A stretch of DNA of 64,000 nucleotides from Candidatus Omnitrophota bacterium. Its GTDB lineage: Bacteria > Omnitrophota > Gorgyraeia > B26-G9. A program made the position numbers and the translations under genes. Every line of letters starts with the position of its first letter. Positions within the stretch are counted from its first letter, which is position 1. Shown here one piece after another: positions 1 through 64,000 of this stretch. The notes beneath the pieces were generated by a model, which was given only the letters and a program-made list of their open reading frames with translations, was not told the DNA's origin and ran no database searches. The DNA is taken from positions 6,283-70,282 of the forward strand of contig JAZDHG010000034.1 in NCBI GenBank assembly GCA_043806135.1. Reading direction: 5' to 3'.

Positions 1-1250
1 AGTCTTTGTCTTTTAGGAGTGCAACCTCTCGTTAACGTGCGGTTATAATGCCGGTATAAGCTCCCTTGATTTCGCATTAAATTAGGGCCCCATAGTAAAA
101 TACCATTTGCCTCATAGGAAACCTCGGTTACCCCATCACATCTTAATGTAGTTATATCCGCAATAGAACTATCCCACTTTTTACCATCAAATTCAAGTAT
201 ACGAAGGAGATCCTCAGTGTACGGATGATGCATGGAAAAAAGAGTAAATGCTGTGGACACGATGTCTTTTCGTTGCTCTTTGGTTAAATCGAGCGGGCAC
301 CATTCGTCACGATAAGCCGCTATTGCCATGAAAGAATCAAGATCTGTTACATGAGTAGTCCCAGGTTTTCCGGGATGTTCAATCACTAGATAATTAGAGT
401 AATTATCCAGCTCTTCTCTCATGTTTTTGTTCCCCTTGTAAGCATATAGTAGTCCAACATGTTCGTCAAAAGGAAAAGATTCCAAATCTCTATATACATT
501 ATTCCCCAATCTAACCATATAAACTATAAAGGGGTGTTCATTGCTGATTGTAGTTAAATTCCCTGCCGTTACTTCTATTGTTGCTTTATAATTCCCATAT
601 TCTACAAACTCACCATTATTATCTTTACCATCCCAAGTAATGCTTTGCTCTCCTGCCAAAACCGGCAATGATTGCTCCCTGGTCACAATATCATTTGCAT
701 CTAATATTTTTAAAGCAACATTGCTCGGTGTAAATCCTTCAGCAGGTGAAATCGTATAATATATATTAAGCGGTAGAGCATCATCATCAAGCTTATGTTG
801 TATCTGGATGTTTTCGCTATCTCTTTGACCATCATTTTCTATCTCCGCACCAAAAAGGTAAACATTTGCTGTCCTTACTGTCCCTTCGTGGAACACCGCA
901 GTAAGTGTTACTTTATCCGGCTTATCACCCGCATGGTATACAGTCCAGCCAAATCCAGAACTATTGAGAATAAGAGTACTCTCTTCTAAATATCCGGAAT
1001 CCGGGCTTAAAGAAAGAGTTACCGGTTGCCCTTCCCAAGGCGCTCCGGAGCTAAGACGATAACTTACTAAGACATTAACTGTTGATTCTCCATCAGATGG
1101 TAAAGTTGTGCTGTAAGCGCCATTTACTAAAAGCTCCGCACAAGCATAAAGATTAGCTGTCGTTAATACACACCCGATGAAAATAATTAGACTTGCTAAT
1201 AATTTAGTCTTTTTTATTGTTTTTATTATATTCTTTATCTTAAGCTTCAT
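1..1250 (-). CDS. Secreted or lipoprotein with a FlgD-like Ig domain. The gene is 3'-partial and runs off the window start.
   Basis: ATG at 1250-1248 directly after an in-frame stop. Signal or lipobox-like N-terminus MKLKIKNIIKTIKKTKLLASLIIFIGC. Open to position 1 with no stop. Internal motif ITWDGKDNNGEFVEYGNYKATIEV resembles FlgD/Ig-like cell-surface domains. Not in the ORF track because no stop lies in the window. Confidence 0.5.
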   Translation of the reverse strand, partial: MKLKIKNIIKTIKKTKLLASLIIFIGCVLTTANLYACAELLVNGAYSTTLPSDGESTVNVLVSYRLSSGAPWEGQPVTLSLSPDSGYLEESTLILNSSGFGWTVYHAGDKPDKVTLTAVFHEGTVRTANVYLFGAEIENDGQRDSENIQIQHKLDDDALPLNIYYTISPAEGFTPSNVALKILDANDIVTREQSLPVLAGEQSITWDGKDNNGEFVEYGNYKATIEVTAGNLTTISNEHPFIVYMVRLGNNVYRDLESFPFDEHVGLLYAYKGNKNMREELDNYSNYLVIEHPGKPGTTHVTDLDSFMAIAAYRDEWCPLDLTKEQRKDIVSTAFTLFSMHHPYTEDLLRILEFDGKKWDSSIADITTLRCDGVTEVSYEANGILLWGPNLMRNQGSLYRHYNRTLTRGCTPKRQR

Positions 1251-2001
1251 TATCCTCTAAACGCTCTATAGCTTCAATTGCCGCCTCTATCCACCCCGAT
1301 TTAGGATAAATTTTAATGATTTTCCGGTAGAGCTGTTTTGCTTGCTGAATCTGTCCTTTTTCTTCATGAATCCGAGCAATACTATAAGTCGCACACGCTG
1401 GCCAATGCAGCAAATCTCCATGCTCATCTACTATCTTATTGTACCAGATAAAACATCCTTGTTGATCACTTTGCGCTTCGTGAATCTGGGCAATCATAAA
1501 CTTATAGGAAGCGGTTAGTTCAGGAGTTATGTCCCAGCCAATGAGTTCTTGGTAAATGCTAATTGCTTCGAGACATTTTCCCTTTGGAAGTAATCTAGCT
1601 GCATCTTCTTCATATATTTTAGCTTTTGTCTTTAACGCGGCTTTATCATCCGGATTTTTGCTTAGTAATTCATTAGCTGCTTGTATCGCTTCTTCATTTT
1701 TACCCACCTTCAAAAAAGTCTGAGATAGCTTTCTTTTGGTCTTTCTCCTAGTTATTTCTGAAACACTGGGGTTGTGGATATATTCCTGATAAGCCTGGGT
1801 AAGTTGGTCATATGCCTTTTTCATCTTCTCTTGATCACCTTCATGCATTGCAAGTCTTGCGTTAATGCTTAAGGCGCCTATTTTGTTTATATGGAGTTTG
1901 GTTGCTTTTAGTTGCGAGTTCTGATAAGCATAACTGAGTAGCTGACAGAGAAAAAGTAAGGTTATGATAGCAATCGTAATCAATTTAGCTTTGCTTTTCA
2001 T
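1240..2001 (-). CDS. TPR-repeat protein with an N-terminal signal peptide
   Basis: 253 aa with a hydrophobic N-terminus MKSKAKLITIAIITLLFLCQLL. Repeated 34-aa A/Y/L-patterned helices are typical of tetratricopeptide repeats. Confidence 0.6.
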   Translation of the reverse strand: MKSKAKLITIAIITLLFLCQLLSYAYQNSQLKATKLHINKIGALSINARLAMHEGDQEKMKKAYDQLTQAYQEYIHNPSVSEITRRKTKRKLSQTFLKVGKNEEAIQAANELLSKNPDDKAALKTKAKIYEEDAARLLPKGKCLEAISIYQELIGWDITPELTASYKFMIAQIHEAQSDQQGCFIWYNKIVDEHGDLLHWPACATYSIARIHEEKGQIQQAKQLYRKIIKIYPKSGWIEAAIEAIERLEDNEA

Positions 2002-2029
2002 AAGTATTATTTCCCTATTATTGATTAAG

Positions 2030-2899
2030 TTAAAAATCCTTCAATGGATCTTGAATTGCTACGCTTTGGCCTTCAGAAAGCAAACTGCTATCACCTGTCA
2101 GGACATAACGTTGATAACGGATAAAATCATCCGCTCGCTGACGATTGCCATCTAATATTTTAAAACTATTTACAATTGCATCAACAGTCCATTCTGCAAG
2201 CTCTGCTTCCTCATCAGGACAGTAGAGATAGGCTTGTTTATAAAAAGAAAGTGCTTGTGTTAATTTGGTCTCTTTTTTATCTTCAGAGATATTGTTCTTT
2301 AAAGCTTCCTGAAAGCTAAGATTGCCACTTTCCCAATAAGCTTTAGCGATTTCCAGCTTTGCTTGCGGATAGTTGCCCCAAACTTTACCATATTCAATAA
2401 AAGCTTTCTCGTTTTCACGCATTTGACTGAGTGTATAGCCGATCATCCGTTGGGCCTGGGCAGTTACTTCACACTTAGGATAGTCACTAATTACTTTTCG
2501 GAAATTAACAATAGCTTTATCATAATCATATATCCGATAAACATAGACCTGCCCTATTTCAAAGCGTGCTTTTGCACAGGCAAACCAACAATCAGCATAA
2601 TCTTGAATGAGTTCTTCAAAAACAGCTATCGCCGCTTCATTATCTCTTTGACTATAATAGTTGCATCCAATCCAATACTGAGCTTTTGCTAGAGCTTCGC
2701 GATTAGTCGCAGAATGGGCTTGGATAAAGCTTTGCAGCTCGTCTTTCTTATCCCATCCTCCTTCCCACCATTTTTCCGGAATGTCTTCAATTATTTCATC
2801 TAGAACAATTCTTGTAGCTTGAGCGTTTATGATTTTGAATGAGAATAACGCGATAAAGCTGAAAAATATAGCTAAAGTTATTAGATTCGCTCTTTTCAT
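2030..2899 (-). CDS. TPR-repeat protein with an N-terminal signal peptide
   Basis: 289 aa. Signal-like MKRANLITLAIFFSFIALFSF followed by multiple TPR-like repeats (W/Y..A...Y..A pattern). Confidence 0.6.
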   Translation of the reverse strand: MKRANLITLAIFFSFIALFSFKIINAQATRIVLDEIIEDIPEKWWEGGWDKKDELQSFIQAHSATNREALAKAQYWIGCNYYSQRDNEAAIAVFEELIQDYADCWFACAKARFEIGQVYVYRIYDYDKAIVNFRKVISDYPKCEVTAQAQRMIGYTLSQMRENEKAFIEYGKVWGNYPQAKLEIAKAYWESGNLSFQEALKNNISEDKKETKLTQALSFYKQAYLYCPDEEAELAEWTVDAIVNSFKILDGNRQRADDFIRYQRYVLTGDSSLLSEGQSVAIQDPLKDF

Positions 2900-2984
2900 A
2901 GGTTCACTCCAATTTTTATTATTAAAAAGGCACCTTCCTACATATTATCAATATATAATTGTAATTATCAGAATGTCAAGCAAA

Positions 2985-4703
2985 TTAGAGGAAAGAAAGG
3001 CCTATGATTAAAATAATCAAGAGAAAGAGAATAAACGGCAAAATGATAATAAGATAAATTCCCGGGGTTTCCCATTTGAATCTATAAAGCAATGGGTTCG
3101 CAATTAAGGCAACCGCTATGGGAAATAACCAAATGTTTGATGTTTGAAAAACACTTAAAATTAGGCTAATTCCTACTAATGCTTCAAAAATACTAAAACG
3201 ATCAATCTTGATCGGAATAAACAAAGTTTGTTTAGAAAGCTGATATTCCTTTATGCCGCTTACATAAAAAACCCTTTTTAGAGGCAAAATACTCAAAAGT
3301 ATTACTCTGACAAAAAAAATAATTGTGCTAAAACAAATAAAGGTGTATTGAGCCATGAAGTTAAACATCTTTATTGGCTTTTTATACCATTCGATCACGG
3401 CAAAAGCCAGATCAGAAAATGCGTAAAACAACATAGCAATAAAAAATTCAAACGCCCAGCTGGTATAGATGTTCTGCCCCATTTGATATGATCCGGAGAA
3501 AAACAAGGGTATGCTTTCAAGAAGCGGGATAGGCATAGTGTTTAAGGGTAAGTATAGATTGAAATATTTTGTTGTTAGAGGAAGCGCGATAGAGACAATA
3601 AAAAGAAAGAGAATAAACGGTAAACCAAAAAGAAGCCTACCGGCAAAAAGAGGGATATCTACTTTTTCAATCCAGGTAGCATGTTTTGAAAATAAGAGCT
3701 TCAGATAGTATTTCAAAAAATAAGCTGCTGTACCGCTAATCCAGCGTTCTCCCCTTTTTCGATATTTATGGTAATCTTCAGGAAAATCTTCATAGCAAAT
3801 CACATCTTTAACAAAAAACCCGCGATATCCAAGTCTAAGAGCTTCTGAGGTAAAAATAAAATCTTCAGTAATTGAATCCGGAAAACCACCCACCTGCTTC
3901 CAAACATTCATTCGAATGATTCCACCATGGCCATAAAACAATACATAGCCGTATTTATTTTTTGCTGGAACAAAATATTTATAATGAAGCCTGGTTTGAT
4001 GCTTTAGATATTCGCTAAAGATAAAACCTTGTTTAGGGTTAGTCTGTTGCTGGGACTGAATAAACCCAATGTTTTCATCTAAAGAAAAATAAGGGATCAA
4101 GCGCGTGAGAAAATCTTGAGGTAAAATCCCATCCGCATCTGAGATAGCAAAGTACTCGAATTCATCCGCAATCTGCTTTAAGCCATAATTTAGATTTCCC
4201 GCTTTAAAGCCTGTTTTATTTTTGCGCCTGATAAGGTTAACAGTTTTATGATCACTTACAAAATTATCAATTTTCAGTTTGTTTTTATCATCGGTGCTGT
4301 CATCTAAAATATAGACTTTGAAATTAGGGTAATCTTGCCCCAGGCAGCTTAAGATTGCTACTTCTTTGAAATCATCTTTGGTGGGATAAAGGATAACAAC
4401 CTTCGGTGCTGAAGGTGATAAATGAAAAGATTTGGGTAAATCTTGAGCAATAAATCGAGAAAAGACCGCGAGAACAATTTGATAGATACCTATTAGCCAA
4501 AAAATATTCACACAGATGATTAAACCAGTAACAGACAACCATGCAAGGAGGGGTTCTCCTCTTCTTACTTCTGCAAATATCTTCGGATCAAAATATAAGA
4601 TAAGAAGCAGCCAAAGCCCAAAAACTATCACAAACATGAAATTGTCTTTGGCTAGTACCTGTTTATTAGGTTCTTCTGGCATTAGCTTGGTTTTTCTATT
4701 CAC
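2985..4703 (-). CDS. Processive family-2 glycosyltransferase (cellulose/chitin/hyaluronan-synthase-like) with no PilZ domain
   Basis: 572 aa. N- and C-terminal TM helix bundles flank a GT2 core carrying DDSTDD, a BcsA-like KAGNLNYGL motif, QQTNP (cf. QTP) and RKRGERWISG (cf. QxxRW). Confidence 0.65.
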   Translation of the reverse strand: MNRKTKLMPEEPNKQVLAKDNFMFVIVFGLWLLLILYFDPKIFAEVRRGEPLLAWLSVTGLIICVNIFWLIGIYQIVLAVFSRFIAQDLPKSFHLSPSAPKVVILYPTKDDFKEVAILSCLGQDYPNFKVYILDDSTDDKNKLKIDNFVSDHKTVNLIRRKNKTGFKAGNLNYGLKQIADEFEYFAISDADGILPQDFLTRLIPYFSLDENIGFIQSQQQTNPKQGFIFSEYLKHQTRLHYKYFVPAKNKYGYVLFYGHGGIIRMNVWKQVGGFPDSITEDFIFTSEALRLGYRGFFVKDVICYEDFPEDYHKYRKRGERWISGTAAYFLKYYLKLLFSKHATWIEKVDIPLFAGRLLFGLPFILFLFIVSIALPLTTKYFNLYLPLNTMPIPLLESIPLFFSGSYQMGQNIYTSWAFEFFIAMLFYAFSDLAFAVIEWYKKPIKMFNFMAQYTFICFSTIIFFVRVILLSILPLKRVFYVSGIKEYQLSKQTLFIPIKIDRFSIFEALVGISLILSVFQTSNIWLFPIAVALIANPLLYRFKWETPGIYLIIILPFILFLLIILIIGLSFL

Positions 4704-4871
4704 TTCTTAAATTTTTCATATCCTTCGTAGTAGTTCGATACAAATAATGTATTTTTTAAAATTAAGAGTATCTAAGAAACATCCCCGAACGACTACAAAC
4801 AAAAAGTTGGAAGAAAAAACTAAAATTTTCCAGGATAATCATTAACGATTGAATCCTTTTAGACTCTTAGA

Positions 4872-5420
4872 CTACAAAACAGTCTTGATGTCTTCTAAAT
4901 TAGGCAAATTGGCGTCTTTTTCAGATAGAATAGGGTCTTTGATCGGCCATTTGATATTTATATGCGGATCACACCAGAGAATACCTTTGTCATGCTCAGG
5001 TGAATATTCATCACTGCATTGATAAACAACATCGGCCTTGTCAGAGAGTACACAAAAACCGTGCGCAAATCCTTCCGGGATATAAAGCATTTTGCGGTTC
5101 TCACTTGAAAGCACCTCTCCTACCCATGTGCCGTAATTTGCCGACCCCTTACGCAGATCAACAGCAACATCAAAGATCTCCCCGGCAATTACATTGACCA
5201 GCTTTGCCTGCGCCTTAGGGCTGCTTTGAAAATGCAGGCCCCGTAGAACATGCTTTTTTGAAGAAGAGTGATTTACCTGCACAAAAGGTTTGTTAAGCCC
5301 GTATCGGCCAAAAGCTGATACTTTAAAAAGCTCTATGAACTCACCGCGTTCATCAGCAAAAACATCCGGAGTGATCAGGATCATTTCAGGAATATCGAGC
5401 TTTTTAAAATTAAACGCCAT
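4872..5420 (-). CDS. rfbC: dTDP-4-dehydrorhamnose 3,5-epimerase
   Basis: 182 aa. RmlC cupin-fold signature PDVFADERGEF..., of typical length. Confidence 0.85.
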   Translation of the reverse strand: MAFNFKKLDIPEMILITPDVFADERGEFIELFKVSAFGRYGLNKPFVQVNHSSSKKHVLRGLHFQSSPKAQAKLVNVIAGEIFDVAVDLRKGSANYGTWVGEVLSSENRKMLYIPEGFAHGFCVLSDKADVVYQCSDEYSPEHDKGILWCDPHINIKWPIKDPILSEKDANLPNLEDIKTVL

Positions 5421-5421
5421 T

Positions 5422-6318
5422 CTATTGTTCCCCAGCGATCTTTCGCAGATATTCAGAGTAGCTTGTTTTCATCTGGCCGGCAAGTTTTAATAACTGCTCT
5501 TTTGTTATATACCCTTTTTTGTAAGCTATCTCTTCCAAACACCCGATCTTTAAACCCTGCCTGTCTTCAATGGTCTTGATAAAAATAGAGGCGTCAATAA
5601 GAGAATCATAAGTTCCTGTGTCCAGCCATGCATACCCCTGCTTTAATAGCCTTACCTTCAGCTTTTTATCCTTTAAATAGACATTATTAAGGTCTGTGAT
5701 CTCAAGCTCTCCCCTGGCTGAGGGCTTGATGTTTTTAGCGATCTGCACAACCTTATTATCATAAAAATATAATCCGGTGATCGCCCAATGAGACCTGGGA
5801 TTTTTTGGTTTTTCGACTATAGATACCGCATTATTGTCATTGTCAAATTCAATTACACCGTATCTCTGCGGGTCTTTTACATAGTATCCAAAAACGCAGG
5901 CACCAGTTTCCTGCTCAACCGCCTTCTTGAGCTCATATTCCAGTCCTGCACCGAAAAAGATATTATCTCCTAAAACCAGGCAGACCTTGTCATGAGCGAT
6001 AAAATCCTCTCCGATAATGAACGCTTCTGCTATGCCGCGGGGTTTATCCTGCTCGGCATATTGCACTTTAAGTCCAAAATCACTTCCATCACCGAATAAA
6101 GCTTTAAACTGACCCAGCGCCTCCGGGGTGGAGATTATAAGCACCTCGGTTATGCCTGCCTGCATCAGCACGGAAAGAGGATAATATATCATCGGCTTGT
6201 CGTAAACCGGCAATAGCTGCTTGCAGACACCTTTTGTTATCGGATATAACCTGGTCGCCTTGCCTCCGGCTAAAATAATACCTTTCATTATTGCTCCCTT
6301 TCCACAGGTATAATCCAC
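5422..6318 (-). CDS. rfbA: Glucose-1-phosphate thymidylyltransferase
   Basis: 298 aa. N-terminus [39 protein letters not shown] is the canonical RmlA nucleotidyltransferase motif. Only 2 nt separate it from rfbC. Confidence 0.9.
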
Positions 6319-6480
6319 AAATATTATCTGGATTATACCTGATTACAACGATTAATATTAGATTGCAACGATTAAACCATTAATCTCCGCACTTGACAGC
6401 TTTTATTGCCAAAATTTATTAATAGCCCAACCTTATATCCTGACACCTTTAGATACGATATAACTTGCAATTCAAATACA
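6296..6480. repeat. Conserved 3' flank of the GxxExxY cassette (copy A). It has an inverted repeat ggtataatcc-N16-ggattatacc and a direct repeat gattacaacgatta/gattgcaacgatta. Recurs at 33991-34180.
   Basis: Direct nucleotide alignment of 6296-6480 with 33991-34180, about 85% identical and including the last ~35 codons of the GxxExxY ORF. Confidence 0.6.
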
Positions 6481-6743
6481 GCAGGCACCTTACCTGATAG
6501 GGCTTTAATTTCAGTTACAATTTTGTCTTCCACAACTAAATCCATCCTCAATTTACCGATATTTTCTTTCTGAAACAAAATATCAAAACTTTTCTCAGTT
6601 TGATAGCTTAGACCATTCTCTTTTAAGGTTATTTTAAAAGCGTTATGGTATATTCTCTCATTGAATCCAGGACCAAGTTTACTATGCACCTTATAAGCGC
6701 AGGCGATTATTTTATCAGTTAAAGGATCTCTTTCCTTAATCAC
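6372..6743 (-). CDS. GxxExxY family small protein (putative PD-(D/E)xK fold)
   Basis: 123 aa. Contains the GPGFNERIY motif (G-x-x-E-x-x-Y). Length and motif placement are typical of the family. It sits in an intergenic slot whose flanks are repeated elsewhere in the window. Confidence 0.75.
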   Translation of the reverse strand: MIKERDPLTDKIIACAYKVHSKLGPGFNERIYHNAFKITLKENGLSYQTEKSFDILFQKENIGKLRMDLVVEDKIVTEIKALSGKVPAVFELQVISYLKVSGYKVGLLINFGNKSCQVRRLMV

Positions 6744-6852
6744 TGTAATCTCCTCTTGAATCTACGCAATCACGCCATCCTCCTGCACTTTTTTTTATAG
6801 GATGGCTTATTTCACTTACTGTCTTTTACCACTTCGCCTTTAAACAATTTAT

Positions 6853-8181
6853 CTATGCTTTTTGTCCCGCTTTGAGAATTGTTTTTAATGAATGATGAAT
6901 TTTATCAAATAAGCCGTCACGGATGGCAGATGCCACAGCCGGGGTGTTAACCAGCACTTCAGCTGTTACCCCAAGCTTTCCATCATTATCCTTAAGCGGT
7001 ATTAATTTTTGAAAGATTACCCCTCGTAAGCACTCGCTAAGGACTTTTCTCATATAATAATGTCTTTCTGTTGCAAACATATTGATTATTTTATCTAATA
7101 CCCCGACCACACCGGAACTTGAAATAACAACATATACAAGTTTTCCGCAAGCAGATGCATCAATAGCCAGATTAATAGTTTCTTCATCAGGGATATCGCT
7201 GAGCACCAGTACATCAACATCCTGCTGCATGGCCTGCTTTATCCCGCTGACAAATGATTCTGTATCTATGCCGACCTCTCTTTGTTTGATAACACTGTTC
7301 TTTACCGGGAATACATACTCGATCGGGTTCTGAAAAGTTAAAATAACACTAGAGCGCTCGCTGTTGATCTTTTCAATAAGCGCAGCGCAGGTGGTTGTCT
7401 TGCCGCAGCCTGCCGGGCCTGTGATCACCACTAATCCCGGTTTATTATCAGCAAAAGAAGACACAATATCAGGTAATTTTAAATCTTCAAGAGTCGGGAT
7501 CGGAACAGTTATAAGATGAAATGCGGCCTCAATAGCGCCTTGCTGCATATGCACGTTTAGCCGGAAACGATAAGTACCGGCTACCGTGACAATGGTAACC
7601 GCAGTATTAAGTTCGTGTTCAACGCTTATTTTATTTGTCTGGTCTTCTGTGAGCAGGCTGAAAACCATTCTTTTAATTGCCTGCCTATCTAAAGCATCGT
7701 ATTTCATTGCCTGCAGCTGCCCTGCCTTGCGAAGCATGGGAGGATGCTCTATAGACAGATGAACATCGGTAGCCTGCTCATACATAGCCAGCTGCAGCAG
7801 GCCGATAATGTCTACCTGTTCGATCTCAACCTGAAGTTTCTGGCGGTCTGTTCTCTTGATATCAGTAATAGCAGCAGCAACCCCGTACACTTCTCCGGCC
7901 TTGATCTCAGCCGCCCGAACAATACGTGCTTTCATAACTATCGGTACTTCGAAAAAAGGAATTTTCAGATTTACTTCCAGCTCAGTATTCAAGCTCATCG
8001 GATGAAAGGATTCAAAACATACACCCGCAGCGCTCAGGTTTTTCGTTACAGTGGAGTTCCAGGCACGGGATGCGCCCTCTTCATGCAATACCCTATACTG
8101 CATAGACAGCTGCGCTCTTACCCTGGCAAACTGCCTTCTATTCAAGCCCTCCTCAAACTGATTTTTGACTTTACTATCCAT
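6853..8181 (-). CDS. Fusion of an N-terminal PilZ domain to a PilT-like type IV pilus retraction ATPase
   Basis: 442 aa. The N-terminal ~110 aa carry PilZ motifs RRQFAR (RxxxR) and NLSAAG (NxSxxG). The remainder is a full PilT: N-domain, Walker A GPAGCGKTTT, Asp box VDVLVLSDIPDEE, His-box-equivalent VVISSSG and AIRDG. Confidence 0.7.
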   Translation of the reverse strand: MDSKVKNQFEEGLNRRQFARVRAQLSMQYRVLHEEGASRAWNSTVTKNLSAAGVCFESFHPMSLNTELEVNLKIPFFEVPIVMKARIVRAAEIKAGEVYGVAAAITDIKRTDRQKLQVEIEQVDIIGLLQLAMYEQATDVHLSIEHPPMLRKAGQLQAMKYDALDRQAIKRMVFSLLTEDQTNKISVEHELNTAVTIVTVAGTYRFRLNVHMQQGAIEAAFHLITVPIPTLEDLKLPDIVSSFADNKPGLVVITGPAGCGKTTTCAALIEKINSERSSVILTFQNPIEYVFPVKNSVIKQREVGIDTESFVSGIKQAMQQDVDVLVLSDIPDEETINLAIDASACGKLVYVVISSSGVVGVLDKIINMFATERHYYMRKVLSECLRGVIFQKLIPLKDNDGKLGVTAEVLVNTPAVASAIRDGLFDKIHHSLKTILKAGQKA

Positions 8182-8185
8182 TTTT

Positions 8186-8530
8186 TTATTTTCCTTTTCC
8201 CTTTTTTACCCCGCAAAAATTCTTTTCAAATTTAAGCAGCTCGTTTTTGAGCTTTACCCCCAGAGCATATCCCCCTATTTTCCCACTTGATGCAACCACC
8301 CGATGACAAGGTATCAAAAGAGGCAATGGATTTTTCTTGAGAGCCGTTCCTACAGCCCGCTGGGCATTCGGACGGCCGATACGTTCTGCTATCCACTTAT
8401 ATGTTCTGGTCTCACCCGGTTTAATTTCACAGGCCGCTTTTAAGACATCTTTTTGAAAAGGTGTAAATCCCTTCATTATAATATCAATACTTGTTCCAAT
8501 GTTCAATGATATTTTTTGCTGTTCTTTCAT
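8186..8530 (-). CDS. ogt: Methylated-DNA--protein-cysteine methyltransferase (MGMT/Ogt C-terminal domain only)
   Basis: PCHRVV active-site motif followed by a helix-turn-helix. A likely true start at M19 (position 8476) would lie 8 nt after the uvrC stop and remove the 47-nt overlap. Confidence 0.7.
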   Translation of the reverse strand: MKEQQKISLNIGTSIDIIMKGFTPFQKDVLKAACEIKPGETRTYKWIAERIGRPNAQRAVGTALKKNPLPLLIPCHRVVASSGKIGGYALGVKLKNELLKFEKNFCGVKKGKGK

Positions 8531-9884
8531 CTATCCCCTTTATTTTCTTAAGCTGCTTGATATTGATACCCTTTAATGAATTGATATTATCAAGCGCCCT
8601 GAGCAGGATCTGCCTTCTAACCTTGCCTATGCCGGGTATCTGGTCAAGTTCAGACATGAGCATCTGCTTTTTGCGCAAATTGCGGTGATAGCTCAAGGCA
8701 AAGCGATGTGCTTCGTCCCGGATAGCCGCAATAAGTCTTAAAGCCTTGGAATTAAGCGGCAAAGCTACGGGCTTGTTCTGCCACTGGACATAAATATGCT
8801 CGAATTTTTTGGCAATACTGATTATCGGAATATTAATTTTCAAACTATTAAGCTGCTCTAAGGCGCATTTTAGATGCCCTTTGCCGCCGTCGATAAGAAT
8901 CAGCTCGGGCAGATCAAGTGCAACCGAAATATCACCGGTAAAACGCCTTTTCAGTACTTCCTGCATCATGGCATAATCATCAATCCCTTTTACAGAATTA
9001 ATTTTAAACCTGCGGTAATCCTTTTTGTAAATTCGGCCTTGCTTAAAACGCACCATAGAGCCTACGGCCTCAGAGCCTGATATATTGGAGATATCATAGC
9101 CTTCGATATAAACAGGGCGCCTTTTTAATCTAAGGACTTTCTGCAGTTCCTCGACCTGGTCCGCAACGGCAAAGCGCTTGTAACCAATCGGCACAGAACT
9201 TAAGCTTTCGATCTTATCGCGCAGCTCAAGCGCAGCTTCGAAATTATGAGTTAAAGACGCGGACTTCATTTCATCAGAAAGCTTTTTTATCAGATCTGTT
9301 TTTTTGCCCCTCAAGAACAATAAAAGATTATTAACGTTTTGTTCATACCCCTCTTTACTTACCAGCCCCTGGCAGGGCCCCGGGCAGATCTTGAGATGAT
9401 AATTAAGGCATACAGACTTAGGCATCACATTACAAACTCTGAGCGGAAATATCCTGCGCATGAAATTCAGCGCCTGGCGCAATAGTTTTCCTGATGTGTA
9501 AGGCCCGAAATATTGCGCCCTGTCCTTTTTCCGGCGCCTTACAATACGCAAACGGGCAAATTTTTCGTCTGTGCCGAGGCGCAAAAGCGGATAGGCCTTG
9601 TCGTCCTTTATGTCTATATTAAACTTCGGCTTGTTTTCCTTGATAAGCCCAGCTTCTAAGATCAGCGCTTCGGCTTCGGTTGAAGTGGTAATAAATTCTA
9701 TATCAGCGATCCCACTTACCAGCAGTTTCAGCCTTTGCCCCTTGGCTGAGGAACCGAAATAAGAACTCACACGTTTTTTGAGTGATATCGCCTTGCCGAT
9801 ATAAATAATGGCCCCGTCCTTATCCAGCATTAGATAAACACCGGAGCCATCAGGCATTGCTTTTACTTTATCGCTTAAATTCAT
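8484..9884 (-). CDS. uvrC: Excinuclease ABC subunit C (compact form)
   Basis: 466 aa. N-terminal GIY-YIG (GVYLMLDKDGAIIYIGKA), a UVR-domain-like FEAALELRDKIESL, an endonuclease core and C-terminal HhH (IPGIGKVRRQILL..GIDERTAKNI). Confidence 0.75.
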   Translation of the reverse strand: MNLSDKVKAMPDGSGVYLMLDKDGAIIYIGKAISLKKRVSSYFGSSAKGQRLKLLVSGIADIEFITTSTEAEALILEAGLIKENKPKFNIDIKDDKAYPLLRLGTDEKFARLRIVRRRKKDRAQYFGPYTSGKLLRQALNFMRRIFPLRVCNVMPKSVCLNYHLKICPGPCQGLVSKEGYEQNVNNLLLFLRGKKTDLIKKLSDEMKSASLTHNFEAALELRDKIESLSSVPIGYKRFAVADQVEELQKVLRLKRRPVYIEGYDISNISGSEAVGSMVRFKQGRIYKKDYRRFKINSVKGIDDYAMMQEVLKRRFTGDISVALDLPELILIDGGKGHLKCALEQLNSLKINIPIISIAKKFEHIYVQWQNKPVALPLNSKALRLIAAIRDEAHRFALSYHRNLRKKQMLMSELDQIPGIGKVRRQILLRALDNINSLKGINIKQLKKIKGIDERTAKNIIEHWNKY

Positions 9885-11422
9885 GATTTGAATTTCAGAT
9901 TAATACCGTTAAATATTTTGAAATACCAGCCCAGCAGGAAATAGACGGCTATTCCGCCGGTTATAGAGATCAAAAGGCTCAATCCAATTTTAAAAAAAGA
10001 ACTGCTGAAGGAATAGGCCCAGAGGCAAAACACCCCCATGAGTGCTGAGATCAATAAAGTTTTCAGCGTATTGACAATAAGAGATATCAGGCCGAGATTG
10101 CCGATTTTTTTGCGCAGCAGAAATATCAAGATAAAGAAATTGGCTGTGGATGAAATAGATGTAGCCAGGGCCAGCCCCCCCACCTGAAGTACATGCATGA
10201 GCAAAAAGTTAAAAACACAGTTGATAATCAGGCATAGGAAAGTTATTTTTACCGGCGTAACCGTATCCTTTAATGCAAAAAAACAGGAAGTTATCACCCT
10301 TGCACCGCTATAGGCAAAAAGCCCCACACAGTAAAACGCCATGGCAAAGGAAGTCATCTGCGTGGACAATGCATCAAATTCACCTCGTTCAAACAAGAGC
10401 CGGATTATCGGCTCAGAAAGGACAAAAAGTCCGACACTTGAAGGAATAAGTAATACCAGCAGGGAGCGCAAAGACACCTCGATCGTTTTCTTCATTGCGT
10501 TCATGTCATTGGCTATGGCCTGCTGCGATAAAGTCGGCAGGCAGGCAGTAGCCAGGGCGGTGCCGAATAAGGCCGTAGGCAGCTGGATAAGCCTGTTTGC
10601 ATAATACAATGCCGCTATAGCGCCTTCACCGACGATCTGACCTAAGCTGGCAAACATGGTGTCTATAAAAATATTAAGCTGGTATATGCTTGATCCGAGC
10701 ATCCTCGGCAAAAGCAATCTGCCTATTCTTTTGATCGCCAGATGGCGAAAGTCAAATTCAAAGCGAAACTTAAACCCCTTTTTAATCAGCACAGGGATTT
10801 GAACAATAAGCTGCAAAACACCGCCGACAAGCACAGAGATAGAAAGTCCGATTATCGGATCCTGAAAATACTTACACAAATAAATCCCGAAAACTATCAT
10901 CGTGATATTTAAAAATACTGATGCCGCAGCAGGAGCGGCAAAATGCTTTAAGGTGTTTAGAATTCCCATTAAATACGCAGACAGGCCGACAAGGAAAATA
11001 AAGGAAAACATAATTCTGCTTAAGCGGATCGTCAAATCAAGCTTTGCCGGGTCATTCATAAATCCAAAAGCAATTATCCTTACTATAAGCGGCGACAAAA
11101 GCGTACCCAGCAAGGAAACCGCCGCCAGGATAATCACCACCGTGCTCAGTAAAAGATTGGCAACCCGCCAGAATTCCTTATTGTCTTTGTTATCAAGATA
11201 TTCACTTAAAACAGGTATAACTGCCGCATTGGCCGCCCCTTCTCCTATTAAGTCCCTAAGGGCATTCGGGATACGAAAAGCGACAACAAAGGCCTGTGCT
11301 GCTGCGCCTGTGCCGAACATCCTGGCGATAACCATATCCCTCGCAAAGCCTAAAATACGGCTAAGCAGGGTAAAAAAACTGACCACACCGGCTGATTTAA
11401 ATAATTTTTTATGCTCTGACAT
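9881..11422 (-). CDS. murJ: Lipid II flippase MurJ
   Basis: 513 aa with about 14 TM helices. Canonical MurJ N-terminus SFFTLLSRILGFARDMVIARMFGTGAAAQAFVVAFRIPN. Confidence 0.85.
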   Translation of the reverse strand: MSEHKKLFKSAGVVSFFTLLSRILGFARDMVIARMFGTGAAAQAFVVAFRIPNALRDLIGEGAANAAVIPVLSEYLDNKDNKEFWRVANLLLSTVVIILAAVSLLGTLLSPLIVRIIAFGFMNDPAKLDLTIRLSRIMFSFIFLVGLSAYLMGILNTLKHFAAPAAASVFLNITMIVFGIYLCKYFQDPIIGLSISVLVGGVLQLIVQIPVLIKKGFKFRFEFDFRHLAIKRIGRLLLPRMLGSSIYQLNIFIDTMFASLGQIVGEGAIAALYYANRLIQLPTALFGTALATACLPTLSQQAIANDMNAMKKTIEVSLRSLLVLLIPSSVGLFVLSEPIIRLLFERGEFDALSTQMTSFAMAFYCVGLFAYSGARVITSCFFALKDTVTPVKITFLCLIINCVFNFLLMHVLQVGGLALATSISSTANFFILIFLLRKKIGNLGLISLIVNTLKTLLISALMGVFCLWAYSFSSSFFKIGLSLLISITGGIAVYFLLGWYFKIFNGINLKFKS

Positions 11423-11587
11423 CTTTCCTCTCTACTGTCTTGTTCTGGAATAGTTGACACTTTTAAACACAGATAATTTAATTAACCGCCCGCTTCGCTT
11501 GATAAACGCTGATTAACACCGATCGTTATGCTATTTCCGGATAGCACAACCAATACGCAATACTCGATACAGGTTTTTCAAAATCTC

Positions 11588-11616
11588 TTGACATCCTCTG
11601 TGAGGTGTGTTATATT
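11588..11616 (+). promoter_or_regulatory. Sigma70-type promoter for rpsT
   Basis: TTGACA (11588-11593), a 17-nt spacer, then TATATT (11611-11616). An SD-like AAAGGAG lies at 11634-11640 and the ATG at 11649. The promoter sits in the divergent murJ/rpsT intergenic region. Confidence 0.55.
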
Positions 11617-11648
11617 TTTACGAAATTCTTATGAAAGGAGAAATTTTT

Positions 11649-11927
11649 ATGCCATCAAAGAAATCGGCTATTAAAGCCTTAAAACAATCTAAACAGAAAC
11701 AAGAACACAACACATCATTGAGAAAAGCATTCAAAATTGAACAGAAGAAAATTATTGCTTTATTAGAATCCAAAGACACCAGCAAGCTTAAAGCAGAGCT
11801 CAGCGGTTTTGTTTCTAAGATCGATAAAGCTGTTACTCAGAAATTAATGCATAAGAACAAAGCAGCCAGGAAAAAAGCACAATTATTAAAGAAAATTCAT
11901 CAGCTTAGTTCCGCAACGTCTTCCTGA
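11649..11927 (+). CDS. rpsT: 30S ribosomal protein S20
   Basis: MPSKKSAIKALKQSKQK... is the typical S20 N-terminus. 92 aa, K/A-rich and helical. The start was chosen at the ATG preceded by a GGAG RBS, not at the longer track ORF beginning 11607. Confidence 0.85.
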   Translation: MPSKKSAIKALKQSKQKQEHNTSLRKAFKIEQKKIIALLESKDTSKLKAELSGFVSKIDKAVTQKLMHKNKAARKKAQLLKKIHQLSSATSS

Positions 11928-11948
11928 TCATTGCGTTTCAAAAATCAA

Positions 11949-12950
11949 TCATTTATTAGTGCACAGCTGCACAATAAGTGTTTCTAAGGTTAAACCGGGG
12001 CTTTTCAGCCCCTGTTTTATTGCCACATCAGAAGACAATAACAGTTCAAAACCCCGTTTGATCTCCTCTAGGCTAAAAAAGGCTGCCTGTTTATGGATAA
12101 TATTAAAAACATATGGCGTCATGTTAAGTGCTTTGGCCATTGCGTCTTTACTATATCCGCTCTCTGCCAGCTCCTTGACGCTCTCTAAGCGCTTCATCTG
12201 CCAGTTGATCAGCCCGATAAGGTCTGTTGCATGCTTTCCGTTTCTTGAGAGTTCACTTGCCATTTCAAGTGCAATACCGGTCTGTTTGGTCATCAGGGCA
12301 TTTAAAAAAGTAAAACGCGTATCCTGTCTGGTCTTTTTGATCAAAGACTCTATATCCATCTCGGAAATCATTAAACTATCCCCGGCATAAAGAAAAAGCT
12401 TATTAAGAGCATTAACGATTACATCAAGCTCATTTCCTACTTTTTCAACCAGCAGAGCAATACCCTCATGCGAGATTTTTTTACCCTTGGTTTTGGCATA
12501 TTCGCTTATCCATTTATTAAGCGCAGGGCCGTTTAACTGCGAGAAAACTACTTCCGTGGCATACGGAACGATTTTTTTAATGAACTTATCGCTTGATTTT
12601 TTGGCTGTTTCCATGATAAAAACCGTTTTCAATGCCGGTTTTTTCAAAAATGCAGTAAGTTTTTTTTCATAGCCGGAATATTTTTCAACATCTTTTAAAA
12701 TTACAAGCCGCCTTTCCCCCAGGAATGGATTGGTTCTTATGGTATCAAGCACCTCATCTATGGGAACATCTTCCGCGTAAAATACATTACAGTTAAAATC
12801 TGCCGATCCTTCGCCGACAACTGCATCCTTCATCAGCTCCTCCACCTGCCTTTTTAGAAACAGCTCCTCCTGGCTGAACAGATAAAGAACATCGATTTTT
12901 TTGGCTTGAATATTCTTGAGGATATCCCAGTATGTTAAGGACTTTACCAT
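11949..12950 (-). CDS. holA: DNA polymerase III delta subunit
   Basis: 333 aa. The N-terminal pattern (ILKNIQAKKIDVLYLFSQEELFLKRQ...) is typical of HolA, and the gene lies in the conserved lptE-holA arrangement. Confidence 0.8.
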   Translation of the reverse strand: MVKSLTYWDILKNIQAKKIDVLYLFSQEELFLKRQVEELMKDAVVGEGSADFNCNVFYAEDVPIDEVLDTIRTNPFLGERRLVILKDVEKYSGYEKKLTAFLKKPALKTVFIMETAKKSSDKFIKKIVPYATEVVFSQLNGPALNKWISEYAKTKGKKISHEGIALLVEKVGNELDVIVNALNKLFLYAGDSLMISEMDIESLIKKTRQDTRFTFLNALMTKQTGIALEMASELSRNGKHATDLIGLINWQMKRLESVKELAESGYSKDAMAKALNMTPYVFNIIHKQAAFFSLEEIKRGFELLLSSDVAIKQGLKSPGLTLETLIVQLCTNK

Positions 12951-13462
12951 AATGTGATGATTTTGTTTAGCATTAGACGAGAAAGATTATCAAGTGCCTC
13001 AGCGCGGGCATTTGATTCGGACTTGGCATTAGCCCCGCTTAAATAATAAGAAGCATTACCTGAAAAATTATCTGCTTTGACGATCGGTTTTCCTGAAGAC
13101 AGATCAATAAACTCAAAATTAACCGTTATGTTCAGCCTGTATTCCTGCACAGACGCATCAGAGGCATAACGCATTGCCTGACGGGTATAAGCAACGATCT
13201 GACCTTTAATCTGAGCATCTGCCTGATCATTGGAAGCGATTGTCAGATTGCCGTCATTCTGAAAAACTGCTACAAGTTTTGTCTTTAATTCATTCTCCAG
13301 GTTCGGCTCTTCAGTATTATTTTTAAGTGTTTGGATATAAACGCTTTTGATAGAGCTGGGTAGATTATACGCTTTTGCCGTATAGCCGCAGCCGCTTAAA
13401 AAGAGGAATAAACATATAAGGATATTAAATGCGTTATTTTTTTTCACTAAGATTTCCGCCAA
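12944..13462 (-). CDS. lptE: LPS-assembly lipoprotein LptE-like
   Basis: 172 aa. Lipobox LSGCGY. Immediately upstream of holA, overlapping it by 7 nt, as in the classical leuS-lptE-holA synteny. Confidence 0.6.
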   Translation of the reverse strand: MAEILVKKNNAFNILICLFLFLSGCGYTAKAYNLPSSIKSVYIQTLKNNTEEPNLENELKTKLVAVFQNDGNLTIASNDQADAQIKGQIVAYTRQAMRYASDASVQEYRLNITVNFEFIDLSSGKPIVKADNFSGNASYYLSGANAKSESNARAEALDNLSRLMLNKIITLW

Positions 13463-13509
13463 ATATTCAATCCACCCCTAATCCGGGCAGGATTTAAGGA
13501 TCAAGAGTT

Positions 13510-14442
13510 TTAGATAGACCTTAAACGCTTAAGTCTGGGGTTAACCTTTTTCGCCCAGGAAGTTTTGTCAAAGCTGTAAACTATTTGCTCGTAATACTTG
13601 ACCGCCGCTACATTTTTCTTCTGCTTTTCATAAAAATAAGCAATATTGAACATTCTTTCTGCCTTTTTATTATTCAATTTATTAAGCAGACTCTCTGCCT
13701 GAGCAGCATAAATGCTTGTTTTAAACCTCCGCAAGAAATATTCCAGATCCTCTATGGCCTTATCAATCAGAGAAACATCATAATCCTTGACTGCCGAAGA
13801 CATCTTATAAGAACAGAACCCGACTTGATAAGTAGCATCATCAACATAAGGACTGAAGGAATAATTCTCGATCAGATACTCAAATTCATCACTGGCTTCC
13901 TTATACTTGCCCATTCTCAGTTCACACAAACCGCCGTTATACTGCACCACATCTGAAACCTTGGTGTAAGGAGCGTTGGTAAGCACCTGGTCATATATTT
14001 TCTTTGCCAGATTGTAGTTTTTTCTGTTAAAGAACCTCTCCCCTATCAGGTACTGTTTTTCGACAATTTCCTCCAAACGTTCGTTTAATGGGTAGTTATC
14101 GATTACTTTTTGGTATGTTGTAAAAGCCTTATACGGATTTTTGCGTTTTTCATAGCATAGCGCAACATGAAACTCTGCTTCAGCCGCATAGCTTGACTTA
14201 GGAAATTTTTTCAAAAGCCTGCGCATTTGGTAAATTGTATTGCGGTAATCTTCATTCTGAAAAAACACCATAGCCCAATCAAACTGCTCTTTAGGGCTAT
14301 TAATGATCCTGTAATTAGGATTAAGCCATTTACCGGTTTTTGGGGACCAGGTCCAGAATGCATAGCAATGAACGGGCAGCAGGATCAAAATAGCAACAAT
14401 AAAACTGGTTATCTTCTTCATTTTATTCAGTCTACCTTTCAT
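13510..14442 (-). CDS. BamD-like TPR lipoprotein (outer-membrane assembly factor)
   Basis: TPR repeats plus a signal peptide MKKITSFIVAILILLPVHC. The start is uncertain: the track ORF extends to 14529, and internal ATGs at 14442 and 14421 are more plausible. Confidence 0.5.
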   Translation of the reverse strand: MKGRLNKMKKITSFIVAILILLPVHCYAFWTWSPKTGKWLNPNYRIINSPKEQFDWAMVFFQNEDYRNTIYQMRRLLKKFPKSSYAAEAEFHVALCYEKRKNPYKAFTTYQKVIDNYPLNERLEEIVEKQYLIGERFFNRKNYNLAKKIYDQVLTNAPYTKVSDVVQYNGGLCELRMGKYKEASDEFEYLIENYSFSPYVDDATYQVGFCSYKMSSAVKDYDVSLIDKAIEDLEYFLRRFKTSIYAAQAESLLNKLNNKKAERMFNIAYFYEKQKKNVAAVKYYEQIVYSFDKTSWAKKVNPRLKRLRSI

Positions 14443-14571
14443 TTTTGTGGATATAACTATAACATATGAAAATATTAATGTCAATTCTCCTGATTCTATT
14501 GGGGAATTAGCCAAAAAGAGGAAAAACATTACTTATTCAACTGCTATGAAACACAGATTTCATAAGCAAGT

Positions 14572-14940
14572 TTAAGCGTTGCTGCAGGTTATTATTTCCT
14601 TCAAATGCACACGGCTTTCAATATTCATCTCAGAAAACTCAATGCCGATCTTATACTTCTCCTGGTACGGAACCTGCTCTACCCATACTACCCTGCCTAG
14701 AGTAATTATCGGCTCTGTATCATTAGAGGGAAAGATCTCAAGAATCATTTTAGAATTCACGGGGTAAAAATAAAACGACGAAAGCTGTATACCGCTTTCG
14801 CTGCAATCATGGGTCATTGAATTGTGAATTATCCCCGCGTGTTCTTGAAGCATTTGTCTAAGCTGTACAGGAAAGTCCGCGTTTTTCCTAAAAAATTCTC
14901 TGCGTTCTTTAACTGCTCCTTGGACAGTCATAACTATCAC
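14572..14940 (-). CDS. Stand-alone PilZ domain protein (c-di-GMP receptor-like)
   Basis: 122 aa with RREFFR (RxxxR) and DCSESG (DxSxxG) at canonical spacing. Confidence 0.7.
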   Translation of the reverse strand: MIVMTVQGAVKERREFFRKNADFPVQLRQMLQEHAGIIHNSMTHDCSESGIQLSSFYFYPVNSKMILEIFPSNDTEPIITLGRVVWVEQVPYQEKYKIGIEFSEMNIESRVHLKEIITCSNA

Positions 14941-15105
14941 TCCTTATCCTTAAAAAGTAATTATATTTACTGTCTCTTGTGTATTATTTTATGCCTCTTA
15001 ATAAATTGTGTCAAGGGATAAAATTATTCTAAATCCCGCAAGGCTGACCGTCTAAATGCTTTTATTGTTTGAAAAATTTCTCCTTTAATATATAATAGCC
15101 AGTAT

Positions 15106-18100
15106 ATGAAAAAATCAGCGGCCTTTTTTTTTCTGTCTACGTTCTTCCTCATCATCGGCATAGTGCTTGCCGGAGGGTATTTTCTTTTTGAACTTGTGCT
15201 CATGCCAAAATTTATAATCCCAACGATCTGCCGCGAAGCTGAAGTCCGGCTTGGACAAAAGCTTACCATTGCAAATATAGACATCAACCGCAAAGGCACA
15301 GTCCTCATAGATAAACCTGTGCTTTATGCCCGGAATTCTAAGGAAATTATGCTTGAATGCACTCAGATCAAAATAGTCCCCGGATACAAAAGAATTTTTG
15401 ATTCCTGGAAGATTAACGGCAATAATCCGAAAATCCCCATGAATATATACTTAAAAGAAATAAAACTAAGCCAGGCTCCGCTTATAGTTTCAGGTGATAT
15501 TGTTTCTGATTTTACTCTCACGCTGGACTTCAAAGATCAAAATAATATTGACTGGGGCGGCAATATAACACTTAAAGCAATTAAAATTAGTGGGGTGCCG
15601 GCTGTAGGCGACATTACTAATATAAACGGAAACATCGTGCTTTCCAAAAACTCTTTAGTAAGCCATGACATTCAGGGCAAAGTTAACAATGAGACGGCAA
15701 AACTGGAGGTTTTAATCAATGATTTTAAAAATCCGGAGCTTCTCCTGCAAGGTGAGCTCTCCCCTCTTAAATTCAATCTGGATTGTGTGCTGTCCGGAGA
15801 AGATTTAAACATCAATGAAATAAAAGCCAGTTATAATCAGCTTCAGCTGCGCGTCTCAGGCCAGATCATGGATCTCAAAAATAAGGCCGATGCCCGCATC
15901 ACAGCTGACCTCAGCCTGGAACTGGAGGAGCTTAAGAATTTACCGCTGGACATAAAAGATATTTTAAATAGCACAAACCCCCGCGGGTTAATCCAAGCCA
16001 ACATAACCGTTAACGGTCCGCTGAAGGACATCTCGCTGCTTGAAGGAAGTGTTGCTATTGCCTGCCCAAAGATTTTCGTGCTGAATTATGAAGTTGATAG
16101 CATTAAAATAGCCGCGCAATTGCAAAACGGCAAAGCAACCATAAACACCCTGGAAGCCATGTTTTTAGGAAGCACTATCTCTGCTGAAGCAGACATGAAT
16201 ATAATGCCCGGCAACCTGCCTTATAATGCAAGCGTGAAGATCCTGGACGCAAAAACAGCACTAATTCAAGAGAATTTCATGCCTGATCTAAAACAAGCGA
16301 TCAGCGGCACCCTTAGCGCCAATATTCACGCTCAAGGAAATGTTTTGGATTTAAACAGGATTAATGTACAGGCAGATGCCCTTCTAAGCGATCTGATATT
16401 TGACAAATTTGCGTTTACAGAGCCTATCGAAGCAAATATTGATCTTATTTTAAAGAACCGAAAAGATATTATAGTCAAAAAACTCACACTTAGTGACAGC
16501 ATTATATCCCTTATTGTTGACGGTAGCATTACGGATATTAATCATCCTAAGGGAAACCTTGCCGGTAATCTATCTGCTGATATTAATAAACTCAATTCTT
16601 ATGGATTCCTCAATTTACCCGGAACTCTCACATTAAGCGGAAAACCCAGTCTTGACATTAAAGTCTCTGGTGATCTGCTGAAATTTCAGGACCTGAATCT
16701 GCCATTTAAACTGCACTCCCCAACACTCGGAATAAACCAGTTCAATCTGGATGAACTTGACATCGAGGGGCAATTCAAACAGATGAAATTAGACGTTTCA
16801 ACTCTCACCATGAAACTTTATGAGGGACAATTATCGGCAAAGGCTAAACTTGACCTGGCTGATATGCAAAAACCGGTTTTTAATTTCAATGCTAATTTAA
16901 GCAATGTTGATCTGGGGGCAGTTGCCAAAGGCACAAAACTCATTCCTGAAGGGTTTCAGGGAAGATTTTCGACAGAAATGCTCGTAAGCGGCAGCGGAAT
17001 GGATCCCGAGGGATTAAATGCTGTTATCAAAGGCAGCATAAATCTCGAAAATGCAAAGATGAACGATATTGCACTTGAAAAAGTACAGGCTAACCTGGAT
17101 GTGCAATATGCAAATACTGATATTGAACTCAAAGAACTGAACATACTCTATAAAAATATCGAAGCAGCGGCTCATGGAAAGATCGAATCAGTATTGAAAA
17201 ACCCCAAAATTAATGTCAGTGCAAGATCAAACATTGACCTTGAAGATTTAAACAAACTTCCCTTTGATTTCAAAAAAACTCTTGATGAGTTGGACCTGAA
17301 GGGCATTGTAGATGCTAAGCTGCAGGCATCCGGCCCACTCGCTCAATGGCAGCAGATGGATATTAACGCTAATATCAAATCTAAGGAGATGTCGGTAAAA
17401 AAAATAAAACTGCGCGATGCGGATATCTCCGGTAATCTAAGCAGCAGAATTTTAAACTTGAGCGCATATTCACTCAGCTATGACGGAACTCTGGAATTAA
17501 AAGCAGTTGCTGAGTTTTTGAGCGATAATTTTAAATACAAAGGTACTGCCAAAATTGACAAAGTAAACATAGGCAGCCTTATTGAAGAATCAAAAATTAT
17601 TGCGCAGCCCCACAAAGGTATTTTTTCACTGGGAGCAGACTTCAGCGGTCTGGGTACAGATTTAAATACAATTGAGTCCAGTGTCAATGTCCAGCTTGAA
17701 CAGGCACAGATAACCGGACTAGAATTAATGCACACGATAGGACAGCTGCTCAACCTTAGCTTTTTAAGCAGCTTTGAAGTGACCGAAGCAAAAGGAACAT
17801 TTGGCGTGAAAAACAGTAATATCCATACAGAAGATACCACCCTTATCGGGCCTGAAGCCAGCATCATGGCCAAAGGTGATATTAATTTTAATCAAAGTAT
17901 TAATCTTGCAGTAAAACTACTCCTAACTCCGGAATCTGCTCAGCAGACCAGTTCTCAAGTACTTGATAAATTCTTTACTTTAGAAAACGAGCAGTATTTT
18001 ACCGAGCTTGATGTAAAAGGGACACTAACAGTTCCAAAGCCAGACCTAAGTAAGTTTATGAGGGAAAGGATCGGCTCTCAGGTAAAAAATGAGATCAATA

Positions 18101-18138
18101 AGCAGATATTCAAAGCCTTGGACGGATTATTAAGGTAA
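15106..18138 (+). CDS. AsmA/TamB-family large envelope protein
   Basis: 1010 aa. A single N-terminal TM anchor (FFFLSTFFLIIGIVLAGGYFLF) is followed by a long beta-rich repetitive periplasmic region (..L.L.G.I...G..). A possible -10 TATAAT lies at 15091-15096. Confidence 0.45.
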   Translation: MKKSAAFFFLSTFFLIIGIVLAGGYFLFELVLMPKFIIPTICREAEVRLGQKLTIANIDINRKGTVLIDKPVLYARNSKEIMLECTQIKIVPGYKRIFDSWKINGNNPKIPMNIYLKEIKLSQAPLIVSGDIVSDFTLTLDFKDQNNIDWGGNITLKAIKISGVPAVGDITNINGNIVLSKNSLVSHDIQGKVNNETAKLEVLINDFKNPELLLQGELSPLKFNLDCVLSGEDLNINEIKASYNQLQLRVSGQIMDLKNKADARITADLSLELEELKNLPLDIKDILNSTNPRGLIQANITVNGPLKDISLLEGSVAIACPKIFVLNYEVDSIKIAAQLQNGKATINTLEAMFLGSTISAEADMNIMPGNLPYNASVKILDAKTALIQENFMPDLKQAISGTLSANIHAQGNVLDLNRINVQADALLSDLIFDKFAFTEPIEANIDLILKNRKDIIVKKLTLSDSIISLIVDGSITDINHPKGNLAGNLSADINKLNSYGFLNLPGTLTLSGKPSLDIKVSGDLLKFQDLNLPFKLHSPTLGINQFNLDELDIEGQFKQMKLDVSTLTMKLYEGQLSAKAKLDLADMQKPVFNFNANLSNVDLGAVAKGTKLIPEGFQGRFSTEMLVSGSGMDPEGLNAVIKGSINLENAKMNDIALEKVQANLDVQYANTDIELKELNILYKNIEAAAHGKIESVLKNPKINVSARSNIDLEDLNKLPFDFKKTLDELDLKGIVDAKLQASGPLAQWQQMDINANIKSKEMSVKKIKLRDADISGNLSSRILNLSAYSLSYDGTLELKAVAEFLSDNFKYKGTAKIDKVNIGSLIEESKIIAQPHKGIFSLGADFSGLGTDLNTIESSVNVQLEQAQITGLELMHTIGQLLNLSFLSSFEVTEAKGTFGVKNSNIHTEDTTLIGPEASIMAKGDINFNQSINLAVKLLLTPESAQQTSSQVLDKFFTLENEQYFTELDVKGTLTVPKPDLSKFMRERIGSQVKNEINKQIFKALDGLLR

Positions 18139-18161
18139 AATATCTCGATAAGAAAAGCCTG

Positions 18162-18491
18162 TTATATCACCGATTCATAAGAGGCACTTTGGACTTTCTC
18201 ACCTTGGAAAGAAATTATAATCGCTACAAAGTTATTGGAAAAGTCCGGATAGTAGATCCACGTTTCTTTAGTAACGCCTTCAGCAGTTTTATCAAAAACC
18301 TGCGCAGGCATACCCATCATCTCAATTATTTCCTGGCGGGTCTTGCCAATATAATCCTTATCGTCCAACTCAAACTTCATGCTTACATAGGATTTTTGCT
18401 TTTCCGTGGAAGCGTAGCGGCTAACAAATTTAGGGCTACAACCACTTGCAAAAACCATCAAACATAAGGCGAAAAGACCATATCTCTTCAT
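18162..18491 (-). CDS. Small lipoprotein, hypothetical
   Basis: Start MKRYGLFALCLMVFASGCSPKF (lipobox). The track ORF runs on to 18560 into the REP palindrome, which is unlikely to be coding. Confidence 0.35.
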   Translation of the reverse strand: MKRYGLFALCLMVFASGCSPKFVSRYASTEKQKSYVSMKFELDDKDYIGKTRQEIIEMMGMPAQVFDKTAEGVTKETWIYYPDFSNNFVAIIISFQGEKVQSASYESVI

Positions 18492-18530
18492 CAGCTCTAA
18501 ATTACCACAACCCTCCCCACTTGTCAATAA

Positions 18531-18602
18531 ATACTCACCCATACTCACCCTTACTCCCACCCCGGGGGTGGGAGTAAGGGTCCAGGGGTGAGAGTAAGGG
18601 TG
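18531..18602. repeat. REP-like nested palindrome (3' flank of the RAYT)
   Basis: A perfect 16-bp inverted repeat, cccttactcccacccc / ggggtgggagtaaggg (18548-18580), is nested inside outer arms cacccttactc / gagtaagggtg, with duplicated atactcaccc and gagtaaggg units. Confidence 0.6.
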
Positions 18603-18620
18603 AAAATCAATGGCTTTTCC

Positions 18621-19310
18621 TTAATCTAAAAAGAGGCTTTTTATCTTGCCCAATTCTCTCTGGTAATTTTTTTGAGAATCAATAAAAGACTTGTAATTAA
18701 GCTTCTCTAATTCTATGCTGCTGTCAAAGTCACAAATTCCTTCTAAATCTTTCCGCTTGCTAAGATATTCTTTGATAGATGAATACCGCCACTCTTCTGC
18801 ACTTTCCACTAATCCAGCTGTTACTGGATTCAAGTGAACATAACGGGTCAAATGCAGCAATTGCTCATCTGTTTCAACTAAAACATTTTTAAACCGGCTT
18901 TCCCATAGCGGTCCTTTCCTAGATGTTCTAATATTAAAAAATCTCGAATAGCTATTTAAGATATTTCCCATAAAAATAACAATACCTTCCTCTTGAAGCT
19001 GCTTTAGCACGAGATGAATATGTGTAGGCATAATGCAATATGCTATTATTTCCACTAAAAAATCCTTGCTGCTCCAATGCTTTTCAATGAAAATAGTCAT
19101 ATTTCTAATTTCTAAAAATTTAGAAAATTTTACACCTGTGTTTTTTATGCGATAATACTTAAATAAATCTATAATTCTATTATAATCATTCTTTGTGTGA
19201 AATATTTTATACCCTGCAATGCTTTTTGAATAAACATGGTAAATACCGCCGCTACTTAAAATGTTTTTCCTTCTCATTGATCTTCTCCTATTATCTAAAT
19301 TTGCCCACAC
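18621..19310 (-). CDS. REP-associated tyrosine transposase (IS200-like Y1/HUH transposase)
   Basis: 229 aa. HUH motif CIMPTHIHLV, plus GPLWESRF, YVHLNPVTAGLV and WRYSS (catalytic Tyr region). Flanked on both sides by GC-rich palindromes. Confidence 0.8.
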   Translation of the reverse strand: MWANLDNRRRSMRRKNILSSGGIYHVYSKSIAGYKIFHTKNDYNRIIDLFKYYRIKNTGVKFSKFLEIRNMTIFIEKHWSSKDFLVEIIAYCIMPTHIHLVLKQLQEEGIVIFMGNILNSYSRFFNIRTSRKGPLWESRFKNVLVETDEQLLHLTRYVHLNPVTAGLVESAEEWRYSSIKEYLSKRKDLEGICDFDSSIELEKLNYKSFIDSQKNYQRELGKIKSLFLD

Positions 19311-19317
19311 AATACAT

Positions 19318-19350
19318 TATACTCCCACCCCCGGGGTGGGAGCAAGGGGG
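19318..19350. repeat. REP-like palindrome (5' flank of the RAYT)
   Basis: tatactcccaccccc-ggggtgggag forms a 10-bp perfect stem and shares the CTCCCACC core with the 18531-18602 element. Confidence 0.55.
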
Positions 19351-19405
19351 AAAAAGATGGGAGGATTTGACTTTGTTGTTTAGATACTTTATAATGAGCG
19401 TTTAT

Positions 19406-19627
19406 ATGAAAAAGTTCTTGGAAAAGTGGAAAAAAATCGCAATTATTTTTGCAAACTTCCAGATAAAACTGATCCTGCATATTATTTATTTCATTCTAAT
19501 ACTTCCCTATCGTCTTGGTTTTGTAATTAAAAATATCTTCCGCAGAAAACCCTCCCGATCATCAAGCTGCTGGATAGATCTAAAAAAGAAAAACGATACT
19601 GTAGATAGTCTAAGGAGGCAATACTAA
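19406..19627 (+). CDS. Small hydrophobic protein, hypothetical, upstream of the carbamoyltransferase
   Basis: 73-aa ORF MKKFLEKWKKIAIIFANFQIKLILHIIYFILILPY... ending 1 nt before the carbamoyltransferase ATG, which suggests translational coupling. The upstream part of track ORF 19193-19627 overlaps the RAYT/REP and is discounted. Confidence 0.25.
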   Translation: MKKFLEKWKKIAIIFANFQIKLILHIIYFILILPYRLGFVIKNIFRRKPSRSSSCWIDLKKKNDTVDSLRRQY

Positions 19628-21414
19628 TGTATATTCTCGGACTATCCTGCTTTTACCATGATGCGGCAGCCGCCTTAATTAAAGACGGAAAGCTGATCGC
19701 CGCAACAGAAGAAGAAAGATTCAGCCGAAAAAAGCATGATTCTGGTTTTCCTGAAGCGGCTATAAACTTTTGCCTTGAGTTTGCCGGGATCAGCACAAAC
19801 GATTTAGAATTTGTTGTTTTTCACGAAAAGCCATTTTTGAAGTTCGAGCGAATCATTAAAACAGTGATCTTCACCTACCCCAGATCAGCAGGTGTATTCA
19901 GCGAGGCTATGAAGAGCTGGCTGGCTGAAAAGTTGTGGATTAAACATATTATCAGCCAAAAGCTGGGAATCGACAGTGATAGAATTCTTTTTACCGAACA
20001 CCATCTCTCTCATGCTGCCAGCACATTTTTAGTTTCTCCTTTTGAAGAGGCGGCGATATTGACTATTGACGGTGTCGGAGAATGGGCTACCGGAGCGCTT
20101 GGAATTGGAAAAAATAACAAAGTAACTTTATTCAAACAAATCAATTTCCCTAATTCCCTGGGGCTGTTATACAGCGCTTTTACCGCGTTTTTGGGCTTTG
20201 AGGTCAATGAAGGTGAATACAAGGTAATGGGCATGGCTGCTTACGGTAAGTGCCGTTTTAAAGAGAAAATACTTACCAATATTATAAGACTGCATGATGA
20301 CGGTTCATTTGACCTTAACATGGATTATTTTTCTTTTCATTATTCGTCAAATTGCAGCTACAGCAAAAAGTTCATACAGTTGTTTGGAAAACCACGCGAT
20401 ATAAACGCGGATTTCTTTACCTCCGGCTTTGAGTTCCCTGCCTACTTCGGTGAAAAACCGGAAAACTATTGTGATCTATGTACTGAAAATCAGTATTATG
20501 CAGATATTGCGGCAAGTATCCAGGCAGTTACCGAGGAGGTGATCCTGAAACAAGCCGTTTATCTTCATAAACAAACCCATATGAAAAACCTGTGTCTTGC
20601 CGGAGGCGTTGCCTTGAATTCTGTGGCCAACAGCAGACTTTTAAGAGAGAGTTTATTTAAAAATATCTTCATCCAGCCCGCACCCGGTGATAGCGGCGCG
20701 GCAATAGGTGCTGCCCTTTATGTCTATAATCATGTGCTTGATCAAAAACGCAGTTTTATTTTAGAACACGCATATCTGGGTAAAGAATATTCAGATAAAC
20801 AAATACTTGCTTTTCTTAACGAATCGGCTATCCCTTTTAGAGAGTTTAATACAGACAGCGAATTGATTGATTTTTGCGTAAACGCGATTGAACAGGCTAA
20901 GGTAATCGGCTGGTTTCAAGGACGCTCTGAATGGGGGCCAAGAGCATTGGGTAATCGTTCGATCATAGCTGATGCAAGAAATAAGGATATGAAAAATATA
21001 GTCAATATAAAGATAAAATTCCGCGAGCCGTTTCGTCCTTTTGCTCCGGTGATCATGGAGAACGAACTTGAGAACTTCTTCAGCGTTAAAAATAAGGAAC
21101 TCTACCCCTTCCGTTACATGCTCATGGTCTTACCGATAAAAGAGGAAAAAAGAAAACTTATTCCGGCTGTTGATCATGAAGGGACAGGAAGAGTGCAAAC
21201 GATCACTAAAGCCTGGAATCCGCTTTATTATAAATTAGTGGAAAAATTTGCAGAAAAAACCGGTATTCCTATGCTTTTGAATACTTCGTTTAATTTAAAA
21301 GGAGAACCTATTGTAAATTCACCTCAAAATGCTTATAATACATTTATGAACAGCGGACTGGATCTTCTGGTTATGGGAAGATTTGTTGTGGAAAAAATAA
21401 AAATAAGGATATAG
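19627..21414 (+). CDS. NodU/CmcH-family carbamoyltransferase
   Basis: 595 aa. The N-terminal Kae1/YgjD-like domain MYILGLSCFYHDAAAALIKDGKLIAATEEERFSRKKHD is diagnostic, together with the C-terminal carbamoyltransferase domain. Confidence 0.85.
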   Translation: MYILGLSCFYHDAAAALIKDGKLIAATEEERFSRKKHDSGFPEAAINFCLEFAGISTNDLEFVVFHEKPFLKFERIIKTVIFTYPRSAGVFSEAMKSWLAEKLWIKHIISQKLGIDSDRILFTEHHLSHAASTFLVSPFEEAAILTIDGVGEWATGALGIGKNNKVTLFKQINFPNSLGLLYSAFTAFLGFEVNEGEYKVMGMAAYGKCRFKEKILTNIIRLHDDGSFDLNMDYFSFHYSSNCSYSKKFIQLFGKPRDINADFFTSGFEFPAYFGEKPENYCDLCTENQYYADIAASIQAVTEEVILKQAVYLHKQTHMKNLCLAGGVALNSVANSRLLRESLFKNIFIQPAPGDSGAAIGAALYVYNHVLDQKRSFILEHAYLGKEYSDKQILAFLNESAIPFREFNTDSELIDFCVNAIEQAKVIGWFQGRSEWGPRALGNRSIIADARNKDMKNIVNIKIKFREPFRPFAPVIMENELENFFSVKNKELYPFRYMLMVLPIKEEKRKLIPAVDHEGTGRVQTITKAWNPLYYKLVEKFAEKTGIPMLLNTSFNLKGEPIVNSPQNAYNTFMNSGLDLLVMGRFVVEKIKIRI

Positions 21415-21420
21415 AAAAAA

Positions 21421-21597
21421 ATGTTTAAAAATTTAAAGAGCAGGCTGCAAATAGTCCAGGAACTTTTTAAATTCTTGTGGGAAAACAAGATCTGGTGGAT
21501 GAGCCCGATAATTATTGTCTTATTGCTGATCGGCATCCTGATTCTTTTTACCGTAAACAATCCCGCTGCAGTGCCGTTTATTTACACTCTTTTCTAA
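21421..21597 (+). CDS. DUF5989-like (SxtK-like) mini membrane protein
   Basis: 58 aa: MFKNLKSRLQIVQELFKFLWENKIWWMSPIIIVLLLIGILILFTVNNPAAVPFIYTLF. From memory, the W-W-x-x-P-I-I ... PFIYTLF C-terminus is characteristic of the small proteins that follow carbamoyltransferases. Below the 60-aa track cutoff. Confidence 0.5.
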   Translation: MFKNLKSRLQIVQELFKFLWENKIWWMSPIIIVLLLIGILILFTVNNPAAVPFIYTLF

Positions 21598-21738
21598 GAC
21601 TTAGATTTTTTAGGCTCTTTCTTGTTTAGAGTGGCAGAAAGAACCTGATCCCACAGATTAAAACAGGATTACACAGATTCATGGGCCATTCTTGTTTCTA
21701 TTTATCCGCTTCACTCTTATTGTCTTACAAAAAATCTT

Positions 21739-22449
21739 CTACCCTAAATAAGAATGGCTCTTTTTTAACTTCAGCAAATCTCTCGGCAAGCTGATATCAG
21801 CCACTATTAATTTGCCGACTTTTTCCGGCCCTTCAGCCTTATAAAACCCCTTTTTAAGCGCGCCAAATGTCACTGTTGTATGTGCCCTTATGCAGCATCC
21901 AAACACCTTACCGGTACTTGAGCATAATCCGGAAGGAATATCCAGCGAAAGAACAGGAACATCTGCTTTGTTAATCTCACAGATCACATCTTTAATAAAC
22001 CCTTCAATTACTTTGTTAAGCCCGATGCCGAATATTGCGTCGATTATAAGCCCTGCTTTATTCATAGCAATCTCCGCATTCCTTAGATTCGGTACGTTTG
22101 GCAGGACTATTATCTGTGCACCCAAATTCTGGAGAATACGGTAATTAATCAGCGCATCACCTTTTATATTGTCACTGCCGCCCAACAAAAAAACTCTGAC
22201 TTTAACATTATGATTTAACAAATGCCGCGCCACAACAAAACCGTCTCCGCCGTTATTTCCCGGGCCGCAAAAAATAAAAACGGTTTTTGACTTTCTTTTT
22301 TTAAGTATTCTATATGCGACCTCAAAGGCGCGCAGGCCTGCATTCTCCATAAGTATCAATCCCGGTATGCCGTACTCATCCTGAGCCCTTTGATCCAGAA
22401 TTTTCGATTGGCGTGCATCTAATCTGATCACATTATTCTCCCCGCACAT
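21739..22449 (-). CDS. nnrE: NAD(P)H-hydrate epimerase (YjeF N-terminal domain only)
   Basis: GPGNNGGDGFVVARHL motif. 236 aa with no YjeF_C dehydratase domain. Confidence 0.75.
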   Translation of the reverse strand: MCGENNVIRLDARQSKILDQRAQDEYGIPGLILMENAGLRAFEVAYRILKKRKSKTVFIFCGPGNNGGDGFVVARHLLNHNVKVRVFLLGGSDNIKGDALINYRILQNLGAQIIVLPNVPNLRNAEIAMNKAGLIIDAIFGIGLNKVIEGFIKDVICEINKADVPVLSLDIPSGLCSSTGKVFGCCIRAHTTVTFGALKKGFYKAEGPEKVGKLIVADISLPRDLLKLKKSHSYLG

Positions 22450-22450
22450 A

Positions 22451-22489
22451 AAAAACGGGCATTCATACCATTGGTATTAATGCCCGTTC
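22451..22489 (-). terminator. Rho-independent terminator downstream of bioY
   Basis: On the minus strand, aacgggcatt-(15-nt loop)-aatgcccgtt gives a 10-bp stem followed by TTTTTT. The T-tract directly abuts the annotated nnrE ATG at 22449. Confidence 0.6.
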
Positions 22490-22502
22490 CTTACTAACTT
22501 AT

Positions 22503-23165
22503 TTATGCTTTAAAAAGATTTCTCATTCTGCTGTTTGAATTATGAAATATTATCGCAGCAAATATTACCTTAAGCACATCTCCGGCGATAAAAGGCATTA
22601 TACCGTAGGCAATAACTTGAGTGAATGAAAATTTAGTAATAAAAGCAAGCCATAATCCGCCGCACAAATAAATAGCGGCAATACCGCAGGCAAAAGCAAA
22701 CAGAATTCTTAAAAAAGTAAGCTGCTTTTTATTTTTAAAATTATCGAGCAAAGCCGAAACTACATAAATACACACAGCAAAGCCGAACAAATACCCTCCG
22801 GTCGGCCCGAATAATCTCAGGAGACCGCCTGAAGCTCCGCTAAAAAAAGGCAGCCCCAAAGCCCCCATCCCGACATATGTCCCTTGAGTTAAAAACCCGT
22901 CTTTCTTGCTCAAAAAAGCCGCACAAAGCAGCACGAAAAATGTCTGCAAAGTTATCGGAACCGGTGTAACAGGAAGCGGAATATACAGAAAGGCTCCCGC
23001 AATAGTAAGCATTAGAAACGCAAGAATACCCACGCCTCTGCGCATAACACTATCAGTTAAGATATCTTTTTCCAGAATATTCCAAGTTAATTGCTTTTGC
23101 ATTTTTCCCTCCGTAAAATTTTTATAATTATTCTTCCCACTTGCCAATTTTTCTAAATTTATCAT
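22503..23165 (-). CDS. bioY: Biotin transporter BioY
   Basis: [13 protein letters not shown] ... [11 protein letters not shown]ioY signatures. The true start may be the internal M at about 23102. Confidence 0.75.
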
Positions 23166-24084
23166 AACGCTGCTCCAATAGTTCCTTCACAGGAATTTTG
23201 GATAATACGTTCAGGTTTTTTTTCAAAACAGCTTTCAAAGCTGAAGCAGTAATCTTATGATCTCTATGCGCTCCGCCTAAAGGCTCTGGTATGATCTCAT
23301 CAATAATACCCAATTTCAGAAGATCATCCGCTGTGATCTTTAAAGCTTCTGCAGCTTCAGGAGCATTCGCCCTGTTCCTCCAGAGTATTGCGGCACATCC
23401 CTCAGGGGATATGACTGAATAGTAAGAATTTTGAAACATACAAACCCTGTCTCCGACGCCAATACCCAATGCCCCTCCTGAGCCGCCTTCACCGATAATA
23501 ACAATAATTATCGGCACCGGTAAGCGGAACATCTCACGCAGATTATAAGCGATTGCTTCGGCCTGTCCGCGTTCTTCCGCTTCAATCCCAGGATAAGCGC
23601 CGGGAGTATCTATAAAATTAATTATCGGCAATTTAAAACTGGCCGCAAGATTCATTAGACGTATGGCCTTTCGATATCCTTCCGGATGAGCACAGCCAAA
23701 ACTGCGTTCCAGATTCTCCTTGGTATCCCGTCCCTTCTGATGGCCGAGAACGAGAACTTTTTTCCCGTCTATTTTCCCCAATCCGCCGATTATAGCCAGA
23801 TCATCTCTAAACGCCCTATCCCCATGCAGCTCGATAAAATCAGTAAGCACCAAATTTATATAATCTAAAGTGTAGGGCCTTTTCGGATGACGGGCGATCT
23901 GTACTTTTTGCCAAGGAGTAAGATTATCGAATATTTCATGTTTAACCTGCTCAAGCTTCTTTTCAAAGGTGCCTATCTCCTCAGACAAGTCGATCTTCTT
24001 ATTTTCAGAAAACTTCTTAAGATCAGCAATTTTCTGCTCAAGCTCTATAATTGGTTTTTCAAAATCCAGTCCTGTTCCGTTCAT
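23128..24084 (-). CDS. accA: Acetyl-CoA carboxylase carboxyltransferase subunit alpha
   Basis: 318 aa. [18 protein letters not shown]-terminus and crotonase-fold CT-alpha motifs ([10 protein letters not shown]). Confidence 0.9.
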
Positions 24085-24097
24085 AGCTTCTTCTCTT

Positions 24098-25030
24098 TTA
24101 ATCGTTAATAATAACCTCTGTATTTAAGGGCACAATATCAAATAATTCCTCTACATCCTTATTTATCATTCTAATACATCCCTGGGTTCTTTGCTGCCGG
24201 ATAGGCTGTTTATCAACAGTGCCGTGTATGCCATATCCCGGTTCTGATATGCCCAGCCAGCGGGGACCTAAAATATTCTCAGCGCTGCCGGCAGGGACTA
24301 TAGCACCTGTTTTATACCAAACCGGATCGACTATCCGGTTAACAATCTTGAACTGGCCAACCGGAGTGGAATTATCTTTTCCGATACCGATCGGGTAAAC
24401 ATTTATAACTTCATCGTCAGCAATAAGTTTCAGAGTAAGGTCTGATTTACTAACCAGTATTTTAAAAACAGCGGTGACGATTTTCAGCTTCATCCCAGGT
24501 TTGATCAATGAATTCTTAAGACCGTTAACCTTCATTATCAACTCAACATTTGTATTATACTGCTTGGCTATCTTAAAAAGAGAATCGCCTGGCTTAACTT
24601 CATGGATAATGCTGTTTTTAGTTTGCGCTTTGGAAAAAAGCATTTTTATATTTATCTCACCAACTCGAGCCTGCGCATCAGCGGTAAACTCACCCTGAGG
24701 ATAAGCATTAATTAACTTCTGCAAAGCTTCTTTTTCAAGAAGCAGCTCATCGCTTTTATTATAAAACTCCGCGATCTTTACTAAAGCTTTTTGGGCCTCA
24801 ATACTTGCGGGAAACTTACTTGCTATCTTCTCAAAAGCTTCCAAGGAATTTTCAGGATTTTTTTTGCTCAAAGCCACGGTATTATTAAAAACAACTTCGG
24901 ATTGCCTTGACGCATCATTCTTTGGGGCCTCTTTTTTCTTCCCGCAGCCAGCGAACCTGATGAGAATTAAAACAGCAATAATTGCTATTATAATGATAAT
25001 TATTCGCCTGTTCATTATATCCCCTTTCAA
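24098..25030 (-). CDS. L,D-transpeptidase with a LysM domain
   Basis: LysM ([24 protein letters not shown]) plus YkuD catalytic HGT....GCIRM, with a signal anchor. Confidence 0.75.
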
Positions 25031-25035
25031 TCTAA

Positions 25036-25500
25036 TTATAAAGTCACCACAAAAATGGCAACAACACTTCCCAGTAATGCCCCCATAAACACTTCTACCG
25101 GCGTATGACCGATAAGTTCAAGCAATCTCTCCTGCTTTAATTCATGTTTAAAATAAATATCTTCCATCATCTTATTTAAAGCTTCTGCCTGATGTCCGGT
25201 ACTTCTTCTTAACCCCTGAGCATCAAACATGATTATCAAAGCAAATATTGCGGTGATCCCAAAAACCGTACTGTTAAAACCGGAGAACATTCCGACTGCA
25301 GTTGCCAGCGCGCTTACACCGGCAGAATGAGCGCTGGGCATACCGCCTGTCATCATCAGCCACTTAAAATCAAAACGTTTTTCCTTGATAATCCCGGTAA
25401 AGATCTTTATGATCTGCGCAACCCCCCAGGAAAAAAAGGAAGCCCAAATTATTCTATTTTCAATTATTTGTGAAAAAAAGTTAGAATTTTGAAGCTGCAT
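25036..25500 (-). CDS. Divergent PAP2-family (DUF212) membrane protein
   Basis: 154 aa. GGMPSAHSAGVSALATAVG motif. Confidence 0.65.
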   Translation of the reverse strand: MQLQNSNFFSQIIENRIIWASFFSWGVAQIIKIFTGIIKEKRFDFKWLMMTGGMPSAHSAGVSALATAVGMFSGFNSTVFGITAIFALIIMFDAQGLRRSTGHQAEALNKMMEDIYFKHELKQERLLELIGHTPVEVFMGALLGSVVAIFVVTL

Positions 25501-25588
25501 AATTTATTAATTATAATATACTTTTTGTTAAAAAGCAACTTTTTCTTGACTTAAAAATTCCTTGAACTTATAATCAAGCTTACTGTTA

Positions 25589-27154
25589 ATGAAAAGAACC
25601 CATATTTTAAAAGAGAGGTATGTTTTGTTAGCTAAAGCTTTTAGTGCCGGCATATCGGGAATAAACGGGTATCTTGTTGAAATTGAAGCAGATATAGCAA
25701 AAGGCCTGCCTCAGACATCCATTGTCGGATTGCCGGATACCGCGGTTAAAGAAGCCAAGGATCGGGTCCGCTCAGCAATAAAAAACAGCGGGTTTGCCTT
25801 TCCGGTTAAAAGATTAACTATTAATCTGGCACCTGCTGACACTAAAAAAGAAGGTTCCGCATATGACCTGCCAATTGCGCTCGGGATATTGAGCGCATCA
25901 GGAGTTGTCCCACAGGAAAGTTTAAATGAATTAATTATCTTAGGTGAGCTGTCTCTTGATGGAACCGTAAAACCGTTAAACGGTATAATTTCTATGATAC
26001 TTGGTGTCAGGAATATGAAAAAATCAATTCTAATTCCAGCCGAAAACGCAAAAGAAGCTGCTGTTGTCAGCAATGCTCCTGTTTATCCTGTGTCCAATCT
26101 CAAGCAAGCTGTCAGCTTCCTAAACAAAGAGCTGGAAATCCCGGCTCAAAAGACAACGGCAAAATCCGAATTCAAAAAACATTCAAGTTATGAAGTAGAC
26201 ATGTCTGATGTAAAAGGCCAGGGTTTTGTTAAAAGGGCATTAGAGGTTGCTGTAGCCGGAAATCATAATATACTGCTGATCGGGCCTCCCGGCTCAGGCA
26301 AAACAATGCTTGCCAGGAGAATTCCCACAATAATCCCGTCTCTTTCCCTGGAAGAGGCGCTGGAAACAACCAAACTGTACAGCATCAGCGGCCTGCTTGC
26401 CAAAAACCAGGCACTTGTCAGCAGAAGGCCTTTTCGCAGTCCGCATCACACGACCAGCGATATAGCCCTTGTAGGAGGCGGTTCTAACCCCAAACCAGGC
26501 GAGGTCAGCCTGGCGCATCATGGAGTGCTTTTTCTTGATGAGCTGCCTGAATTCAATAGAAATGTATTAGAATCACTGCGTCAGCCTCTTGAGGACGGAT
26601 TCGTGACTATATCGAGGGCAGCGCGCACTTTGACCTTTCCATCACGGTTCATGCTTGCTTGCGCCATGAATCCCTGCCCCTGCGGATTTTTCACTCATCC
26701 GACCAAGGCCTGTAATTGTTCGCCGCACCGGATCGAACAATACCGCTCCAAAATCTCCGGGCCGCTCTTAGACAGGATCGATATTCATATTGAGGTACCC
26801 CCTGTTGATTACAAGCAGCTTGCCGATGAGCCTCAGGGAGAGTGTTCGGCAGAGATTAAAAAAAGAGTTGAGAAGGCCAAAAAAATACAATACAAACGTT
26901 TTAAAAAAAGTAAAATCTTCGCCAATGCCTATATGTCTCACGCTCAGGTCAAAACGCAGTGTAAACTGGACGAGGCGTCAAAGAAACTATTGAGAATGGC
27001 CATTGATGAGCTGGGTTTATCGGCAAGGGCTTATGATAAGATTTTAAAAGTAGCCAGAACAATCGCGGATTTATGCGCAAAGAAAAATATTAATAGCGAG
27101 CACATATCAGAAGCGATACAATATCGGAGCCTTGACAGGAATATTATTGGTTAA
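25589..27154 (+). CDS. comM: YifB/ComM-family Mg-chelatase-like AAA+ ATPase
   Basis: 521 aa. N-terminal Lon-SSD-like GLPDTAVKEAKDRVRSAI, Walker A GPPGSGKTM and a C-terminal ChlI-like domain. An alternative TTG start lies at about 25628. Confidence 0.85.
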   Translation: MKRTHILKERYVLLAKAFSAGISGINGYLVEIEADIAKGLPQTSIVGLPDTAVKEAKDRVRSAIKNSGFAFPVKRLTINLAPADTKKEGSAYDLPIALGILSASGVVPQESLNELIILGELSLDGTVKPLNGIISMILGVRNMKKSILIPAENAKEAAVVSNAPVYPVSNLKQAVSFLNKELEIPAQKTTAKSEFKKHSSYEVDMSDVKGQGFVKRALEVAVAGNHNILLIGPPGSGKTMLARRIPTIIPSLSLEEALETTKLYSISGLLAKNQALVSRRPFRSPHHTTSDIALVGGGSNPKPGEVSLAHHGVLFLDELPEFNRNVLESLRQPLEDGFVTISRAARTLTFPSRFMLACAMNPCPCGFFTHPTKACNCSPHRIEQYRSKISGPLLDRIDIHIEVPPVDYKQLADEPQGECSAEIKKRVEKAKKIQYKRFKKSKIFANAYMSHAQVKTQCKLDEASKKLLRMAIDELGLSARAYDKILKVARTIADLCAKKNINSEHISEAIQYRSLDRNIIG

Positions 27155-27244
27155 AAATTTTTTACTTATAGATATCTCGTTAACGCTCGAGATCAATTCG
27201 TCCTTACACTTTACTCCATTTATTCAGTAAAGTGCGGACTCATT

Positions 27245-27293
27245 GAGCATATCGCTGAGGCCATTCAATACAGGAGTCTGGATCAAAATATAG
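27245..27293 (+). repeat. Diverged duplicate of the comM 3' end (last ~17 codons), a possible integration or recombination scar
   Basis: 27245-27293 translates to EHIAEAIQYRSLDQNIV, against EHISEAIQYRSLDRNIIG at the comM terminus (27098-27154). 13 of 17 codons differ at the nucleotide level but 14 of 17 encode the same amino acid. The copy is not in frame with comM. Confidence 0.5.
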
Positions 27294-27312
27294 TTTCTTT
27301 AAAAAACATACG

Positions 27313-28938
27313 ATGTTTAACAAAAAAATAATATATCTGCTGTTCTTCTTGTGTATAATCATCGCTTCGGCTTTAAGATTATTCACACTTTTTCATACCC
27401 ATCATCTGGATTTTGAGTCCGTATTCCGCATTACCGAGTCCTATCAGTATTCTAAAATAAGCCCCTGGTATCATTTTTGGCACCTGGGTATAATCAGCGG
27501 CGGTACAGGCGGACAACGCGGCTACTACCTTCTCAACTCCTTGTTAATGGCCATTATAAACCAGCCTGACATGGTTGCCCGCTTTAGCAGCATGGTTTTT
27601 GCGGTATTATCAATTATTTTCTATTTTCCGCTTTTAAGGCTGCTGTTTACAAGAGAAATCTCCTTAGCCTCGACATTTGCGCTTGCTTTTTACCATGTTC
27701 ACATTCAGTTAAGTGTTGTACCAATGGCTAATGCCGGATTTATTTTTTTCACGATAATATCCCTTTATTGCCTGCTGCGTTTGTGTTTTTTTAATAGTAC
27801 CGCAAACAGCAGATTTCTGCTTTTCTTAACAGCGTTATTTACCCTGCTGGCGACAAGTTTCAGATTAGAAGCATGGTTACTTGTAATCGCATATCCGATA
27901 ATATTGCTTGTTAAGAAGAAACCGTTAGCGGCAGTTATTTTATTTATTCTTTCATCTTTGTATATTGTAAATACTTTGTACTTAATGCAAAAATGCTTCG
28001 GCAATCCATTTATTTTTCTGCAAAACCCTCTTTTACACATACACGGAGCAAAGACCTCAATGGGATTTTTTGCTCATCCGGATAATCTGCCCTCTTACAG
28101 CAGTTTCCAAGGCCTGATCTGGATAGACACGCTCCGCTATTCGCTTTCAACGCCGCTTTTAATACTGGGCGCAATAGGAATGTTCGGTATCAGAAGCCAT
28201 AAGAAACAGGCGGCTTTCTTTTTCGTATTTTTTTGCTTTTTATTCATGCTCACCTTAAGACAAATAATAAGCAACCATTCGCCGTTTATCCGTTATGTCA
28301 GCATCCTTGCTGTATTCTTTATCCCGTTTATTCTTCAGGGCGCCAGGGATTGCGGTTCGCTAATTTTGAACTGCCTGAAACTTAAAATCACCTGGCGCAG
28401 ACCAGTATTGATGAGTGGAATTTTTGCATCTCTAATATTTTTTGTCTTTGTATCTTCTTCTCACCTGGTAAACGATTTTTATGCCATGCAATATCAGGAT
28501 AGTGTTTACATACTTGATAATTGGATGCTGAAAAATTCTAAATCAGGAGATCTGCTTTTCAGTTCTTTTAACGACCTTGATACCCACGCAGCGGCCATAG
28601 CAAATAAATATGTCGTCAGTAAACCTCTTGATGAGAGAATTTTCATGTCCAGCTTGTATAATTTTTTATATAGCCGAGAGAATGCGATTGACCTGAGCAA
28701 ACAAGCGCCTTTTTTACCAAAAAGCATACAGGATAGTTTTTTCCCGATGTTTGATAATAGAAATATTTTTCTAAATCTAATACGCAGTAGAGAGTACAAA
28801 CAGCAAATCAGCAGGATAGTGTTTCTGTTCAAACCAGCTGATTTTAAATACCTAAAAGCACATCTGCCAAAACTTTTGAAGAAAGTATCATTCTCTTACA
28901 ACGGATTTATGTATTGCGGAATATTACCGGCTTATTGA
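27313..28938 (+). CDS. Polytopic membrane protein, putative GT-C-type glycosyltransferase
   Basis: 541 aa with more than 10 TM helices and no soluble catalytic domain. The GT-C-like topology rests on weak evidence. Confidence 0.35.
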   Translation: MFNKKIIYLLFFLCIIIASALRLFTLFHTHHLDFESVFRITESYQYSKISPWYHFWHLGIISGGTGGQRGYYLLNSLLMAIINQPDMVARFSSMVFAVLSIIFYFPLLRLLFTREISLASTFALAFYHVHIQLSVVPMANAGFIFFTIISLYCLLRLCFFNSTANSRFLLFLTALFTLLATSFRLEAWLLVIAYPIILLVKKKPLAAVILFILSSLYIVNTLYLMQKCFGNPFIFLQNPLLHIHGAKTSMGFFAHPDNLPSYSSFQGLIWIDTLRYSLSTPLLILGAIGMFGIRSHKKQAAFFFVFFCFLFMLTLRQIISNHSPFIRYVSILAVFFIPFILQGARDCGSLILNCLKLKITWRRPVLMSGIFASLIFFVFVSSSHLVNDFYAMQYQDSVYILDNWMLKNSKSGDLLFSSFNDLDTHAAAIANKYVVSKPLDERIFMSSLYNFLYSRENAIDLSKQAPFLPKSIQDSFFPMFDNRNIFLNLIRSREYKQQISRIVFLFKPADFKYLKAHLPKLLKKVSFSYNGFMYCGILPAY

Positions 28939-28957
28939 AAAGCAATTACAGCCGGGT

Positions 28958-30421
28958 TTAAGAATCAGGCAAGAACAAAATCACATCGGCAATGTCTTCA
29001 GCCATAACCTGATATCCCTGCGCACGACAATGGGGATCGTTTCTATCGACAAAAAACATATCATACGGATATCTGCGCAGCAAATCCTTAAATATTGGTC
29101 TGTGATCAACCAGAAAAACTTCATTTGCCACTGCCGCTTCTTTTAGCTTTTCAGAAAGTTCTTGAGGATATCCTGAGAATATTAAAGTGACCCGCCTGTT
29201 TTTGCAGATTCGGGCCATCTCATTTAAATTATCCAGCAGAATCCTATCTATTCTCTGTTTATTATAGATCAGTTCACTGTATAGCGAAAATCCGGTTATT
29301 CTGTCCCATGCTTTCATTAAATTCCTAAGGAAATAGTTCTGATTAAGCCTTTGCATTTTTACCTTGTATTTTGCCAGGTGATACCCGTTAAACGCATTGC
29401 TATCGTCAGTGTCCACAGTGCATGCCTTCCAGTAAAAACGTTTAGCCTGTTCATACTGCTTCTTCTGCATAAAAGATCCAGCAATCCATACGTATGATTT
29501 ACATAGTTTCGCTCTAAGTAAAACGTGATCAGGAAACTGTTCTAAAATACGCTCATAAAATTCAATCGCTTTTCCATAATCTGCCTGTTTAATAAATACA
29601 TCTTCTATTTCATTCAGAATGTTTGTTGCGAGGGGTTTTAAATAAAACGCCCTGAGTAGCATATCAATCGCTTCATCATGTCTACCCTGCAATTTATAAC
29701 AGCGCCCCTTTTCCAATAAGGCGGTTATATTTTCCGGTTCAGCTGCAAGTACATAATTATAAAGTTCATGCGCTTTTTGATACAGATTTTTCGCTCTAAA
29801 CTTGTTTCCTTGAGCGATATTTTTTTCACTATTCTGCTTTTCAGGCAAGGCAGCGCCTGTTTCATGTTTTTTCCCAAAAGAAAAACTCTTATTACTTTTT
29901 ATGAAACTGTTTTTAATATTATGAGTTAGTATAGCCGCCAAACGATATGTTTTAAGTTTTGAGATAAGACTCAACCATTTAACCTCAAGCGATGTCCCGT
30001 TTTTTGATACCTGTCTAAAATTCCAAACATCATTTTTACCAGCCATAACAATTGCAATACGCGGATTAACCGCATTTATAGATTCTTTCAGCTTAAGTAA
30101 AATCTCCGAAGAATTATAGCTGCAAACCCCATGGTTAAATACTTTAAACTCACCCTTCGCCTTGGAATTTTCGTTTAATATTTTTTCAAGCTGGACAGGA
30201 TAGCTTTTTGAAAAATCAGCGCCTAGCCCGTAAGTAAAGGAATCCCCCAGGCAAAGGACTCGACAAGAATCATCACTTAATCGCGCATAATTGTCTACCT
30301 TAAACTTCTTCGCATAAATACCGCTTGTTATTTGCAGGGAAAGTTCCAATAAAATTAAAACTAAAATAAAACTTAAAAAAACAAGCAATATGCGCTTTCC
30401 AGCTGTATTTTTAAATCTCAT
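28958..30421 (-). CDS. SGNH/GDSL hydrolase-family protein with internal TPR repeats
   Basis: CLGDSFTYGLG (GDSx block I) and AGKNDVWN (block III), TPR-like repeats mid-protein, and an N-terminal TM anchor. Confidence 0.55.
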   Translation of the reverse strand: MRFKNTAGKRILLVFLSFILVLILLELSLQITSGIYAKKFKVDNYARLSDDSCRVLCLGDSFTYGLGADFSKSYPVQLEKILNENSKAKGEFKVFNHGVCSYNSSEILLKLKESINAVNPRIAIVMAGKNDVWNFRQVSKNGTSLEVKWLSLISKLKTYRLAAILTHNIKNSFIKSNKSFSFGKKHETGAALPEKQNSEKNIAQGNKFRAKNLYQKAHELYNYVLAAEPENITALLEKGRCYKLQGRHDEAIDMLLRAFYLKPLATNILNEIEDVFIKQADYGKAIEFYERILEQFPDHVLLRAKLCKSYVWIAGSFMQKKQYEQAKRFYWKACTVDTDDSNAFNGYHLAKYKVKMQRLNQNYFLRNLMKAWDRITGFSLYSELIYNKQRIDRILLDNLNEMARICKNRRVTLIFSGYPQELSEKLKEAAVANEVFLVDHRPIFKDLLRRYPYDMFFVDRNDPHCRAQGYQVMAEDIADVILFLPDS

Positions 30422-30432
30422 AAAGGAACTCT

Positions 30433-31152
30433 TTATCCATCGGATATTGGTTTTCGCAAAACAGTAAAGGAAAAACTGGTCAGATACGCATTGGGAAAGC
30501 GCATTAAAAACCTTGTCGTCAGTTTATGCAGATCTCTTAATACCGGGATTTTTTTATAGTATTCATGCCCGAAAAACCCCCTGTATTCAATTATTTCAAA
30601 ACCGATCTTTTCAAGGTTATTGATCTGTTTTTTTATAGGACCGCGGCACCAGTTATAATGGGCAGAGAATCTTTTATGTTCGACTGGGTCGTTGCGCACA
30701 AAGAGATTAAAAATAAACTTCGCCAGAAACTCAGGCACAAACCGGTTGATAACAAAGGGCGGCGAATACAGCGTGGGGAAAAAGTGAAAAGCAATTCCGC
30801 CCGGCTTAAGCAGATTATATACATTGGTGTGAAAGATCTTAGCATCAAGCACATGTTCAGCAAGCATTTTAGAAAATATTAAGTCATATTTTTGCTCACC
30901 TTTAAGATCCGGATCGCAAATATCTGCCTCGACTTTTAAGTATTCTAAAGGCGCACGCTCAAGCTCAGCACGGGAGATATCCAAAACAGTATATTCAAGG
31001 TTCTGTTGTTCCTTTATCTGTTCAAGCGATAAAGCCGGAAATGCCCCGCCTCCTATCTCACAAACATGCTTTAGGCCATTATCTTTTATAAGCTCATTAA
31101 GACGGCTTAAATATTGCGGCCATGGGTCACTGGCATCAAAAATTATTTTCAC
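30433..31152 (-). CDS. Class I SAM-dependent methyltransferase
   Basis: VCEIGGGAFP glycine-rich SAM motif I plus LKPGGIAF motif. Confidence 0.65.
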   Translation of the reverse strand: MKIIFDASDPWPQYLSRLNELIKDNGLKHVCEIGGGAFPALSLEQIKEQQNLEYTVLDISRAELERAPLEYLKVEADICDPDLKGEQKYDLIFSKMLAEHVLDAKIFHTNVYNLLKPGGIAFHFFPTLYSPPFVINRFVPEFLAKFIFNLFVRNDPVEHKRFSAHYNWCRGPIKKQINNLEKIGFEIIEYRGFFGHEYYKKIPVLRDLHKLTTRFLMRFPNAYLTSFSFTVLRKPISDG

Positions 31153-31174
31153 TATTTTTCTCCTGGTGAAAATG

Positions 31175-32314
31175 TTAGCGCACTTTTTTCCAAAAAGGTT
31201 TTTGCCTCATAAACATGCCCTCAATGGTGCCGATCAAAAAAGCATAGTTAAAAACAACAAAGAAAAAAGGCATCCTGAGAACTTTTTGGAATTTATTATC
31301 GGCTTTTTTAATAAAAATACCGCTAAACAAAGCTAAAACATAAAACCACAACTGCATATATAAAACTGCCTGATAAAAAATATGTTCTGTAGATAATTTA
31401 AAGGAGCTGATAAATAGCAAAATCAAAAAATATGGAGAAAACCATCTGAAAAGCTTGTTAGAAATAACCTGGAACATAAGAAACCAGCGGAATTTGAGCA
31501 GCATTTGCCAAAGCAGGATAAAAGAGCTTTTGAAAAACCAGGAGACGATCCTTCTTTTCCTGCGGATTTCCGCTAAAAAATCGGTTGAGGCTTTTTCGTA
31601 TGATATGGCCTCAGGTTCAAACACCATGGCAAAGCCTTTGATACGGATACTTATAGCCAGCTCAAAATCATCCCCTCTATCAGGAGTGATGGGAAAATAT
31701 AATTCTTTTCTGATAGCCAGCATGGATCCGTCGGCACCGACTATGGCAAGCTGATTTGTATTGGCTCGTCTTAGCATACTCTCGTATTTTTTAAAAATCG
31801 ATTCCCCCTCACTTATTGAGGATTTATCCGGATTGGTTATAATCAGGTTTCCCAAAACCCCTCCGATACGCTTATCATTAAAATTCCGCACAAGCTTTTT
31901 TATAGCCTGCGGATCATAAATCGCATTGGCATCTGAGAACAATATTATCTGCCCTTTAGTTTTGGGAACAACCCCATAAAGCATCCTGCTTTTTCCTCTG
32001 CGTTCTTTAAAGCTGTAAAGCACCACTCCTTTGTCATTAAACTTTCGCACAATATCATTAGTCCCGTCATTTGATTCAGATACGACTACGATCTCAAGAG
32101 AATCTTTAGGATAATCAAGGCCAAGGGAATTCTCCAGTTTCTGGGCTATCACGTCTTGCTCGTTATAAGCCGGTATTAATAATGTGACTATCGGAAAAAT
32201 TTCTTTTTTATCTATCTTTTTGGCGAAGATTTTTCCAAGTAAGATACTCAACCCCAGATATCCGAAATAAGTATAAAACAAAGATATCAAAGAAAAATAA
32301 AATAATATTCTCAT
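31175..32314 (-). CDS. Family-2 glycosyltransferase (membrane-anchored)
   Basis: LLIPAYNEQDVI GT-A N-terminal motif, a DxD region, and N- and C-terminal TM helices. Confidence 0.7.
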   Translation of the reverse strand: MRILFYFSLISLFYTYFGYLGLSILLGKIFAKKIDKKEIFPIVTLLIPAYNEQDVIAQKLENSLGLDYPKDSLEIVVVSESNDGTNDIVRKFNDKGVVLYSFKERRGKSRMLYGVVPKTKGQIILFSDANAIYDPQAIKKLVRNFNDKRIGGVLGNLIITNPDKSSISEGESIFKKYESMLRRANTNQLAIVGADGSMLAIRKELYFPITPDRGDDFELAISIRIKGFAMVFEPEAISYEKASTDFLAEIRRKRRIVSWFFKSSFILLWQMLLKFRWFLMFQVISNKLFRWFSPYFLILLFISSFKLSTEHIFYQAVLYMQLWFYVLALFSGIFIKKADNKFQKVLRMPFFFVVFNYAFLIGTIEGMFMRQKPFWKKVR

Positions 32315-32535
32315 TTAGGTTCTTCCTTAATTAATGTGAGCAATGAGTCTGGGAACACCTATTTTTACTCATTCTCGTTTTACATCCTGTAAAACTCCGA
32401 GGAAAATCAAAATTTTGCTCATCCTTGGCAAAATGTTAATTTAAATCCGCAAAAAAAGTTGTTCCCAGCCTTATTTGTTCAAGCTGATCATTGATAATGC
32501 CAAAAACTATGCACGTTTATTTGTATACTCAACAG

Positions 32536-33990
32536 CTACTTCTTAAAACTTCCTCTTAATAAAAATTTTTTAAATCTATACATGGACATAATTGTCCGTT
32601 TTGCCTCAACAGGATTCAATATAATCTGTTTTATCTTGTACCAAAGGTATCGGAAACTAAGGTAATAATTCCTGCGGCTTGCGTCGCACCATTGCACAAG
32701 CTGTTTGGAGCTCAAATTAGGCAGATCTAAAACACAGTTATGCAATCCTTCTTTGGTAAGCCAATCTGAAAAATCATTACTCTTAAGAATATTATTCTCT
32801 TTTGCCCAATCATAGGCCCTGGTGCCCGGATAAGCCATCAACGGAAAAAACTGTACAGTATCCGGCATAAAGCGTTTGGCCATGGCAAATGTTTTGTCTA
32901 AAGTCTCTTGCGTTTCACCCGGGTTGCCGGCCATAAAGGCCGCATGCAGGAGTAATCCGGCCTTTTTGGTATCTTTAAAAAACTCCTCCTGACGCTCTGA
33001 CTGTGCGCCTTTATCAATATTATCCAATATCTGCTGGTCAGCGCTTTCAAAACCGATAATGATCAGGCGGCATCCGGCTTTTTTCATCAGCTTCATGGTA
33101 TCCAAGTCTAAATCCGCGCGCACATTGGCATTCCACTTGAGCTTAATATTTTTTTGAATAAGCAGCTCGCATATCCGGCGTACCCGGTTTTTATCAACAG
33201 AAAAGGTGTCATCTTCAATAACCACTTCTCTTACTTCAGGCAGGTTCTCCTGAACATAGATAAATTCATCGACAACATTTTCCGGGCTTCTTGTTCTGTA
33301 AGTATTGCCGTGTATAGTCTGCGGATAAACGCAAAAAAAACATCTAAAAGGGCACCCTCGTGCTGTAAATATCTGCACCATGGGGTAATCCGAGGCGGCA
33401 AAGAAATAATTCTTGATATTTAAATGTTTTTTATACACACTGCTTACAAAAGGGAGATCATCAAGCTCCTTTATTTTAGGCCGTTCTTCATTATTAATAA
33501 TTTTCCCGTTTTTACGGAAGGTTATTCCTAATACTGTATTCAAATCCCCCTTTTCCTGCAAAGTTTTAGCCAGATCAGCAACAGTATAATCATATTCCCC
33601 TCGGGCGACTGCATCGATATTTTCATCTAACGCAAGCGATTCTTCCGGCATTGCCGATACATGCGTTCCCACAAGCGTAATAAAACTATCCGCAAGCATT
33701 TTCTTTAAAGCTGCTGAAAAAGACACATCATTATAAATACTCGGTGTAGAAGTATCTACAACGATCAGTCCCGGATTAAAATCAAGCGCAATTCTCATAA
33801 CCTGATCTTTGTTAATACCCTGTGCAGGTGCATCGATCAGTTTCACATCAAAGCCGCGCTGCTCTAATACACCCGCAGCATAGGCAAGCCATACCGGATA
33901 ATACAAGGTTCCGCTTTTAGTAACCGCAGGGCTTCTCTGCGAGCGGGAAAACCGGGGTAAAAAAGGCGGATTTAAAAGCAGTACTTTCAT
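32536..33990 (-). CDS. B12-binding-domain radical SAM enzyme (class B)
   Basis: N-terminal KVLLLNPP... cobalamin-binding Rossmann domain, radical-SAM cysteine triad CPFRCFFC (CxxxCxxC). 484 aa. Confidence 0.8.
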   Translation of the reverse strand: MKVLLLNPPFLPRFSRSQRSPAVTKSGTLYYPVWLAYAAGVLEQRGFDVKLIDAPAQGINKDQVMRIALDFNPGLIVVDTSTPSIYNDVSFSAALKKMLADSFITLVGTHVSAMPEESLALDENIDAVARGEYDYTVADLAKTLQEKGDLNTVLGITFRKNGKIINNEERPKIKELDDLPFVSSVYKKHLNIKNYFFAASDYPMVQIFTARGCPFRCFFCVYPQTIHGNTYRTRSPENVVDEFIYVQENLPEVREVVIEDDTFSVDKNRVRRICELLIQKNIKLKWNANVRADLDLDTMKLMKKAGCRLIIIGFESADQQILDNIDKGAQSERQEEFFKDTKKAGLLLHAAFMAGNPGETQETLDKTFAMAKRFMPDTVQFFPLMAYPGTRAYDWAKENNILKSNDFSDWLTKEGLHNCVLDLPNLSSKQLVQWCDASRRNYYLSFRYLWYKIKQIILNPVEAKRTIMSMYRFKKFLLRGSFKK

Positions 33991-34004
33991 CCTGTTCTCC
34001 TGGT

Positions 34005-34372
34005 ATAATCCGCATACATAAGCTGGATTATACCTGATTACAACGATTATTAAAAGATTACAAAGATTAAACCATTAATCTCCGCACTTGGCAGCTTTTA
34101 TTGCCAAAGTTTATTAATAGCCCAACATTATATCCTGATGCTTTTAGACACGATATAAACTGAACTCCAAATACAACAGGAATATTGCGAGCTATGACCT
34201 TAAATTTAACACGCTCCACCTATCTCCCACAGCCCACCGCGTAGGTGGGATGTAGGTGGGAAGTGGCATTGTGCAGGAGATTATTTTTTCAGTGGAGGGA
34301 TCTCTCTCCTTAATCACTGTAATCTCCCCTCTAATCTATGCGATCAAGACATCCTGCTACCTTCCCGTCATA
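34005..34372 (-). pseudogene. Decayed GxxExxY cassette (copy B). Start and C-terminal regions are retained, and the central ~270 bp is replaced by ~110 bp carrying a REP-like palindrome.
   Basis: 34295-34370 aligns to 6721-6796 with the start codon changed from ATG to GTG, and 33991-34180 aligns to 6296-6480. The middle segment (34221-34262) contains a tcccac..cccacc-gcgta-ggtggg..gtgggaa nested inverted repeat. It overlaps the 3' end of the following radical SAM gene by about 15 bp. Confidence 0.55.
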
Positions 34373-35868
34373 GGATGTCTTAACATTTTTCTAACAGTCC
34401 CTTTAAACATATTAATAACATAAGACGGATCCTGAACAAAACGCTTTATTACTTTTACGTAAAAAGCGTGGGGATCTCTGAAAACAAGCATCATAAGAAA
34501 AACAAGCTTTTCTCTGGAAACCATTTTTTCAAGCTCAGCCGGAGTAAATTCAGGTGTAGATATCACTCCTTTTTTAACACCCAGAGAATTAATTTGAAAA
34601 TCTTTTACCAAGTAATTACCGTTAACGCACACATCATATAACCGCGTACCCGGATAAGGAGTCGCGATATAGTAAAGGACATTACTGACTTTTAAACCGC
34701 GGCCGAATTTAAATGTCTTCTTTATCTGCTCTTTAGTTTCCCCGGGAAACCCGATCACAAAGAAGGCGTCTGTTTCAAAACCGTATTTATGCGCAAGTGT
34801 TATCAAATGCTCGGCTTTTTTCAGGTCTAAGGGCTTGTTTATTATTTTATGCAGAACATCCTGATCTCCTGATTCAATGGCAAGACAAAGCCGGTAGCAG
34901 CCGCTTTCCTTCATTTTAAGCAGCATTGCCTCATCCATAGCCCATAGAGCAACACCGTTTGGCGTAGTCCAGAGCATTTCCAAATTAACTGAAATCATCA
35001 AATCGAAAATTTTCAGAGCCCGCTTTTTATCAAAGGTGAGGTTATCATCTTCAAACTGTATTTCCTTTACCCCATACTCTTGTTTTAAATGCTTTATTTC
35101 TTGAATTACATTCTCAGGAGACCTTGCCCTGAATTTCTTACCCCAAATAGGATGAATCGCGCAAAAAATACACTCAGCCGGACAACCGCGTGATGTGATC
35201 ATGGGTGTATTCGGAGAACGCCTGGTTGTTACGCCATGCGGCATATTGATTTTAAAATACTTTTCCATATTCAGTAAATGCCGGGCCGGAAACGGAAGTT
35301 CGTCCAAATTTTCAATAAATGTTGTTTTTTTGTTAATAATTATATCCTTGTTCTTTCGATAGCCAATGCCATCCACAAGGGAAAGATCCTTTCCCTCTTT
35401 TACGTGATCTAAAAGCTTAAGAACAGTATATTCACCTTCTCCCAACACCACATAATCAATATTTTCATCACCCAGCACCTGCTCTGCCTGAACACTCGGA
35501 TGAGCTCCGCCCATTATGGTTATCATTGCCTTGTTTACCTGTTTAGCCAGCTGTGCGACCTTATGAGCATTATGCGCCTGCATGGAAAACAAACAGGAAA
35601 TTCCTACAACATCAGGATTATACTCTAAAATTGCCTTTTCTATTTCCTTAAATGATAAACCATAGCGAAAGCGGTCTTTTCCCTCAAGGATTTGCGTATG
35701 CCAACCCTCAACTACGGCATCCAGGATCTTCACCTCATAATTACCCTCTAAAACAGCGGCAATATAGCCAAGCCCTAAAGGCGGCTGTATTTCTTTGGTG
35801 TAGCTTTTGGAAATAGTGCACGGGGGCTGGATTAATAGAATTTTTTTTATTTTTGTTTTTTGAATCAT
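34357..35868 (-). CDS. B12-binding-domain radical SAM enzyme (class B)
   Basis: KKILLIQPP N-terminus, CPAECIFC radical-SAM motif. The block SRGCP..C.FC...SPENV..EIK.L..E....I.FEDDNLTF.KKR is near-identical to that of the 45092-46573 paralog. Confidence 0.8.
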   Translation of the reverse strand: MIQKTKIKKILLIQPPCTISKSYTKEIQPPLGLGYIAAVLEGNYEVKILDAVVEGWHTQILEGKDRFRYGLSFKEIEKAILEYNPDVVGISCLFSMQAHNAHKVAQLAKQVNKAMITIMGGAHPSVQAEQVLGDENIDYVVLGEGEYTVLKLLDHVKEGKDLSLVDGIGYRKNKDIIINKKTTFIENLDELPFPARHLLNMEKYFKINMPHGVTTRRSPNTPMITSRGCPAECIFCAIHPIWGKKFRARSPENVIQEIKHLKQEYGVKEIQFEDDNLTFDKKRALKIFDLMISVNLEMLWTTPNGVALWAMDEAMLLKMKESGCYRLCLAIESGDQDVLHKIINKPLDLKKAEHLITLAHKYGFETDAFFVIGFPGETKEQIKKTFKFGRGLKVSNVLYYIATPYPGTRLYDVCVNGNYLVKDFQINSLGVKKGVISTPEFTPAELEKMVSREKLVFLMMLVFRDPHAFYVKVIKRFVQDPSYVINMFKGTVRKMLRHPMTGR

Positions 35869-36632
35869 AAATACTGGTTCCCTTTTGAAGCCGGCTCAAG
35901 TAAAACCATCAGTGAGCAATTACCCAAGAATCTTGCTGTAAATTGCGGGAAGAATTTAAAGAATACTTTCCTCAAAGGCTGGGCTATTAACCTTCTGGGC
36001 AAACTTTTTAGTTTATAATCCGCGCTGACATCAGAACACGTTAGAATCATGTTCTTTATATTAAAACCGCAATCATTAAACAGATCAAGTGCGCTATTTT
36101 TATTATAAAAATTCAAGTGTCCAACTGTATCGGTAAAATGTTTTTTTAGCCCCCTGATATTTACCTCAAAATTATCCTCAAGCGGTAAATGGCAGATCGC
36201 ATAATCACAAACTTCCCTGATCTTTTGCAAAAAAGCCGCCGGATCTTCCATGTGCTCAAGGATATCGATCAAAAGAGCCACAGAAATCCGGTTCTTGTTT
36301 TCCTTATAATTTTTTGCATCAAAATAAGTACAACGAAAATCAGCTTGAGGAAAATTATCCTTAGCCCTGCCGATAATCTCTGAAGAGATATCATAACCAA
36401 TAGGATTTACTGCGATATTTTTAATTTTCAAATATTCGAATACGCGTTTGAGTATTTCAGCCGTGCCGCAGCCGATATCTATAAGGTCGACCTCTGGTTT
36501 TAGTTTTTTCAGAAAATCATCGTTCATCAGGATAATAATCTTCTGGGCCTTCCACTTTGCGTCCTCTTTATGCCAGGAGGGATTTTTCAGGCTATAATCC
36601 CCGCTGTTATACATACTCTTATCTTTGCTCAT
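35865..36632 (-). CDS. Class I SAM-dependent methyltransferase
   Basis: DIGCGTAEIL motif I. 4-nt overlap with the downstream radical SAM gene. Confidence 0.65.
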   Translation of the reverse strand: MSKDKSMYNSGDYSLKNPSWHKEDAKWKAQKIIILMNDDFLKKLKPEVDLIDIGCGTAEILKRVFEYLKIKNIAVNPIGYDISSEIIGRAKDNFPQADFRCTYFDAKNYKENKNRISVALLIDILEHMEDPAAFLQKIREVCDYAICHLPLEDNFEVNIRGLKKHFTDTVGHLNFYNKNSALDLFNDCGFNIKNMILTCSDVSADYKLKSLPRRLIAQPLRKVFFKFFPQFTARFLGNCSLMVLLEPASKGNQYL

Positions 36633-37774
36633 AACACACCTTCAATAATACTTTTTATCTTAATAAGGTAATCCTTATGGTTAAACCGTTCTTTTATCTT
36701 CTTCTGGGCATTACCCGCAAGCTTCATCCGCTCATTGTTGTTTTCCATCAACTGCAGCATTTTTTCCGAAAGCTCATGATAATCACAGGCACTATAAAGC
36801 AATCCATCAACGCCTTGCTTTATTATTTCCGCCGGACCGCCGAAATTCGTAGCAATGACCGCAGGGCCTGAGGCCATGGCCTGAAGTAAAGATGTCGGAC
36901 ATGGATCAGGTTTTTTAGAAGCAATAACAAAGATATCGGTTTCACGCATTATATCCGGGACATCATTTCTGTAGCCGGTGAATATAACATTTTTTTCAAG
37001 GCCCAATTCCTGCACCATATCCATCAGATACTGTTTATAGCTCTGTCCCTTTCCTTCATAAAGCACATCACCGACTATAAGAAGTTTTACATTAGGAACG
37101 CTCTCCACAACTATTTGCGCCGCTCTGATAAAGTCATCTGCACATTTCCACTCGACAAGCAAACCAACCATGGAAATAACGATATTATCTGATATACCGA
37201 AACTTTTTCTTATAGGACCTAACCTGTTGCCGGGATGATAGACTTGCTCATCAATACAATTATACAAGATTTTAGTTTTCGTCCATAGAGCAGCCAGGGG
37301 AAGCCTTGCCGCCTCAGATACGACTATTACTTTTTTTACTATTGGGTTGCGTCCGAAATAATCACACAGTCTCCTGGATATACCCTTATCAAAAATGCTG
37401 TGCACATGCCAGATAAGAGGTATTTTTTTTATTGACGCGGCAATAGTAGCAAAAACAAAGGTACGCGCGGCATTGGCATAGATCAGGTCAGGTTTTTCTT
37501 TGCTCATGATTGAACATAGCCTTAAGGTAAGCCAAGGAAGTCGTATCATATAGCCTAAGACATCCCCAAGAGTCTTTTTACCAAGAGAATAATATCCGAG
37601 CGGCAATTTCCGGTAAGTGATATTGCGGCTATCAAGCTCTTTTGTCAATTCGCCTTTTCCCGGGACAACTACACAGAAATCATAATCATTTTTTAAACCG
37701 TCAATCAATGAAAGCAATACTTTCTGTCCACCGGAAACTTTGGCGTATTGTTCTAAGAATAGAATTTTTCTCAT
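36629..37774 (-). CDS. Family-4 (GT-B) glycosyltransferase
   Basis: C-terminal GT4 signature with acidic E..E-type residues (..IFVIASKKPDPCPTSLLQAMASGPAVIATNFGG..). Confidence 0.7.
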   Translation of the reverse strand: MRKILFLEQYAKVSGGQKVLLSLIDGLKNDYDFCVVVPGKGELTKELDSRNITYRKLPLGYYSLGKKTLGDVLGYMIRLPWLTLRLCSIMSKEKPDLIYANAARTFVFATIAASIKKIPLIWHVHSIFDKGISRRLCDYFGRNPIVKKVIVVSEAARLPLAALWTKTKILYNCIDEQVYHPGNRLGPIRKSFGISDNIVISMVGLLVEWKCADDFIRAAQIVVESVPNVKLLIVGDVLYEGKGQSYKQYLMDMVQELGLEKNVIFTGYRNDVPDIMRETDIFVIASKKPDPCPTSLLQAMASGPAVIATNFGGPAEIIKQGVDGLLYSACDYHELSEKMLQLMENNNERMKLAGNAQKKIKERFNHKDYLIKIKSIIEGVL

Positions 37775-37778
37775 TTTT

Positions 37779-38972
37779 TTATATATTTCTAATATCTTTA
37801 TTGGCTTTCTGTAAACTGTGCTTTAATAACCATTCTTTATCCGATGCTGTACCTGAGAGCCAGTGAGTAATAATATCAATAAAACTATTAGGAACTATCA
37901 ACTTTTTTAAGGCTGAATCAGCTCCTTTAGACAATTCGTTATACAAACCTGCATTATTCATCAATAAATTCAATGCTTGCGCAAGTGATTTTGCATTCCC
38001 GGCCTTAAAAAACACGCCATTTTTAATTGCCGTTTTAAACATCGGATGGTCAGATAACACAAGAGGCGTTTTTACAATATAAGATTCATATATTGTACAT
38101 GGCATTCCCTCACTAGCATTAATCCTGCTAGGGACAATCACTACATCCGAATCTCTCATGCAGCTAATCACCTTATCGTGTGGAACATTCCCTAAAAAAG
38201 TTATTATTTCTGAAATATTCAATACTGCGGCCTGGTTTTTAAAATAAGCAATATCGCCGTAGCCTGCAATAACCGCATTAGAATCAATGCCTTTTTCTTT
38301 TAGCAAAGCCACCGCTTTAATGATATCTCCTACTCCTTTTTCTTTAAGTACTCTTCCAGCATAAAAAAAATTCCAGATTTTACGATCTTTATTTAAAACC
38401 TTAGCTTCGAATTTATAGGAATTTAAATCCCAAGCATGATCCCAGGGAATAATTTTATGCCTATAAACTCCAAAACGTTGTAATAAAAGAGAAGCAGGAT
38501 AGTTATGATTAGAAACAACTTCAACATACGGGCTATTTAAAAGCAAAGCGAACAGTTTGCACCATATCAGACCACGTAAACCTGTACCTGAGAAACTGTC
38601 TGCGATCATCACAAAAGTGCTCGTCTTGGCCCGGACACAACATTTTATTAATTCCCGAAGCGGGACTTGAACAACAGTATAAGTTGGAGAAAACAGATTG
38701 ATAAATTCACTCATTTTTCGTTTGGATGCATTTTTATCCATTTTGAGAAACGGCAGGCCTACAGCCATAACTCCATTAGGCATCATTTGATCATACACCT
38801 CTGCCGCACCTAAGGAAACAACGCACACATCGCAAATCCCATATTTATTTATGAGGCCGGAAGGCAAATCAATGAATTGTTTCTGGGAAATATATGTATC
38901 AGGCTGGCCTTTTTCAAGTGAAAAATAAACATCACGATAATCCGGAGCTTGAAAAAAAAGCAATTTTTTCAT
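37779..38972 (-). CDS. Family-4-like (GT-B) glycosyltransferase
   Basis: VIVPSR..EGMPCTIYESYIVKTPLVLSD (EX7E-type motif). Confidence 0.55.
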   Translation of the reverse strand: MKKLLFFQAPDYRDVYFSLEKGQPDTYISQKQFIDLPSGLINKYGICDVCVVSLGAAEVYDQMMPNGVMAVGLPFLKMDKNASKRKMSEFINLFSPTYTVVQVPLRELIKCCVRAKTSTFVMIADSFSGTGLRGLIWCKLFALLLNSPYVEVVSNHNYPASLLLQRFGVYRHKIIPWDHAWDLNSYKFEAKVLNKDRKIWNFFYAGRVLKEKGVGDIIKAVALLKEKGIDSNAVIAGYGDIAYFKNQAAVLNISEIITFLGNVPHDKVISCMRDSDVVIVPSRINASEGMPCTIYESYIVKTPLVLSDHPMFKTAIKNGVFFKAGNAKSLAQALNLLMNNAGLYNELSKGADSALKKLIVPNSFIDIITHWLSGTASDKEWLLKHSLQKANKDIRNI

Positions 38973-38993
38973 AGTAAACCCGCAATTATTTTT

Positions 38994-40487
38994 TTAAATA
39001 AGCTTTTGATCTGTTTGATTTTCGCCTGCAATATTATCACGCGATGTTTTTCCATTAATAATCTCTTGTTTTGAAAAATCATATAAAGCAAATATTATGC
39101 CGACATTAATCCAAAACTGCACTGAATATATAGTCGCCCCCCCGAAAGAAAAAAGAATAAAATTCACAATGCTTGCCCATAATCCAAGCATCAGTTTTCC
39201 TGTTATTGAAGAGTTATTGTTCTTATAATAAACAGCGGTCCGTATTGTCAAAAACAGCAAAAACAGCAAAAATAATGCCGTTCCGGTCAACCCACGTTCT
39301 GAGAGTAAAGATAGGTATTCGTTATGTACAGCCAAACCGCTCTTCCATGGAAAAACCTGGTCGTATGGTCTATATTTAGAATACATATCCGTAGACATAA
39401 ACGGGCCTACCCCGAAAAAAGGATGGTCCAAAAACATTCTGATATTAGCTACCCAGGCATCTCTGCGCCATCCGGCAATTAACAGCGGGTTTTTTGATAT
39501 AACTCCCAAGTAAGGAATTCTAAAAATTGTTGCTGCTAAATAAGGGCTCTTTTGATATATGTATTCCATACTCAGGAAAGTGCCGACAGAAAGCACTACT
39601 AATACAATTAATAGCATAACCGCAAGGGTTCTCTTGCCTCTTATCCATAATAAGAAAAGAAAGGTCAAACTAATAGAAATAAAACCCAATCTGGAATAAC
39701 TGCAAAATAGGCCTAACAACTGTAAAATAAAGCAGACAGTCAAAAACTTTTTTTCCGGAAAACATTTTGATATTTTGCAAACATATGTAATCGGTAAAAT
39801 CATTATGACATATAAAGCAAAATAATTTGGATTTTGCCATCCTACTCCGCTGCGGTATATGGTCAAAGCTCCTAAACGAACCAGTGGAACAGGATCCATT
39901 AATTGTAAAGACGGCAAAAATGTTTGGAATAAAGCAAAAATACTGGCACCTGCCGCAACAGCAATCATCGCTTTAACTATTAAATAAATTTTTTCTTTAT
40001 CTTTGAGAATTTTAGAAATCATAAAAGACATTAAAATTAAGTATAATAAAACAACTGTTCTGTATGTGCTTAAAAAAGGATTGTAGGATAATACTGTAGA
40101 CATAAAAGTAAATGCACAAAAAAACAATAAAATTATATATTCAGCATGAAAGTGCGATAAGTTTTTTATTTCCATCTTGTTCCTGCTTATTTGGACAGAG
40201 CCCCAGATAAGAAACGGTATAAAAAATAATTCTGTTATCCTTAAAAAGAAATCTCCGAACATTATCCTAAAATCATGCAATGGTATCCCCATAATAAATA
40301 GAATTACCCAATCATAAACAGTAATCCGTCCTTTTTTCAACAGTAGCAATAATATAAATAGAAGTAACACACCAATAAGTAAAATTAGCTTAGACGAGAA
40401 ATGCATAAATAAATAGGGTAATACTGCTCCGATCATAAAGCATACCAATAAGATTATTAGGATTTTACTAAATGACATGTCTTTCAT
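38994..40487 (-). CDS. Wzy/O-antigen-ligase-family polymerase (membrane)
   Basis: 497 aa with about 12 TM helices and a periplasmic loop, plus a CSYSRLGFISISL (Wzy_C-like) motif. Confidence 0.6.
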   Translation of the reverse strand: MKDMSFSKILIILLVCFMIGAVLPYLFMHFSSKLILLIGVLLLFILLLLLKKGRITVYDWVILFIMGIPLHDFRIMFGDFFLRITELFFIPFLIWGSVQISRNKMEIKNLSHFHAEYIILLFFCAFTFMSTVLSYNPFLSTYRTVVLLYLILMSFMISKILKDKEKIYLIVKAMIAVAAGASIFALFQTFLPSLQLMDPVPLVRLGALTIYRSGVGWQNPNYFALYVIMILPITYVCKISKCFPEKKFLTVCFILQLLGLFCSYSRLGFISISLTFLFLLWIRGKRTLAVMLLIVLVVLSVGTFLSMEYIYQKSPYLAATIFRIPYLGVISKNPLLIAGWRRDAWVANIRMFLDHPFFGVGPFMSTDMYSKYRPYDQVFPWKSGLAVHNEYLSLLSERGLTGTALFLLFLLFLTIRTAVYYKNNNSSITGKLMLGLWASIVNFILFSFGGATIYSVQFWINVGIIFALYDFSKQEIINGKTSRDNIAGENQTDQKLI

Positions 40488-40509
40488 AATATTTTCTCAA
40501 AATTTTTTC

Positions 40510-41679
40510 CTAAAGTTTATATTTTATTATCTCACAAATTGATTTAAAACGCTCTTCCCATGTATTGTCTTTGGCAAACGCGATCCTTTGCTGTTTTTTC
40601 TCTTGCGAATCATTATTAAGAGCATTTTCAATCCCTAACACAAAATCCTCCTTATTCTCAGCAATTGTAAAATACTCTTTATAGGGCTTTAATTCCGGCA
40701 AAGCGGTTGAAACAACCGGTTTGCCTGTAGCCAGGCACTCAAAAACCTTAGCCGGCAGCACAGATTCCGTAAACTCATTTAACTGATAAGGAAGGATCAG
40801 TACATCACAAAGAGCCAGATATCTCGGTAATTCGCTGTAAGCAATAAAGCCCAGCCATTTAATATTTTCCAATTGCAGTAAACTTGACGGGATTTTCATA
40901 TCGACAACAGGCCCGATATTAACTATGGACCATTGCGGTTTTTTGCCGGCAATAAATTCTAATAATTCCAAGTTAATACGGATTTTTTCTTTTCCCATGC
41001 AGCCAAAAAAACATATCCGCGGCTTTTTGATATCCTGCATTGGCTCTTTACCCGATGCCCCGGGCTTATTGAAATGGTCAAAATCAACACCTGGGGGTAT
41101 TTGGTAAACGTTTGCATTAAATTTCTTTTTAAGGTTATAAAAATATCTGGCATCTGTAATAACAACATCAGCCATGGTAAGTATTGCATGCTCGCTTGCA
41201 GCTATATCCCATGGTGCCTCAGGATGTCTCAAGGCATCATAAACACAGTCATATATTAAAGTTTGCGGGGACAGCTTTTTTATTAGATTCACTGCGGTAG
41301 AAGTAGCTAAATATGTCCAGACAACAGGCTTATTATCACATAAATTTAGCAGCTTTTTTGCCAATAATTTTAGGATAACATGTTTATTTATAAAATTAAA
41401 CAGCCTGTTCTGGGGAGGCAAAACAAGAGGTGTGATAATCTGCAGATTTGATATTTCCTGTCCTTTGTCAAAAGCGGCATTTGATAGTTTTAGAGCTCTT
41501 AGTACACGTTTTGCAATATTAGCAATATCCGTCAATTTCTGACGTGAAAACCCCAGATGCTCCACAAAAATAACCTGGTTTGGGCCTGCAGCAAATTTTT
41601 CCATTAATATCTGGTGTCTTTGCTTGGCATAATGCCAGTCAATAGTAGATAAGCAAATTATAGTTTTCCCCTGGATCAT
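40510..41679 (-). CDS. Family-4-like (GT-B) glycosyltransferase
   Basis: Rossmann-like N-terminal half. C-terminal half has ILPY..NEFTESVLPAKVFECLATGKPVVST. Confidence 0.6.
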   Translation of the reverse strand: MIQGKTIICLSTIDWHYAKQRHQILMEKFAAGPNQVIFVEHLGFSRQKLTDIANIAKRVLRALKLSNAAFDKGQEISNLQIITPLVLPPQNRLFNFINKHVILKLLAKKLLNLCDNKPVVWTYLATSTAVNLIKKLSPQTLIYDCVYDALRHPEAPWDIAASEHAILTMADVVITDARYFYNLKKKFNANVYQIPPGVDFDHFNKPGASGKEPMQDIKKPRICFFGCMGKEKIRINLELLEFIAGKKPQWSIVNIGPVVDMKIPSSLLQLENIKWLGFIAYSELPRYLALCDVLILPYQLNEFTESVLPAKVFECLATGKPVVSTALPELKPYKEYFTIAENKEDFVLGIENALNNDSQEKKQQRIAFAKDNTWEERFKSICEIIKYKL

Positions 41680-42689
41680 ATTTTTTCTTTTCCTTTTTTA
41701 ATAACAATAACTTCCTGCGGGTATTCGCTTATTTTTGGAGTATGGTCAAACAAACCCTGTAATATATGCGTATTTATTAAAATACACTTATACATGCTGT
41801 TTGTACCTTCCTTGACCCCTCTTTTAATATAGCAGGAAAACAGCCAGATTAAAACGATAATTCCTGACCAGAGCAATAGCAATGAGTTATCCGTGTTTCT
41901 TGCCAGGGCAAAGATCGCGCAGCAAAAAACAGTAATCAAAGCAATAAATACATAAAACAATTTAAAACGGGTAAAATAAGCAAAAGAAAAATTTCCCTGA
42001 ACAAGTGTAAGCCTGAACATCTGCCCAATGCCTCTATACATACCCGCATTTAATCTGCGTCTAAAGTTATCAATATTTAAGGACGTATAGTGCTTTATCA
42101 TCGGATATGGCAAAGAAAAAAGCTTAAATCCCGCCTTTAATAACCTGATGCAAATCTCTTGTTCTTCCTCCGCTTTTAAAAATGGATTAAAGTAACCGCC
42201 GCTGGCCAGCAAGGCTTGCCTTTTAAACATGGCTGCTCCGGCCAATAAGAAAACCTGCGCAAATCTATTACCTCTCTTGTACATATCCTCCCGCACTGAG
42301 CCGTCATCATAATATTCAGCCCCCATACCGGCGACTCCCGCTGTCTGCTCATTAGCATCAAGGAATTCAATCGCTTTTTCCAAAAATCCAGGTATTAGTT
42401 CCATGTCGGCATCAATAACAAAAATGTATTTGCCGGTCGTGTTTAAACAGCCAAGATAACGCGCAGATGCCGGAGATGAAAACCAGTTGTCCCTTAATTG
42501 AATTATATCCACCGGAAACTGCTTTGCTTTTTCTATACTTCTATCCGTAGAGCGTGAATCAACCAGCAGGATCTCAAAACTGCTTATATTTTTAACTTCA
42601 GACAGAACAGATCTAAGGCATCTTTCAATGTTCTTTTCCTCATTTTTACAAGGGATAATAACTGATAGTAAAATTTCTGATTTACTCAT
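41676..42689 (-). CDS. Family-2 glycosyltransferase with a C-terminal TM segment
   Basis: LSVIIPCKNEEKNIERCL GT-A motif, VIDADME (DxD). 4-nt overlap with the upstream GT4. Confidence 0.7.
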   Translation of the reverse strand: MSKSEILLSVIIPCKNEEKNIERCLRSVLSEVKNISSFEILLVDSRSTDRSIEKAKQFPVDIIQLRDNWFSSPASARYLGCLNTTGKYIFVIDADMELIPGFLEKAIEFLDANEQTAGVAGMGAEYYDDGSVREDMYKRGNRFAQVFLLAGAAMFKRQALLASGGYFNPFLKAEEEQEICIRLLKAGFKLFSLPYPMIKHYTSLNIDNFRRRLNAGMYRGIGQMFRLTLVQGNFSFAYFTRFKLFYVFIALITVFCCAIFALARNTDNSLLLLWSGIIVLIWLFSCYIKRGVKEGTNSMYKCILINTHILQGLFDHTPKISEYPQEVIVIKKGKEKI

Positions 42690-42692
42690 AAC

Positions 42693-44210
42693 TCACCTTT
42701 TCTTAACACTTAAATGAAACGATGATATCTTTCTTTGTTCTCCGATCCTCTTGATAGAGTTTATAGCCGTCGCGAGAACTTTGTTCTCACGAACAAAAGC
42801 AAATAAGGCATTTAATATGCCAAAAAATATACGTGCTATTATTTTTGATGATAAGAAAATATCGGTTATTTTCTCGGCATATTTTTTAAGCCATTTAGGC
42901 AGTTTATATACCAATTGATACAAATTCATTAGCGGTCCAAAAAAGTTTCGCACGAAAATAATCCTGGCCATGGTTGGTTTATCAAAATTCAATGCGCTTC
43001 CCTCCACATAGTCAGTAATAATACGGTCCGTCAACAATTCTTTCTCGATGCATAGTTTATGCAGAGCCGTTTTTGGAAACGGATATAAAATAGAAGTATA
43101 AGTAAAATCAGCATTTAAACGGGCATTGAGCTTTACCGTATCAAGGATCTCTTTTGCTCCCTCTCCGGGCAATCCTACCATATTAAAAGTGGCGAATTCA
43201 ATCCCGTATTTCTTGCACAATCTGGCAGCTTCAAGCAGGACATCATCAGACATATTTCTCTGCAAGACTCCGTTTCTTAAGCCTTCATTGCCGCTTTCAA
43301 GGCCAATAATAACCCTTCGGCATCCTGACTCATGCATCATAGCGGTAATTTCTTCATTTGCCAGGTAATTAGCCCGCATATTACAGCGAAAAGGCAAATT
43401 TATATGTTTCTTATACTTTTGCGTAAATTCTCTGAACCAGTCTTTTTTCAGGGCCAGGATATCATCATAAAAACCAATAAATTTTGTCTGCGGATATATC
43501 TTTATTACAAATTGAATCTCCTCTATCACATTATCGACACTCCGAAAACGTACCCAAGGCTGATTTTCTGCCATGCTCTCTCTTAAACTTTGATTACAGC
43601 AATAAGGGCAATTATAAGGGCAGCCGCGTGAAGCCATAACAAAGAACATCTGCTCCCGGCCTTCCATAAGATTTTTATAATTGAATATAGTTCTATCCGC
43701 AAAGGGAATACTATCAAGATCATTTATAAGCGGCCGGACGGCAGTTTTTATTATTTGCCCGTTAACCTTGCTCCAAATACCGTTAATGCCGGATGTTTCC
43801 TTTCCTTGTTTAAGAGTATGGCAAAGTTCTTTTATAGCTGCCTCTCCCTCTCCAATACATACATAATCTACTGTCTCAACCGCTAAGACCTGCTCAGGAT
43901 TTAAAATCGCGTGTACTCCGCCCACAAGAACCGGTTTATTCATGTCGTATTTTTTTGTCCATCCTGTCCACTCTCTGACAAAATTAAACATGGGCGTTGT
44001 ACTTGAAAAAGCATACAGGTCTGCCTTCTCCTTTTCAAGATAAAAAGTAAATTCCTCTTTTGAAACCGGCTGTGTAATATGTATCAAGGAGGTTTCAAAT
44101 CCCTCTTTTTTGAGCATACTTGAAAGCAAACCTATTCCAATATTGAATATCCCTCCGTAATTAGCACTGCCGATAACATCAGGATATATAAATGTGATTT
44201 TCATGATCAT
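42693..44210 (-). CDS. B12-binding-domain radical SAM enzyme (class B)
   Basis: CPYNCPYC cysteine triad, N-terminal B12-binding domain. 505 aa. Confidence 0.8.
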   Translation of the reverse strand: MIMKITFIYPDVIGSANYGGIFNIGIGLLSSMLKKEGFETSLIHITQPVSKEEFTFYLEKEKADLYAFSSTTPMFNFVREWTGWTKKYDMNKPVLVGGVHAILNPEQVLAVETVDYVCIGEGEAAIKELCHTLKQGKETSGINGIWSKVNGQIIKTAVRPLINDLDSIPFADRTIFNYKNLMEGREQMFFVMASRGCPYNCPYCCNQSLRESMAENQPWVRFRSVDNVIEEIQFVIKIYPQTKFIGFYDDILALKKDWFREFTQKYKKHINLPFRCNMRANYLANEEITAMMHESGCRRVIIGLESGNEGLRNGVLQRNMSDDVLLEAARLCKKYGIEFATFNMVGLPGEGAKEILDTVKLNARLNADFTYTSILYPFPKTALHKLCIEKELLTDRIITDYVEGSALNFDKPTMARIIFVRNFFGPLMNLYQLVYKLPKWLKKYAEKITDIFLSSKIIARIFFGILNALFAFVRENKVLATAINSIKRIGEQRKISSFHLSVKKR

Positions 44211-44310
44211 CAGTTCTTCTAGTTAAAGATCAAATTACATTACTTACTCAGTTATTCATAATGTTTTTACTATTTTAAACAAACAATAATCTTTTTTCTA
44301 TTAGTATCTT

Positions 44311-45078
44311 TCAATCTTTTTCATTACGCGCAACGATGATGATATCTTCTTTCGCATTTCGTGTAAGTAAATAGCCTAATAGTTTCCGCAGCAAAAAAAA
44401 GCGCCGATCAGGAGTCGAGAGATTACACACAGTATAGTTTTCGATAACAAATTTTTTCAACTTTAAGTAATCAAGCAAACGATCAAGCGTAAATACCCTT
44501 ACATGGAAATGATGTAAAGGAAACTCTCTTTGGGCAGGATTTTTATATTCCTGCCGGCATTGCTCCTGCAGCGCTGTATTATAAAAAATTGGCGTAGGAT
44601 GATAATTTGTCGGACATTTTCCTAACAAAAGTAATATTCGATTATACCACGCAGCGAGATTTGGCGTAGTTAAAGCTAAAAATCCTCCCGGCTTCAACAC
44701 ACGCTTGATTTCGGCAAATACTCCGGGCAGATCATAAACGTGCTCAAAGAGCTCACCAAAAAAAGCCATGTCAAAACAATTATCAGGAAATTGCATTTTG
44801 GTCACATCCCCCTGCACATGCTCAATATTGTTATAAAAATCATACAATATATCATCTTCAAATAAATTGACCATGGTAACCCGGGATTGAGGGTAATTAT
44901 CGGCTAAAATATGCGCAGTCGGGAAAAATCCGGCGCCGTCTAAAATTCTCTTAAAATTCCTATTCGAGCCCAGCATCTTGCATATAAGTTTAGTTCTAAA
45001 AAGCGCATCTTCGTACCATACTCCGTATTTTTTTATATACGTCTGTTTTATTAACTGTTCCTTATCCTTAATCTTCAT
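44311..45078 (-). CDS. Class I SAM-dependent methyltransferase
   Basis: LDGAGFFP, DMAFFGELFEHV and LKPGGFLALTTPN (type-11 methyltransferase motifs). Confidence 0.6.
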   Translation of the reverse strand: MKIKDKEQLIKQTYIKKYGVWYEDALFRTKLICKMLGSNRNFKRILDGAGFFPTAHILADNYPQSRVTMVNLFEDDILYDFYNNIEHVQGDVTKMQFPDNCFDMAFFGELFEHVYDLPGVFAEIKRVLKPGGFLALTTPNLAAWYNRILLLLGKCPTNYHPTPIFYNTALQEQCRQEYKNPAQREFPLHHFHVRVFTLDRLLDYLKLKKFVIENYTVCNLSTPDRRFFLLRKLLGYLLTRNAKEDIIIVARNEKD

Positions 45079-45091
45079 ACACCTTTTCTCC

Positions 45092-46573
45092 CTAAAATTG
45101 CTTTCCTAACGTCTTTTTGACTTTCTGTATAAAAGCATCCGGAATGATTTTTTTCACAATATAATAATATTTATGCCACCAGCGCAAATAAAAAGGCACT
45201 GTAACCCTTTGAAAAAGGCTAAGTCTTCTCAGTGAGTCCCTGCTCGTAAAATCATTTGTCTTAATCGCATTGTTCTTATCAATTTCATTGCCCAGGAACA
45301 TATGCTGCCCAGCAGAAATATCCGCAATATACCCTTTTTCTTTACATTCATCAAAAAGTTTAGTACCGGGATATGCCCTTGTGATCGTAGCATAGAATTC
45401 GTCAACTCCGATCTTCTTTAGTTTTTTTACAAAGTTTAGTGTTTTTTTAAAACTTCTTTCAGTCTCACCAGGATATCCGATCATAAAAAAAGCGTTTGTT
45501 TTAATTCCCAGTCTTTTACAAATTCGCGTTATTTCAAGCACCTTACTAAGATTGAGTCTTTTATTCATACGCTTTAGCATATCCGCATCACCGGATTCAA
45601 CCGCCAAGTTAAGGAAAATACAATTTGAGGCTTTGATCTGTTCAAGCAATTCCTCATCCAGAGTATCCACTCTTACTCCGTTAGGTGCAGACCAGGAAAT
45701 ATTAGCCCCTTTATTATTTAAAAAAATAATCCCCTGTACAATTTCCTGCATGCGTTTTTTTTCAAAAGTAAGGTTATCATCTTCAAATTCTATATGCTGA
45801 ACTTTAAACTCTTCAACAAGCAATTTAATCTCAGCAAGCACATTTTCCGATGATCTCTTCCTCCATGTATAACCTGTTATCGAATGGATTGAACAAAATG
45901 TACAGTCATAAGGACACCCACGTGAGGTTATCATACTTACTGTCCTAATCCTGTCTCTACGCGGTGAACAAAAAGACAAATATTGATGCATCGGCAGTTT
46001 ATTTCTTGCCGGATATGGAATGTCATCAAGGTTTTCTATTATTTTGGCACGCCTTACCCGGCTGACCGGTTGTGAATAAGCCAAAACTCCCTGAATCTGT
46101 TCCGGGTTATGGCCTGAAATGATTTCAAGCAAAGGCAGCTCTCCTTCACCCACCACATAGTAATCTATATCCGCACAAAATGCATCCCGAGGTGTAAGGG
46201 ACGGATACACTCCTCCCAATATTATCGGTTTATCAGGGAAACCTGCTTTTATCTCATGTGCCAGCTCTTTGACAATCTTCGCATTATTAGTAAAAGGAGC
46301 GGAGATACCGATAAAGTCAGTATCCTCAGGTATTCTTTTAACAATGCTTTCATACTCCAATCCTACCTGCAAAGATATCTGTTGTCCTGCAGATATCTTT
46401 TTATGATTAAGAACGCCTTCTGCCAAAGCATCAATTATACTTACTTCATGCCCGTGTTTCAGCAGAAACGCCGCTAGATACGCAATACCTAAATTCTGAG
46501 AAAGAACAATATCACGCTCATGCGCAAAAACCCATGGAGGATTAATAAGAATGATTTTTTTTGATTTTAGCAT
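45092..46573 (-). CDS. B12-binding-domain radical SAM enzyme (class B)
   Basis: KKIILINPP N-terminus, CPYDCTFC. A close paralog of the 34357-35868 gene. Confidence 0.8.
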   Translation of the reverse strand: MLKSKKIILINPPWVFAHERDIVLSQNLGIAYLAAFLLKHGHEVSIIDALAEGVLNHKKISAGQQISLQVGLEYESIVKRIPEDTDFIGISAPFTNNAKIVKELAHEIKAGFPDKPIILGGVYPSLTPRDAFCADIDYYVVGEGELPLLEIISGHNPEQIQGVLAYSQPVSRVRRAKIIENLDDIPYPARNKLPMHQYLSFCSPRRDRIRTVSMITSRGCPYDCTFCSIHSITGYTWRKRSSENVLAEIKLLVEEFKVQHIEFEDDNLTFEKKRMQEIVQGIIFLNNKGANISWSAPNGVRVDTLDEELLEQIKASNCIFLNLAVESGDADMLKRMNKRLNLSKVLEITRICKRLGIKTNAFFMIGYPGETERSFKKTLNFVKKLKKIGVDEFYATITRAYPGTKLFDECKEKGYIADISAGQHMFLGNEIDKNNAIKTNDFTSRDSLRRLSLFQRVTVPFYLRWWHKYYYIVKKIIPDAFIQKVKKTLGKQF

Positions 46574-46638
46574 TTTAAGCCTATTACCACCTTAACAACA
46601 TATTTTTCTTTACACTATCACATCAACTAAGCTATTCC

Positions 46639-48114
46639 TTAATCTTGCTTTAAGCTGTAAATCGGTCTGTAAAGATAATATCTTTCATTGCTATGGCCGA
46701 ATATACCAGTCTCTACTTTGTGTAATAATCGATATTTTGAGGTTTCACTCACTGGTATTTTGTTGTTTAAAAGAATTAATGTCTTATTTTTTGGAAAATT
46801 ATTCTTATTTATTCTTCTTACAATTTCTTCAAAAGGGATAAATATATCTCTTCTGTATTTTTTATTCCAGGTGACAAATGTTCCGTATTGTTCAACATCC
46901 GCATACCAGAATTTAATATTCGGAATATACGGTAACAAAGAACTTGTATACGCTGACTCATGCGCAACGATAATATAATCGGTAAGATCGCTGCTTTTTA
47001 AAAAGTTTGTCATTTCTTTAGCTCCGGAGAACAAGAAATTATACTCTTGATAATGCCGAAGCCCGGCCGGTACAATCGATATTGCTAAACAAATATTCAA
47101 GGCTACGATTATTCCGTTGTATTCAAACAATTTGCTCCAAGCAGTTAATTTAGATTTTTGATTAGCGGTAGATTTTTTATTTTCGCATCCGGTGATCCAT
47201 AATGTAAATAATAATATTATTAGAATAAAACCAAAATGTCTGTAGCCCCAAAGAGACTTAAATATAAACAGATAAAATAAACCCAAATATGAGCAGAGCA
47301 TAATGAAAAATACTCTAAATGAAATTTTATAAATGTAAACACATACGCTGATTAATATTACTATAGCTGCTAGGAAGCTGCTATAAGCAGCAATATTCGG
47401 TGAACAGGGAAAAAATGCATATCCTATCGCAAAGAATAGGTTATAAAAATCAAATGCAGAGCAGAACCCGTAGTTCATATTATCTACAGGAGACAGAAGC
47501 TGAATAAAGGCGATTACAGCGCCGCAACCCATTATAAACAAAGCAGTTATTCGCTGTGAGTTTAATTGTTTATTTTGCCAACTTTCAAATAAAAAAACTG
47601 CGGATAAAGATATGGCGATAAAACAGCTATGCACATTAGTATTGAAAAGCAAAAAAATCAAACCAGCATAGATCATCGGTTTTTTAAACCGGGCCCCATA
47701 CAATGCAGCAATTAAGAATAACATTAAAACACTCAGACTATAGCTTCTTGCTATAATTGAGTACTCCCAAGCCATATAATAAGAACACATAAACAGGGTT
47801 TTTGTTATATTTGAAAATGGTGATTTATACACAAAAATTGCCGCGGCCAAACAGATTATGACTAAATTTATTAAATTCATCGATACATATGGCAAGCCAA
47901 GTTTAGCAAAAGGCAATAAAATCATATGCCAAAGAGCCGGCGTTCCTTCGTAAACCATTTGGCTAAAGATAGAAAAAAAAGGCAGGTCTCTGGCAATTAA
48001 CCAGGCTTGGGCCTCGTCTCTCCAAGGCTCGTGATGAAATACAGTAAAACCCATGGTCAGAGCATAAAGAATAAAAAGCAGAGTTTCCCATGAAATTATT
48101 TTATTTTTCTTCAT
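46639..48114 (-). CDS. Polytopic membrane protein, putative GT-C-type glycosyltransferase (start trimmed)
   Basis: More than 12 TM helices. [18 protein letters not shown] first periplasmic loop with conserved acidic residues. The track ORF starts at 48168, overlapping the upstream gene by 68 nt. MKKNKIISW at 48114 is more plausible. Confidence 0.35.
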
Positions 48115-49675
48115 GATATTCCTCTTCTGTATTGACCTGCCAGATATTATCTTTAGATGTATTGCCATTTACAATATTTTCAACTGCAGTCATTGCTGTA
48201 AGCATTGAATGATCCGCATTATTGTATTTATGCATCCCATTTCTTCCAATCAAAAATAGATTATTTATCTTATCAGTAAAATCCCTAATTACATGAAAAC
48301 TGTCATAACTGCCGAAATATGCCGGATATGTTTTCGGCATTCTGATAACAGTCGAATCCAAAACATCATTTTTATCAATGATATCAATCTGAGTTAATTC
48401 ATTGATAGCAAACTCTGCGAACTCATCATTGGATTTGCTCCATAACTCATCTCCTTCATTACAAAAGTATTCTAACCCGATCCAAACCTTATCAGGATCT
48501 TTTACCATATACGGGCTCCAGTTGTTAAAAATCTGCAGCCGACCAAGTTTTACATCTTTTTCCTGAATATATATCCAGTTATCCGGCACAATATTATTAA
48601 CAGTGGGAATTTTAGTTTCATTTCTTATTTTCATCTTTTCCAAAAGAAGTCCAATAGTTATGAAATCCCGATACATTAATCCTTTTGCAACTTTTTGGAC
48701 CGGATCCGGGACGCTCGGATTCATAGACGCAATAAGCTCTTTAACCGGCATGGTTGAAAACAAAAAATCGCATTTATATTCATTTTTATCATTTGTTACA
48801 TTGCTTTTTACTCCGACCCCAGATACTAAGCCTCCGGATATGTTAACCGCAACAACTTTACTCTCCATGTGAATCTCTCCACCCTTTGCAATTATTTTCC
48901 GGGCGACTTCTTCCCATAACTGGCCCGGTCCTAATTTCGGGTAATAAAACTGCTCAATCAATGATGTTTCCGTTTTCTTTTGAGCAATCGATGTGTCCTT
49001 TTTGAAAAAACCTTTAAACGCGTGAATTATCGCTTTGCTGATAGATAATCCCTTAACGCGCTGCGCGCCCCACTCAGGCTTTATTTTACTGCACTGGACA
49101 CCCCATACTTTTTCCGTATAATCTTCAAAAAACAGCCGGTAAAGCTGTTTGCCGAACCTATTGATGAAAAAATCCTCCAGCGATTTTTCTTTCTTGATAG
49201 GAAATAATTGGGACTTAATATAACTGAATCCAATGCGAATTATCTTTGTCATCCCTAAATTCTTAAATGTATTCCATTTTAAAGATATCGGATAATCAAA
49301 AAAGGAACGCTTAAAGAATATGCGTGAAATGCGTCTTCGAATCAACATAACCAGATCATTTTTTTCAGGATCCGGAGCATTTTCTTTTTTGGAAACAGCA
49401 ACACTTCTATTAAGGATAATATCGTCTCTAGATGGGCTGCCTTGCAATGAAAGTATGTTACTCCACCAATCCATAACCCGGTCTGATTTAGAGAAGAATC
49501 GATGACCGCCGATATCGATGCGATTACCTTTATAGTTAACTGTCTTTGATATCCCGCCGATATCAGAGGATATCTCAAAAATAACCGGTTTAATATCTGT
49601 CTTATGGAGAAGTTCATAAGCCGCAGTCAGTCCAGCCGGGCCAGCACCAACAATTACTGCAATTTTCTGATTCAT
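48101..49675 (-). CDS. FAD/NAD(P)-binding oxidoreductase (amine-oxidase/UDP-galactopyranose-mutase-like)
   Basis: [18 protein letters not shown] dinucleotide-binding motif, IDIGGHRFF. 524 aa. Confidence 0.65.
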
Positions 49676-49684
49676 TTTTTATCC

Positions 49685-50095
49685 TTAGCGGAATAAGGTA
49701 ATTTTTCTAATAAAAAAATTCCAAAAGTATACCAAGACTGTTGCTATGAATTTTGAATACAAATAATGCAGCTTTCCACGCTCGGTAAAAATCCACATGA
49801 ATAATTCATTTAAAGCTATCCCAACGATCCCGATACAAGCGAAGATAATCCATTCCATCAGCCTTGATTTGATTAAGTGTTTTTCAAAAACCCAGGTTAT
49901 GCTTAAATAATAATTGACAGATAGCCCGATTAAAAAGGCTATCGCGGCAGATACTAAGTAATATATATTGAAATATTCCGTCAAAACAAACAATGAGCCG
50001 AAATCGAATATAAACGCAATCCCTCCCACAAAAGTATATCGAAATAATTGAATTGATATATTGTTTGTTTTGGTTTTTAGTAACAGTTTTATCAT
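49685..50095 (-). CDS. GtrA-family membrane protein
   Basis: 136 aa with 4 TM helices. YTFVGGIAFIFDFGSLFVLTEYF. Confidence 0.65.
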   Translation of the reverse strand: MIKLLLKTKTNNISIQLFRYTFVGGIAFIFDFGSLFVLTEYFNIYYLVSAAIAFLIGLSVNYYLSITWVFEKHLIKSRLMEWIIFACIGIVGIALNELFMWIFTERGKLHYLYSKFIATVLVYFWNFFIRKITLFR

Positions 50096-50167
50096 AGTGG
50101 TCTTTCTTATTTTTACCAGTTAACGAGTACGCCTAATTTTATGATCGCATCATGATCCCGGATAGTA

Positions 50168-50947
50168 TTAATAAAACTTAGCCTTAAGAAGTAAAGCTAT
50201 GTCATAAATTCCTTTAAGAAACTTCGCTATCGTTTTAGGACAATGTTTGTATATTCTTTTTAAAAACCGCAGATAAGGAATTTGCTGAATATCCTGAACA
50301 TCAATTTTAAAATTTGCTTCCTTAAACGGTAATTTTCTGGCAATAAAAACGTCTATATGTCCCTGTTTTAATCCCAAAGGAATCACGATCCGGTTCTTTA
50401 AAGGGGTTTTTGCCTTACCGCCCGGGCCGGCAAGAACATCAAAACAATGCTTTTCAAACATGATCCGCATCTGTTTATGTGTCAAAACGCTGTGATGATA
50501 GAATTCTTTCGCCCACTCCATTGAGGGCATAGTTAAAACTATTACCCCGTCTTTTTTAAGAGTCCGGTAAAATTCCCGCAATACAATGGCCGGCGCGATA
50601 GCATGCTCAAAAACATCTTTAGCAACAATACAGTCAAACTTTTCCTTTTCATAAGGCAATTCATGCATATCACCATAATCAATATCAAGAGTGTAGCGTT
50701 TTTTGGCATTTTCAACTTCTAATTTATTGCGGGTAATTCCCCAAACATGAAATCCGTGCTCTTTGAGCCATTTAACCTCTGTCCCGTCCCCGCAGCCGAC
50801 CACCAGCACATCCTTCGCCTCTTTGGGCACAAAAGCCAAGACCCGGGCAGAAAGGGCTGCTTTTTCCTCATAAGGGAGATCAATGCTTTCCTGACCGCAC
50901 GCATACGGCTCCTCGCCCAAATGATTCTGCCAAATTTTGTTATCCAT
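50168..50947 (-). CDS. Class I SAM-dependent methyltransferase
   Basis: VLVVGCGDGTEV motif I, KKDGVIVLTMP. Confidence 0.65.
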   Translation of the reverse strand: MDNKIWQNHLGEEPYACGQESIDLPYEEKAALSARVLAFVPKEAKDVLVVGCGDGTEVKWLKEHGFHVWGITRNKLEVENAKKRYTLDIDYGDMHELPYEKEKFDCIVAKDVFEHAIAPAIVLREFYRTLKKDGVIVLTMPSMEWAKEFYHHSVLTHKQMRIMFEKHCFDVLAGPGGKAKTPLKNRIVIPLGLKQGHIDVFIARKLPFKEANFKIDVQDIQQIPYLRFLKRIYKHCPKTIAKFLKGIYDIALLLKAKFY

Positions 50948-51075
50948 TATATAAAGACTCCTTCTGTTTATCGCTAATTACTCAGTAAAATTTAAATCTA
51001 AACTTTCACAGCAATATAATAATTTTATAGCTGATTAAAAATAATTGAAAAAGAGTGTTTTTTTATTTTCTTGCT

Positions 51076-52503
51076 TTATATGTTCAATGACACTTTATTT
51101 TTGCTTATTAAAATTTGCTTTGCAGTTATCATCAAAATAAAATAAATACTCAGTCCGCCAAAGCTCGACAACAGTAAAATATTTAGATCTGTAGTTATAA
51201 TAAAATATTTAATAAGGCTAAGTACCCCTGCAATTAGTCCTGATATTAGAAATGCAGGTGAAATTGCTTGAACTAACATCTTATCGTCTAAATTAATTAA
51301 TTTATTACAAACATGAAGGGAGAAAGGGACCCAGCCCAATGTATATAGTGCATAAAAAGAGGCAACTCCCTTTATCCCCCATTTTAACCCTATTAGAATA
51401 CACCCGGTAACAATAAATGTTCCCACTGCCTGCAGCTTAAACTGCGTATCACTTTTTCCTTGAGACCTAAATATATTTCCCACTGTCGTCTCTATAGATT
51501 GAAACATGCCGCAAAAACATAAAATTCTTAACACCGGGATAACCGGCTCCCATTGAAAACCAAACACTACCCTAATAAATTCAGGAGCTACTACGAACAA
51601 GCCCAGCATCAAAGGAAAAGTAACCAGTGAAATCGCCTTTACCATTTTCAAGTAGTTATTTCGCACTTTCTCTAAATCATGCTGAATCTTTGAGAAAGCC
51701 GGGAACATAACTCCCTCAATGACATGAGAAACATTCTGTAAAGGATATAACATGATTTTGTAAGCTAAGGTATAAAAGCCTAATGCTCCCGCACCAAGAA
51801 ATTTACCGACCAGAAGATAATCTACATTTCTGGCAAAATACTCAACAATATTAAACCCTGTTATATTCGCGCTAAAATTGAAAATTTCCTTAATAGCATC
51901 TTTTGAAAATAAAAACGAAGGGCGCCATGACGAGAAAATCCATAATAGACAAGTCTTAACAAAAATAAAACTCATAAAATGCAAAACCAGGCTCCATACC
52001 CCCATTCCCTGCAAAGCCGCATAAATCCCGATTATGCCGGCCAGTACCACAGCGGTGCTCTCGGCTATTGAGATCGCTCTAAAATCCATCTTCTTTTGTA
52101 ACTTCGCTGACTGGACAATTGAGAAGGAGGATATAAAACAGCTTATAGATATTACTCTGATTAGATCAATCAAAATTGGTTTTGCATAAAAACTTGCTAT
52201 AAGCGGAGCGCTTAACCAGAAGATTACGACAAGAATTATACCGGCAAATATATTCAGCCAAAAAGCGGAAGAATAATGTTCCTCATTTACTTTTTCTCTT
52301 TGGATTAAAGCTGCGCTTACCCCTAACTCTCCAAACATTAACGCAAATCCAAAATAGACTGTAACCATTCCAATAAGACCAAAATCATACGGTGTTAACA
52401 AGCGGGCAAGGATAGCGAGAATAACAAACTGACTAATTTGCCTAAATATACGAGTTCCAAAAGACCAGCCAAGGCCCTGAATAGTTTTTTTTCTTAAACT
52501 CAT
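51076..52503 (-). CDS. wzx: Wzx-type flippase (MOP superfamily polysaccharide transporter)
   Basis: About 14 TM helices. N-terminus MSLRKKTIQGLGWSFGTRIFRQISQFVILAILARLLTP is typical of Wzx/RfbX. The start is taken at the internal ATG, 7 codons inside the track ORF. Confidence 0.7.
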   Translation of the reverse strand: MSLRKKTIQGLGWSFGTRIFRQISQFVILAILARLLTPYDFGLIGMVTVYFGFALMFGELGVSAALIQREKVNEEHYSSAFWLNIFAGIILVVIFWLSAPLIASFYAKPILIDLIRVISISCFISSFSIVQSAKLQKKMDFRAISIAESTAVVLAGIIGIYAALQGMGVWSLVLHFMSFIFVKTCLLWIFSSWRPSFLFSKDAIKEIFNFSANITGFNIVEYFARNVDYLLVGKFLGAGALGFYTLAYKIMLYPLQNVSHVIEGVMFPAFSKIQHDLEKVRNNYLKMVKAISLVTFPLMLGLFVVAPEFIRVVFGFQWEPVIPVLRILCFCGMFQSIETTVGNIFRSQGKSDTQFKLQAVGTFIVTGCILIGLKWGIKGVASFYALYTLGWVPFSLHVCNKLINLDDKMLVQAISPAFLISGLIAGVLSLIKYFIITTDLNILLLSSFGGLSIYFILMITAKQILISKNKVSLNI

Positions 52504-52547
52504 TAGTTTAACTCCGATATGCAATATTAAAAAACCTATATTCCATT

Positions 52548-54044
52548 TTAGACTTTAAAATTCAAAACATATTTGACCCGAACCCATAATTCCCTTGGAC
52601 TCTTATAGTGCTCTTTAAGTTCAAGAAATAACTTATACGGATTAAGCATCTTCAGCCTTTGCTTTTTCCGGTTGTGCCGCAAAAATTCTTTTTCAGTACT
52701 TTCAATAATATCTTGCAAACGATCTTTTGGTAATTTATTCGTTAAAAACATACCCGGACTCTGATGAAAAAAAGTGCTCCAATTTATGTTTTTTGGGATA
52801 AGACCATCCTGCTTATACATCTCATAGAGCTCAGTTGCGGGATAAGGCGTGGAAATACTGTAAACTGCAAATTGAGGATCCAGTTCTTTCATAAAATCAA
52901 CTGTCTGCTTTATCTCATCTTCACCTTCCCATGGGAATCCAATCATGAAAAATATAGCCGTTTCCATGCGATTTTTCTTGCAAATCTTCACTGCCCTGCG
53001 TATTTGGTCCAAGGTAATGTTCTTTTTTATCTTTTTTAGAGTAAGTTCGCTGCCTGATTCCGCACCAAGCAAAATTTTTGAACAGCCTGCTTTTTTCATA
53101 ATTTTTAACAAATCATCTGTTAATAAATCAACTCTTGTTTCGCATCCCCAGTTTATCCTGATATTTTTGGATAATAAAAGAGTACATATCTGTTTAACAT
53201 AAGAGATATTAAGTGAAAAACTATCATCTTCAAAATGAAAATAAGCCGGGTTATAGCTGGTATTAATGCGCTCAATCTCATTGATAACATTTTCAGGGGA
53301 TCTATACCTGACTTTCTTTGACCATATAGCATTTGAAGCGCAAAAAATACAATTATAGGGACAGCCGCGGCTTGCAAAAATACGGCTGAAGTCATCAGGA
53401 AGCATTTTCTCCTTATTTATAATAAGATAATTCACCGGATGAGGAAGCTCATCTAAATCAGTGACCAACTCTCTGGGAGCATTTCTAACTATCTTGCCAT
53501 TTACCTTATGTACAATGCCCCTGATCTGCGTCAAATCCATTTTTCCTTCAAGAATTGCCCGGGTGAGGTCTAAAAAACTATACTCTCCTTCTCCAAACAC
53601 TAAAAAATCAAAACAATCATTATTAATAGTTTCCTCAGGCAAGAGCGTGGGATGAAGTCCGCCAACTACAACCTTAATTTCCGGATTGATCCTTTTTACA
53701 AGTTTACCTAGGGTTAGAGAGGCCTGGTATTTTGGTGTTAGAACCGTAATCCCAACAATTTTGGGGTTATATTCCCTGATTACTGCTTCTGCTTCCTTCC
53801 AAATCGGCGCATCTATACTGGACACCGTCTCTAAATACTTGGCATAATTTTTTGTTGTGGAAAAAGCATCGACAGGATAGGCACCTCTTTGCAAATCCGC
53901 GTTATATACGCGAGACTGGATACCATTTTTTTCAAGGACAGCAGCAAGGCTGCATAATCCTATAGGACGAGTAGATTTTTGCTGGCCAAAAAATCGATAC
54001 CAAGGAGGGTCAATAAGTAGAACATCTAGATTTTCTTTAGCCAT
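52548..54044 (-). CDS. B12-binding-domain radical SAM enzyme (class B)
   Basis: CPYNCIFC, N-terminal VLLIDPP B12 domain. The start is taken at MAKEN. Confidence 0.8.
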   Translation of the reverse strand: MAKENLDVLLIDPPWYRFFGQQKSTRPIGLCSLAAVLEKNGIQSRVYNADLQRGAYPVDAFSTTKNYAKYLETVSSIDAPIWKEAEAVIREYNPKIVGITVLTPKYQASLTLGKLVKRINPEIKVVVGGLHPTLLPEETINNDCFDFLVFGEGEYSFLDLTRAILEGKMDLTQIRGIVHKVNGKIVRNAPRELVTDLDELPHPVNYLIINKEKMLPDDFSRIFASRGCPYNCIFCASNAIWSKKVRYRSPENVINEIERINTSYNPAYFHFEDDSFSLNISYVKQICTLLLSKNIRINWGCETRVDLLTDDLLKIMKKAGCSKILLGAESGSELTLKKIKKNITLDQIRRAVKICKKNRMETAIFFMIGFPWEGEDEIKQTVDFMKELDPQFAVYSISTPYPATELYEMYKQDGLIPKNINWSTFFHQSPGMFLTNKLPKDRLQDIIESTEKEFLRHNRKKQRLKMLNPYKLFLELKEHYKSPRELWVRVKYVLNFKV

Positions 54045-54220
54045 AATACATACCATTCCCGCGCTTATATGTTCTTTAAGCCCACAAAACAGTTCCGACC
54101 TTAATAATTCAGCATAACTCTTTTTATTATTATAACATACGATTAAATCAACATCAATATCGGTTATGTACTTAAGACAAATAACTTCACGGAATCAATA
54201 AGCTTTTTTCTTATGCTTTA

Positions 54221-55018
54221 TTAAAAAGACTTTATTTTTCCAAGGAACATATTTTTAAAATAAGTGAGCTGCTGCAGAAAGTAAAGATAGGGGCTGAAAA
54301 CCGATTTATATGAGGGGGCATTTTCTCTCTTATCGCTAATATACAATGCTTTTTTCTTAGTATTGGCTCTAGCGATTTGGATAGAGAATGGGGTCATTAA
54401 AACTATTTTTAAATCAAATAACATTGATCTGTTTTGAATATAAAAGAGGTCGTGTTCTACTCTTTTAATAATTGATGTATTAGCGCGATACCCATTAACC
54501 TGTGCCCATCCGGTAAGCCCTGCTTTAACAGTATGACGCAAATCATAATTCTTAATTGTCTTCTTAAACCGCTCAATAAAATATGGTCTTTCCGGTCTGG
54601 GGCCTACTAAACTCATATCTCCCCGCAGCACATTCACCAACTGGGGAAGCTCGTCAATAAGCAGGATTCTCAATAACCGTCCGAATCTAGTGCTTCTGGG
54701 ATCATCGGTCTTTCCCCACTCAGGGCCTTTGTCGTTTTCCACCTTATCCGGCATTGAACGGAATTTATACAACCAGAATACTCTCCCGCCCTTTGTGCAT
54801 CTTTCTTGCTTATAAATAACCGGGCCCGGAGAGCTTAACTTAACCATTATTGCCACGAACAACATTAAAGGGGAACTTAGTATCAATAACAATAACGATC
54901 CCGCTATATCCATTACCCTTTTTATAAAAGCATAAGAGAAGATTAAAGAACATATCTCCGCAGCTTCGTTCAAATATGATTGTCTATTTGCTAGATTTAA
55001 AGTATGATTAATAAACAT
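54221..55018 (-). CDS. Polyprenyl-phosphate glycosyl-1-phosphate transferase (PglC/WbaP-C-like priming enzyme)
   Basis: Single N-terminal TM, LYKFRSM ... DELPQL ... GDMSLVGPRP signature of bacterial sugar transferases. Confidence 0.8.
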   Translation of the reverse strand: MFINHTLNLANRQSYLNEAAEICSLIFSYAFIKRVMDIAGSLLLLILSSPLMLFVAIMVKLSSPGPVIYKQERCTKGGRVFWLYKFRSMPDKVENDKGPEWGKTDDPRSTRFGRLLRILLIDELPQLVNVLRGDMSLVGPRPERPYFIERFKKTIKNYDLRHTVKAGLTGWAQVNGYRANTSIIKRVEHDLFYIQNRSMLFDLKIVLMTPFSIQIARANTKKKALYISDKRENAPSYKSVFSPYLYFLQQLTYFKNMFLGKIKSF

Positions 55019-55052
55019 TATTTTCTTTCCTTAATTTTGTAATTTAAATTTA

Positions 55053-56717
55053 TTAGGCCATTTCTTTATTAATATCCAACTCCAGATCATAAAACTTAAC
55101 CCCTGCAGCGTATCCAGGGTTACCGTCATTTACTGCGACAGGAGATGTCCAAACTACTACCCCGTTACCCACAATAGGCTTCATTTTATCACGATGTATT
55201 TCAAATTCAAGAATATTTTTCGGCTGTAATTTTTCGGTTGTGACAATCTTCATTCCTGAACGCCCGACATCCTTACTCCAGCATATATGTTTCTTTTTTT
55301 GTCCGACAACTGTACATGTAACTTTATTAGATGTTTTTGAACGCTGTGACGATCTCCTTTCTTCAAATTTCCCAAAATCATGTTCGGATTGCACTTCATG
55401 CACAGAAGAAACAGAAAAAACAAGGGCCATGGCAAACCCAATCGTTAACCCGACAAGTACCCCCAACAAAAGATTAGTCAATAAATTTGGTTTAACCGGA
55501 GAATCCGGAACATCGGCAAGTTCTATTATTTCTGCATCAGGAAGCATATTGGTTCTCTGTTTTAAAATTTTTAACTCTTGGAGCTTTGCCTTAAGATCAG
55601 CATAAACTTCTCTTTTCATTTCAATATCACGATTGAGCCGGGCTAATTTAGGCTGGGTTTGAAGCGCTTTATTTAGCCTATTGGTTTGTTTTTCGTGATT
55701 TTCAATCAATGCTTCTTTTTTTCCAATTAAAGATTTTTTTTCTATCACTAAAGATTCTATCTCTGCCTTTACAATCTTATCGCTTTCCTTAGCCAGATCG
55801 ATTGTTAATTTAGCAATCGCCGCCTGAGCAACCATTACATCCGGATGATTTAAATTAAATTCTCCCATTAAAACATCCATCTTGAGATCAGCTAAACGGA
55901 TTTGTGATTTTAAGTCGTTTATAAGTTCATTATCTGTAAGAAATTTCAGGTTTAAATTTTCAGAATCATTTTTCTCCACCCGCCCTTTAATTTCAACGAT
56001 TTTAGTATTTAACATCTCTATATCAGCGTTAACAGCAGCTACATGCATGTCTAAATCAGCATATTTTTGCAGACTCAAAACTATATCCGACCCAAAGAGC
56101 ATAATCATATTATCTTGACTAGCTATTTCATTCAACTCCTCCTCAACAGCGTTAAAATCCTTTTTTGCCGTTTCGATCTCTTTTTCCAAGGCGGAAATAA
56201 TTCGCTCGACAGTTTCACTTTTTAATTTTACTCTGTTTTCAATATAGGTTTCTGCTATCGCATTTGCTAACATTGAGGCAAACAAAGGGTTCGGCTGCTG
56301 TACCTGAAGCTCTAAAACATTTGTGCCTTCTAATAGAGTAAGACTGATTTTTTTCTGTAACATACTCTTATTTAATGAGTTGGGATCCAAACCTTTAAAT
56401 TCCTCTTTCGAAAAATCTATTTTTTGCAGTGCCTTGTCTATAACAGATCTGCTCTTTATAATTTCAGCTTGTGAATTAGCAAATTGCCATCCGGTCTCAT
56501 AAGAGGGAAACTCATCTTTAGGATTGAGTTTCTCTTCCCTAACCAATATTTTTGTACTTACCTCATATATGGGTTTCACAAATACTTTAGTAGCAAAAAA
56601 AGCAGCCGCCAGTGTTATGATAATTGAGCTAGCAATAATCAGTTTACCTCTTCTAATAACATTCAGGATATCGATTGAATCAATATCATTTTGTATTAAA
56701 TTTGAATTTTTCATCAT
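55053..56717 (-). CDS. Polysaccharide chain-length determinant protein (Wzz/GumC-like, no kinase domain) with a C-terminal PilZ-like domain
   Basis: N-terminal Wzz region plus TM1, a long coiled-coil periplasmic region, and TM2 (LLTNLLLGVLVGLTIGFAMALVF). The roughly 100-aa cytoplasmic tail has RRSSQR (RxxxR) and a degenerate DVGRSG, followed by beta-strand patterning reminiscent of PilZ. Confidence 0.7.
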   Translation of the reverse strand: MMKNSNLIQNDIDSIDILNVIRRGKLIIASSIIITLAAAFFATKVFVKPIYEVSTKILVREEKLNPKDEFPSYETGWQFANSQAEIIKSRSVIDKALQKIDFSKEEFKGLDPNSLNKSMLQKKISLTLLEGTNVLELQVQQPNPLFASMLANAIAETYIENRVKLKSETVERIISALEKEIETAKKDFNAVEEELNEIASQDNMIMLFGSDIVLSLQKYADLDMHVAAVNADIEMLNTKIVEIKGRVEKNDSENLNLKFLTDNELINDLKSQIRLADLKMDVLMGEFNLNHPDVMVAQAAIAKLTIDLAKESDKIVKAEIESLVIEKKSLIGKKEALIENHEKQTNRLNKALQTQPKLARLNRDIEMKREVYADLKAKLQELKILKQRTNMLPDAEIIELADVPDSPVKPNLLTNLLLGVLVGLTIGFAMALVFSVSSVHEVQSEHDFGKFEERRSSQRSKTSNKVTCTVVGQKKKHICWSKDVGRSGMKIVTTEKLQPKNILEFEIHRDKMKPIVGNGVVVWTSPVAVNDGNPGYAAGVKFYDLELDINKEMA

Positions 56718-56740
56718 ATAATCACCCTATCTTTTTATTA

Positions 56741-57541
56741 TTAATCTTCAGCAATTTTATAGATTAAATAAGTATCCGCAATGGGTTTGATGGTTCTTCC
56801 GAAAAAGGAGAACAGGTCATCCATTTTACCTATAAAAGTTTTCGGCACATAAACAATATCTCCCGGCTGAAGAATTACATCATTTCTTACTTTTCCTTCT
56901 TTAAGCACGCTTTTTAAATCCGCCGTGAATATATGCGGAACTTTATCATATGGATTACGTATAATAACCGTGTTTTCTAAGTATGAATATTGGGCATACC
57001 CTCCGGATTTGCCTATAGCTTCCAATGCTGTCAGACGCCCCGAAATATTATACATTCCCGGATTTCTAACCTCTCCAAGCACAAGAATCTTTTTACTTCC
57101 GATTTCATTGACTATTACCGTTACCTGGGGATCAAGAATATATTTGTCCTGGAGCCTTGCTGCAATAACTTTGCTTAATTTTTCCGGGCTCAGTCCGCCG
57201 GCTTTTATTTCACCAGCAAGAGGGAGAGATATTCTCCCGTCAGGGCGTATGGTAATTGTTCTGCTTAGATCTTCATTGCGCCATACAGATACCTCTATTA
57301 CATCACCGGATTCAAGCATATACTCAGGATCAGTACCTTTTTCAAAAATTGATTCCTGCTCTTTTGCTATAGACTCTGCTTTCTCAATACTATAGTTTTG
57401 AGCAATATCCTGTTCGCGGTTAACTATATTTGTTGTCGCTGAATATGCTATAACTGAAAAAACAAGCATGCTGGCAAAAGCTAATAAAACTAATAAATTA
57501 ATTAAAACTGCCTTGATAAAAAGTTTTGATCGTTTTTTCAT
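56741..57541 (-). CDS. wza: Wza-type outer-membrane polysaccharide export protein (OPX; Poly_export + SLBB)
   Basis: Signal peptide. GDVIEVSVW..ISLPLAGEIKAGGLSPEKL (Poly_export motif) and an SLBB-like C-terminus. Confidence 0.75.
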   Translation of the reverse strand: MKKRSKLFIKAVLINLLVLLAFASMLVFSVIAYSATTNIVNREQDIAQNYSIEKAESIAKEQESIFEKGTDPEYMLESGDVIEVSVWRNEDLSRTITIRPDGRISLPLAGEIKAGGLSPEKLSKVIAARLQDKYILDPQVTVIVNEIGSKKILVLGEVRNPGMYNISGRLTALEAIGKSGGYAQYSYLENTVIIRNPYDKVPHIFTADLKSVLKEGKVRNDVILQPGDIVYVPKTFIGKMDDLFSFFGRTIKPIADTYLIYKIAED

Positions 57542-57545
57542 TTTA

Positions 57546-57776
57546 TCACCCTCTGTTTGTTAGCCGTAATAAGACCGGATTGAGATTGCTTTCGTTCCAG
57601 GTAACTTCCCATGAAGACAAGTTCCCGTCTTCGAAATGACCATTTGTGAGCATATTCGCCTGGCAAGTTAATGGAACTTGTATGAGAATAATTACACTCA
57701 CGATAAATATTATTTGCTTAATAGTTTCCCTTTTCACTGCTCTTCTCCCGTTAAATTTCATTTGACTGTGAGCCAC
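57546..57776 (-). CDS. Small secreted hypothetical, possibly a CBM-like fragment
   Basis: 76 aa. Signal-like hydrophobic stretch then NGHFEDGNLSSWEV, reminiscent of the start of carbohydrate-binding modules. Ends 4 nt before wza. Confidence 0.25.
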   Translation of the reverse strand: MAHSQMKFNGRRAVKRETIKQIIFIVSVIILIQVPLTCQANMLTNGHFEDGNLSSWEVTWNESNLNPVLLRLTNRG

Positions 57777-58005
57777 CTTTTAAAGAAGGTTCTAAAGTAT
57801 ACCTGATAAGTTGAATTTTTGCAAGGAAATTTTAAAGTTTTCTTTATTTTTTTAAAAGTTTTTTTAAAATTATAACACATTGATAATAAACATTTTATGA
57901 TAATGATACCTGCAATTTTTCTAAAATTTTACACTGATTTAAAACATCAAACCTCAGGAATATTTTCAGGAAGAAAAAGATAGGCTTTAAGTCTTTTAAA
58001 TATAA

Positions 58006-60978
58006 TTAAGCTGGCACTGCCTTATAAGCATTTATAAAAACAGACATATCTACAATCAGTTTACCTTTATCATTAGTAAAAATAGAAATAATATCATCAA
58101 AACTCATACCCTGGTTTTTCATCACATCAACCAGCTCAGCATGATCATATCCGGCAGCTACCATGGCTGCAGCAATTGCTCTATTATCAAGACCGTTATT
58201 TGATAAAAGATTGTAAGTATTTTCAGTAGTCTGCCCGCCCTGTTGAAGCCCCTTAGTTATACTGCTCCAAGAAACTGAACTATTAACCGCAGCCAAGACC
58301 ACATCTTCTGCCGAATTACCCCATAAGACTAACAAACTCACAACTTTATCTGTCTTACCCGCACCAGCATCTTCAAAAGCGCTAATAATTCTGGTCATAT
58401 CCCAACCCAGTGATTGCATTCCGATCATTAGGTTATCAACTTCACCATGGGAGCCGTCCAGCATTGCCGTTACTATTTCATCGTCACTTAAATTATTGTT
58501 AGTTAAAATCGTAAGTACTTCAAGCGACTCAAAACCATTTGTTTTTAATCCGCTGGCAATTTCCTTCCAGCTTGCACCAGCCTCTTGCACAGTGGAAACA
58601 ACTGCATCAGTTTCAAACCCGGCTTTAAGAAAGGCATCAACCAGTTCTGCGGCATGACTAGGTTTCCCCTTACTTGTAAACGCATCAATCACCTGGTTCA
58701 TATCACTGCCTTGATTCAACATCGCAGTTGCTATATCACCTGCATTATAACCGCCGGCAAGCATCGAAGTAACGATTTTTGAATTGCTTAATCCATTTGA
58801 TGTTAAAACCGTAAAAGTATCAGCAGCGCTTACACCTCCCTGCTGCAAACCTTGCGTAATCGGGTCCCAGTCAATCTTTGCCTCTATCGCAGCAGTAACC
58901 ACTTCATCAACGGAAACTCCGGCTTTAACCAAAGCAGCCACAACTGCAGCCCCCTGGCGAACCACATTGGATTCAGTTACCGTTTCTGTTTCCGTTTCTC
59001 CATCTGTGCTGGTTGTTGTAACAGACTCTTCTTTAAACGCTTCAAATATGCGGGCGCTATCCCATCCCAGGGTAACCATGCCCTGAACCATTTTGCCGAT
59101 ATTCCCTCCGCCTTTATCCATCATTGCGCTTACAACTTCCTTATCACTAAGGCCGTTATCTTTAAGGTATTGAACTATTTTATCAAAATCAGCATTGCCA
59201 AATTCCATTCCCTTGGCAATATCTTTAACCTTCATCCCTGCTTCTTTTGCAGCCGCAGCTATTTCTTCAAAGGTATATTTGCCTGATTTCATTAAAGCAC
59301 TGACCACCGATTTTCCTACTTTAACATTAACAACAATTTTATTTTTGAATGCCTTAAATATAGAATTCATATCCATTCCCAGATTGATTAGTCCGGCAAC
59401 AATACCGCCGGCATCTCTGCCGCTATCAAGCATCTTTCCTACTACCTCAATGTCGCTTAACCCCTGTTCAGATAGAATAGTATAGACCTCCTCTGAGCTC
59501 ATACCAGTTGATACTAAACCCTTGGTAATATTCTCCCAGGATGTCCCCGCCTTTCTGACTGCCGTAATAACCTCTTCTGCTGAATATCCGGCTTTTATCA
59601 AGCCTGTAACAACTGCTGCATCATCCTTAGCTCCGTCAAAAGAAGCAATAATTGTCTCCATGCTCCAGCCCAACTCGTTCATGGCGATTACCATGCTGCC
59701 AGCGCCGAAATTTGTATTCTTACGCAGAGCATCAACTATTTTCTTTTCCGTTAATCCGTTTGACTGTAAAATTTCAATGATTTCACTTATGGTTGAACCG
59801 GAATTTTTAAGGCCCAAAGATATTTTATCCCAGCTGATTCCGGCCTTACTTGCTGCACTGACAACCTCTTCTATGGTAAATTTTTTCGAGTTGATCAAAG
59901 CCACGCAAAGCAGCTCTCCCTTGGAATTTCCTTCAGTTTTAAAAGCATTAAAAATTTCCTCAGCACTTTTTCCCATAGCGATCATTGCATTTACCAGATC
60001 GTTAGTGTTAGTGCCTCCATCAAGAAGGTATCCTACAACTTTGCTTTCACTGACCCCCTGTTCTTCCATAACAGAGAACACTTCTTCAATACTCAAACCG
60101 CCGGCACTTAGTCCAGCCACTATATTTTTAATGGAAATCCCTGCTCCCTTTGCAGCAGAGATAACATCATCAGTGGAAATTCCTGATTTAACCAATGCTG
60201 CCACCACCTCAGCAGCCTTACGCACAATACCAGTGTCTACATTTTTAAATGACTTAAAAATTTGGTCAGTGCTCATGCCTTGGGCAATCATTCCCTTAAC
60301 AATATCACTTGTAGTATAGTTGCCATCAAGCATCATTGTTACAATCTGCCTATCTTCATAACCGGCATTCTGCAAGATCAAAAGAACTTCCTGAGCCGAT
60401 GCGCCGGACTTTTTAAGCGCAGTGACAATTTCCGTATATGAATATCCCTTTGCAATTAATGATTTTGTCATGTCTTCATAACTTACCCCAGCATTTTCAA
60501 GTGCTGAGTTATCAGCCATAACCTCTTTTTGATTATTAACTAACGCGGCAGGCACTACTTTAGCGGCCTCTTCTTTGGAAAATACCTCAGCAATCAAATT
60601 ATAGGCAACATCCCCATATCCCAGAGAAATAAGCCCCAAAGCAATATCATTGCTGGAAAAACCTGATTTCTTTAGAGTGCTTACAATATTACTTAAATCT
60701 GTTCCTGCACTCACAAATCCGGTTATTAAACCTTTTACATCTTCAACGGTTGAAGCGCTTTGCTGAGTATTACTACTTCCTCCCGTATTTATATACTCTG
60801 TAGTCACTGGTTTTCTGTTAACTTGATCATCGCTAATTTCCTGATTTACATTTGTATCTGATGTTTGCGGGTCAATCTGTTCCGGCAAAATAGCGCCATG
60901 AAGCATCCCGTAAGCTCCAAGCGTAAACAGAAAAACTATCATGAGATTAATAATAGTGAACATTTTCATGATAAGCAC
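58006..60978 (-). CDS. Large secreted tandem-repeat protein (about 9 helical repeats of ~95 aa) in the PilY1 position. Putative pilus-associated factor of unknown family.
   Basis: 990 aa. Signal peptide MKMFTIINLMIVFLFTLGAYG. Repeats follow the pattern ..VVAALVKAG.S.D.V..A...AGISW..I..GL...G.S.EEV...L...GLS...IV..MLDGG....D.V..M...G.....I..AFK. Confidence 0.6.
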   Translation of the reverse strand: MLIMKMFTIINLMIVFLFTLGAYGMLHGAILPEQIDPQTSDTNVNQEISDDQVNRKPVTTEYINTGGSSNTQQSASTVEDVKGLITGFVSAGTDLSNIVSTLKKSGFSSNDIALGLISLGYGDVAYNLIAEVFSKEEAAKVVPAALVNNQKEVMADNSALENAGVSYEDMTKSLIAKGYSYTEIVTALKKSGASAQEVLLILQNAGYEDRQIVTMMLDGNYTTSDIVKGMIAQGMSTDQIFKSFKNVDTGIVRKAAEVVAALVKSGISTDDVISAAKGAGISIKNIVAGLSAGGLSIEEVFSVMEEQGVSESKVVGYLLDGGTNTNDLVNAMIAMGKSAEEIFNAFKTEGNSKGELLCVALINSKKFTIEEVVSAASKAGISWDKISLGLKNSGSTISEIIEILQSNGLTEKKIVDALRKNTNFGAGSMVIAMNELGWSMETIIASFDGAKDDAAVVTGLIKAGYSAEEVITAVRKAGTSWENITKGLVSTGMSSEEVYTILSEQGLSDIEVVGKMLDSGRDAGGIVAGLINLGMDMNSIFKAFKNKIVVNVKVGKSVVSALMKSGKYTFEEIAAAAKEAGMKVKDIAKGMEFGNADFDKIVQYLKDNGLSDKEVVSAMMDKGGGNIGKMVQGMVTLGWDSARIFEAFKEESVTTTSTDGETETETVTESNVVRQGAAVVAALVKAGVSVDEVVTAAIEAKIDWDPITQGLQQGGVSAADTFTVLTSNGLSNSKIVTSMLAGGYNAGDIATAMLNQGSDMNQVIDAFTSKGKPSHAAELVDAFLKAGFETDAVVSTVQEAGASWKEIASGLKTNGFESLEVLTILTNNNLSDDEIVTAMLDGSHGEVDNLMIGMQSLGWDMTRIISAFEDAGAGKTDKVVSLLVLWGNSAEDVVLAAVNSSVSWSSITKGLQQGGQTTENTYNLLSNNGLDNRAIAAAMVAAGYDHAELVDVMKNQGMSFDDIISIFTNDKGKLIVDMSVFINAYKAVPA

Positions 60979-61445
60979 CCATCCTTATTGAAACACTTTA
61001 TGAACATCATGTTGTTTATATCCAATAATTAAATTTTTTAAATATAAAAATATAAGCCGAATTGCCATTAATATCTTCGGCAACCCGGCTGTCATAGCAA
61101 TCGCTTTAGACCCGCAGTTTTACCCCGGCTTCGTTTTTTATTCTCCGCCGGGTCCGGCAAGCTTACCTTGAGATATTAACCCCATAAGCGTAACCGGAGC
61201 CCCTGCCTTTCGGAAGGTTTGTCTTTTCGGACACTATTTTACAAATATAGTTATTAATCTCTTTATAAAAGTATATCATGAAATACAATAACTTGCAACC
61301 AGAAAACTTATCTTCTTGCATTTAAATCTGTTGTAGATATAAAGAAGCAGCTGTAAAATCCGCAAAAGAAATATAATCCAGATATGATAAGGTTTCTAAA
61401 ATAAGAAGCAGTTTAAAAAAACAGCAGGTTATAATGTTTTAGTTT

Positions 61446-62720
61446 TTAAGGAGTGGTATACCCTCGCCAGGAAGTTACAAAATAACCTAAGATTAAAGCT
61501 TCAGGATCTTCTCTTGACGCAATATCATAATGATATTTCAAGCCTGTAGTACATTCTACTGTTTTACCGACAACACTGCCATAAAAAACAGTGTCCGGGC
61601 CAATTCGAACATCAGCATTAGGCGCGTAAATATTCCCATAAAATCCACTGGCATGCGAACTAAGATTAAATGAAGCTACATTGTCAGTACAATAAATCTT
61701 AAACCTTAGAGGATCATAGGTAGTATTGTCAATTTTTGCCCCATTTCCAAAAGTAGTATTTCCATTTAGCCATAATTTGGCAGTATTTCCAGGATTTATT
61801 AAAATCTTGCTGTTAACACCAAGCTTCAGTTCCCCGATCACATAAATATCAACATTAGCATTAATTTCAAGTATAGCATCCTTTTCAAGCTTAATAGAAT
61901 CATATTCTACCTCATTATCGTTTATTGTAAACGTCGTACCGTTTGACACAGTAAGCGCCCCCCGGTTAGGTGCATATACTCCGGTCTGATCAGGTATTGA
62001 CAGCAGGGGTTTATCCTTATTTAACCATTTCACGGCTCCGTTATATACGCCGGAGCCTGTCAGTAAAATCACATCCGCAGGGTCTCCTCCTAAGCCAATA
62101 GTAATATCTCCAGTAACAATACTGTTGTTGCCGATTTTAATTGTTTTAGCAGCTATTGAATTAGTAACAAAGTCTGCATCTGTGCCTATATTTCCCGCTA
62201 CACCATAAAATCCAATCCGGGAATCATAGCTGTCAACTAAAGCATTGCTTCCGATATTAATGCCGCTATAACCCATGATCGCGTCTTTAAAAAGCTTCTC
62301 CTCAACAGCAATAACCTTAACTGTTTTCGAAGCCATCTGGTTGGCCTGGTTTGGAAAGTAACCTATTGATTCAACTTCATAAGATTTAGGCTCAGTGACT
62401 AAATTAATCACAGTTACAATGAATTCACCAATTGTATCTCCGCCAGGGATACCAATATTTCCTGTTCTTGTCCATTTTACGCCTGTTACTGTTGTCCAGC
62501 CCTCTGTTGCAAGGAATTCCCTTCCGCCATGATTTACTTCCAAGAGCCCAAGTTCCGCGCCGGCTTCAGCAATATGCATTGCTTCAACTTCCGCGTAGGT
62601 TCTTATGGAAATTTGCGCATTTGAATGCACTGATGCCACATAACTTGTACCCAAAATAACCAGGCCCAGAATCAGAATAAGCGATAATAATAAAGCGCTA
62701 CCTTTTTTATTAAATAACAT
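61446..62720 (-). CDS. PilX-like type IV pilus minor component (PilX_N domain plus beta-helix-like C-terminus)
   Basis: N-terminus KKGSALLLSLILILGLVILGTSYVASV .. AEAGAELGL matches PilX_N. The C-terminal G/N/T-rich repeats suggest a parallel beta-helix. Confidence 0.6.
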   Translation of the reverse strand: MLFNKKGSALLLSLILILGLVILGTSYVASVHSNAQISIRTYAEVEAMHIAEAGAELGLLEVNHGGREFLATEGWTTVTGVKWTRTGNIGIPGGDTIGEFIVTVINLVTEPKSYEVESIGYFPNQANQMASKTVKVIAVEEKLFKDAIMGYSGINIGSNALVDSYDSRIGFYGVAGNIGTDADFVTNSIAAKTIKIGNNSIVTGDITIGLGGDPADVILLTGSGVYNGAVKWLNKDKPLLSIPDQTGVYAPNRGALTVSNGTTFTINDNEVEYDSIKLEKDAILEINANVDIYVIGELKLGVNSKILINPGNTAKLWLNGNTTFGNGAKIDNTTYDPLRFKIYCTDNVASFNLSSHASGFYGNIYAPNADVRIGPDTVFYGSVVGKTVECTTGLKYHYDIASREDPEALILGYFVTSWRGYTTP

Positions 62721-62732
62721 GCTGCCTTTCCC

Positions 62733-63386
62733 TTAAAAATTCCGCATCAGAATACTCGTAACTGCATTTGACTGCAGAACACGGCTTCCTAAAACAGTTT
62801 TTGCGGTTGTTAATCTTATTGTTATATTTCTTACCGCTGCTAAAATTCCCACACTGCCAAGTCCTGTACCTCCTGAGCTGAAATTTAAGGCGCTAACATT
62901 ACGCGCAATAATATAAATTCCTCCCGGCCTGGCGCTTGAAGCATCCGGGGCCACGACTCTTTCTAATATTGCCGGGTCATCGTCATTTAAATGATAAACC
63001 ACATAATCAACACTTCCGGTTAAATTCATGAGGTTATTAATAGAAGGGATTCTTAAAACAAGCACATTATCACCGGTTGTGTACGTCTTGCCGCTGATTG
63101 ATCGAGAATTTTCAATAACAATCGCCCATTCAATATCTTTTCTGGCCCAATCCAGGCTTTGTCGTGTTTGCCCATGCAAATCCAGTAATACCGTGCCTGT
63201 TATAAAACTTCGCTGACAGCCAATATATGCGCCAATAATAACCGTGGATATTCCCACAAATATTGCTGTTGAGACGAGCACTTCAACTAAGGTAAACCCC
63301 GTTAGAAAATTACGCTTTTTTGCTTTCTTAAAAAATTCCTTTTTTGAAACCCAATCTATTATGTTTTGCATAAACATTGTTTTCAT
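62733..63386 (-). CDS. Type IV pilus minor pilin (PilW/FimT-like, prepilin-type N-terminal methylation domain)
   Basis: GFTLVEVLVSTAIFVGISTVIIGAY class III signal/N-methylation motif. Confidence 0.6.
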   Translation of the reverse strand: MKTMFMQNIIDWVSKKEFFKKAKKRNFLTGFTLVEVLVSTAIFVGISTVIIGAYIGCQRSFITGTVLLDLHGQTRQSLDWARKDIEWAIVIENSRSISGKTYTTGDNVLVLRIPSINNLMNLTGSVDYVVYHLNDDDPAILERVVAPDASSARPGGIYIIARNVSALNFSSGGTGLGSVGILAAVRNITIRLTTAKTVLGSRVLQSNAVTSILMRNF

Positions 63387-63476
63387 GCAAATTGCCCTTT
63401 CTTAACTTTTATCTCCACTTCTTTTCTGTGTTTTTTCTAACGGGGTAAACCCTTTTTGTCTTTTCATGATTTTTTT

Positions 63477-63896
63477 TTAAGAGCTGATCCCTTCATCCGT
63501 TATATAAGTAACCAAGCTTCTGGTCAGAGACTGCCCTGCAGGAGAATCCCAGGTAATTGTAACCGTAACCCGAACGATTCTGCTAATCGGGAAAACAGGT
63601 TCAGGAGGAGAATCAACAAGTATCTGCCCTTGCGGATTGCTAAGCTGGGTAAATCCTGCAGATATGAACGTTGATGATGGAGTAGTAATAATTGTACTGA
63701 ATTGAGTTTGACGGATTAATTCCATCTGCTCTTCAAGCATATTAATAACCAGATTATTGGCTTGCACCTCGGCAATAAACATCGTACCTTTGGAAAAAAG
63801 CATGAATATTCCCATTAATGATGCACTCAAAATAATCATTGTCATAAGTATTTCTACTAAAGTGAATCCTTTGTTTTTTCTTACTTTAAAACTCAT
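63477..63896 (-). CDS. Type IV pilus minor pilin PilV-like
   Basis: MSFKVRKNKGFTLVEILMTMIILSASLMGIF prepilin motif. 139 aa. Confidence 0.7.
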   Translation of the reverse strand: MSFKVRKNKGFTLVEILMTMIILSASLMGIFMLFSKGTMFIAEVQANNLVINMLEEQMELIRQTQFSTIITTPSSTFISAGFTQLSNPQGQILVDSPPEPVFPISRIVRVTVTITWDSPAGQSLTRSLVTYITDEGISS

Positions 63897-64000
63897 ATCA
63901 GCTCCGAACCGATTATGAAGCTCACCCGGGCTCCCTCTGAAATTTCGCAGAAATTTCGAGGACTTAGTCCCGGGAATGCTTTACATCCCACGGGGAAAGC
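63893..64000 (-). CDS. 3' end of an upstream gene, translationally coupled to the PilV-like gene
   Basis: Open frame from the window edge, ...FPGLSPRNFCEISEGARVSFIIGSELI, ending in TGA that overlaps the downstream ATG (ATGA). Identity unknown, possibly another pilus gene. Confidence 0.3.
   Translation of the reverse strand, partial: AFPVGCKAFPGLSPRNFCEISEGARVSFIIGSELI

Follow-up and report, generated by a model that had tools for sequence, protein, structure and literature searches.

Whether the retraction of a type IV pilus could be placed under the direct control of c-di-GMP by a sensor in the same polypeptide as the motor is the question raised by one gene in the 64,000-nucleotide stretch of Candidatus Omnitrophota DNA analysed here (the window). 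Omnitrophota are ultra-small and possibly predatory or host-dependent, and surface appendages are thought to be central to them. A canonical PilZ domain hard-wired to a retraction-type ATPase would be a third, direct c-di-GMP route to pilus motors. The inputs given in reviews are only MshEN domains and PilZ/FimX partners (PMC10333796, PMC11656802), with PilT recorded as non-binding for c-di-GMP (PMC10333796), and the statement of the initial annotation that known inputs use MshEN or separate PilZ/FimX partners agrees with the literature that we searched. No published description of a PilZ-PilT fusion was found in a search that covered few subscription journals, and surveys of PilZ proteins do not mention fusions to PilT or other ATPases. 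The reading favoured here, to which we give a probability of about one half, is that the product of this gene serves as a receptor for c-di-GMP, with a catalytically degenerate PilT fold as its scaffold. Judged from its residues, the protein is more likely to be a signal-binding regulator than a working motor, because few of the catalytic residues of the motor part are left.

The reading frame and its PilZ domain

The fusion gene is a single ORF of 442 amino acids that occupies exactly 6853-8181 on the minus strand, and its product matches P0001, a protein of a Candidatus Omnitrophota MAG, at 100% identity. A domain scan places the Pfam PilZ model (PF07238) at residues 14-117 (7831..8142, minus strand, as are all features of this gene) with 36.7 bits (E 5.5e-9), above the cut-off of 22.5. 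Both c-di-GMP motifs that the initial annotation had named are intact, RRxxxR as RRQFAR at residues 15-20 (8122..8139) and (D/N)xSxxG as NLSAAG at residues 48-53 (8023..8040). When 16 diverse N-termini are aligned, no column is invariant except R16, R20, S50 and G53, the ligand-binding residues of PilZ domains; R16 and R20 are invariant in all aligned fusions and constant over 16-25 relatives. The N-terminal profile matched only PilZ domains in the PDB, and the AF2 model of residues 1-136 (pLDDT 81.3) has the six-stranded beta-barrel and C-terminal helix expected of PilZ. The top 47 PDB matches of this model in Foldseek are all PilZ domains, MotI being the best (8.9e-7), with Alg44, YcgR, BcsA and MrkH among the others. 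A non-PilZ fold, to which the N-terminus might have aligned better, is ruled out by the profile search and Foldseek together; only PilZ fits. On sequence and predicted fold we regard residues 14-117 as a genuine c-di-GMP-type PilZ domain. It begins at residue 14, and Pfam finds no YcgR-N or PilZN domain ahead of it. A continuous helix predicted at residues 110-134 (7780..7854; H110-134 by DSSP in both AF2 models) connects the barrel with the first helix of the PilT N-terminal domain.

A start codon downstream of the PilZ segment, the other reservation attached to the original claim, is also ruled out. The ATG of the fusion gene lies 4 nt past the stop of the upstream gene, and the real start is not further downstream, as the ORF contains a canonical PilZ domain that orthologues conserve better than any other part of the protein.

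At the other end of the gene the ancestral C-terminal tail (6812..6898) is now in the -1 frame (SSFIKNNSQSGTKSIDKLFKGEVVKDSK, then a stop). One base is absent in the run GATAAAATT/TCATCA, giving an apparent frameshift that leaves the last 12 residues of the window protein out of frame with respect to its orthologues, and tblastn with the tail of P0004 finds a match in frame -2 (E 1.3e-4). The simpler reading that the tail is just short was dropped, as the frameshift accounts for the C-terminus of the window protein.

The PilT fold and its active site

That a PilT core follows the PilZ domain within one ORF, as first proposed, holds at the level of fold. The PilT two-domain fold covers residues ~124-430, the best PDB sequence match of this part is Geobacter PilT4 (about 1e-58), and the full-length model (pLDDT 83.8) superimposes on 6ojx in Foldseek with E 7e-33, TMt 0.82 and rmsd 1.6. 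The N-terminal, N2D-like domain is encoded by 7492..7812 and the C-terminal ATPase-fold domain by 6892..7491, the latter matching T2SSE (PF00437) at 68.7 bits and PilT4 in Foldseek. The PaPilT numbering used below is presumptive, although its K136, E204 and R206 agree with those of PMC6762196. Retained are the Lys and Thr of an intact Walker A (GPAGCGKTT, 7393..7419; G260 and K261 invariant), D207, the first Arg finger (R207, equivalent to PaPilT R82) and the Glu of the Asp box TFQNPIEY (7315..7338) that matches PaPilT E163. This Glu is invariant and may correspond to the Mg ligand E357 of GmPilB, and its neighbours E159/D160 are replaced by Q/N.

The claim that the fusion carries a complete retraction ATPase could not be sustained. 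Substitutions were read from a HMMER alignment to the solved PilT4 and from MAFFT tables. In the degenerate Walker B region DVDVLVLSDIPD (7186..7221) SD stands in place of G203E204 and Pro (P331) in place of R206, and in the degenerate His box ACGKLVYVVISS (7117..7152) both histidines are gone, PaPilT H222 being K347 and H229 being S354. The second Arg finger, PaPilT R97, is replaced by His222 of the window protein (7516..7518), and His is found here in 20 of 21 clade members. The AIRNLIRE motif has degenerated to AVASAIRD. Missing are the residues needed for hydrolysis and for coupling between subunits: the catalytic Glu, the second Arg finger, R206 and the two histidines of the His box. PilT-like ATPases have been reported to conserve completely the catalytic Glu, both Arg fingers and one Asp-box Glu, and to contact the gamma-phosphate through a His of the His box (PMC5424180), and the change R206S naturally inactivates V. 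cholerae PilT (PMC6762196). Position 204, which is Asp in the window protein, is D, E, A, Q, K or G among its orthologues, and therefore no catalytic base appears to be under selection there. The clade-specific His at 97 and Pro at 206 are themselves conserved, and such conserved replacements argue for a new constraint on this sequence rather than decay. An Asp at the catalytic site, with Lys or His near the phosphates, could in principle allow slow hydrolysis.

Completeness is also contradicted by the out-of-frame C-terminus and by the NCBIfam model for PilT/PilU (TIGR01420), whose curated cut-off is 319.1 bits. The window protein scores 291.4 and all members of its clade that were tested score 248.6-297.8, whereas the other PilZ-PilT fusions clear the cut-off with 385-452 bits. 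The window protein shares with the PilTs of P. aeruginosa (3JVV) and G. metallireducens (PilT4, 6OJX) the N2D and CTD fold (TM 0.82), 35-36% identity over about 307 aligned columns, and the Walker A, Asp-box Glu and first Arg finger of RFRxN. It differs from them in its added N-terminal PilZ domain, in the loss of the hydrolysis residues and AIRNLIRE, in its sub-cut-off TIGR01420 score and in having no pilus genes as neighbours.

The fusion family and its genomic setting

The fusion is not unique to the window. Profiling of the clades that carry it found the PilZ-PilT architecture in 62 of the 80 best species-genome loci, mostly of Omnitrophota, and in 40 of the best 150 representative matches. 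In a crude NJ tree the fusions fall in a single clade, and on this sequence comparison the family is apparently monophyletic. Many of its members have intact motor motifs; the window subclade, which is on a long branch within the fusion clade, is the degenerate member. The canonical-motif fusions (for example the Zixibacteria MCJ7457976.1/P0140 cluster and Omnitrophota L013, L015 and L017) have the same architecture, PilZ motifs and clade as the window type but, unlike it, keep all or nearly all catalytic residues and exceed the TIGR01420 cut-off. The order of conservation between the domains is inverted. In the window clade the PilZ domain is best conserved (0.66-0.67, against 0.58 for N2D and 0.51-0.57 for CTD), whereas conservation is highest in the ATPase domain of three other fusion subfamilies (PilZ 0.33-0.52, CTD 0.64-0.89). 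Three MAGs bearing the window type also encode a second PilZ-PilT protein in which the site is near-canonical (R206 = Leu, T230 = Ala) and the motif is AIRNHIRE or AVRNLIRE. Direct c-di-GMP control of retraction, judged from these residues, fits much better for the canonical-motif relatives, including the paralogues in the same MAGs, than for the window protein.

The fusion gene is part of a conserved array, PilZ-BamD-LptE-HolA-MurJ-UvrC-Ogt-fusion-RmlA-RmlC, whose order is kept in eight relatives (49-81% identity), with RmlA-RmlC, UDP-Glc dehydrogenase or Wza/GNVR downstream; its neighbours are envelope, DNA-repair and sugar-nucleotide genes. The upstream Ogt-like gene (MGMT C-terminal domain; 8186..8530, minus strand) abuts the fusion gene, a position conserved in 7 of 8 relatives, and the two are probably co-transcribed. 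A promoter and terminator scan of 6200-11600 shows no terminator between them and no strong promoter. The conserved downstream neighbours, rmlA-rmlC, lie at 4872..6318 (minus strand). At the head of the array is a stand-alone PilZ protein (14572..14940, minus strand; PF07238 46.5 bits, RREFFR and DCSESG), syntenic in 6 of 8 relatives, and a large EPS cluster in the window includes a chain-length determinant in the form of a Wzz-GNVR-PilZ fusion (55053-56717; PilZ 34.7 bits). Both of these additional PilZ proteins, on which the initial annotation had based a dense c-di-GMP effector network coupled to pili and EPS, are real, and the network stands only as far as three PilZ-containing proteins in the window. 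At none of nine loci is there a pilus-machine gene closer than about 8 kb to the fusion gene, and Pfam searches of the whole window and of loci L001-L004 and L017 found no pilus genes near the fusion, only distant prepilin genes at 62.7-63.9 kb.

A proposed receptor on a PilT scaffold and its alternatives

The fusion protein arose inside a broader PilZ-PilT family that is apparently monophyletic and most of whose members keep an active-looking motor. If it is a receptor on a non-catalytic scaffold, it would still bind ATP and probably still form PilT-like rings, but would do little or no mechanical work. Binding of c-di-GMP at the RxxxR loop and the barrel could shift the PilZ domain against the N-domain and so alter the ring conformation or a partner surface, the output being binding and not pulling. 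The likeliest partners would be a type IV pilus or T2SS-like platform, or the competent PilZ-PilT paralogue of the same genomes, for which the protein may be a brake, a competitor or an adaptor that depends on c-di-GMP. The prepilin-type genes elsewhere in the window count in favour of a pilus-linked role, and the distance of any pilus-machine gene from the fusion at the nine loci counts against it.

In V. cholerae, ATPase-dead PilT (K136A, E204A or the natural R206S) gives a non-hydrolysing ring that can still serve as an adaptor at the pilus base and still supports PilU-driven retraction (PMC6762196). The window protein is altered naturally at two of the same positions, 204 and 206; however, the V. 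cholerae variants are engineered or single-site changes in a bona fide PilT within a pilTU operon, whereas the window clade has many fixed substitutions and a PilZ domain. MotI (YpfA, 5VX6), which like YcgR belongs to the c-di-GMP brakes and clutches of the flagellar motor, has the closest solved PilZ domain by both profile and fold. The logic that we propose by analogy is that of these proteins, whose PilZ domain, once loaded with c-di-GMP, brings a motor to a halt through binding and not through catalysis. The window protein differs in that it has no YcgR-N/PilZN domain and its output is a PilT fold; its target, by analogy only, would be pilus and not flagellar.

MshE and PilB also carry an N-terminal c-di-GMP domain, MshEN, ahead of N2D in a place topologically equivalent to that of the PilZ domain here (PMC11656802). 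The sensor of the window protein is instead a PilZ barrel, and its ATPase part is of the PilT and not the PilB/GspE branch and, from its residues, apparently non-catalytic. Pfam and NCBIfam give no match to MshEN (T2SSE_N-like, with paired 24-residue motifs) in this protein, and GspE/PilB models match its P-loop core only. A PilZ-family protein is likewise tied to a type IV pilus ATPase in the PilZ-FimX-PilB systems (PMC8389850), but there the PilZ proteins PA2960 and XAC1133 are separate polypeptides without c-di-GMP motifs that bind PilB, whereas the window protein has its PilZ in cis, with both motifs kept, on a PilT-type fold.

It is conceivable, but unlikely, that the fusion protein has no dealings with pili and instead conveys c-di-GMP signals to envelope polysaccharide or cell-envelope biogenesis; its dead PilT ring would then be the scaffold through which envelope assembly or the neighbouring dTDP-rhamnose/EPS pathway is regulated. 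The conserved order of the array around the fusion, the EPS cluster with PilZ on its chain-length determinant and the lack of adjacent pilus genes would all fit this reading. However, synteny can last without a functional link in related small genomes, the array mixes in unrelated housekeeping genes (holA, uvrC, ogt), and the sister paralogue lies in another, housekeeping context, guaA-dnaE-fusion-hisS. We know of no earlier case in which a sugar-nucleotide enzyme is the direct target of a PilT-fold protein.

The model of the initial annotation, an active retraction ATPase gated in cis by c-di-GMP on the PilZ domain, is quite improbable for the window protein. The architecture and fold that it needs are intact, as are Walker A, the Asp-box Glu, R82 and D207, and position 204 is still acidic. 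Canonical-motif members exist, and therefore the cis-gated mechanism probably applies to those members. For the window protein the model is opposed by R97 = His, R206 = Pro, H222 = Lys, H229 = Ser and E159/D160 = Gln/Asn, in residues that are otherwise invariant and whose mutation abolishes function (PMC5424180, PMC6762196), as well as by the variability of position 204 among orthologues, the degenerate AIRNLIRE, the frameshifted C-terminus, the TIGR01420 score and the ATPase domain being the least conserved part. The cis fusion itself stands as architecture, whereas direct control of retraction by this protein, with its site residues lost and no pilus gene adjacent, is not supported.

It is very doubtful that the gene is a paralogue in decay, on its way to a pseudogene and at present without a function: the C-terminal frameshift, the short and variable tails of close relatives, the L010/P0028 relative that has no PilZ part and further substitutions, the long branch and the lower conservation of the fusion than of its array neighbours (49-54% against 57-78%) would fit, but at least 20 clusters (90% identity), reaching down to about 41% identity, still have full-length intact ORFs, conservation of the PilZ domain is high and its ligand residues do not vary, the clade-specific replacements are conserved, Walker A and the putative Mg-binding Glu are invariant, and the syntenic position and operon-like junction are kept. 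The frameshift in the window copy and the loss of PilZ in L010/P0028 may mean that some lineages are losing the gene.

The receptor on a degenerate scaffold would make the window subfamily a natural experiment in which the chemistry is lost and the sensor is the most strongly conserved part, a combination that speaks for a regulator of the pseudo-ATPase kind. With such a protein one could ask whether PilT-fold rings can signal by occupancy and not by work, of which engineered dead PilT variants already give a hint. More tentatively, the PilZ-PilT fusions may be an undescribed monophyletic family of c-di-GMP-wired pilus motors, widespread in Omnitrophota and in uncultured phyla close to them, of which the window subfamily would be a hydrolysis-dead ring binding ATP and c-di-GMP, a brake or adaptor on the type IV pilus or T2SS-like machine or else a coupler of that machine to envelope polysaccharide synthesis, alongside an active paralogue in the same cell. 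The automatic annotations 'Flp pilus assembly ATPase TadA' and 'PilT' overstate the capability of the window clade.

A PilZ sensor on a PilT fold

The fusion gene is called as a minus-strand ORF of 442 aa (6853-8181); its ATG comes 4 nt after the point where an upstream ogt-like gene stops and is preceded by an AAGGA-type purine run. Its product has a 100% identical counterpart in the databases, from a Candidatus Omnitrophota MAG, with no annotation beyond 'ATPase, T2SS/T4P/T4SS family', though the PilZ and PilT domain pair is already visible in precomputed Pfam annotation. Residues 14-117 score 36.7 bits with Pfam PilZ (PF07238), for which the cut-off is 22.5, and the c-di-GMP motifs RRQFAR (aa 15-20) and NLSAAG (aa 48-53) are positioned as the initial annotation had described. 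The only invariant columns in an alignment of 16 N-termini, with identity down to 18-33%, are R16, R20, S50 and G53. A profile of these N-termini retrieved solely PilZ domains from the PDB (MotI/YpfA 5VX6, 7.6e-5; the PilZ domain of BcsA, 4I86, 2.5e-3), and an AF2 model of aa 1-136 (pLDDT 81.3) forms a six-strand barrel plus a helix, for which the top 47 Foldseek matches are all PilZ (MotI, Alg44, PA0012, YcgR, BcsA, MrkH, MapZ, PlzA, VCA0042). No non-PilZ fold fits better, and the PilZ domain lies inside the real ORF; the two objections foreseen in the initial annotation, a different fold and a start codon downstream, therefore both fall away.

Among solved structures, sequence comparison places Geobacter PilT4 (5ZFQ/6OJX, ~1e-58) closest; Thermus, Aquifex and Pseudomonas PilT follow, as does PilU. 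An AF2 model of the whole protein (pLDDT 83.8) superposes on 6OJX with a TM of 0.82 and an rmsd of 1.6 Å. In both AF2 models a single continuous helix (aa 110-134) leaves the PilZ barrel and passes into the first helix of the N-domain of PilT, which suggests that the junction may be rigid rather than flexible.

Catalytic positions were compared in a gap-free HMMER alignment to PilT4 and in MAFFT tables. Numbering follows a P. aeruginosa PilT (PaPilT) reference sequence and reproduces K136, E204 and R206 of PMC6762196. The fusion protein retains R82, K136, a Glu equivalent to E163, and D207. It is altered at R97 (His222), E159/D160 (Gln/Asn), G203-E204 (Ser-Asp), R206 (Pro), H222 (Lys) and H229 (Ser), and AIRNLIRE has become AVASAIRD. 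McCallum et al. 2017 (PMC5424180) found both Walker motifs (A and B), the catalytic Glu, a pair of Arg fingers and a single Asp-box Glu to be completely conserved in PilT-like ATPases, with a His-box His contacting the gamma-phosphate. In V. cholerae, PilT is inactive where R206S has arisen naturally (Adams et al. 2019, PMC6762196), and M. xanthus has five PilT paralogues, none of which has lost the hallmark motifs (PMC13584747). The window protein is a canonical PilZ sensor on a PilT fold that retains the nucleotide- and Mg-binding residues and lacks those needed for hydrolysis and inter-subunit coupling. Given the substitutions at E204, R97, R206, H222, H229 and AIRNLIRE, and a score of 291.4 bits under the NCBIfam PilT/PilU cut-off of 319.1, its earlier description as a complete retraction ATPase does not hold.

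Such a protein would bind c-di-GMP and ATP and would probably assemble PilT-like rings. Its action would rest on occupancy: it would brake or compete at a pilus or T2SS-like platform, or serve as an adaptor for the active paralogue described below; there is a precedent in V. cholerae, where PilU-driven retraction is still supported by hydrolysis-dead PilT (PMC6762196). Reviews name MshEN and PilZ/FimX as the routes of c-di-GMP input and class PilT as non-binding, whereas here PilZ is fused in cis to the PilT fold; no account of PilZ-PilT fusions turned up in the literature searched.

Genomic neighbourhood

No pilus-machine gene adjoins the fusion gene. The one-strand order PilZ(single)-BamD-LptE-HolA-MurJ-UvrC-Ogt-like-[fusion]-RmlA-RmlC is kept in eight relatives (49-81% identity), with variants 3' of the fusion gene in which UDP-Glc dehydrogenase, or a MerR-family gene and then Wza/GNVR, is found. 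This synteny suggests that the protein could instead regulate polysaccharide or envelope functions, a role that we consider unlikely, if worth keeping in mind. The ogt-like gene (8186-8530, minus strand; a single-domain protein of 114 aa with a PCHRV active site) shares 47 nt with the 3' end of uvrC and directly adjoins the fusion gene. Across these loci it either overlaps or abuts the fusion gene, so that the junction looks operon-like, and its position is kept in most relatives. A PDDEXK_3 (GxxExxY-type) gene between the fusion gene and rmlA (6372-6743, minus) is missing from that position in all eight syntenic relatives and so is probably a recent insertion. The stand-alone PilZ (14572-14940, minus; 122 aa, canonical RREFFR and DCSESG) comes first in the PilZ-BamD-LptE-HolA-MurJ-UvrC array in most relatives and is divergent from a YhdP/AsmA-like gene (1010 aa), which adjoins a gene for an IS200-like Y1 transposase domain protein of 229 aa (18621-19310, minus).

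On the same strand lies a large polysaccharide cluster (28958-57541) that encodes Wza, Wzz-PilZ, a priming sugar transferase, Wzx and Wzy, together with several GT1/GT2 genes. B12-binding radical-SAM enzymes and SAM methyltransferases, five of each, are unusually dense in it, which suggests that its sugars are heavily methylated or modified. Its Wzz and GNVR chain-length determinant (55053-56717, minus) carries a C-terminal PilZ domain (34.7 bits) in which RRSSQR is present and the second motif is DVGRSG, with Gly for Ser. Three pilin-like genes (61446-63896, minus) stand where the window ends: two prepilin-type genes at 62.7-63.9 kb have G|FTLVE N-termini, one of which (63477-63896) passes TIGR02532, and the third encodes a DUF7305 protein of 424 aa that is hydrophobic at its N-terminus. 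Between them and the EPS cluster, a 990-aa ORF (58006-60978, minus) with many weak repeated matches to short helical modules (UBA-like, DUF7626) probably encodes a repetitive protein.

The window subfamily and its relatives

Many other fusions have a fully canonical catalytic set, among them P0138, P0140 (Zixibacteria), P0150 and P0154 from protein databases and, in GTDB species genomes, loci L013, L015, L016, L024, L026, L037, L044 and L053. Representative fusions of three other subfamilies (L012, L013, L017, L021) pass TIGR01420, the PilT/PilU model, at 385-452 bits; every window-subfamily member scored fails it (L006 297.8, L008 280.2, L009 248.6). Position 204 in this subfamily may be any of D, E, A, Q, K and G. 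The catalytic base is therefore not maintained, and we regard an active c-di-GMP-gated motor as improbable here. The subfamily conserves His at 97 and Pro at 206, so the site has been remodelled rather than randomly eroded; that the gene is simply a decaying paralogue is less probable still. Conservation in the window subfamily is highest in PilZ (0.66-0.67), lower in the N-domain (0.58) and lowest in the ATPase domain (0.51-0.57), whereas three other fusion subfamilies show the reverse order (PilZ 0.33-0.52, ATPase domain 0.64-0.89). Judged from this inversion, selection in the window clade acts most strongly on the sensor.

One Omnitrophota genome has, at the same syntenic position, a PilZ-less derivative of 327-338 aa (L010 8001-9134; P0028) with further substitutions (204 Arg, 206 Asp, 207 Asn), which may represent a further step of decay. 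The final 12 residues of the called fusion ORF are out of frame. One base is missing from a T run near the 3' end, and the tail of the P0004 orthologue finds its match in the -1 frame (6898-6815, E 1.3e-4), which reads SSFIKNNSQSGTKSIDKLFKGEVVKDSK and stops at 6812-6814. This one-base frameshift, with the ancestral tail in the -1 frame (6812-6898, minus), may reflect either a genuine mutation or an assembly error in the homopolymer; the tails of close relatives are also short and variable.

Three MAGs with the window type have a second PilZ-PilT at 32-34% identity (S2.42, L006 and L017; RS_8_62, L007 and L029; MM_PC_MetaG.mb.228, L008 and L033). The site of this second copy is near-canonical, changed only at R206 (Leu) and T230 (Ala), with the motif AIRNHIRE/AVRNLIRE and a TIGR01420 score of 412 bits. 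At L017 (8007-9401 and 12283-13779) this copy is flanked by dnaE and hisS, and ~3 kb away is a GAF-HD-GYP protein of the HD_5 family, the members of which are commonly c-di-GMP phosphodiesterases.

Distribution of PilZ-PilT fusions

A search of 5.8 billion proteins returned ~30 PilZ+T2SSE proteins (32-81% identity), with Omnitrophica/Omnitrophota as the only named sources, followed by ordinary PilTs at ~38% identity. A profile search of 1.84 billion representatives gave 40 full-length PilZ+PilT matches among the best 150. Scanning GTDB species genomes gave 284 relatives, and 62 of the best 80 loci have an N-terminal PilZ-type extension; going by record titles, these are 41 from Omnitrophota, 10 from Planctomycetes-labelled MAGs, 4 from unclassified bacteria, and one each from Zixibacteria, Elusimicrobiota, Nitrospirae, Pseudomonadota, Patescibacteria-group, Deltaproteobacteria and Ca. 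Undivivens. The architecture proposed in the initial annotation stands, and it is no one-off: it is widespread, more so than was recognised there. A crude NJ tree built on the ATPase region puts every fusion in a single clade apart from PilZ-less PilTs, with the window type as a long-branch subclade. The strongest matches also include, among P0025-P0027 and P0121-P0127, tandem PilT-PilT fusions of ~710-750 aa and PilTs that are extended at the N-terminus by other long segments (up to 1099 aa).

Follow-up and report, generated by a model that had tools for sequence, protein, structure and literature searches.

An orphaned, diverged comM 3' end downstream of an intact comM suggests C-terminal displacement beside a variable gene slot in Candidatus Omnitrophota

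An intact comM gene is followed, after a spacer of exactly 90 bp, by a second and diverged copy of its own 3' end in the DNA analysed here, a stretch of 64,000 nucleotides from a Candidatus Omnitrophota contig (JAZDHG010000034.1), hereafter the window. The second copy is the remnant of another, once-functional comM allele, and formerly ended a comM gene directly abutting the glycosyltransferase gene that starts at 27313. We consider it probable, by a modest measure, that the arrangement is the product of 3'-end (C-terminal) displacement, in which homology-facilitated illegitimate recombination left a single non-homologous junction at 27244|27245, and that the scar is non-functional.

The comM gene (25625-27154, forward strand, TTG start) encodes a YifB/Mg-chelatase-like AAA+ ATPase of 509 aa, which is 100% identical to protein P0001 and 88-90% identical to P0002-P0006, all of 509 aa. 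The repeat comprises its last 18 codons, found at 27098-27151 and again at 27245-27298. Copy 1 is the functional tail (codons 492-509, EHISEAIQYRSLDRNIIG) and, with its TAA stop at 27152-54, occupies 27098-27154 of the forward strand. Copy 2, on the same strand, is the orphan (EHIAEAIQYRSLDQNIVS), followed by a former stop that now reads TTA (27245-27301 in total). Both copies share one reading frame. Over 17 codons, they agree at 14 of 17 amino acids but at only 34 of 51 nucleotides (67%), with the 17 nucleotide differences distributed 4/1/12 over the first, second and third codon positions and no identical run longer than 5 nt. The amino acid conservation is significant: when 17 substitutions were placed at random in a neutral simulation, none of 200,000 runs gave three or fewer amino acid changes (P<5e-6), the mean being 10.3. 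A six-frame translation of the window contains no other 17-mer matching the comM tail even at 8 of 17 positions, and no second 3' copy of the kind that the original prediction sought beyond the window, as an attR, is present within it. Homology in copy 2 sets in abruptly at 27245, as that prediction had placed it, but does not end at 27293; past that point it takes in the former stop, the intergenic DNA and the beginning of the gene that follows.

Copy 2 and the DNA behind it correspond to the comM-GT39 junction of related genomes. In four related Omnitrophota lineages (L092, L089, L087/88 and L100), an intact comM ending in ...NI[IVL]S and a stop codon is separated by about 10 bp from the ATG of a GT39 gene. 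The window's own GT39 gene (27313-28938, forward strand) encodes a GT39/PMT_2-like membrane glycosyltransferase of 541 aa (weak Pfam match to PMT_2; homologues P0122-P0125), and its homologue lies directly 3' of comM in L092 (83% aa identity), L089 (77%), L087/88 (75%) and L100 (65%). The PMT_2 protein of L083 was rejected as a further homologue, having no BLASTP similarity. Copy 2, the former stop, the conserved short intergenic stretch before the GT39 ATG (AAAAACATACG, 27302-27312, forward strand) and the GT39 start align without a break to the junctions of L092, L089, L087 and L100; the counterparts of the intergenic stretch are AAACCATACG in L089, AAAAATTCACG in L092 and AAAATCCACG in L087. 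In the clade's ancestral layout, comM is followed after about 10 bp by GT39 and then by a polysaccharide cluster. Relative to these four lineages with an uninterrupted comM-GT39 junction, the window has a single net difference, a 147-nt (49-codon, in-frame) block at 27145-27291 of the forward strand. Within it lie the terminus now used by the gene (T ATT GGT TAA), the spacer of 90 bp and the diverged copy of codons 492-507; its exact placement is ambiguous because AATAT bounds it on both sides.

Comparison with other comM tails bears on the origin of the two copies. Copy 2 is identical to those of other clade members at 33-38 of 45 nt (73-84%), though to L092 at only 29 of 45, and is as close to the clade's tails as these are to one another. 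It carries only about three lineage-specific changes, two of which are disabling, an invariant R replaced by Q and the stop replaced by TTA; in view of these two changes, copy 2 is decaying. The first 45 nt of copy 1 match the L092 tail at 41 positions, a likeness to L092 that differs significantly from that of copy 2 (Fisher p = 0.0045), and its final 9 nt (ATT ATT GGT) resemble L091 (ATT ATC GGT). The synonymous bias of the divergence, together with the few private changes of copy 2, suggests that each tail was part of a functional gene in its own lineage, the two having come together fairly recently. The proposal that the fragment derives from a different, once-functional comM allele is thereby upheld.

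An in-situ tandem duplication of the comM tail and downstream DNA, with the copies diverging afterwards, would account for their adjacency, direct orientation and common frame, and the excess at third positions could result simply from copy 1 changing under selection while copy 2 changed neutrally. Under such a history, however, copy 2 would have drifted neutrally while copy 1 gained about 30% synonymous change, whereas copy 2 keeps 14 of 17 residues, 73-84% identity to the functional tails of most lineages and about three private changes. In addition, close relatives lack the duplicate and the spacer copies nothing nearby. The conservation of copy 2 against the functional tails of other lineages effectively refutes this explanation, to which we give almost no credence. 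Scarcely more plausible is an assembly artefact, in which two co-occurring strains would have been joined chimerically in a metagenome-assembled contig. Related strains often co-occur in one sample, and the arrangement rests on one contig, P0001 and P0121 each being found on a single contig of 70.8 kb. A misjoin in the assembly graph, though, would require a common k-mer at the joint; none exists here, the spacer being unique and identical runs between the copies not exceeding 5 nt. The decay mutations of copy 2 (R to Q, lost stop) would not be expected in the comM of a functional strain, and comparable arrangements recur in assemblies independent of this one (L002, L120 and L123). A diversity-generating retroelement, in which variable and template repeats would differ only at adenines of the template and a reverse transcriptase would be encoded nearby, was rejected as well: the differences between the copies involve all four bases, and no reverse transcriptase is present.

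Recombination near the junction is also indicated by the relatives. Both flanks of the window's junction are equally close to L092 at the nucleotide level (DUF212 91%, comM 83.5%, GT39 82%), and in the window's comM and its flanks, which are about 80-84% identical to those of the nearest relatives, no breakpoint was detectable. The 3' region of comM in L092 itself has its nearest match in L091 and L081 (86%), both of which have no GT39, while the GT39 of L092 is closest to that of L087 (87%). For L089, comM shows 74-76% identity to all others, whereas 82-83% is reached in GT39. The tail of L092 is a clean mosaic, with a copy-1-like first 45 nt and an end like that of the GT39 lineages. These incongruent comM and GT39 distances provide independent evidence for putative recombination breakpoints at the comM-GT39 junction.

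Copy 2 does lie, as had been supposed, at the edge of variable gene content, but the variable part comprises 27155-30432 only, corresponding among relatives to a slot of 1-4 kb between comM and the polysaccharide cluster. The window's slot holds GT39 and a second item on the reverse strand (28958-30421), a 487-aa protein with SGNH/GDSL hydrolase and TPR domains (Pfam) that has no homologue in the loci of L089, L087, L081, L082 or L083. The slot contains GT39 only in L089, GT39 and three genes in L087, one other gene in L081, and a cytochrome c and a 983-aa protein in L082. Synteny resumes with a methyltransferase gene (30433-31152, reverse strand), the first of the conserved cluster, whose product is 84-85% identical in amino acids to that of L081, 83% to L087 and 82% to L089. 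From 30433 onward, the cluster is collinear with L081, L082, L087 and L089 at 72-86% aa identity, and its divergence from the relatives equals that of the upstream housekeeping genes. The original view of a 29-kb glycan and pilus block beginning at the scar as an island therefore fails. The contrast in composition anticipated for such a block is likewise missing: GC is 0.34-0.42 throughout the window, and the GC and GC3 profiles of the window and of L002 were uninformative as to foreign composition. No integrase, recombinase or transposase is encoded in 27-64 kb of the window, in agreement with the earlier remark that no integrase was visible, and no integrase or recombinase gene was found in any relative's slot examined. 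The sole transposase-like gene near a slot is a Y1_Tnp gene at the far end of L083; the Y1_Tnp gene of the window (18621-19310) is syntenic in all relatives. Taken as a whole, these comparisons suggest that the short slot after comM has repeatedly been remodelled by recombination between diverged lineages.

We infer that an exchange in the window's lineage used homology on one side only, and two directions may be envisaged. An incoming complete comM allele, accompanied by 90 bp of its own downstream DNA, would have replaced the resident gene as far as codon 491; alternatively, an incoming GT39 cassette bearing the last 18 codons of the donor's comM would have been joined 90 bp behind the resident comM. 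Under either option, the joint at 27244|27245 would be the non-homologous one, selection would have preserved the intact comM, and the displaced tail would have been decaying ever since by the R to Q change and the loss of its stop. Both this mechanism and its footprint of orphaned 3' regions are established elsewhere (PMC5361080 and its references), 3'-end displacement having been proposed for Vibrio T6SS effector-immunity modules and for Rhs/CDI loci (PMC5361080, which cites de Vries and Wackernagel 2002, Prudhomme et al. 2002, and Meier and Wackernagel 2003). As in those displacements, a complete gene precedes the orphaned 3' remnant of a diverged allele, homology is missing at one junction, a conserved anchor adjoins variable content, and no recombinase is required. 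Successive orphan arrays are possible in displacement of the T6SS/Rhs/CDI type, and a comparable array is seen in L123. Unlike those loci, comM encodes a housekeeping/competence ATPase rather than a polymorphic toxin, with no immunity-gene logic that would select for its being retained; the piece displaced spans only 18 codons, and the mechanism is deduced from the arrangement. A further parallel is found in capsule and O-antigen loci, where surface polysaccharides are switched by recombination in conserved flanking genes. As in those loci, conserved flanks enclose variable glycan-related genes, and exchange would take place between diverged lineages; by contrast, only the slot of 1-4 kb varies here while the main cluster is conserved, and the clean double crossovers of capsule and O-antigen switching leave no scar, whereas the comM event left one.

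A site-specific integration scar in the style of icd/e14/icdC, although possible, appears unlikely to us. Here, a comM-tail homologue at the attP of an element would have supplied the new terminus, consisting of copy 1 either in full or from a crossover near AATAT onwards; the original tail of the host would have become the orphan on the attR side, and deletions would have reduced the element to 90 bp. In topology, this matches e14 in icd and its C-terminal pseudogene exactly (PMC13626634, PMC6379469), and the mosaic of an L092-like start in copy 1 and a host-junction-like end in copy 2 fits a crossover near AATAT. After integration of e14 or phage 21 into icd in E. coli K-12, which leaves the icdC pseudogene (PMC13626634, PMC6379469; Hill et al. 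1989 cited there), a duplicated 3' end likewise lies as an orphan downstream of the intact gene, and functional copy and orphan differ mostly at synonymous sites. Nevertheless, a 15-kb element with an integrase lies between the copies in e14, and attL and attR are homologous, as opposed to 90 bp, no integrase and no shared core in the window. With the copies only 90 bp apart, no element lies between them, a difficulty for the site-specific element with a replacement terminus originally proposed, which would demand near-total deletion of the element with both repeats spared. No integrase, recombinase or phage gene is present in the slot or in 27-64 kb, or between the copies in L002, L120 or L123, and the spacer matches no known element. 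The copies have no identical core, although later mutation could erase a short one. The junction at codon 492 is absent from about 170 comM loci and from the comM contigs of IMG/VR, where no tail-only, attP-like comM fragment was found either; one match to the tail motif, in L184, was rejected as a chance hit within a phage structural gene. When the two genes next downstream of comM were compared over 65 diverse loci, no integrase family turned up in more than two of these loci. The related genomes with an uninterrupted comM-GT39 junction (L092, L089, L087/88 and L100) do provide an empty site rather than the same duplicate, but this is not specific to an integrase, as it is common to any insertion-type event.

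That comM is an integration target in other bacteria was correctly stated in the original prediction, but the known elements split the body of the gene and do not supply a replacement terminus. Tn6022/AbaR Tn7-like transposons insert in comM of Acinetobacter baumannii (PMC11014353). The target belongs to the same gene family as that of the window, but these transposons interrupt comM at one fixed point within the gene, with a 5-bp target duplication and tnsABC/tniQ/tnsF genes (PMC11014353), none of which is found here: comM is intact at 509 aa, and the window region examined contains no transposition genes. In IMG/VR, large-serine-recombinase prophages split comM in contigs L093, L094, L096/97 and L098, with the recombinase at the junction. 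Such prophages are analogous to A118 in comK or skin in sigK. Their junctions lie at residues ~210, ~276, ~346 and ~384 of comM and not at 492. They share with the window the comM target and sharp junctions at conserved motifs. Unlike in these prophages, the window's comM is not split in its body, there is no recombinase at the junction, and the prophage mechanism gives no duplication.

Four further orphan comM 3' fragments were observed in three other loci, L002, L120 and L123, the last having two. Across phyla, about 2% of loci have orphaned comM 3' ends beside intact copies. The orphans of L002, L120 and L123 begin at conserved motifs (CPCG and DRIDIH) that coincide with the serine-recombinase prophage junctions in IMG/VR. 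Such boundaries are therefore non-random in general, which favours site-specific events and counts for an integration scar. Codon 492, for its part, is the start of the highly conserved EHI.EAIQYRSLDR motif. It is conceivable, if rather doubtful, that this codon is the attachment point of unseen Omnitrophota integrative elements that bring their own comM terminus in the manner of e14. The 147-nt block would then be the last remnant of one, and the orphan 3' ends in the window, L002, L120 and L123 would reflect repeated invasion of this competence gene by site-specific elements, followed by repair or decay.

The spacer (27155-27244, GC 0.33) matches nothing searched. It contains an imperfect hairpin at 27200-27239, with the stem CACTTTACT/AGTAAAGTG at 27207-27215/27226-27234, but its fold is not unusual (z-score -1.5). 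Its alignment with comM did not score above shuffles (p = 0.3-0.98), and an orphan fragment longer than copy 2 was rejected on the same values, there being no homology upstream into the spacer. Likewise rejected were an origin as a copy of the comM-downstream DNA of L081, L082, L091 or L002, only a low-complexity 14-mer matching L081, and an origin as a remnant of the C-terminus of a convergent gene or of any slot protein, with no similarity. It had no exact match in JGI metagenomes or IMG/VR and no match in the phage collection searched, and the peptide of spacer plus tail had no relative in a large protein collection. Apart from comM's own TAA, the spacer is free of stops in the comM frame (chance ~0.05). 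An open, in-frame spacer recalls the recombinase-comM fusion of L096 and would be expected of an integration scar had a gene formerly run across the junction.

The same openness, from comM through copy 2 with one TAA aside, might instead indicate a functional element, copy 2 being retained as the 5' leader or promoter of GT39 or for an extended ComM made by stop-codon read-through. GT39 starts 10 bp after comM in relatives and its expression signals must therefore lie in the comM tail. We regard this reading as improbable. It addresses retention rather than origin, neither a promoter nor a terminator was found in the spacer, and no promoter-like site was found for the element. Moreover, TAA lends itself poorly to read-through, no homologue of the spacer peptide was found, and copy 2 carries disabling changes.

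Displacement of the 3' end thus remains our preferred account, and the scar it would have left, being small and apparently non-functional, is of value as a marker. Through it, a recombination junction can be placed to the exact base pair in an uncultured lineage of Omnitrophota, where the slot between comM and a conserved polysaccharide cluster appears to be remodelled by exchange between lineages about 20% apart in DNA, and it corrects an over-reading of the large glycan cluster as a mobile island. The wider comparison suggests that comM, a gene of the transformation machinery already known as a Tn7-like target, also hosts serine-recombinase prophages, which split it at several conserved motifs. 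Orphan comM 3' ends could, then, record conflict between mobile elements and competence genes.

The comM gene (25625-27154) begins with a TTG codon preceded by GAGAGG and encodes a 509-aa YifB/ComM protein identical to P0001, which comes from a MAG of Candidatus Omnitrophota. Its last 18 codons, EHISEAIQYRSLDRNIIG (copy 1, 27098-27151), are repeated at 27245-27298, where they read EHIAEAIQYRSLDQNIVS (copy 2). The 17-codon repeat of the original prediction was recovered, with 14/17 amino acids and 34/51 bases the same and the differences distributed 4/1/12 over codon positions 1/2/3. The next-best match to the tail in the six-frame translation of the window does not reach even 8/17, and none of 200,000 neutral simulation runs with 17 random substitutions gave three or fewer amino-acid changes; the duplicate is thus real, and chance falls far short of explaining it. 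Homology to the comM loci of other genomes extends past the end originally predicted and runs on into the beginning of the gene that follows. The two copies share one reading frame and are separated by a 90-bp spacer (27155-27244) that was unique in database and locus comparisons. Similarity to comM sets in sharply at 27245, so we rejected the spacer as decayed comM. The spacer is open in the comM frame (chance about 0.05), which may be coincidence or the trace of a gene once reading across the junction. The TAA of comM aside, this frame is open across spacer and copy 2 (27155-27331, plus strand) up to a TAA at 27329-31, which overlaps the start of the next gene.

That gene encodes a GT39/PMT_2-like membrane glycosyltransferase (hereafter GT39; 27313-28938). 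A GT39 homologue lies directly behind an intact comM in four related lineages, with the junctions NILS* AAAAATTCACG ATG in L092 (ComM 90% and GT39 83% aa to the window), NMIS* AAACCATACG ATG in L089 (GT39 77%), NIVS* AAAATCCACG ATG in L087/L088 (75%) and NIIS* AGATCAAT ATG in L100 (65%). In the window, copy 2 is joined to GT39 as NIVS-TTA-AAAAACATACG-ATG. At 70-90% aa identity, the close ComM relatives P0002-P0018 have a length of about 509 aa and all end in EHI[AS]EAIQYRSLDRNI[IVL]x*, from which copy 2 departs only by R->Q in the invariant LDR, plus TTA at the expected stop. In a multiple alignment, one in-frame 147-nt block (27145-27291) sets the window apart from the four lineages; it is made up of T ATT GGT TAA, which is the new end of the gene, the 90-bp spacer, and codons 492-507 repeated in diverged form. 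The arrangement of comM abutting GT39 is ancestral in the clade, and copy 2 is thus the former terminus of a GT39-abutting comM.

Copy 2 is identical to copy 1 at only 30/45 nt. Against functional comM tails from most of the rest of the clade it matches at 33-38/45 nt, the usual distance between lineages, and about three of its changes are private, of which two are disabling. Its greater proximity to the tails of other lineages and its few private changes exclude duplication in situ followed by divergence. The two copies evolved within working comM genes of different lineages and were united later. The predicted origin from a different, once-functional comM allele thus stands, given the synonymous-biased divergence and the normal inter-lineage distance of copy 2. 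On either side of the scar, the window is about equally near L092 (DUF212 91%, comM 83.5% and GT39 82% nt identity). Over the first 45 nt, copy 1 matches the L092 tail at 41 positions and copy 2 at 29 (p = 0.0045), and the last three codons of copy 1 resemble those of L091, a close lineage in which comM is not followed by GT39.

A 29-kb glycan and pilus island had been proposed to start at the scar. From 30433, the order methyltransferase, GT2, two B12-radical-SAM genes, methyltransferase and GT4 is collinear with the relatives L081 and L082, and the first genes also with L087 and L089. Cluster identity to relatives (72-86% aa) equals that of the housekeeping genes upstream of comM, arguing against such an island, and GC is even. 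The region from 30 to 57 kb is a single coherent minus-strand polysaccharide cluster, followed by repeat-protein and pilin-like genes, with no integrase, recombinase or transposase from 30 kb onward. Between the polysaccharide export and pilin-like genes, a 990-aa protein (58006-60978, minus strand) appears to be a repeat protein, with scattered sub-threshold matches to short helical domains (UBA-like, RepB_primase_C, DUF7626) and no single significant stretch. A 366-bp gap between the B12-radical-SAM genes, which adjoin without a gap in L081, holds a degenerate partial copy (34070-34317, minus strand) of a PDDEXK_3-family gene; across 47 residues it is 66% identical (aa) to the gene at 6372-6743 (minus strand), of which an N-terminal piece is also present.

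Variability is restricted to the short slot between comM and the methyltransferase at 30433, and the scar does lie, as predicted, at the edge of variable gene content. GT39 is the only slot gene in L089; in the window it is joined by an SGNH/TPR gene, and in L087 by three genes (MCP, NMT1-like and periplasmic-binding-protein). The slot of L081 carries a single unrelated gene, and that of L082 a cytochrome c with a 983-aa protein. The SGNH/GDSL hydrolase and TPR gene (28958-30421, minus strand), between GT39 and the conserved methyltransferase, has no counterpart in any relative examined, making the GT39/methyltransferase junction a second variable point of the slot. No recombinase genes were found in the slot of the window or of any relative; the sole transposase-like gene near any relative's slot is a second Y1_Tnp at its far end in L083. 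The Y1_Tnp gene of the window (IS200-like, 229 aa; 18621-19310, minus strand) is syntenic in the relatives covering the region (65-77% aa) and acts like a resident gene, possibly domesticated or REP-associated, not as an active insertion sequence.

Between lineages (L089, L091, L081, L087), the distances measured on comM do not agree with those on GT39, a pattern that indicates frequent recombination at their boundary in this clade. The comM of L089 shares 74-76% identity with that of every other lineage, against 82-83% for its GT39. The comM 3' region of L092 is closest to lineages lacking GT39 (86%), and its GT39 to L087 (87%). The L092 tail (2120-2190) is itself a clean mosaic, the first 45 nt resembling copy 1 and L091 and the last 9 nt plus junction resembling L087, and looks like a scarless version of the same exchange. 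The sharp joint, the lack of recombinases, the unique spacer, slot turnover between conserved flanks and recombination in the clade lead us to favour, with modest confidence, displacement by homology-facilitated illegitimate recombination with one non-homologous junction (27244/27245). Either side of this joint may have been the incomer, one junction forming without homology and a 3' end being left orphaned behind an intact comM. A 3' region orphaned downstream of an intact gene is likewise a well-described footprint at T6SS effector and Rhs loci (PMC5361080).

Alternatively, the orphan tail could be left by site-specific integration, as with e14 in icd, where the topology is identical and includes a downstream icdC pseudogene (PMC13626634, PMC6379469). 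A survey widened to about 170 comM loci revealed three further loci, from distant lineages, in which an intact comM is followed, 2-5 kb on, by orphan comM 3' fragments diverged mainly at third codon positions: L002 (9458-9692, 87-88% nt identity, starting at a DRIDIH motif), L120 (16366-16921, 73%, starting at CPCG) and L123 (two in succession, 14717-14912 and 15155-15625, 85% and 78.5%, both starting at CPCG). Ordinary cargo genes, and no recombinase, separate gene and orphan in all three. In IMG/VR contigs, large-serine-recombinase prophages join comM fragments at the CPCG and DRIDIH motifs, and other such junctions lie at residues ~210 and ~276. Genes for such recombinases directly adjoin 5'-truncated comM in the proviral contigs L093 (2187-4647, from residue ~276), L094 (3476-6192, ~210), L096/L097 (4057-6198, ~346) and L098 (4167-6195, ~384), which implies that prophages split comM at several conserved motifs. 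In L096/L097, the recombinase ORF and the comM fragment form an in-frame fusion. About 2.8 kb past this fragment, the contig breaks off within a second comM start (9011-9136, residues 29-70), so the fragment lies upstream of another comM copy, in the opposite order to the window.

The orphan boundaries at L002, L120 and L123 coincide with these prophage junction motifs ('QG/CPCG' is common to L120 and L096), which raises the prior for site-specific comM orphans, and differing breakpoints no longer argue for random joints. However, these prophages interrupt comM without duplicating its end, as does Tn6022/AbaR (PMC11014353), whereas comM in the window is intact and its end duplicated. A junction at codon 492 was absent from the ~170 loci and the IMG/VR comM contigs, IMG/VR held no attP-like tail fragment, and integrase families were not enriched downstream of comM at 65 diverse loci. 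The copies share a core of at most 5 nt, and an element would need to have decayed to 90 bp. The window itself thus offers no positive support for a site-specific origin, which we regard as unlikely; a new att site at codon 492, belonging to a family of e14-like elements, is more doubtful still.

Displacement by recombination remains our preferred reading. Of the original prediction, the allelic origin and the boundary of variable content are supported; the integrase-island att scar, with no recombinase, no shared core above 5 nt and no codon-492 junction elsewhere, is not, nor is the 29-kb island. The scar most likely has no present function, save possibly carrying the upstream leader of GT39. 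Rather than a system of a new kind, it is a new instance, from an uncultured phylum, of a known type of footprint in which a recombination junction retains an orphaned 3' gene remnant.

Follow-up and report, generated by a model that had tools for sequence, protein, structure and literature searches.

What does a bacterium build with a polysaccharide locus into which five B12-binding radical-SAM genes are woven? The question is raised by a 64-kb stretch of DNA (hereafter the window) from an uncultured Candidatus Omnitrophota bacterium, which was annotated by Pfam and NCBIfam profile searches. Between 28958 and 57541, the minus strand carries 23 co-directional genes of a Wzx/Wzy-type glycan locus, as judged by ORF calls and Pfam (Table 1). 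The reading favored here, held with moderate confidence, is that of a surface-polysaccharide locus whose cytoplasmic radical-SAM proteins (rSAMs) and methyltransferases (MTs) tailor a lipid-linked repeat unit by mixed radical chemistry.

Organization of the locus

An original prediction, made from the DNA letters, had placed five proteins of class-B rSAM architecture and four class I MTs in a Wzx/Wzy glycan locus, and this description was upheld. Its ORFs were all found at their coordinates on the minus strand, and Pfam matches back the predicted Wza, chain-length protein, small phosphoglycosyl transferase (PGT), Wzx, Wzy, two GT2 enzymes, GtrA, FAD enzyme and four MTs. The gene count is 23 rather than about 26, and the two GT2 enzymes are accompanied by three GT4 enzymes, not four. 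The junctions, described as tiny or overlapping, indeed range from -68 to +366 nt, the majority being shorter than 25 nt. Promoter and terminator scans of the locus gave no signal above chance.

Table 1. Genes of the glycan locus, with profile scores in bits (TM, transmembrane).
Product	Position	Strand	Evidence	Other features
Exported GDSL/SGNH hydrolase with TPR repeats	28958..30421	-	Lipase_GDSL_2 44.5; TPR	N-terminal signal or TM segment
MT1, class I SAM methyltransferase	30433..31152	-	Methyltransf_12 37.3	
GT2a, family 2, two C-terminal TM helices	31175..32314	-	Glyco_tranf_2_3 80	TM segments at 317-364
rSAM1, B12-binding + radical SAM, core paralog, HpnJ-like	32536..33990	-	PF02310 63; PF04055 72.7	CPFRCFFC at residue 213
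rSAM2, B12-binding + radical SAM, core paralog	34357..35868	-	PF02310 85.2; PF04055 82.5	CPAECIFC at residue 229
MT2, class I SAM methyltransferase	35865..36632	-	Methyltransf_23 51.8	
GT4a glycosyltransferase	36629..37774	-	Glycos_transf_1 128	
GT4b glycosyltransferase, accessory	37779..38972	-	Glycos_transf_1 99.7	
Wzy-type polymerase (Wzy_C)	38994..40487	-	PF04932 73.5	~11 TM segments
GT4c, GT-B (GT4-like) glycosyltransferase	40510..41679	-	Glyco_trans_1_4 43.2	TuaH-like, 114.6 bits
GT2b, family 2, two C-terminal TM helices	41676..42689	-	Glycos_transf_2 90.5	TM segments at 244-288
rSAM3, B12-binding + radical SAM, C-terminal hydrophobic tail	42693..44210	-	PF02310 62.2; PF04055 74.1	CPYNCPYC at residue 197; hydrophobic segment 451-469
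MT3, class I SAM methyltransferase, accessory	44311..45078	-	Methyltransf_11 55.6	
rSAM4, B12-binding + radical SAM	45092..46573	-	PF02310 61.3; PF04055 88	CPYDCTFC at residue 220
Polytopic membrane protein, GT-C-like predicted fold	46639..48168	-	AF2 model + Foldseek	~9 TM segments; probable start M19 at 48114
UDP-galactopyranose-mutase (UGM)-like flavoenzyme (PRK07208 family)	48101..49675	-	NF005546 890 (cutoff 418)	Amino_oxidase + NAD_binding_8 (Pfam)
GtrA-family small membrane protein, handles polyprenyl-P-sugars	49685..50095	-	PF04138 78.6	
MT4, class I SAM methyltransferase	50168..50947	-	Methyltransf_11 68.9	
Wzx-type flippase	51076..52524	-	Polysacc_synt_3 321	~12 TM segments
rSAM5, B12-binding + radical SAM, accessory paralog	52548..54056	-	PF02310 69.3; PF04055 87.6	CPYNCIFC at residue 232
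Small PGT, initiates on polyprenyl phosphate	54221..55018	-	Bac_transf 217	TIGR03025 299.8 (cutoff 295.55)
Polysaccharide co-polymerase (PCP; Wzz + GNVR), C-terminal PilZ	55053..56717	-	Wzz 52.5; GNVR 48.9; PilZ 34.7	Two predicted TM segments
OPX outer-membrane polysaccharide export protein, short Wza type	56741..57541	-	Poly_export 89; SLBB_2/SLBB	266 aa; hydrophobic N-terminal segment; TIGR03027 136.5 (cutoff 180)

As in the group 1 capsule and colanic-acid systems (Wzx/Wzy-Wza-Wzc), the locus encodes a PGT, Wzx, Wzy, a PCP with GNVR and an OPX protein. Unlike in those systems, the PCP contains no tyrosine-kinase domain detectable by Pfam and carries a PilZ domain, the OPX protein is of the short type, and the five rSAMs and four MTs are unparalleled in characterized systems. 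The PilZ domain retains the RSSQR motif, its second motif being degenerate, and the PCP-PilZ fusion recurs in the related loci L004, L008, L009, L018 and L020.

The cluster is genuine and conserved, and is best explained as a chromosomal surface-polysaccharide locus, EPS or capsule-like. Whatever the tailoring chemistry, the product might instead be an LPS O-antigen or a core-linked glycan, since the organism is a diderm (LptE, BamD and a YhdP-like protein are encoded in the window), O-antigen ligases also contain a Wzy_C domain, and rSAM1 orthologues in L040 and L006 lie beside genes for a GT9 heptosyltransferase and an LpxL-like lipid A acyltransferase. However, a dedicated OPX protein together with a GNVR-containing PCP is the usual mark of EPS or capsule export, not of O-antigen, and the PilZ fusion suggests biofilm-type regulation; an LPS-linked product is thus considered rather doubtful.

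The GDSL-TPR gene at the end of the locus had been proposed to belong to it. Its predicted domains are present, but its membership is doubtful on synteny, because L001 lacks the gene, and in L003, L015 and L017 its counterpart, only about 30% identical, runs the opposite way.

A three-gene cassette encodes the GtrA, UGM-like and GT-C-like proteins, and is missing in L001, L008 and L009. The flavoenzyme matches a family named only "hypothetical protein", and its nearest solved structures are eukaryote-type UDP-galactopyranose mutases (~46 bits, E ~2e-11). The ORF at 46639-48168 had not been mentioned previously. It matched nothing in Pfam or NCBIfam, whereas its AF2 model (pLDDT 92.9, pTM 0.92) retrieved GT-C enzymes (ArnT, AftD, AftB, STT3, DPY19, EmbA/B) as all of the top 14 Foldseek matches in the PDB (E 1.5e-3 to 0.18, TM-score 0.3-0.5), and it contains an invariant HHEPWRDE loop motif. 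Judging from the predicted fold, this protein is likely a periplasmic-face glycosyltransferase. The cassette resembles the GtrA/GtrB/Gtr(type), ArnT and mycobacterial Aft-Emb systems in joining a GtrA-family protein, a GT-C-fold protein and a sugar-isomerizing flavoenzyme, but differs from them in that its GT-C-like member matches no Pfam family and resembles known GT-C structures weakly (E >= 1.5e-3). The cassette probably adds a periplasmic furanose side branch.

Five ancient rSAM paralogs

Scanning with HMMs confirmed a B12-binding domain (PF02310, 61-85 bits; cutoff 32), a radical-SAM domain (PF04055, 73-88 bits) and one CxxxCxxC motif in each of the five proteins, which also have the motifs GG.H, GEGE, SRGCP..C..C, EDD, ESG and G.PGE in common. 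The five are putative cobalamin-binding proteins; the window contains no cobalamin riboswitch and no gene for cobalamin uptake or synthesis. No TM or signal segments were predicted in the rSAMs or MTs; Wzx, Wzy, the PCP, the OPX protein and the GT-C-like protein, in contrast, reside in the membrane or are exported.

The genes at 34357 and 45092 had been thought to be near-identical over the SRGCP...FEDDNLTF block, and hence recently duplicated. The comparison does not bear this out. The block is identical at 33 of 54 amino acids (61%), 102 of 162 nucleotides and 22 of 54 third codon positions, the last being saturated; overall the proteins are 36.6% identical, and each has its own orthologue in other genomes at 60-82% identity. 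The duplication that gave rise to the two is therefore ancient by these measures. The same holds for the whole set, the five being 24-37% identical to each other and 60-88% identical to their own orthologues.

None of the five reached the cutoff of any curated NCBIfam equivalog model, so that their chemistry can only be extrapolated. The best match of rSAM1 was to the HpnJ model (TIGR03471; 428.5 bits, cutoff 577.6), aligned over its full length (residues 1-477 with model positions 1-467 of 472). The SD1168 family (NF038361, cutoff 575) was the top match of rSAM2 (339) and rSAM4 (201), HpnJ that of rSAM3 (138), and BchE (196) and HpnJ (194) those of rSAM5, both far under their cutoffs.

Conservation and gene fusions

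Synteny extends to at least eight other Omnitrophota contigs (53-88% amino acid identity), which carry two to five rSAMs in a graded series: L004 has two rSAMs and no MT, L008 has four rSAMs, and L009, like the window, has five. The core comprises rSAM2-rSAM1-GT2a; Wzy and GT4c are also core genes, as is GT2b, which is present in all relatives including L004. Other members come and go: GT4b is present in L003, L008 and L010 and missing in L001, L009 and L004, MT3 is present in L001 and L009 and missing in L003 and L008, and rSAM5 is present in L009 and missing in L008. MT1 orthologues (63-73% identity) follow GT2a in L001 and L003, and MT4 adjoins rSAM4 in L001, L008 and L009.

Beyond these contigs, rSAM1 orthologues (49-83% identity) gave more than 545 metagenome matches. 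A GT2 gene directly follows the rSAM1 orthologue in 36 of 56 loci, GT2a being its conserved partner here, and glycan genes are present in 28 of the 34 long loci. The rSAM1-GT2-PGT adjacency recurs in unrelated metagenomes. Orthologues of rSAM2 in the syntenic loci are 57-82% identical, and more distant homologues (~50%) lie among GT2, Bac_transf, Wzy_C, GT9 and epimerase genes.

In the window, MT2 is translationally coupled to GT4a through an ATGA overlap; in relatives, GT4a and the MT2 domain form one in-frame protein of 634-637 aa. One fusion of an rSAM1-like protein to an MT was also found (P0324). These fusions appear to tie the enzymes concerned to one substrate.

The tailoring enzymes might nevertheless act on a membrane lipid, hopanoid, peptide or cofactor, and be merely embedded among glycan genes. 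Class-B rSAMs do modify lipids, peptides and tetrapyrroles, and significant matches to the paralogs came from the HpnJ, BchE, ladderane and RiPP models alike. Against this stand the tiny or overlapping junctions with GT, Wzx and Wzy genes, an order kept across genomes, the GT4-MT fusion and the recurrent rSAM1-GT2-PGT adjacency, and the locus contains no hopanoid, precursor-peptide or tetrapyrrole genes. Orthology to hopanoid or lipid enzymes was rejected, because every equivalog cutoff was missed and bona fide HpnJ is confined to genomes with SHC/HpnH (PMC12324291). None of the best 120 database relatives of rSAM1 is named HpnJ. A non-glycan substrate is accordingly regarded as very improbable.

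Chemistry of the tailoring enzymes

The original prediction expected a heavily C-methylated repeat unit. All five rSAMs would then be methylcobalamin-dependent C- or P-methyltransferases, yielding with four O-methyltransferases a very heavily methylated product. Most characterized class-B rSAMs are indeed methylases (PMC12931638), GenK, GenD1, Fms7 and MoeK5 methylate sugar carbons (PMC12931638, PMC9204698), rSAM2 and rSAM4 best match a methylase family, and rSAM and MT genes are interspersed, with one known fusion of an rSAM1-like gene to an MT. However, membership of this superfamily does not imply such chemistry. Among curated families, rSAM1, rSAM3 and rSAM5 score best with HpnJ and BchE, neither of which is a methylase, and methylation is hence not assured. 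SD1168, from Shewanella denitrificans, transfers methyl groups in vitro, but its physiological substrate is not established (PMC9204698), so a match, here far under the cutoff, tells little of function. Moreover, the minimal locus L004 combines the two core rSAMs with no MT at all, and the lack of PEP mutase or other phosphonate genes in the locus argues against P-methylation. Exclusive methylation thus appears unlikely.

HpnJ, which is proposed to contract the ring of a lipid-bound glucosamine (PMC9204698), offers another precedent. Like rSAM1, it combines a B12 domain with an rSAM core and is encoded beside a GT2 gene. HpnJ acts on a lipid-anchored hexosamine, toward the hopanoid cyclitol ether; it also shares a sequence-similarity cluster with Fom3 and MoeK5 (PMC9204698). 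In contrast, rSAM1 is set in Wzx/Wzy glycan assembly, in a locus without SHC, HpnH, HpnI or HpnK genes. GT2a is not HpnI-like (the HpnI model did not match it, and weak matches were PgaC/NodC-like) and the locus contains no HpnK-type deacetylase, which weakens the analogy to HpnI/J/K.

AprD4 is a radical diol-dehydratase of an aminoglycoside sugar that has a B12-like domain and is cobalamin-independent. Its structure (6fd2) is the nearest solved one for rSAM1, rSAM2 and rSAM5 (60-92 bits). The rSAMs could on this basis be cobalamin-independent dehydratases, epimerases or oxidoreductases that produce deoxy or epimerized sugars, either as NDP-sugars or within the oligosaccharide, and replace nucleotide-sugar modification genes; a Pfam scan of all ORFs between 28958 and 57541 detected no epimerase, dehydratase or aminotransferase, and no nucleotide-sugar modifying enzyme is encoded within the locus. 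However, the NCBIfam AprD4 model scores 64-117 bits, below the HpnJ, SD1168 and BchE models in every paralog, and the nearest structure reflects the content of the PDB, which to our knowledge holds no structures of those families. The strong PF02310 matches, and RmlA and RmlC encoded elsewhere in the window, which show ordinary NDP-sugar routes in this organism, also make AprD4-like chemistry quite improbable.

Proposed pathway and implications

For the favored reading, tailoring of a lipid-linked repeat unit, we infer substrates, timing, cobalamin use and chemistry as follows. The small PGT would start the repeat unit on polyprenyl phosphate, and up to five GT2/GT4 enzymes would lengthen it at the cytoplasmic face. 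The five soluble rSAMs and four MTs would act on the lipid-linked oligosaccharide before flipping, sugar precursors being a less likely target. Wzx would then flip the unit and Wzy polymerize it, with export through the kinase-less PCP and short OPX protein, a step that PilZ probably places under c-di-GMP control. The ancestral tailoring core would be rSAM2-rSAM1-GT2a, to which rSAM3, rSAM4, rSAM5, MT1-MT4, GT4b and the three-gene cassette may have been added lineage by lineage. Radical chemistry is probably mixed: some paralogs may C-methylate unactivated sugar carbons, as GenK and MoeK5 do, and the HpnJ-like rSAM1 leads us to expect at least one non-methylating rearrangement, on the sugar added by GT2a. 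By description, GenK, GenD1, Fms7 and MoeK5 are alike in acting on unactivated sugar carbons of glycosylated intermediates, but they serve aminoglycoside or moenomycin small-molecule pathways, number one or two per cluster, and have neither a Wzx/Wzy/OPX linkage nor a polymer product.

In the literature searched, no polysaccharide or lipid-linked oligosaccharide was found as a class-B rSAM substrate, and two reviews of these enzymes do not mention polysaccharides (PMC12931638, PMC9204698). The claim that the product has no characterized counterpart therefore stands for the literature, and the tailoring of a sugar polymer by five rSAMs and four MTs would be without characterized precedent there. 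The locus is not, however, a one-off: similar multi-rSAM glycan clusters turn out, from their gene content, to be common in environmental metagenomes.

Gene content of the glycan locus

The locus under study (window positions 28958–57541) comprises 23 ORFs of 136–554 amino acids, all on the minus strand, rather than the about 26 genes of the original prediction. The gene junctions range from −68 to +366 nt, with the majority below 25 nt. An initiating small phosphoglycosyl transferase (PGT), Wzx, Wzy, a Wzz/GNVR co-polymerase (PCP) and Wza (OPX) are co-encoded, each scoring above its Pfam gathering threshold, which bears out the predicted Wzx/Wzy-dependent polysaccharide pathway. All four predicted class I methyltransferases (MT1–MT4) were recovered by Pfam, and the GT4 genes number three by Pfam, not four. 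The core observation of a Wzx/Wzy locus with five B12-binding radical-SAM paralogs (rSAM1–rSAM5) and four methyltransferases is correct, because the domain pairs and motifs are present in all five named rSAM ORFs. No NDP-sugar modifying enzyme was found in a Pfam scan of the locus ORFs. An XrtA/PEP-CTERM exopolysaccharide system was considered and rejected on its model scores (TIGR03027, 136.5 against 180; TIGR03013, 234.8 against 393; TIGR03007, 59.6 against 279), and no exosortase was seen among the window ORFs scanned. The GDSL/TPR gene is missing in one related contig (L001), is inverted and about 30% identical in three others (L003, L015 and L017), and probably lies outside the system.

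Features of the locus and its surroundings (window positions)
Feature	Position	Strand	Basis
PilZ–T2SSE/type IV pilus-type ATPase	6853–8181	−	
IS200-like Y1 transposase homologue	18621–19310	−	
PMT_2-type GT-C protein	27313–28938	+	
GDSL+TPR protein	28958–30421	−	Pfam
Class I methyltransferase MT1	30433–31152	−	Pfam
GT2a	31175–32314	−	Pfam
rSAM1	from 32536	−	PF02310 + PF04055
rSAM2/rSAM1 gap	33991–34356	−	
rSAM2	from 34357	−	PF02310 + PF04055
Class I methyltransferase MT2	35865–36632	−	Pfam
GT4a	36629–37774	−	Pfam
GT4b	37779–38972	−	Pfam
Wzy_C	38994–40487	−	Pfam
GT4c	40510–41679	−	Pfam
GT2b	41676–42689	−	Pfam
rSAM3	from 42693	−	PF02310 + PF04055
Class I methyltransferase MT3	44311–45078	−	Pfam
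rSAM4	from 45092	−	PF02310 + PF04055
unk509	46639–48168	−	
FAD/NAD_binding_8 enzyme	48101–49675	−	Pfam
GtrA	49685–50095	−	Pfam
Class I methyltransferase MT4	50168–50947	−	Pfam
Polysacc_synt_3 (Wzx)	51076–52524	−	Pfam
rSAM5	from 52548	−	PF02310 + PF04055
Bac_transf (PGT)	54221–55018	−	Pfam
Wzz+GNVR+PilZ (PCP)	55053–56717	−	Pfam
Poly_export/SLBB (Wza/OPX)	56741–57541	−	Pfam
76-aa ORF	57546–57776	−	
990-aa protein gene	58006–60978	−	
c-di-GMP-I riboswitch RF01051	61076–61145	−	Rfam, 41.7 bits (gathering score 35)

The products of rSAM1 and rSAM2 match proteins of a 70,770-bp Candidatus Omnitrophota MAG contig at 100% identity. The flanks are those of an ordinary diderm chromosome (RmlA/RmlC, MurJ, UvrC, HolA, LptE, BamD, YhdP-like, AccA, BioY, LysM-YkuD, DUF212 and ComM). 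Because the DUF212/YkuD/AccA/BioY flank is common to relatives, the locus is placed by its gene neighborhood at a conserved chromosomal site. Its GC content (0.34–0.40) is slightly lower than that of the flanks. The upstream flank contains an IS200-like Y1 transposase homologue, and the end of the locus is directly adjoined by the gene for a PMT_2-type GT-C protein, read from the other strand. Between rSAM2 and rSAM1 lies a gap of 366 nt that contains a short ORF remnant ending in "...KASGYNVGLLINFGNKSCQVRRLMV" at its stop, with GC-rich inverted repeats upstream of it; we take the remnant to resemble the C-terminus of GxxExxY-type proteins, and the gap was probably left behind by an insertion. 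Scans for sigma-70 promoters and terminators gave counts equal to shuffled expectation and are thus uninformative on operon structure.

Radical-SAM paralogs are old and class-B-type by architecture

As predicted, the B12-binding domain (PF02310, 61–85 bits against a cutoff of 32.1) and the Radical_SAM domain (PF04055, 73–88 bits) are present in all five proteins, each with a single CxxxCxxC. In the alignment, the five also have in common the motifs GG.H, GEGE, SRGCP..C..C, EDD, ESG and G.PGE. They are thereby class-B-type by architecture, and their use of cobalamin is predicted. AprD4 has a B12-like domain and is not known to bind cobalamin. No cobalamin riboswitch or B12 genes were found in the 64-kb window.

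The paralogs are 24–37% identical to one another, and each has its own orthologue in other genomes at 60–88% identity. Because of this difference, the five are, judged from their sequences, old paralogs with no recent duplication among them. A recent duplication of the 34357 and 45092 genes (rSAM2 and rSAM4), proposed from a "near-identical" SRGCP...FEDDNLTF block, was not upheld: the products are 36.6% identical overall, and the block matches at 33 of 54 residues, 102 of 162 nt and only 22 of 54 third codon positions.

What chemistry do the paralogs perform?

Placement of the paralogs relied on NCBIfam model scores as a proxy for a phylogeny with characterized enzymes, and none of the five reached an equivalog cutoff. 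The HpnJ model (TIGR03471, cutoff 577.6) gave 428.5 over the full length of rSAM1, 207 for rSAM2, 194 for rSAM5, 155 for rSAM4 and 138 for rSAM3, the last being the best curated match of rSAM3. HpnJ identity is rejected on these scores, on the absence of hopanoid genes (no SHC, HpnH, HpnI or HpnK in the locus or window ORFs scanned) and on nomenclature, the name HpnJ being found for none of the 120 closest rSAM1 relatives. True HpnJ occurs only alongside SHC and HpnH (PMC12324291). The pairing of GT2a with rSAM1 recalls HpnI/HpnJ; GT2a is weakly PgaC/NodC-like with no HpnI match, no HpnK-type deacetylase is present, and the likeness is retained solely as a mechanistic analogy. For rSAM2 and rSAM4 the best curated match is the SD1168 family (NF038361), at 339.1 and 200.7 against a cutoff of 575, so that membership in this family of P-/C-methyltransferases was rejected as well. 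SD1168 itself has no established physiological substrate (PMC9204698). The best match of rSAM5 is BchE (196, followed by HpnJ at 194). An anaerobic Mg-protoporphyrin cyclase (TIGR02026) is excluded by this top score, against a cutoff of 481, and no photosynthesis genes were found among the window ORFs scanned. JGI often misnames rSAM1 and rSAM2 homologues as "YgiQ" or "anaerobic Mg-protoporphyrin cyclase", and we regard the "cyclase" names as over-annotations. With every cutoff missed, no HpnJ name among the closest rSAM1 relatives and no hopanoid genes nearby, the paralogs are not orthologues of lipid-modifying enzymes; it is such orthology that the original prediction had named as shifting its interpretation.

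Neither HpnJ nor BchE is a methylase. Among solved structures, AprD4 comes nearest (60–92 bits), ahead of 9ccb, CysS, TokK, OxsB and TsrM, and all are remote. In a sequence-similarity network, HpnJ groups with Fom3 and with MoeK5, a sugar C-methylase (PMC9204698). The prediction of a heavily methylated repeat unit does not follow from these matches: "methylase" is plausible for some paralogs and is not implied for all, because the best curated models include the non-methylating HpnJ and BchE, no cutoff is reached and the structures are remote. The chemistry of the locus is probably more than methylation alone. A more specific proposal, which we consider rather unlikely, is that the rSAM1–GT2 pair, and possibly other paralogs, would rearrange the carbon skeleton of a lipid-linked glycan by non-methylating radical chemistry (e.g., HpnJ-type contraction of a hexosamine, giving a carbocyclic cyclitol), or would, as CysS does, methylate methoxy or methyl groups iteratively by a radical route to build branched alkyl groups, yielding polymers with carbasugar or branched-alkyl units. 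We know of no description of such units in a bacterial polymer.

Place of tailoring and links between the enzymes

GT4a and MT2 belong to a single protein of 634–637 amino acids in relatives (L001, 8085–9998; L003, 7963–9867). The window (35865–37774) has them as two genes, separated precisely where the domains meet, their stop and start codons overlapping as ATGA. A second fusion, the 709-aa metagenomic protein P0324 (L096, 693–2822), joins an rSAM1-like part (56% identity) to a class I methyltransferase at the C-terminus, a distant relative of MT3 and MT4, with another B12-rSAM and a GT2 downstream; it comes from one ENA contig of 5.9 kb and may be an assembly artefact. All of the rSAMs and methyltransferases are predicted to be soluble. 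Because of the fusions, this solubility and the lack of NDP-sugar modifying enzymes, the favored reading is that the rSAMs and methyltransferases would tailor the repeat unit in its lipid-linked form, at the cytoplasmic face and ahead of flipping by Wzx.

Obligate coupling of methyltransferase and rSAM in the core, as in a CysS-like extension of O-methyl groups, is rejected, given that the L004 locus keeps rSAM1 and rSAM2 without a methyltransferase. Obligate MT3–rSAM3 coupling is likewise rejected, with rSAM3 retained without MT3 in L003 and L008. For accessory pairs, such coupling may still apply, given the P0324 fusion.

A cassette of unk509 (an ORF lacking any Pfam or NCBIfam match, including Pfam at E ≤ 10), the flavoenzyme and GtrA lies between rSAM4 and MT4. 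The probable start of unk509 is M19 (48114), in agreement with the NCBI model, and the protein has about nine transmembrane helices, an invariant H28-E29-W31-D33-E34 motif and no similarity to the neighboring PMT_2 protein. Its AF2 model (pLDDT 92.9) gave GT-C folds for all of its top 14 PDB matches (ArnT, AftD, AftB, STT3, DPY19 and EmbA/B), weak as these are (E ≥ 1.5e-3, TM 0.3–0.5). The flavoenzyme belongs to the PRK07208 family (890 bits), and the solved structures nearest to it are those of UDP-galactopyranose mutases (UGM). The adjacency of the GT-C-like fold, UGM-like flavoenzyme and GtrA suggests a periplasmic side-branch module, possibly adding furanose.

Conservation and breadth

The same gene order was found in at least eight other contigs at 53–88% amino-acid identity. 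The minimal locus, L004, reads Wzx-GT2b-GT4c-Wzy-GT4a-rSAM2-rSAM1-GT2a with PGT, Wzz-PilZ and Wza, and has two rSAMs and no methyltransferases; L008 has four rSAMs, and L009 and the window five. GT4b and the GT-C-like/UGM-like/GtrA cassette are found in combination in the window alone within this graded series. Because of the series, with L004 minimal, rSAM2–rSAM1–GT2a is assigned as the putative ancestral tailoring core and the rest as accessory. Two of the syntenic contigs, at 63–83% amino-acid identity to the Omnitrophota window, come from MAGs labeled Alphaproteobacteria and Planctomycetia (L007, JAGLMC010000109.1; L009, CAYTGV010000013.1), labels that are probably binning errors.

A metagenome scan with an rSAM1 alignment returned more than 545 relatives, from which 80 loci, 49–83% identical, were kept. 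Downstream sequence suffices in 56 loci; in 36 of these a GT2 comes next after the rSAM1 orthologue, often with a PGT behind it, and recognizable glycan genes are present in 28 of the 34 rSAM1 loci of at least 12 kb. Class-B rSAMs number one (17 loci), two (7), three (6), four (3) or five (1) per locus, placing the window at the rich end of the distribution, not outside it as unique. In one of these loci, L040 (1–14702), the neighbors of the rSAM1 orthologue and its GT2 include three further B12-rSAMs and one plain rSAM, along with an LpxL-like lipid A acyltransferase, a GT9 heptosyltransferase, DUF362 and cbiJ, a gene of cobalamin synthesis, which suggests an LPS-core-linked use of the same rSAM1–GT2 module in an independent lineage. 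Homologues of rSAM2 (about 50% identity) occur among GT2, Bac_transf, Wzy_C, GT9, epimerase, YdjC and carbamoyltransferase genes. Because of the metagenomic rSAM1 loci, L040 included, and these rSAM2 contexts, multi-rSAM loci of predicted envelope-glycan function are recurrent yet undescribed in environmental anaerobes.

Predicted cyclic di-GMP-related elements

Only Wzz, GNVR and a C-terminal PilZ domain were detected in the PCP. A Wzc-type PCP-2a is rejected because no BY-kinase (P-loop) domain is present, and no separate kinase gene was found in the locus; the PCP of L095, by contrast, contains CbiA/ParA/AAA_31 domains. The PilZ domain has RSSQR (RxxxR) at residue 455 and a second motif, DVGRSG, that is degenerate relative to (D/N)xSxxG. 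The PCP–PilZ fusion also occurs in L004, L008, L009, L018 and L020, including the distant syntenic loci (L004, L018 and L020), and no description of it was found in a literature search.

A c-di-GMP-I riboswitch lies about 100 nt upstream of a gene for a 990-aa secreted protein, and this gene in turn immediately precedes wza, with which it shares its strand. This protein has a signal peptide and helical repeats of about 30 residues, its UBA-like Pfam matches being spurious; neither riboswitch nor protein was found in the relatives examined. Between this gene and wza, a signal-peptide ORF of 76 aa with the start "NGHFEDGNLSSWE" looks like a truncated carbohydrate-binding-module-type protein. A second PilZ protein has an N-terminal PilZ domain (RQFAR, NLSAAG) fused to a T2SSE/type IV pilus-type ATPase. 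The 64 kb thus contain three c-di-GMP-related elements: the riboswitch, the PCP–PilZ and the PilZ–ATPase.

What does the locus mean for the family?

The most fitting interpretation of the locus is a surface-glycan pathway of the Wzx/Wzy type whose predicted tailoring enzymes, class-B-type rSAMs and methyltransferases, are unusually numerous and diversified long ago. Class-B radical-SAM enzymes are among the largest uncharacterized enzyme groups, and to our knowledge the sugars on which they are known to act all belong to small natural products. The prediction of no characterized counterpart agrees with the literature: polysaccharides are never mentioned in two reviews of the class (PMC9204698, PMC12931638), and targeted searches found no characterized polysaccharide-acting B12-rSAM. 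A 2026 preprint describes hypervariable polysaccharide cassettes in Omnitrophota, without noting this enzymology. The window adds no unique mechanism; the phenomenon is one of the family, widespread and uncharacterized.

The series of loci with two to five rSAMs is a natural experiment for matching paralog to modification, and the rSAM1–GT2 pair, at just two genes, is compact enough to be reconstituted in a heterologous host. If the rSAMs do tailor lipid-linked repeat units, this would be a new class of polysaccharide modification, possibly with C-methyl, rearranged or carbocyclic sugars, widespread in uncultured anaerobes of the Omnitrophota, Planctomycetota, Nitrospirota, Desulfobacterales, Patescibacteria and Chloroflexota, and cell-surface diversity would be tied to cobalamin availability. 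Should the non-methylating or iterative reading be true, it would constitute a widespread, cobalamin-demanding layer of glycan diversification in environmental anaerobes.
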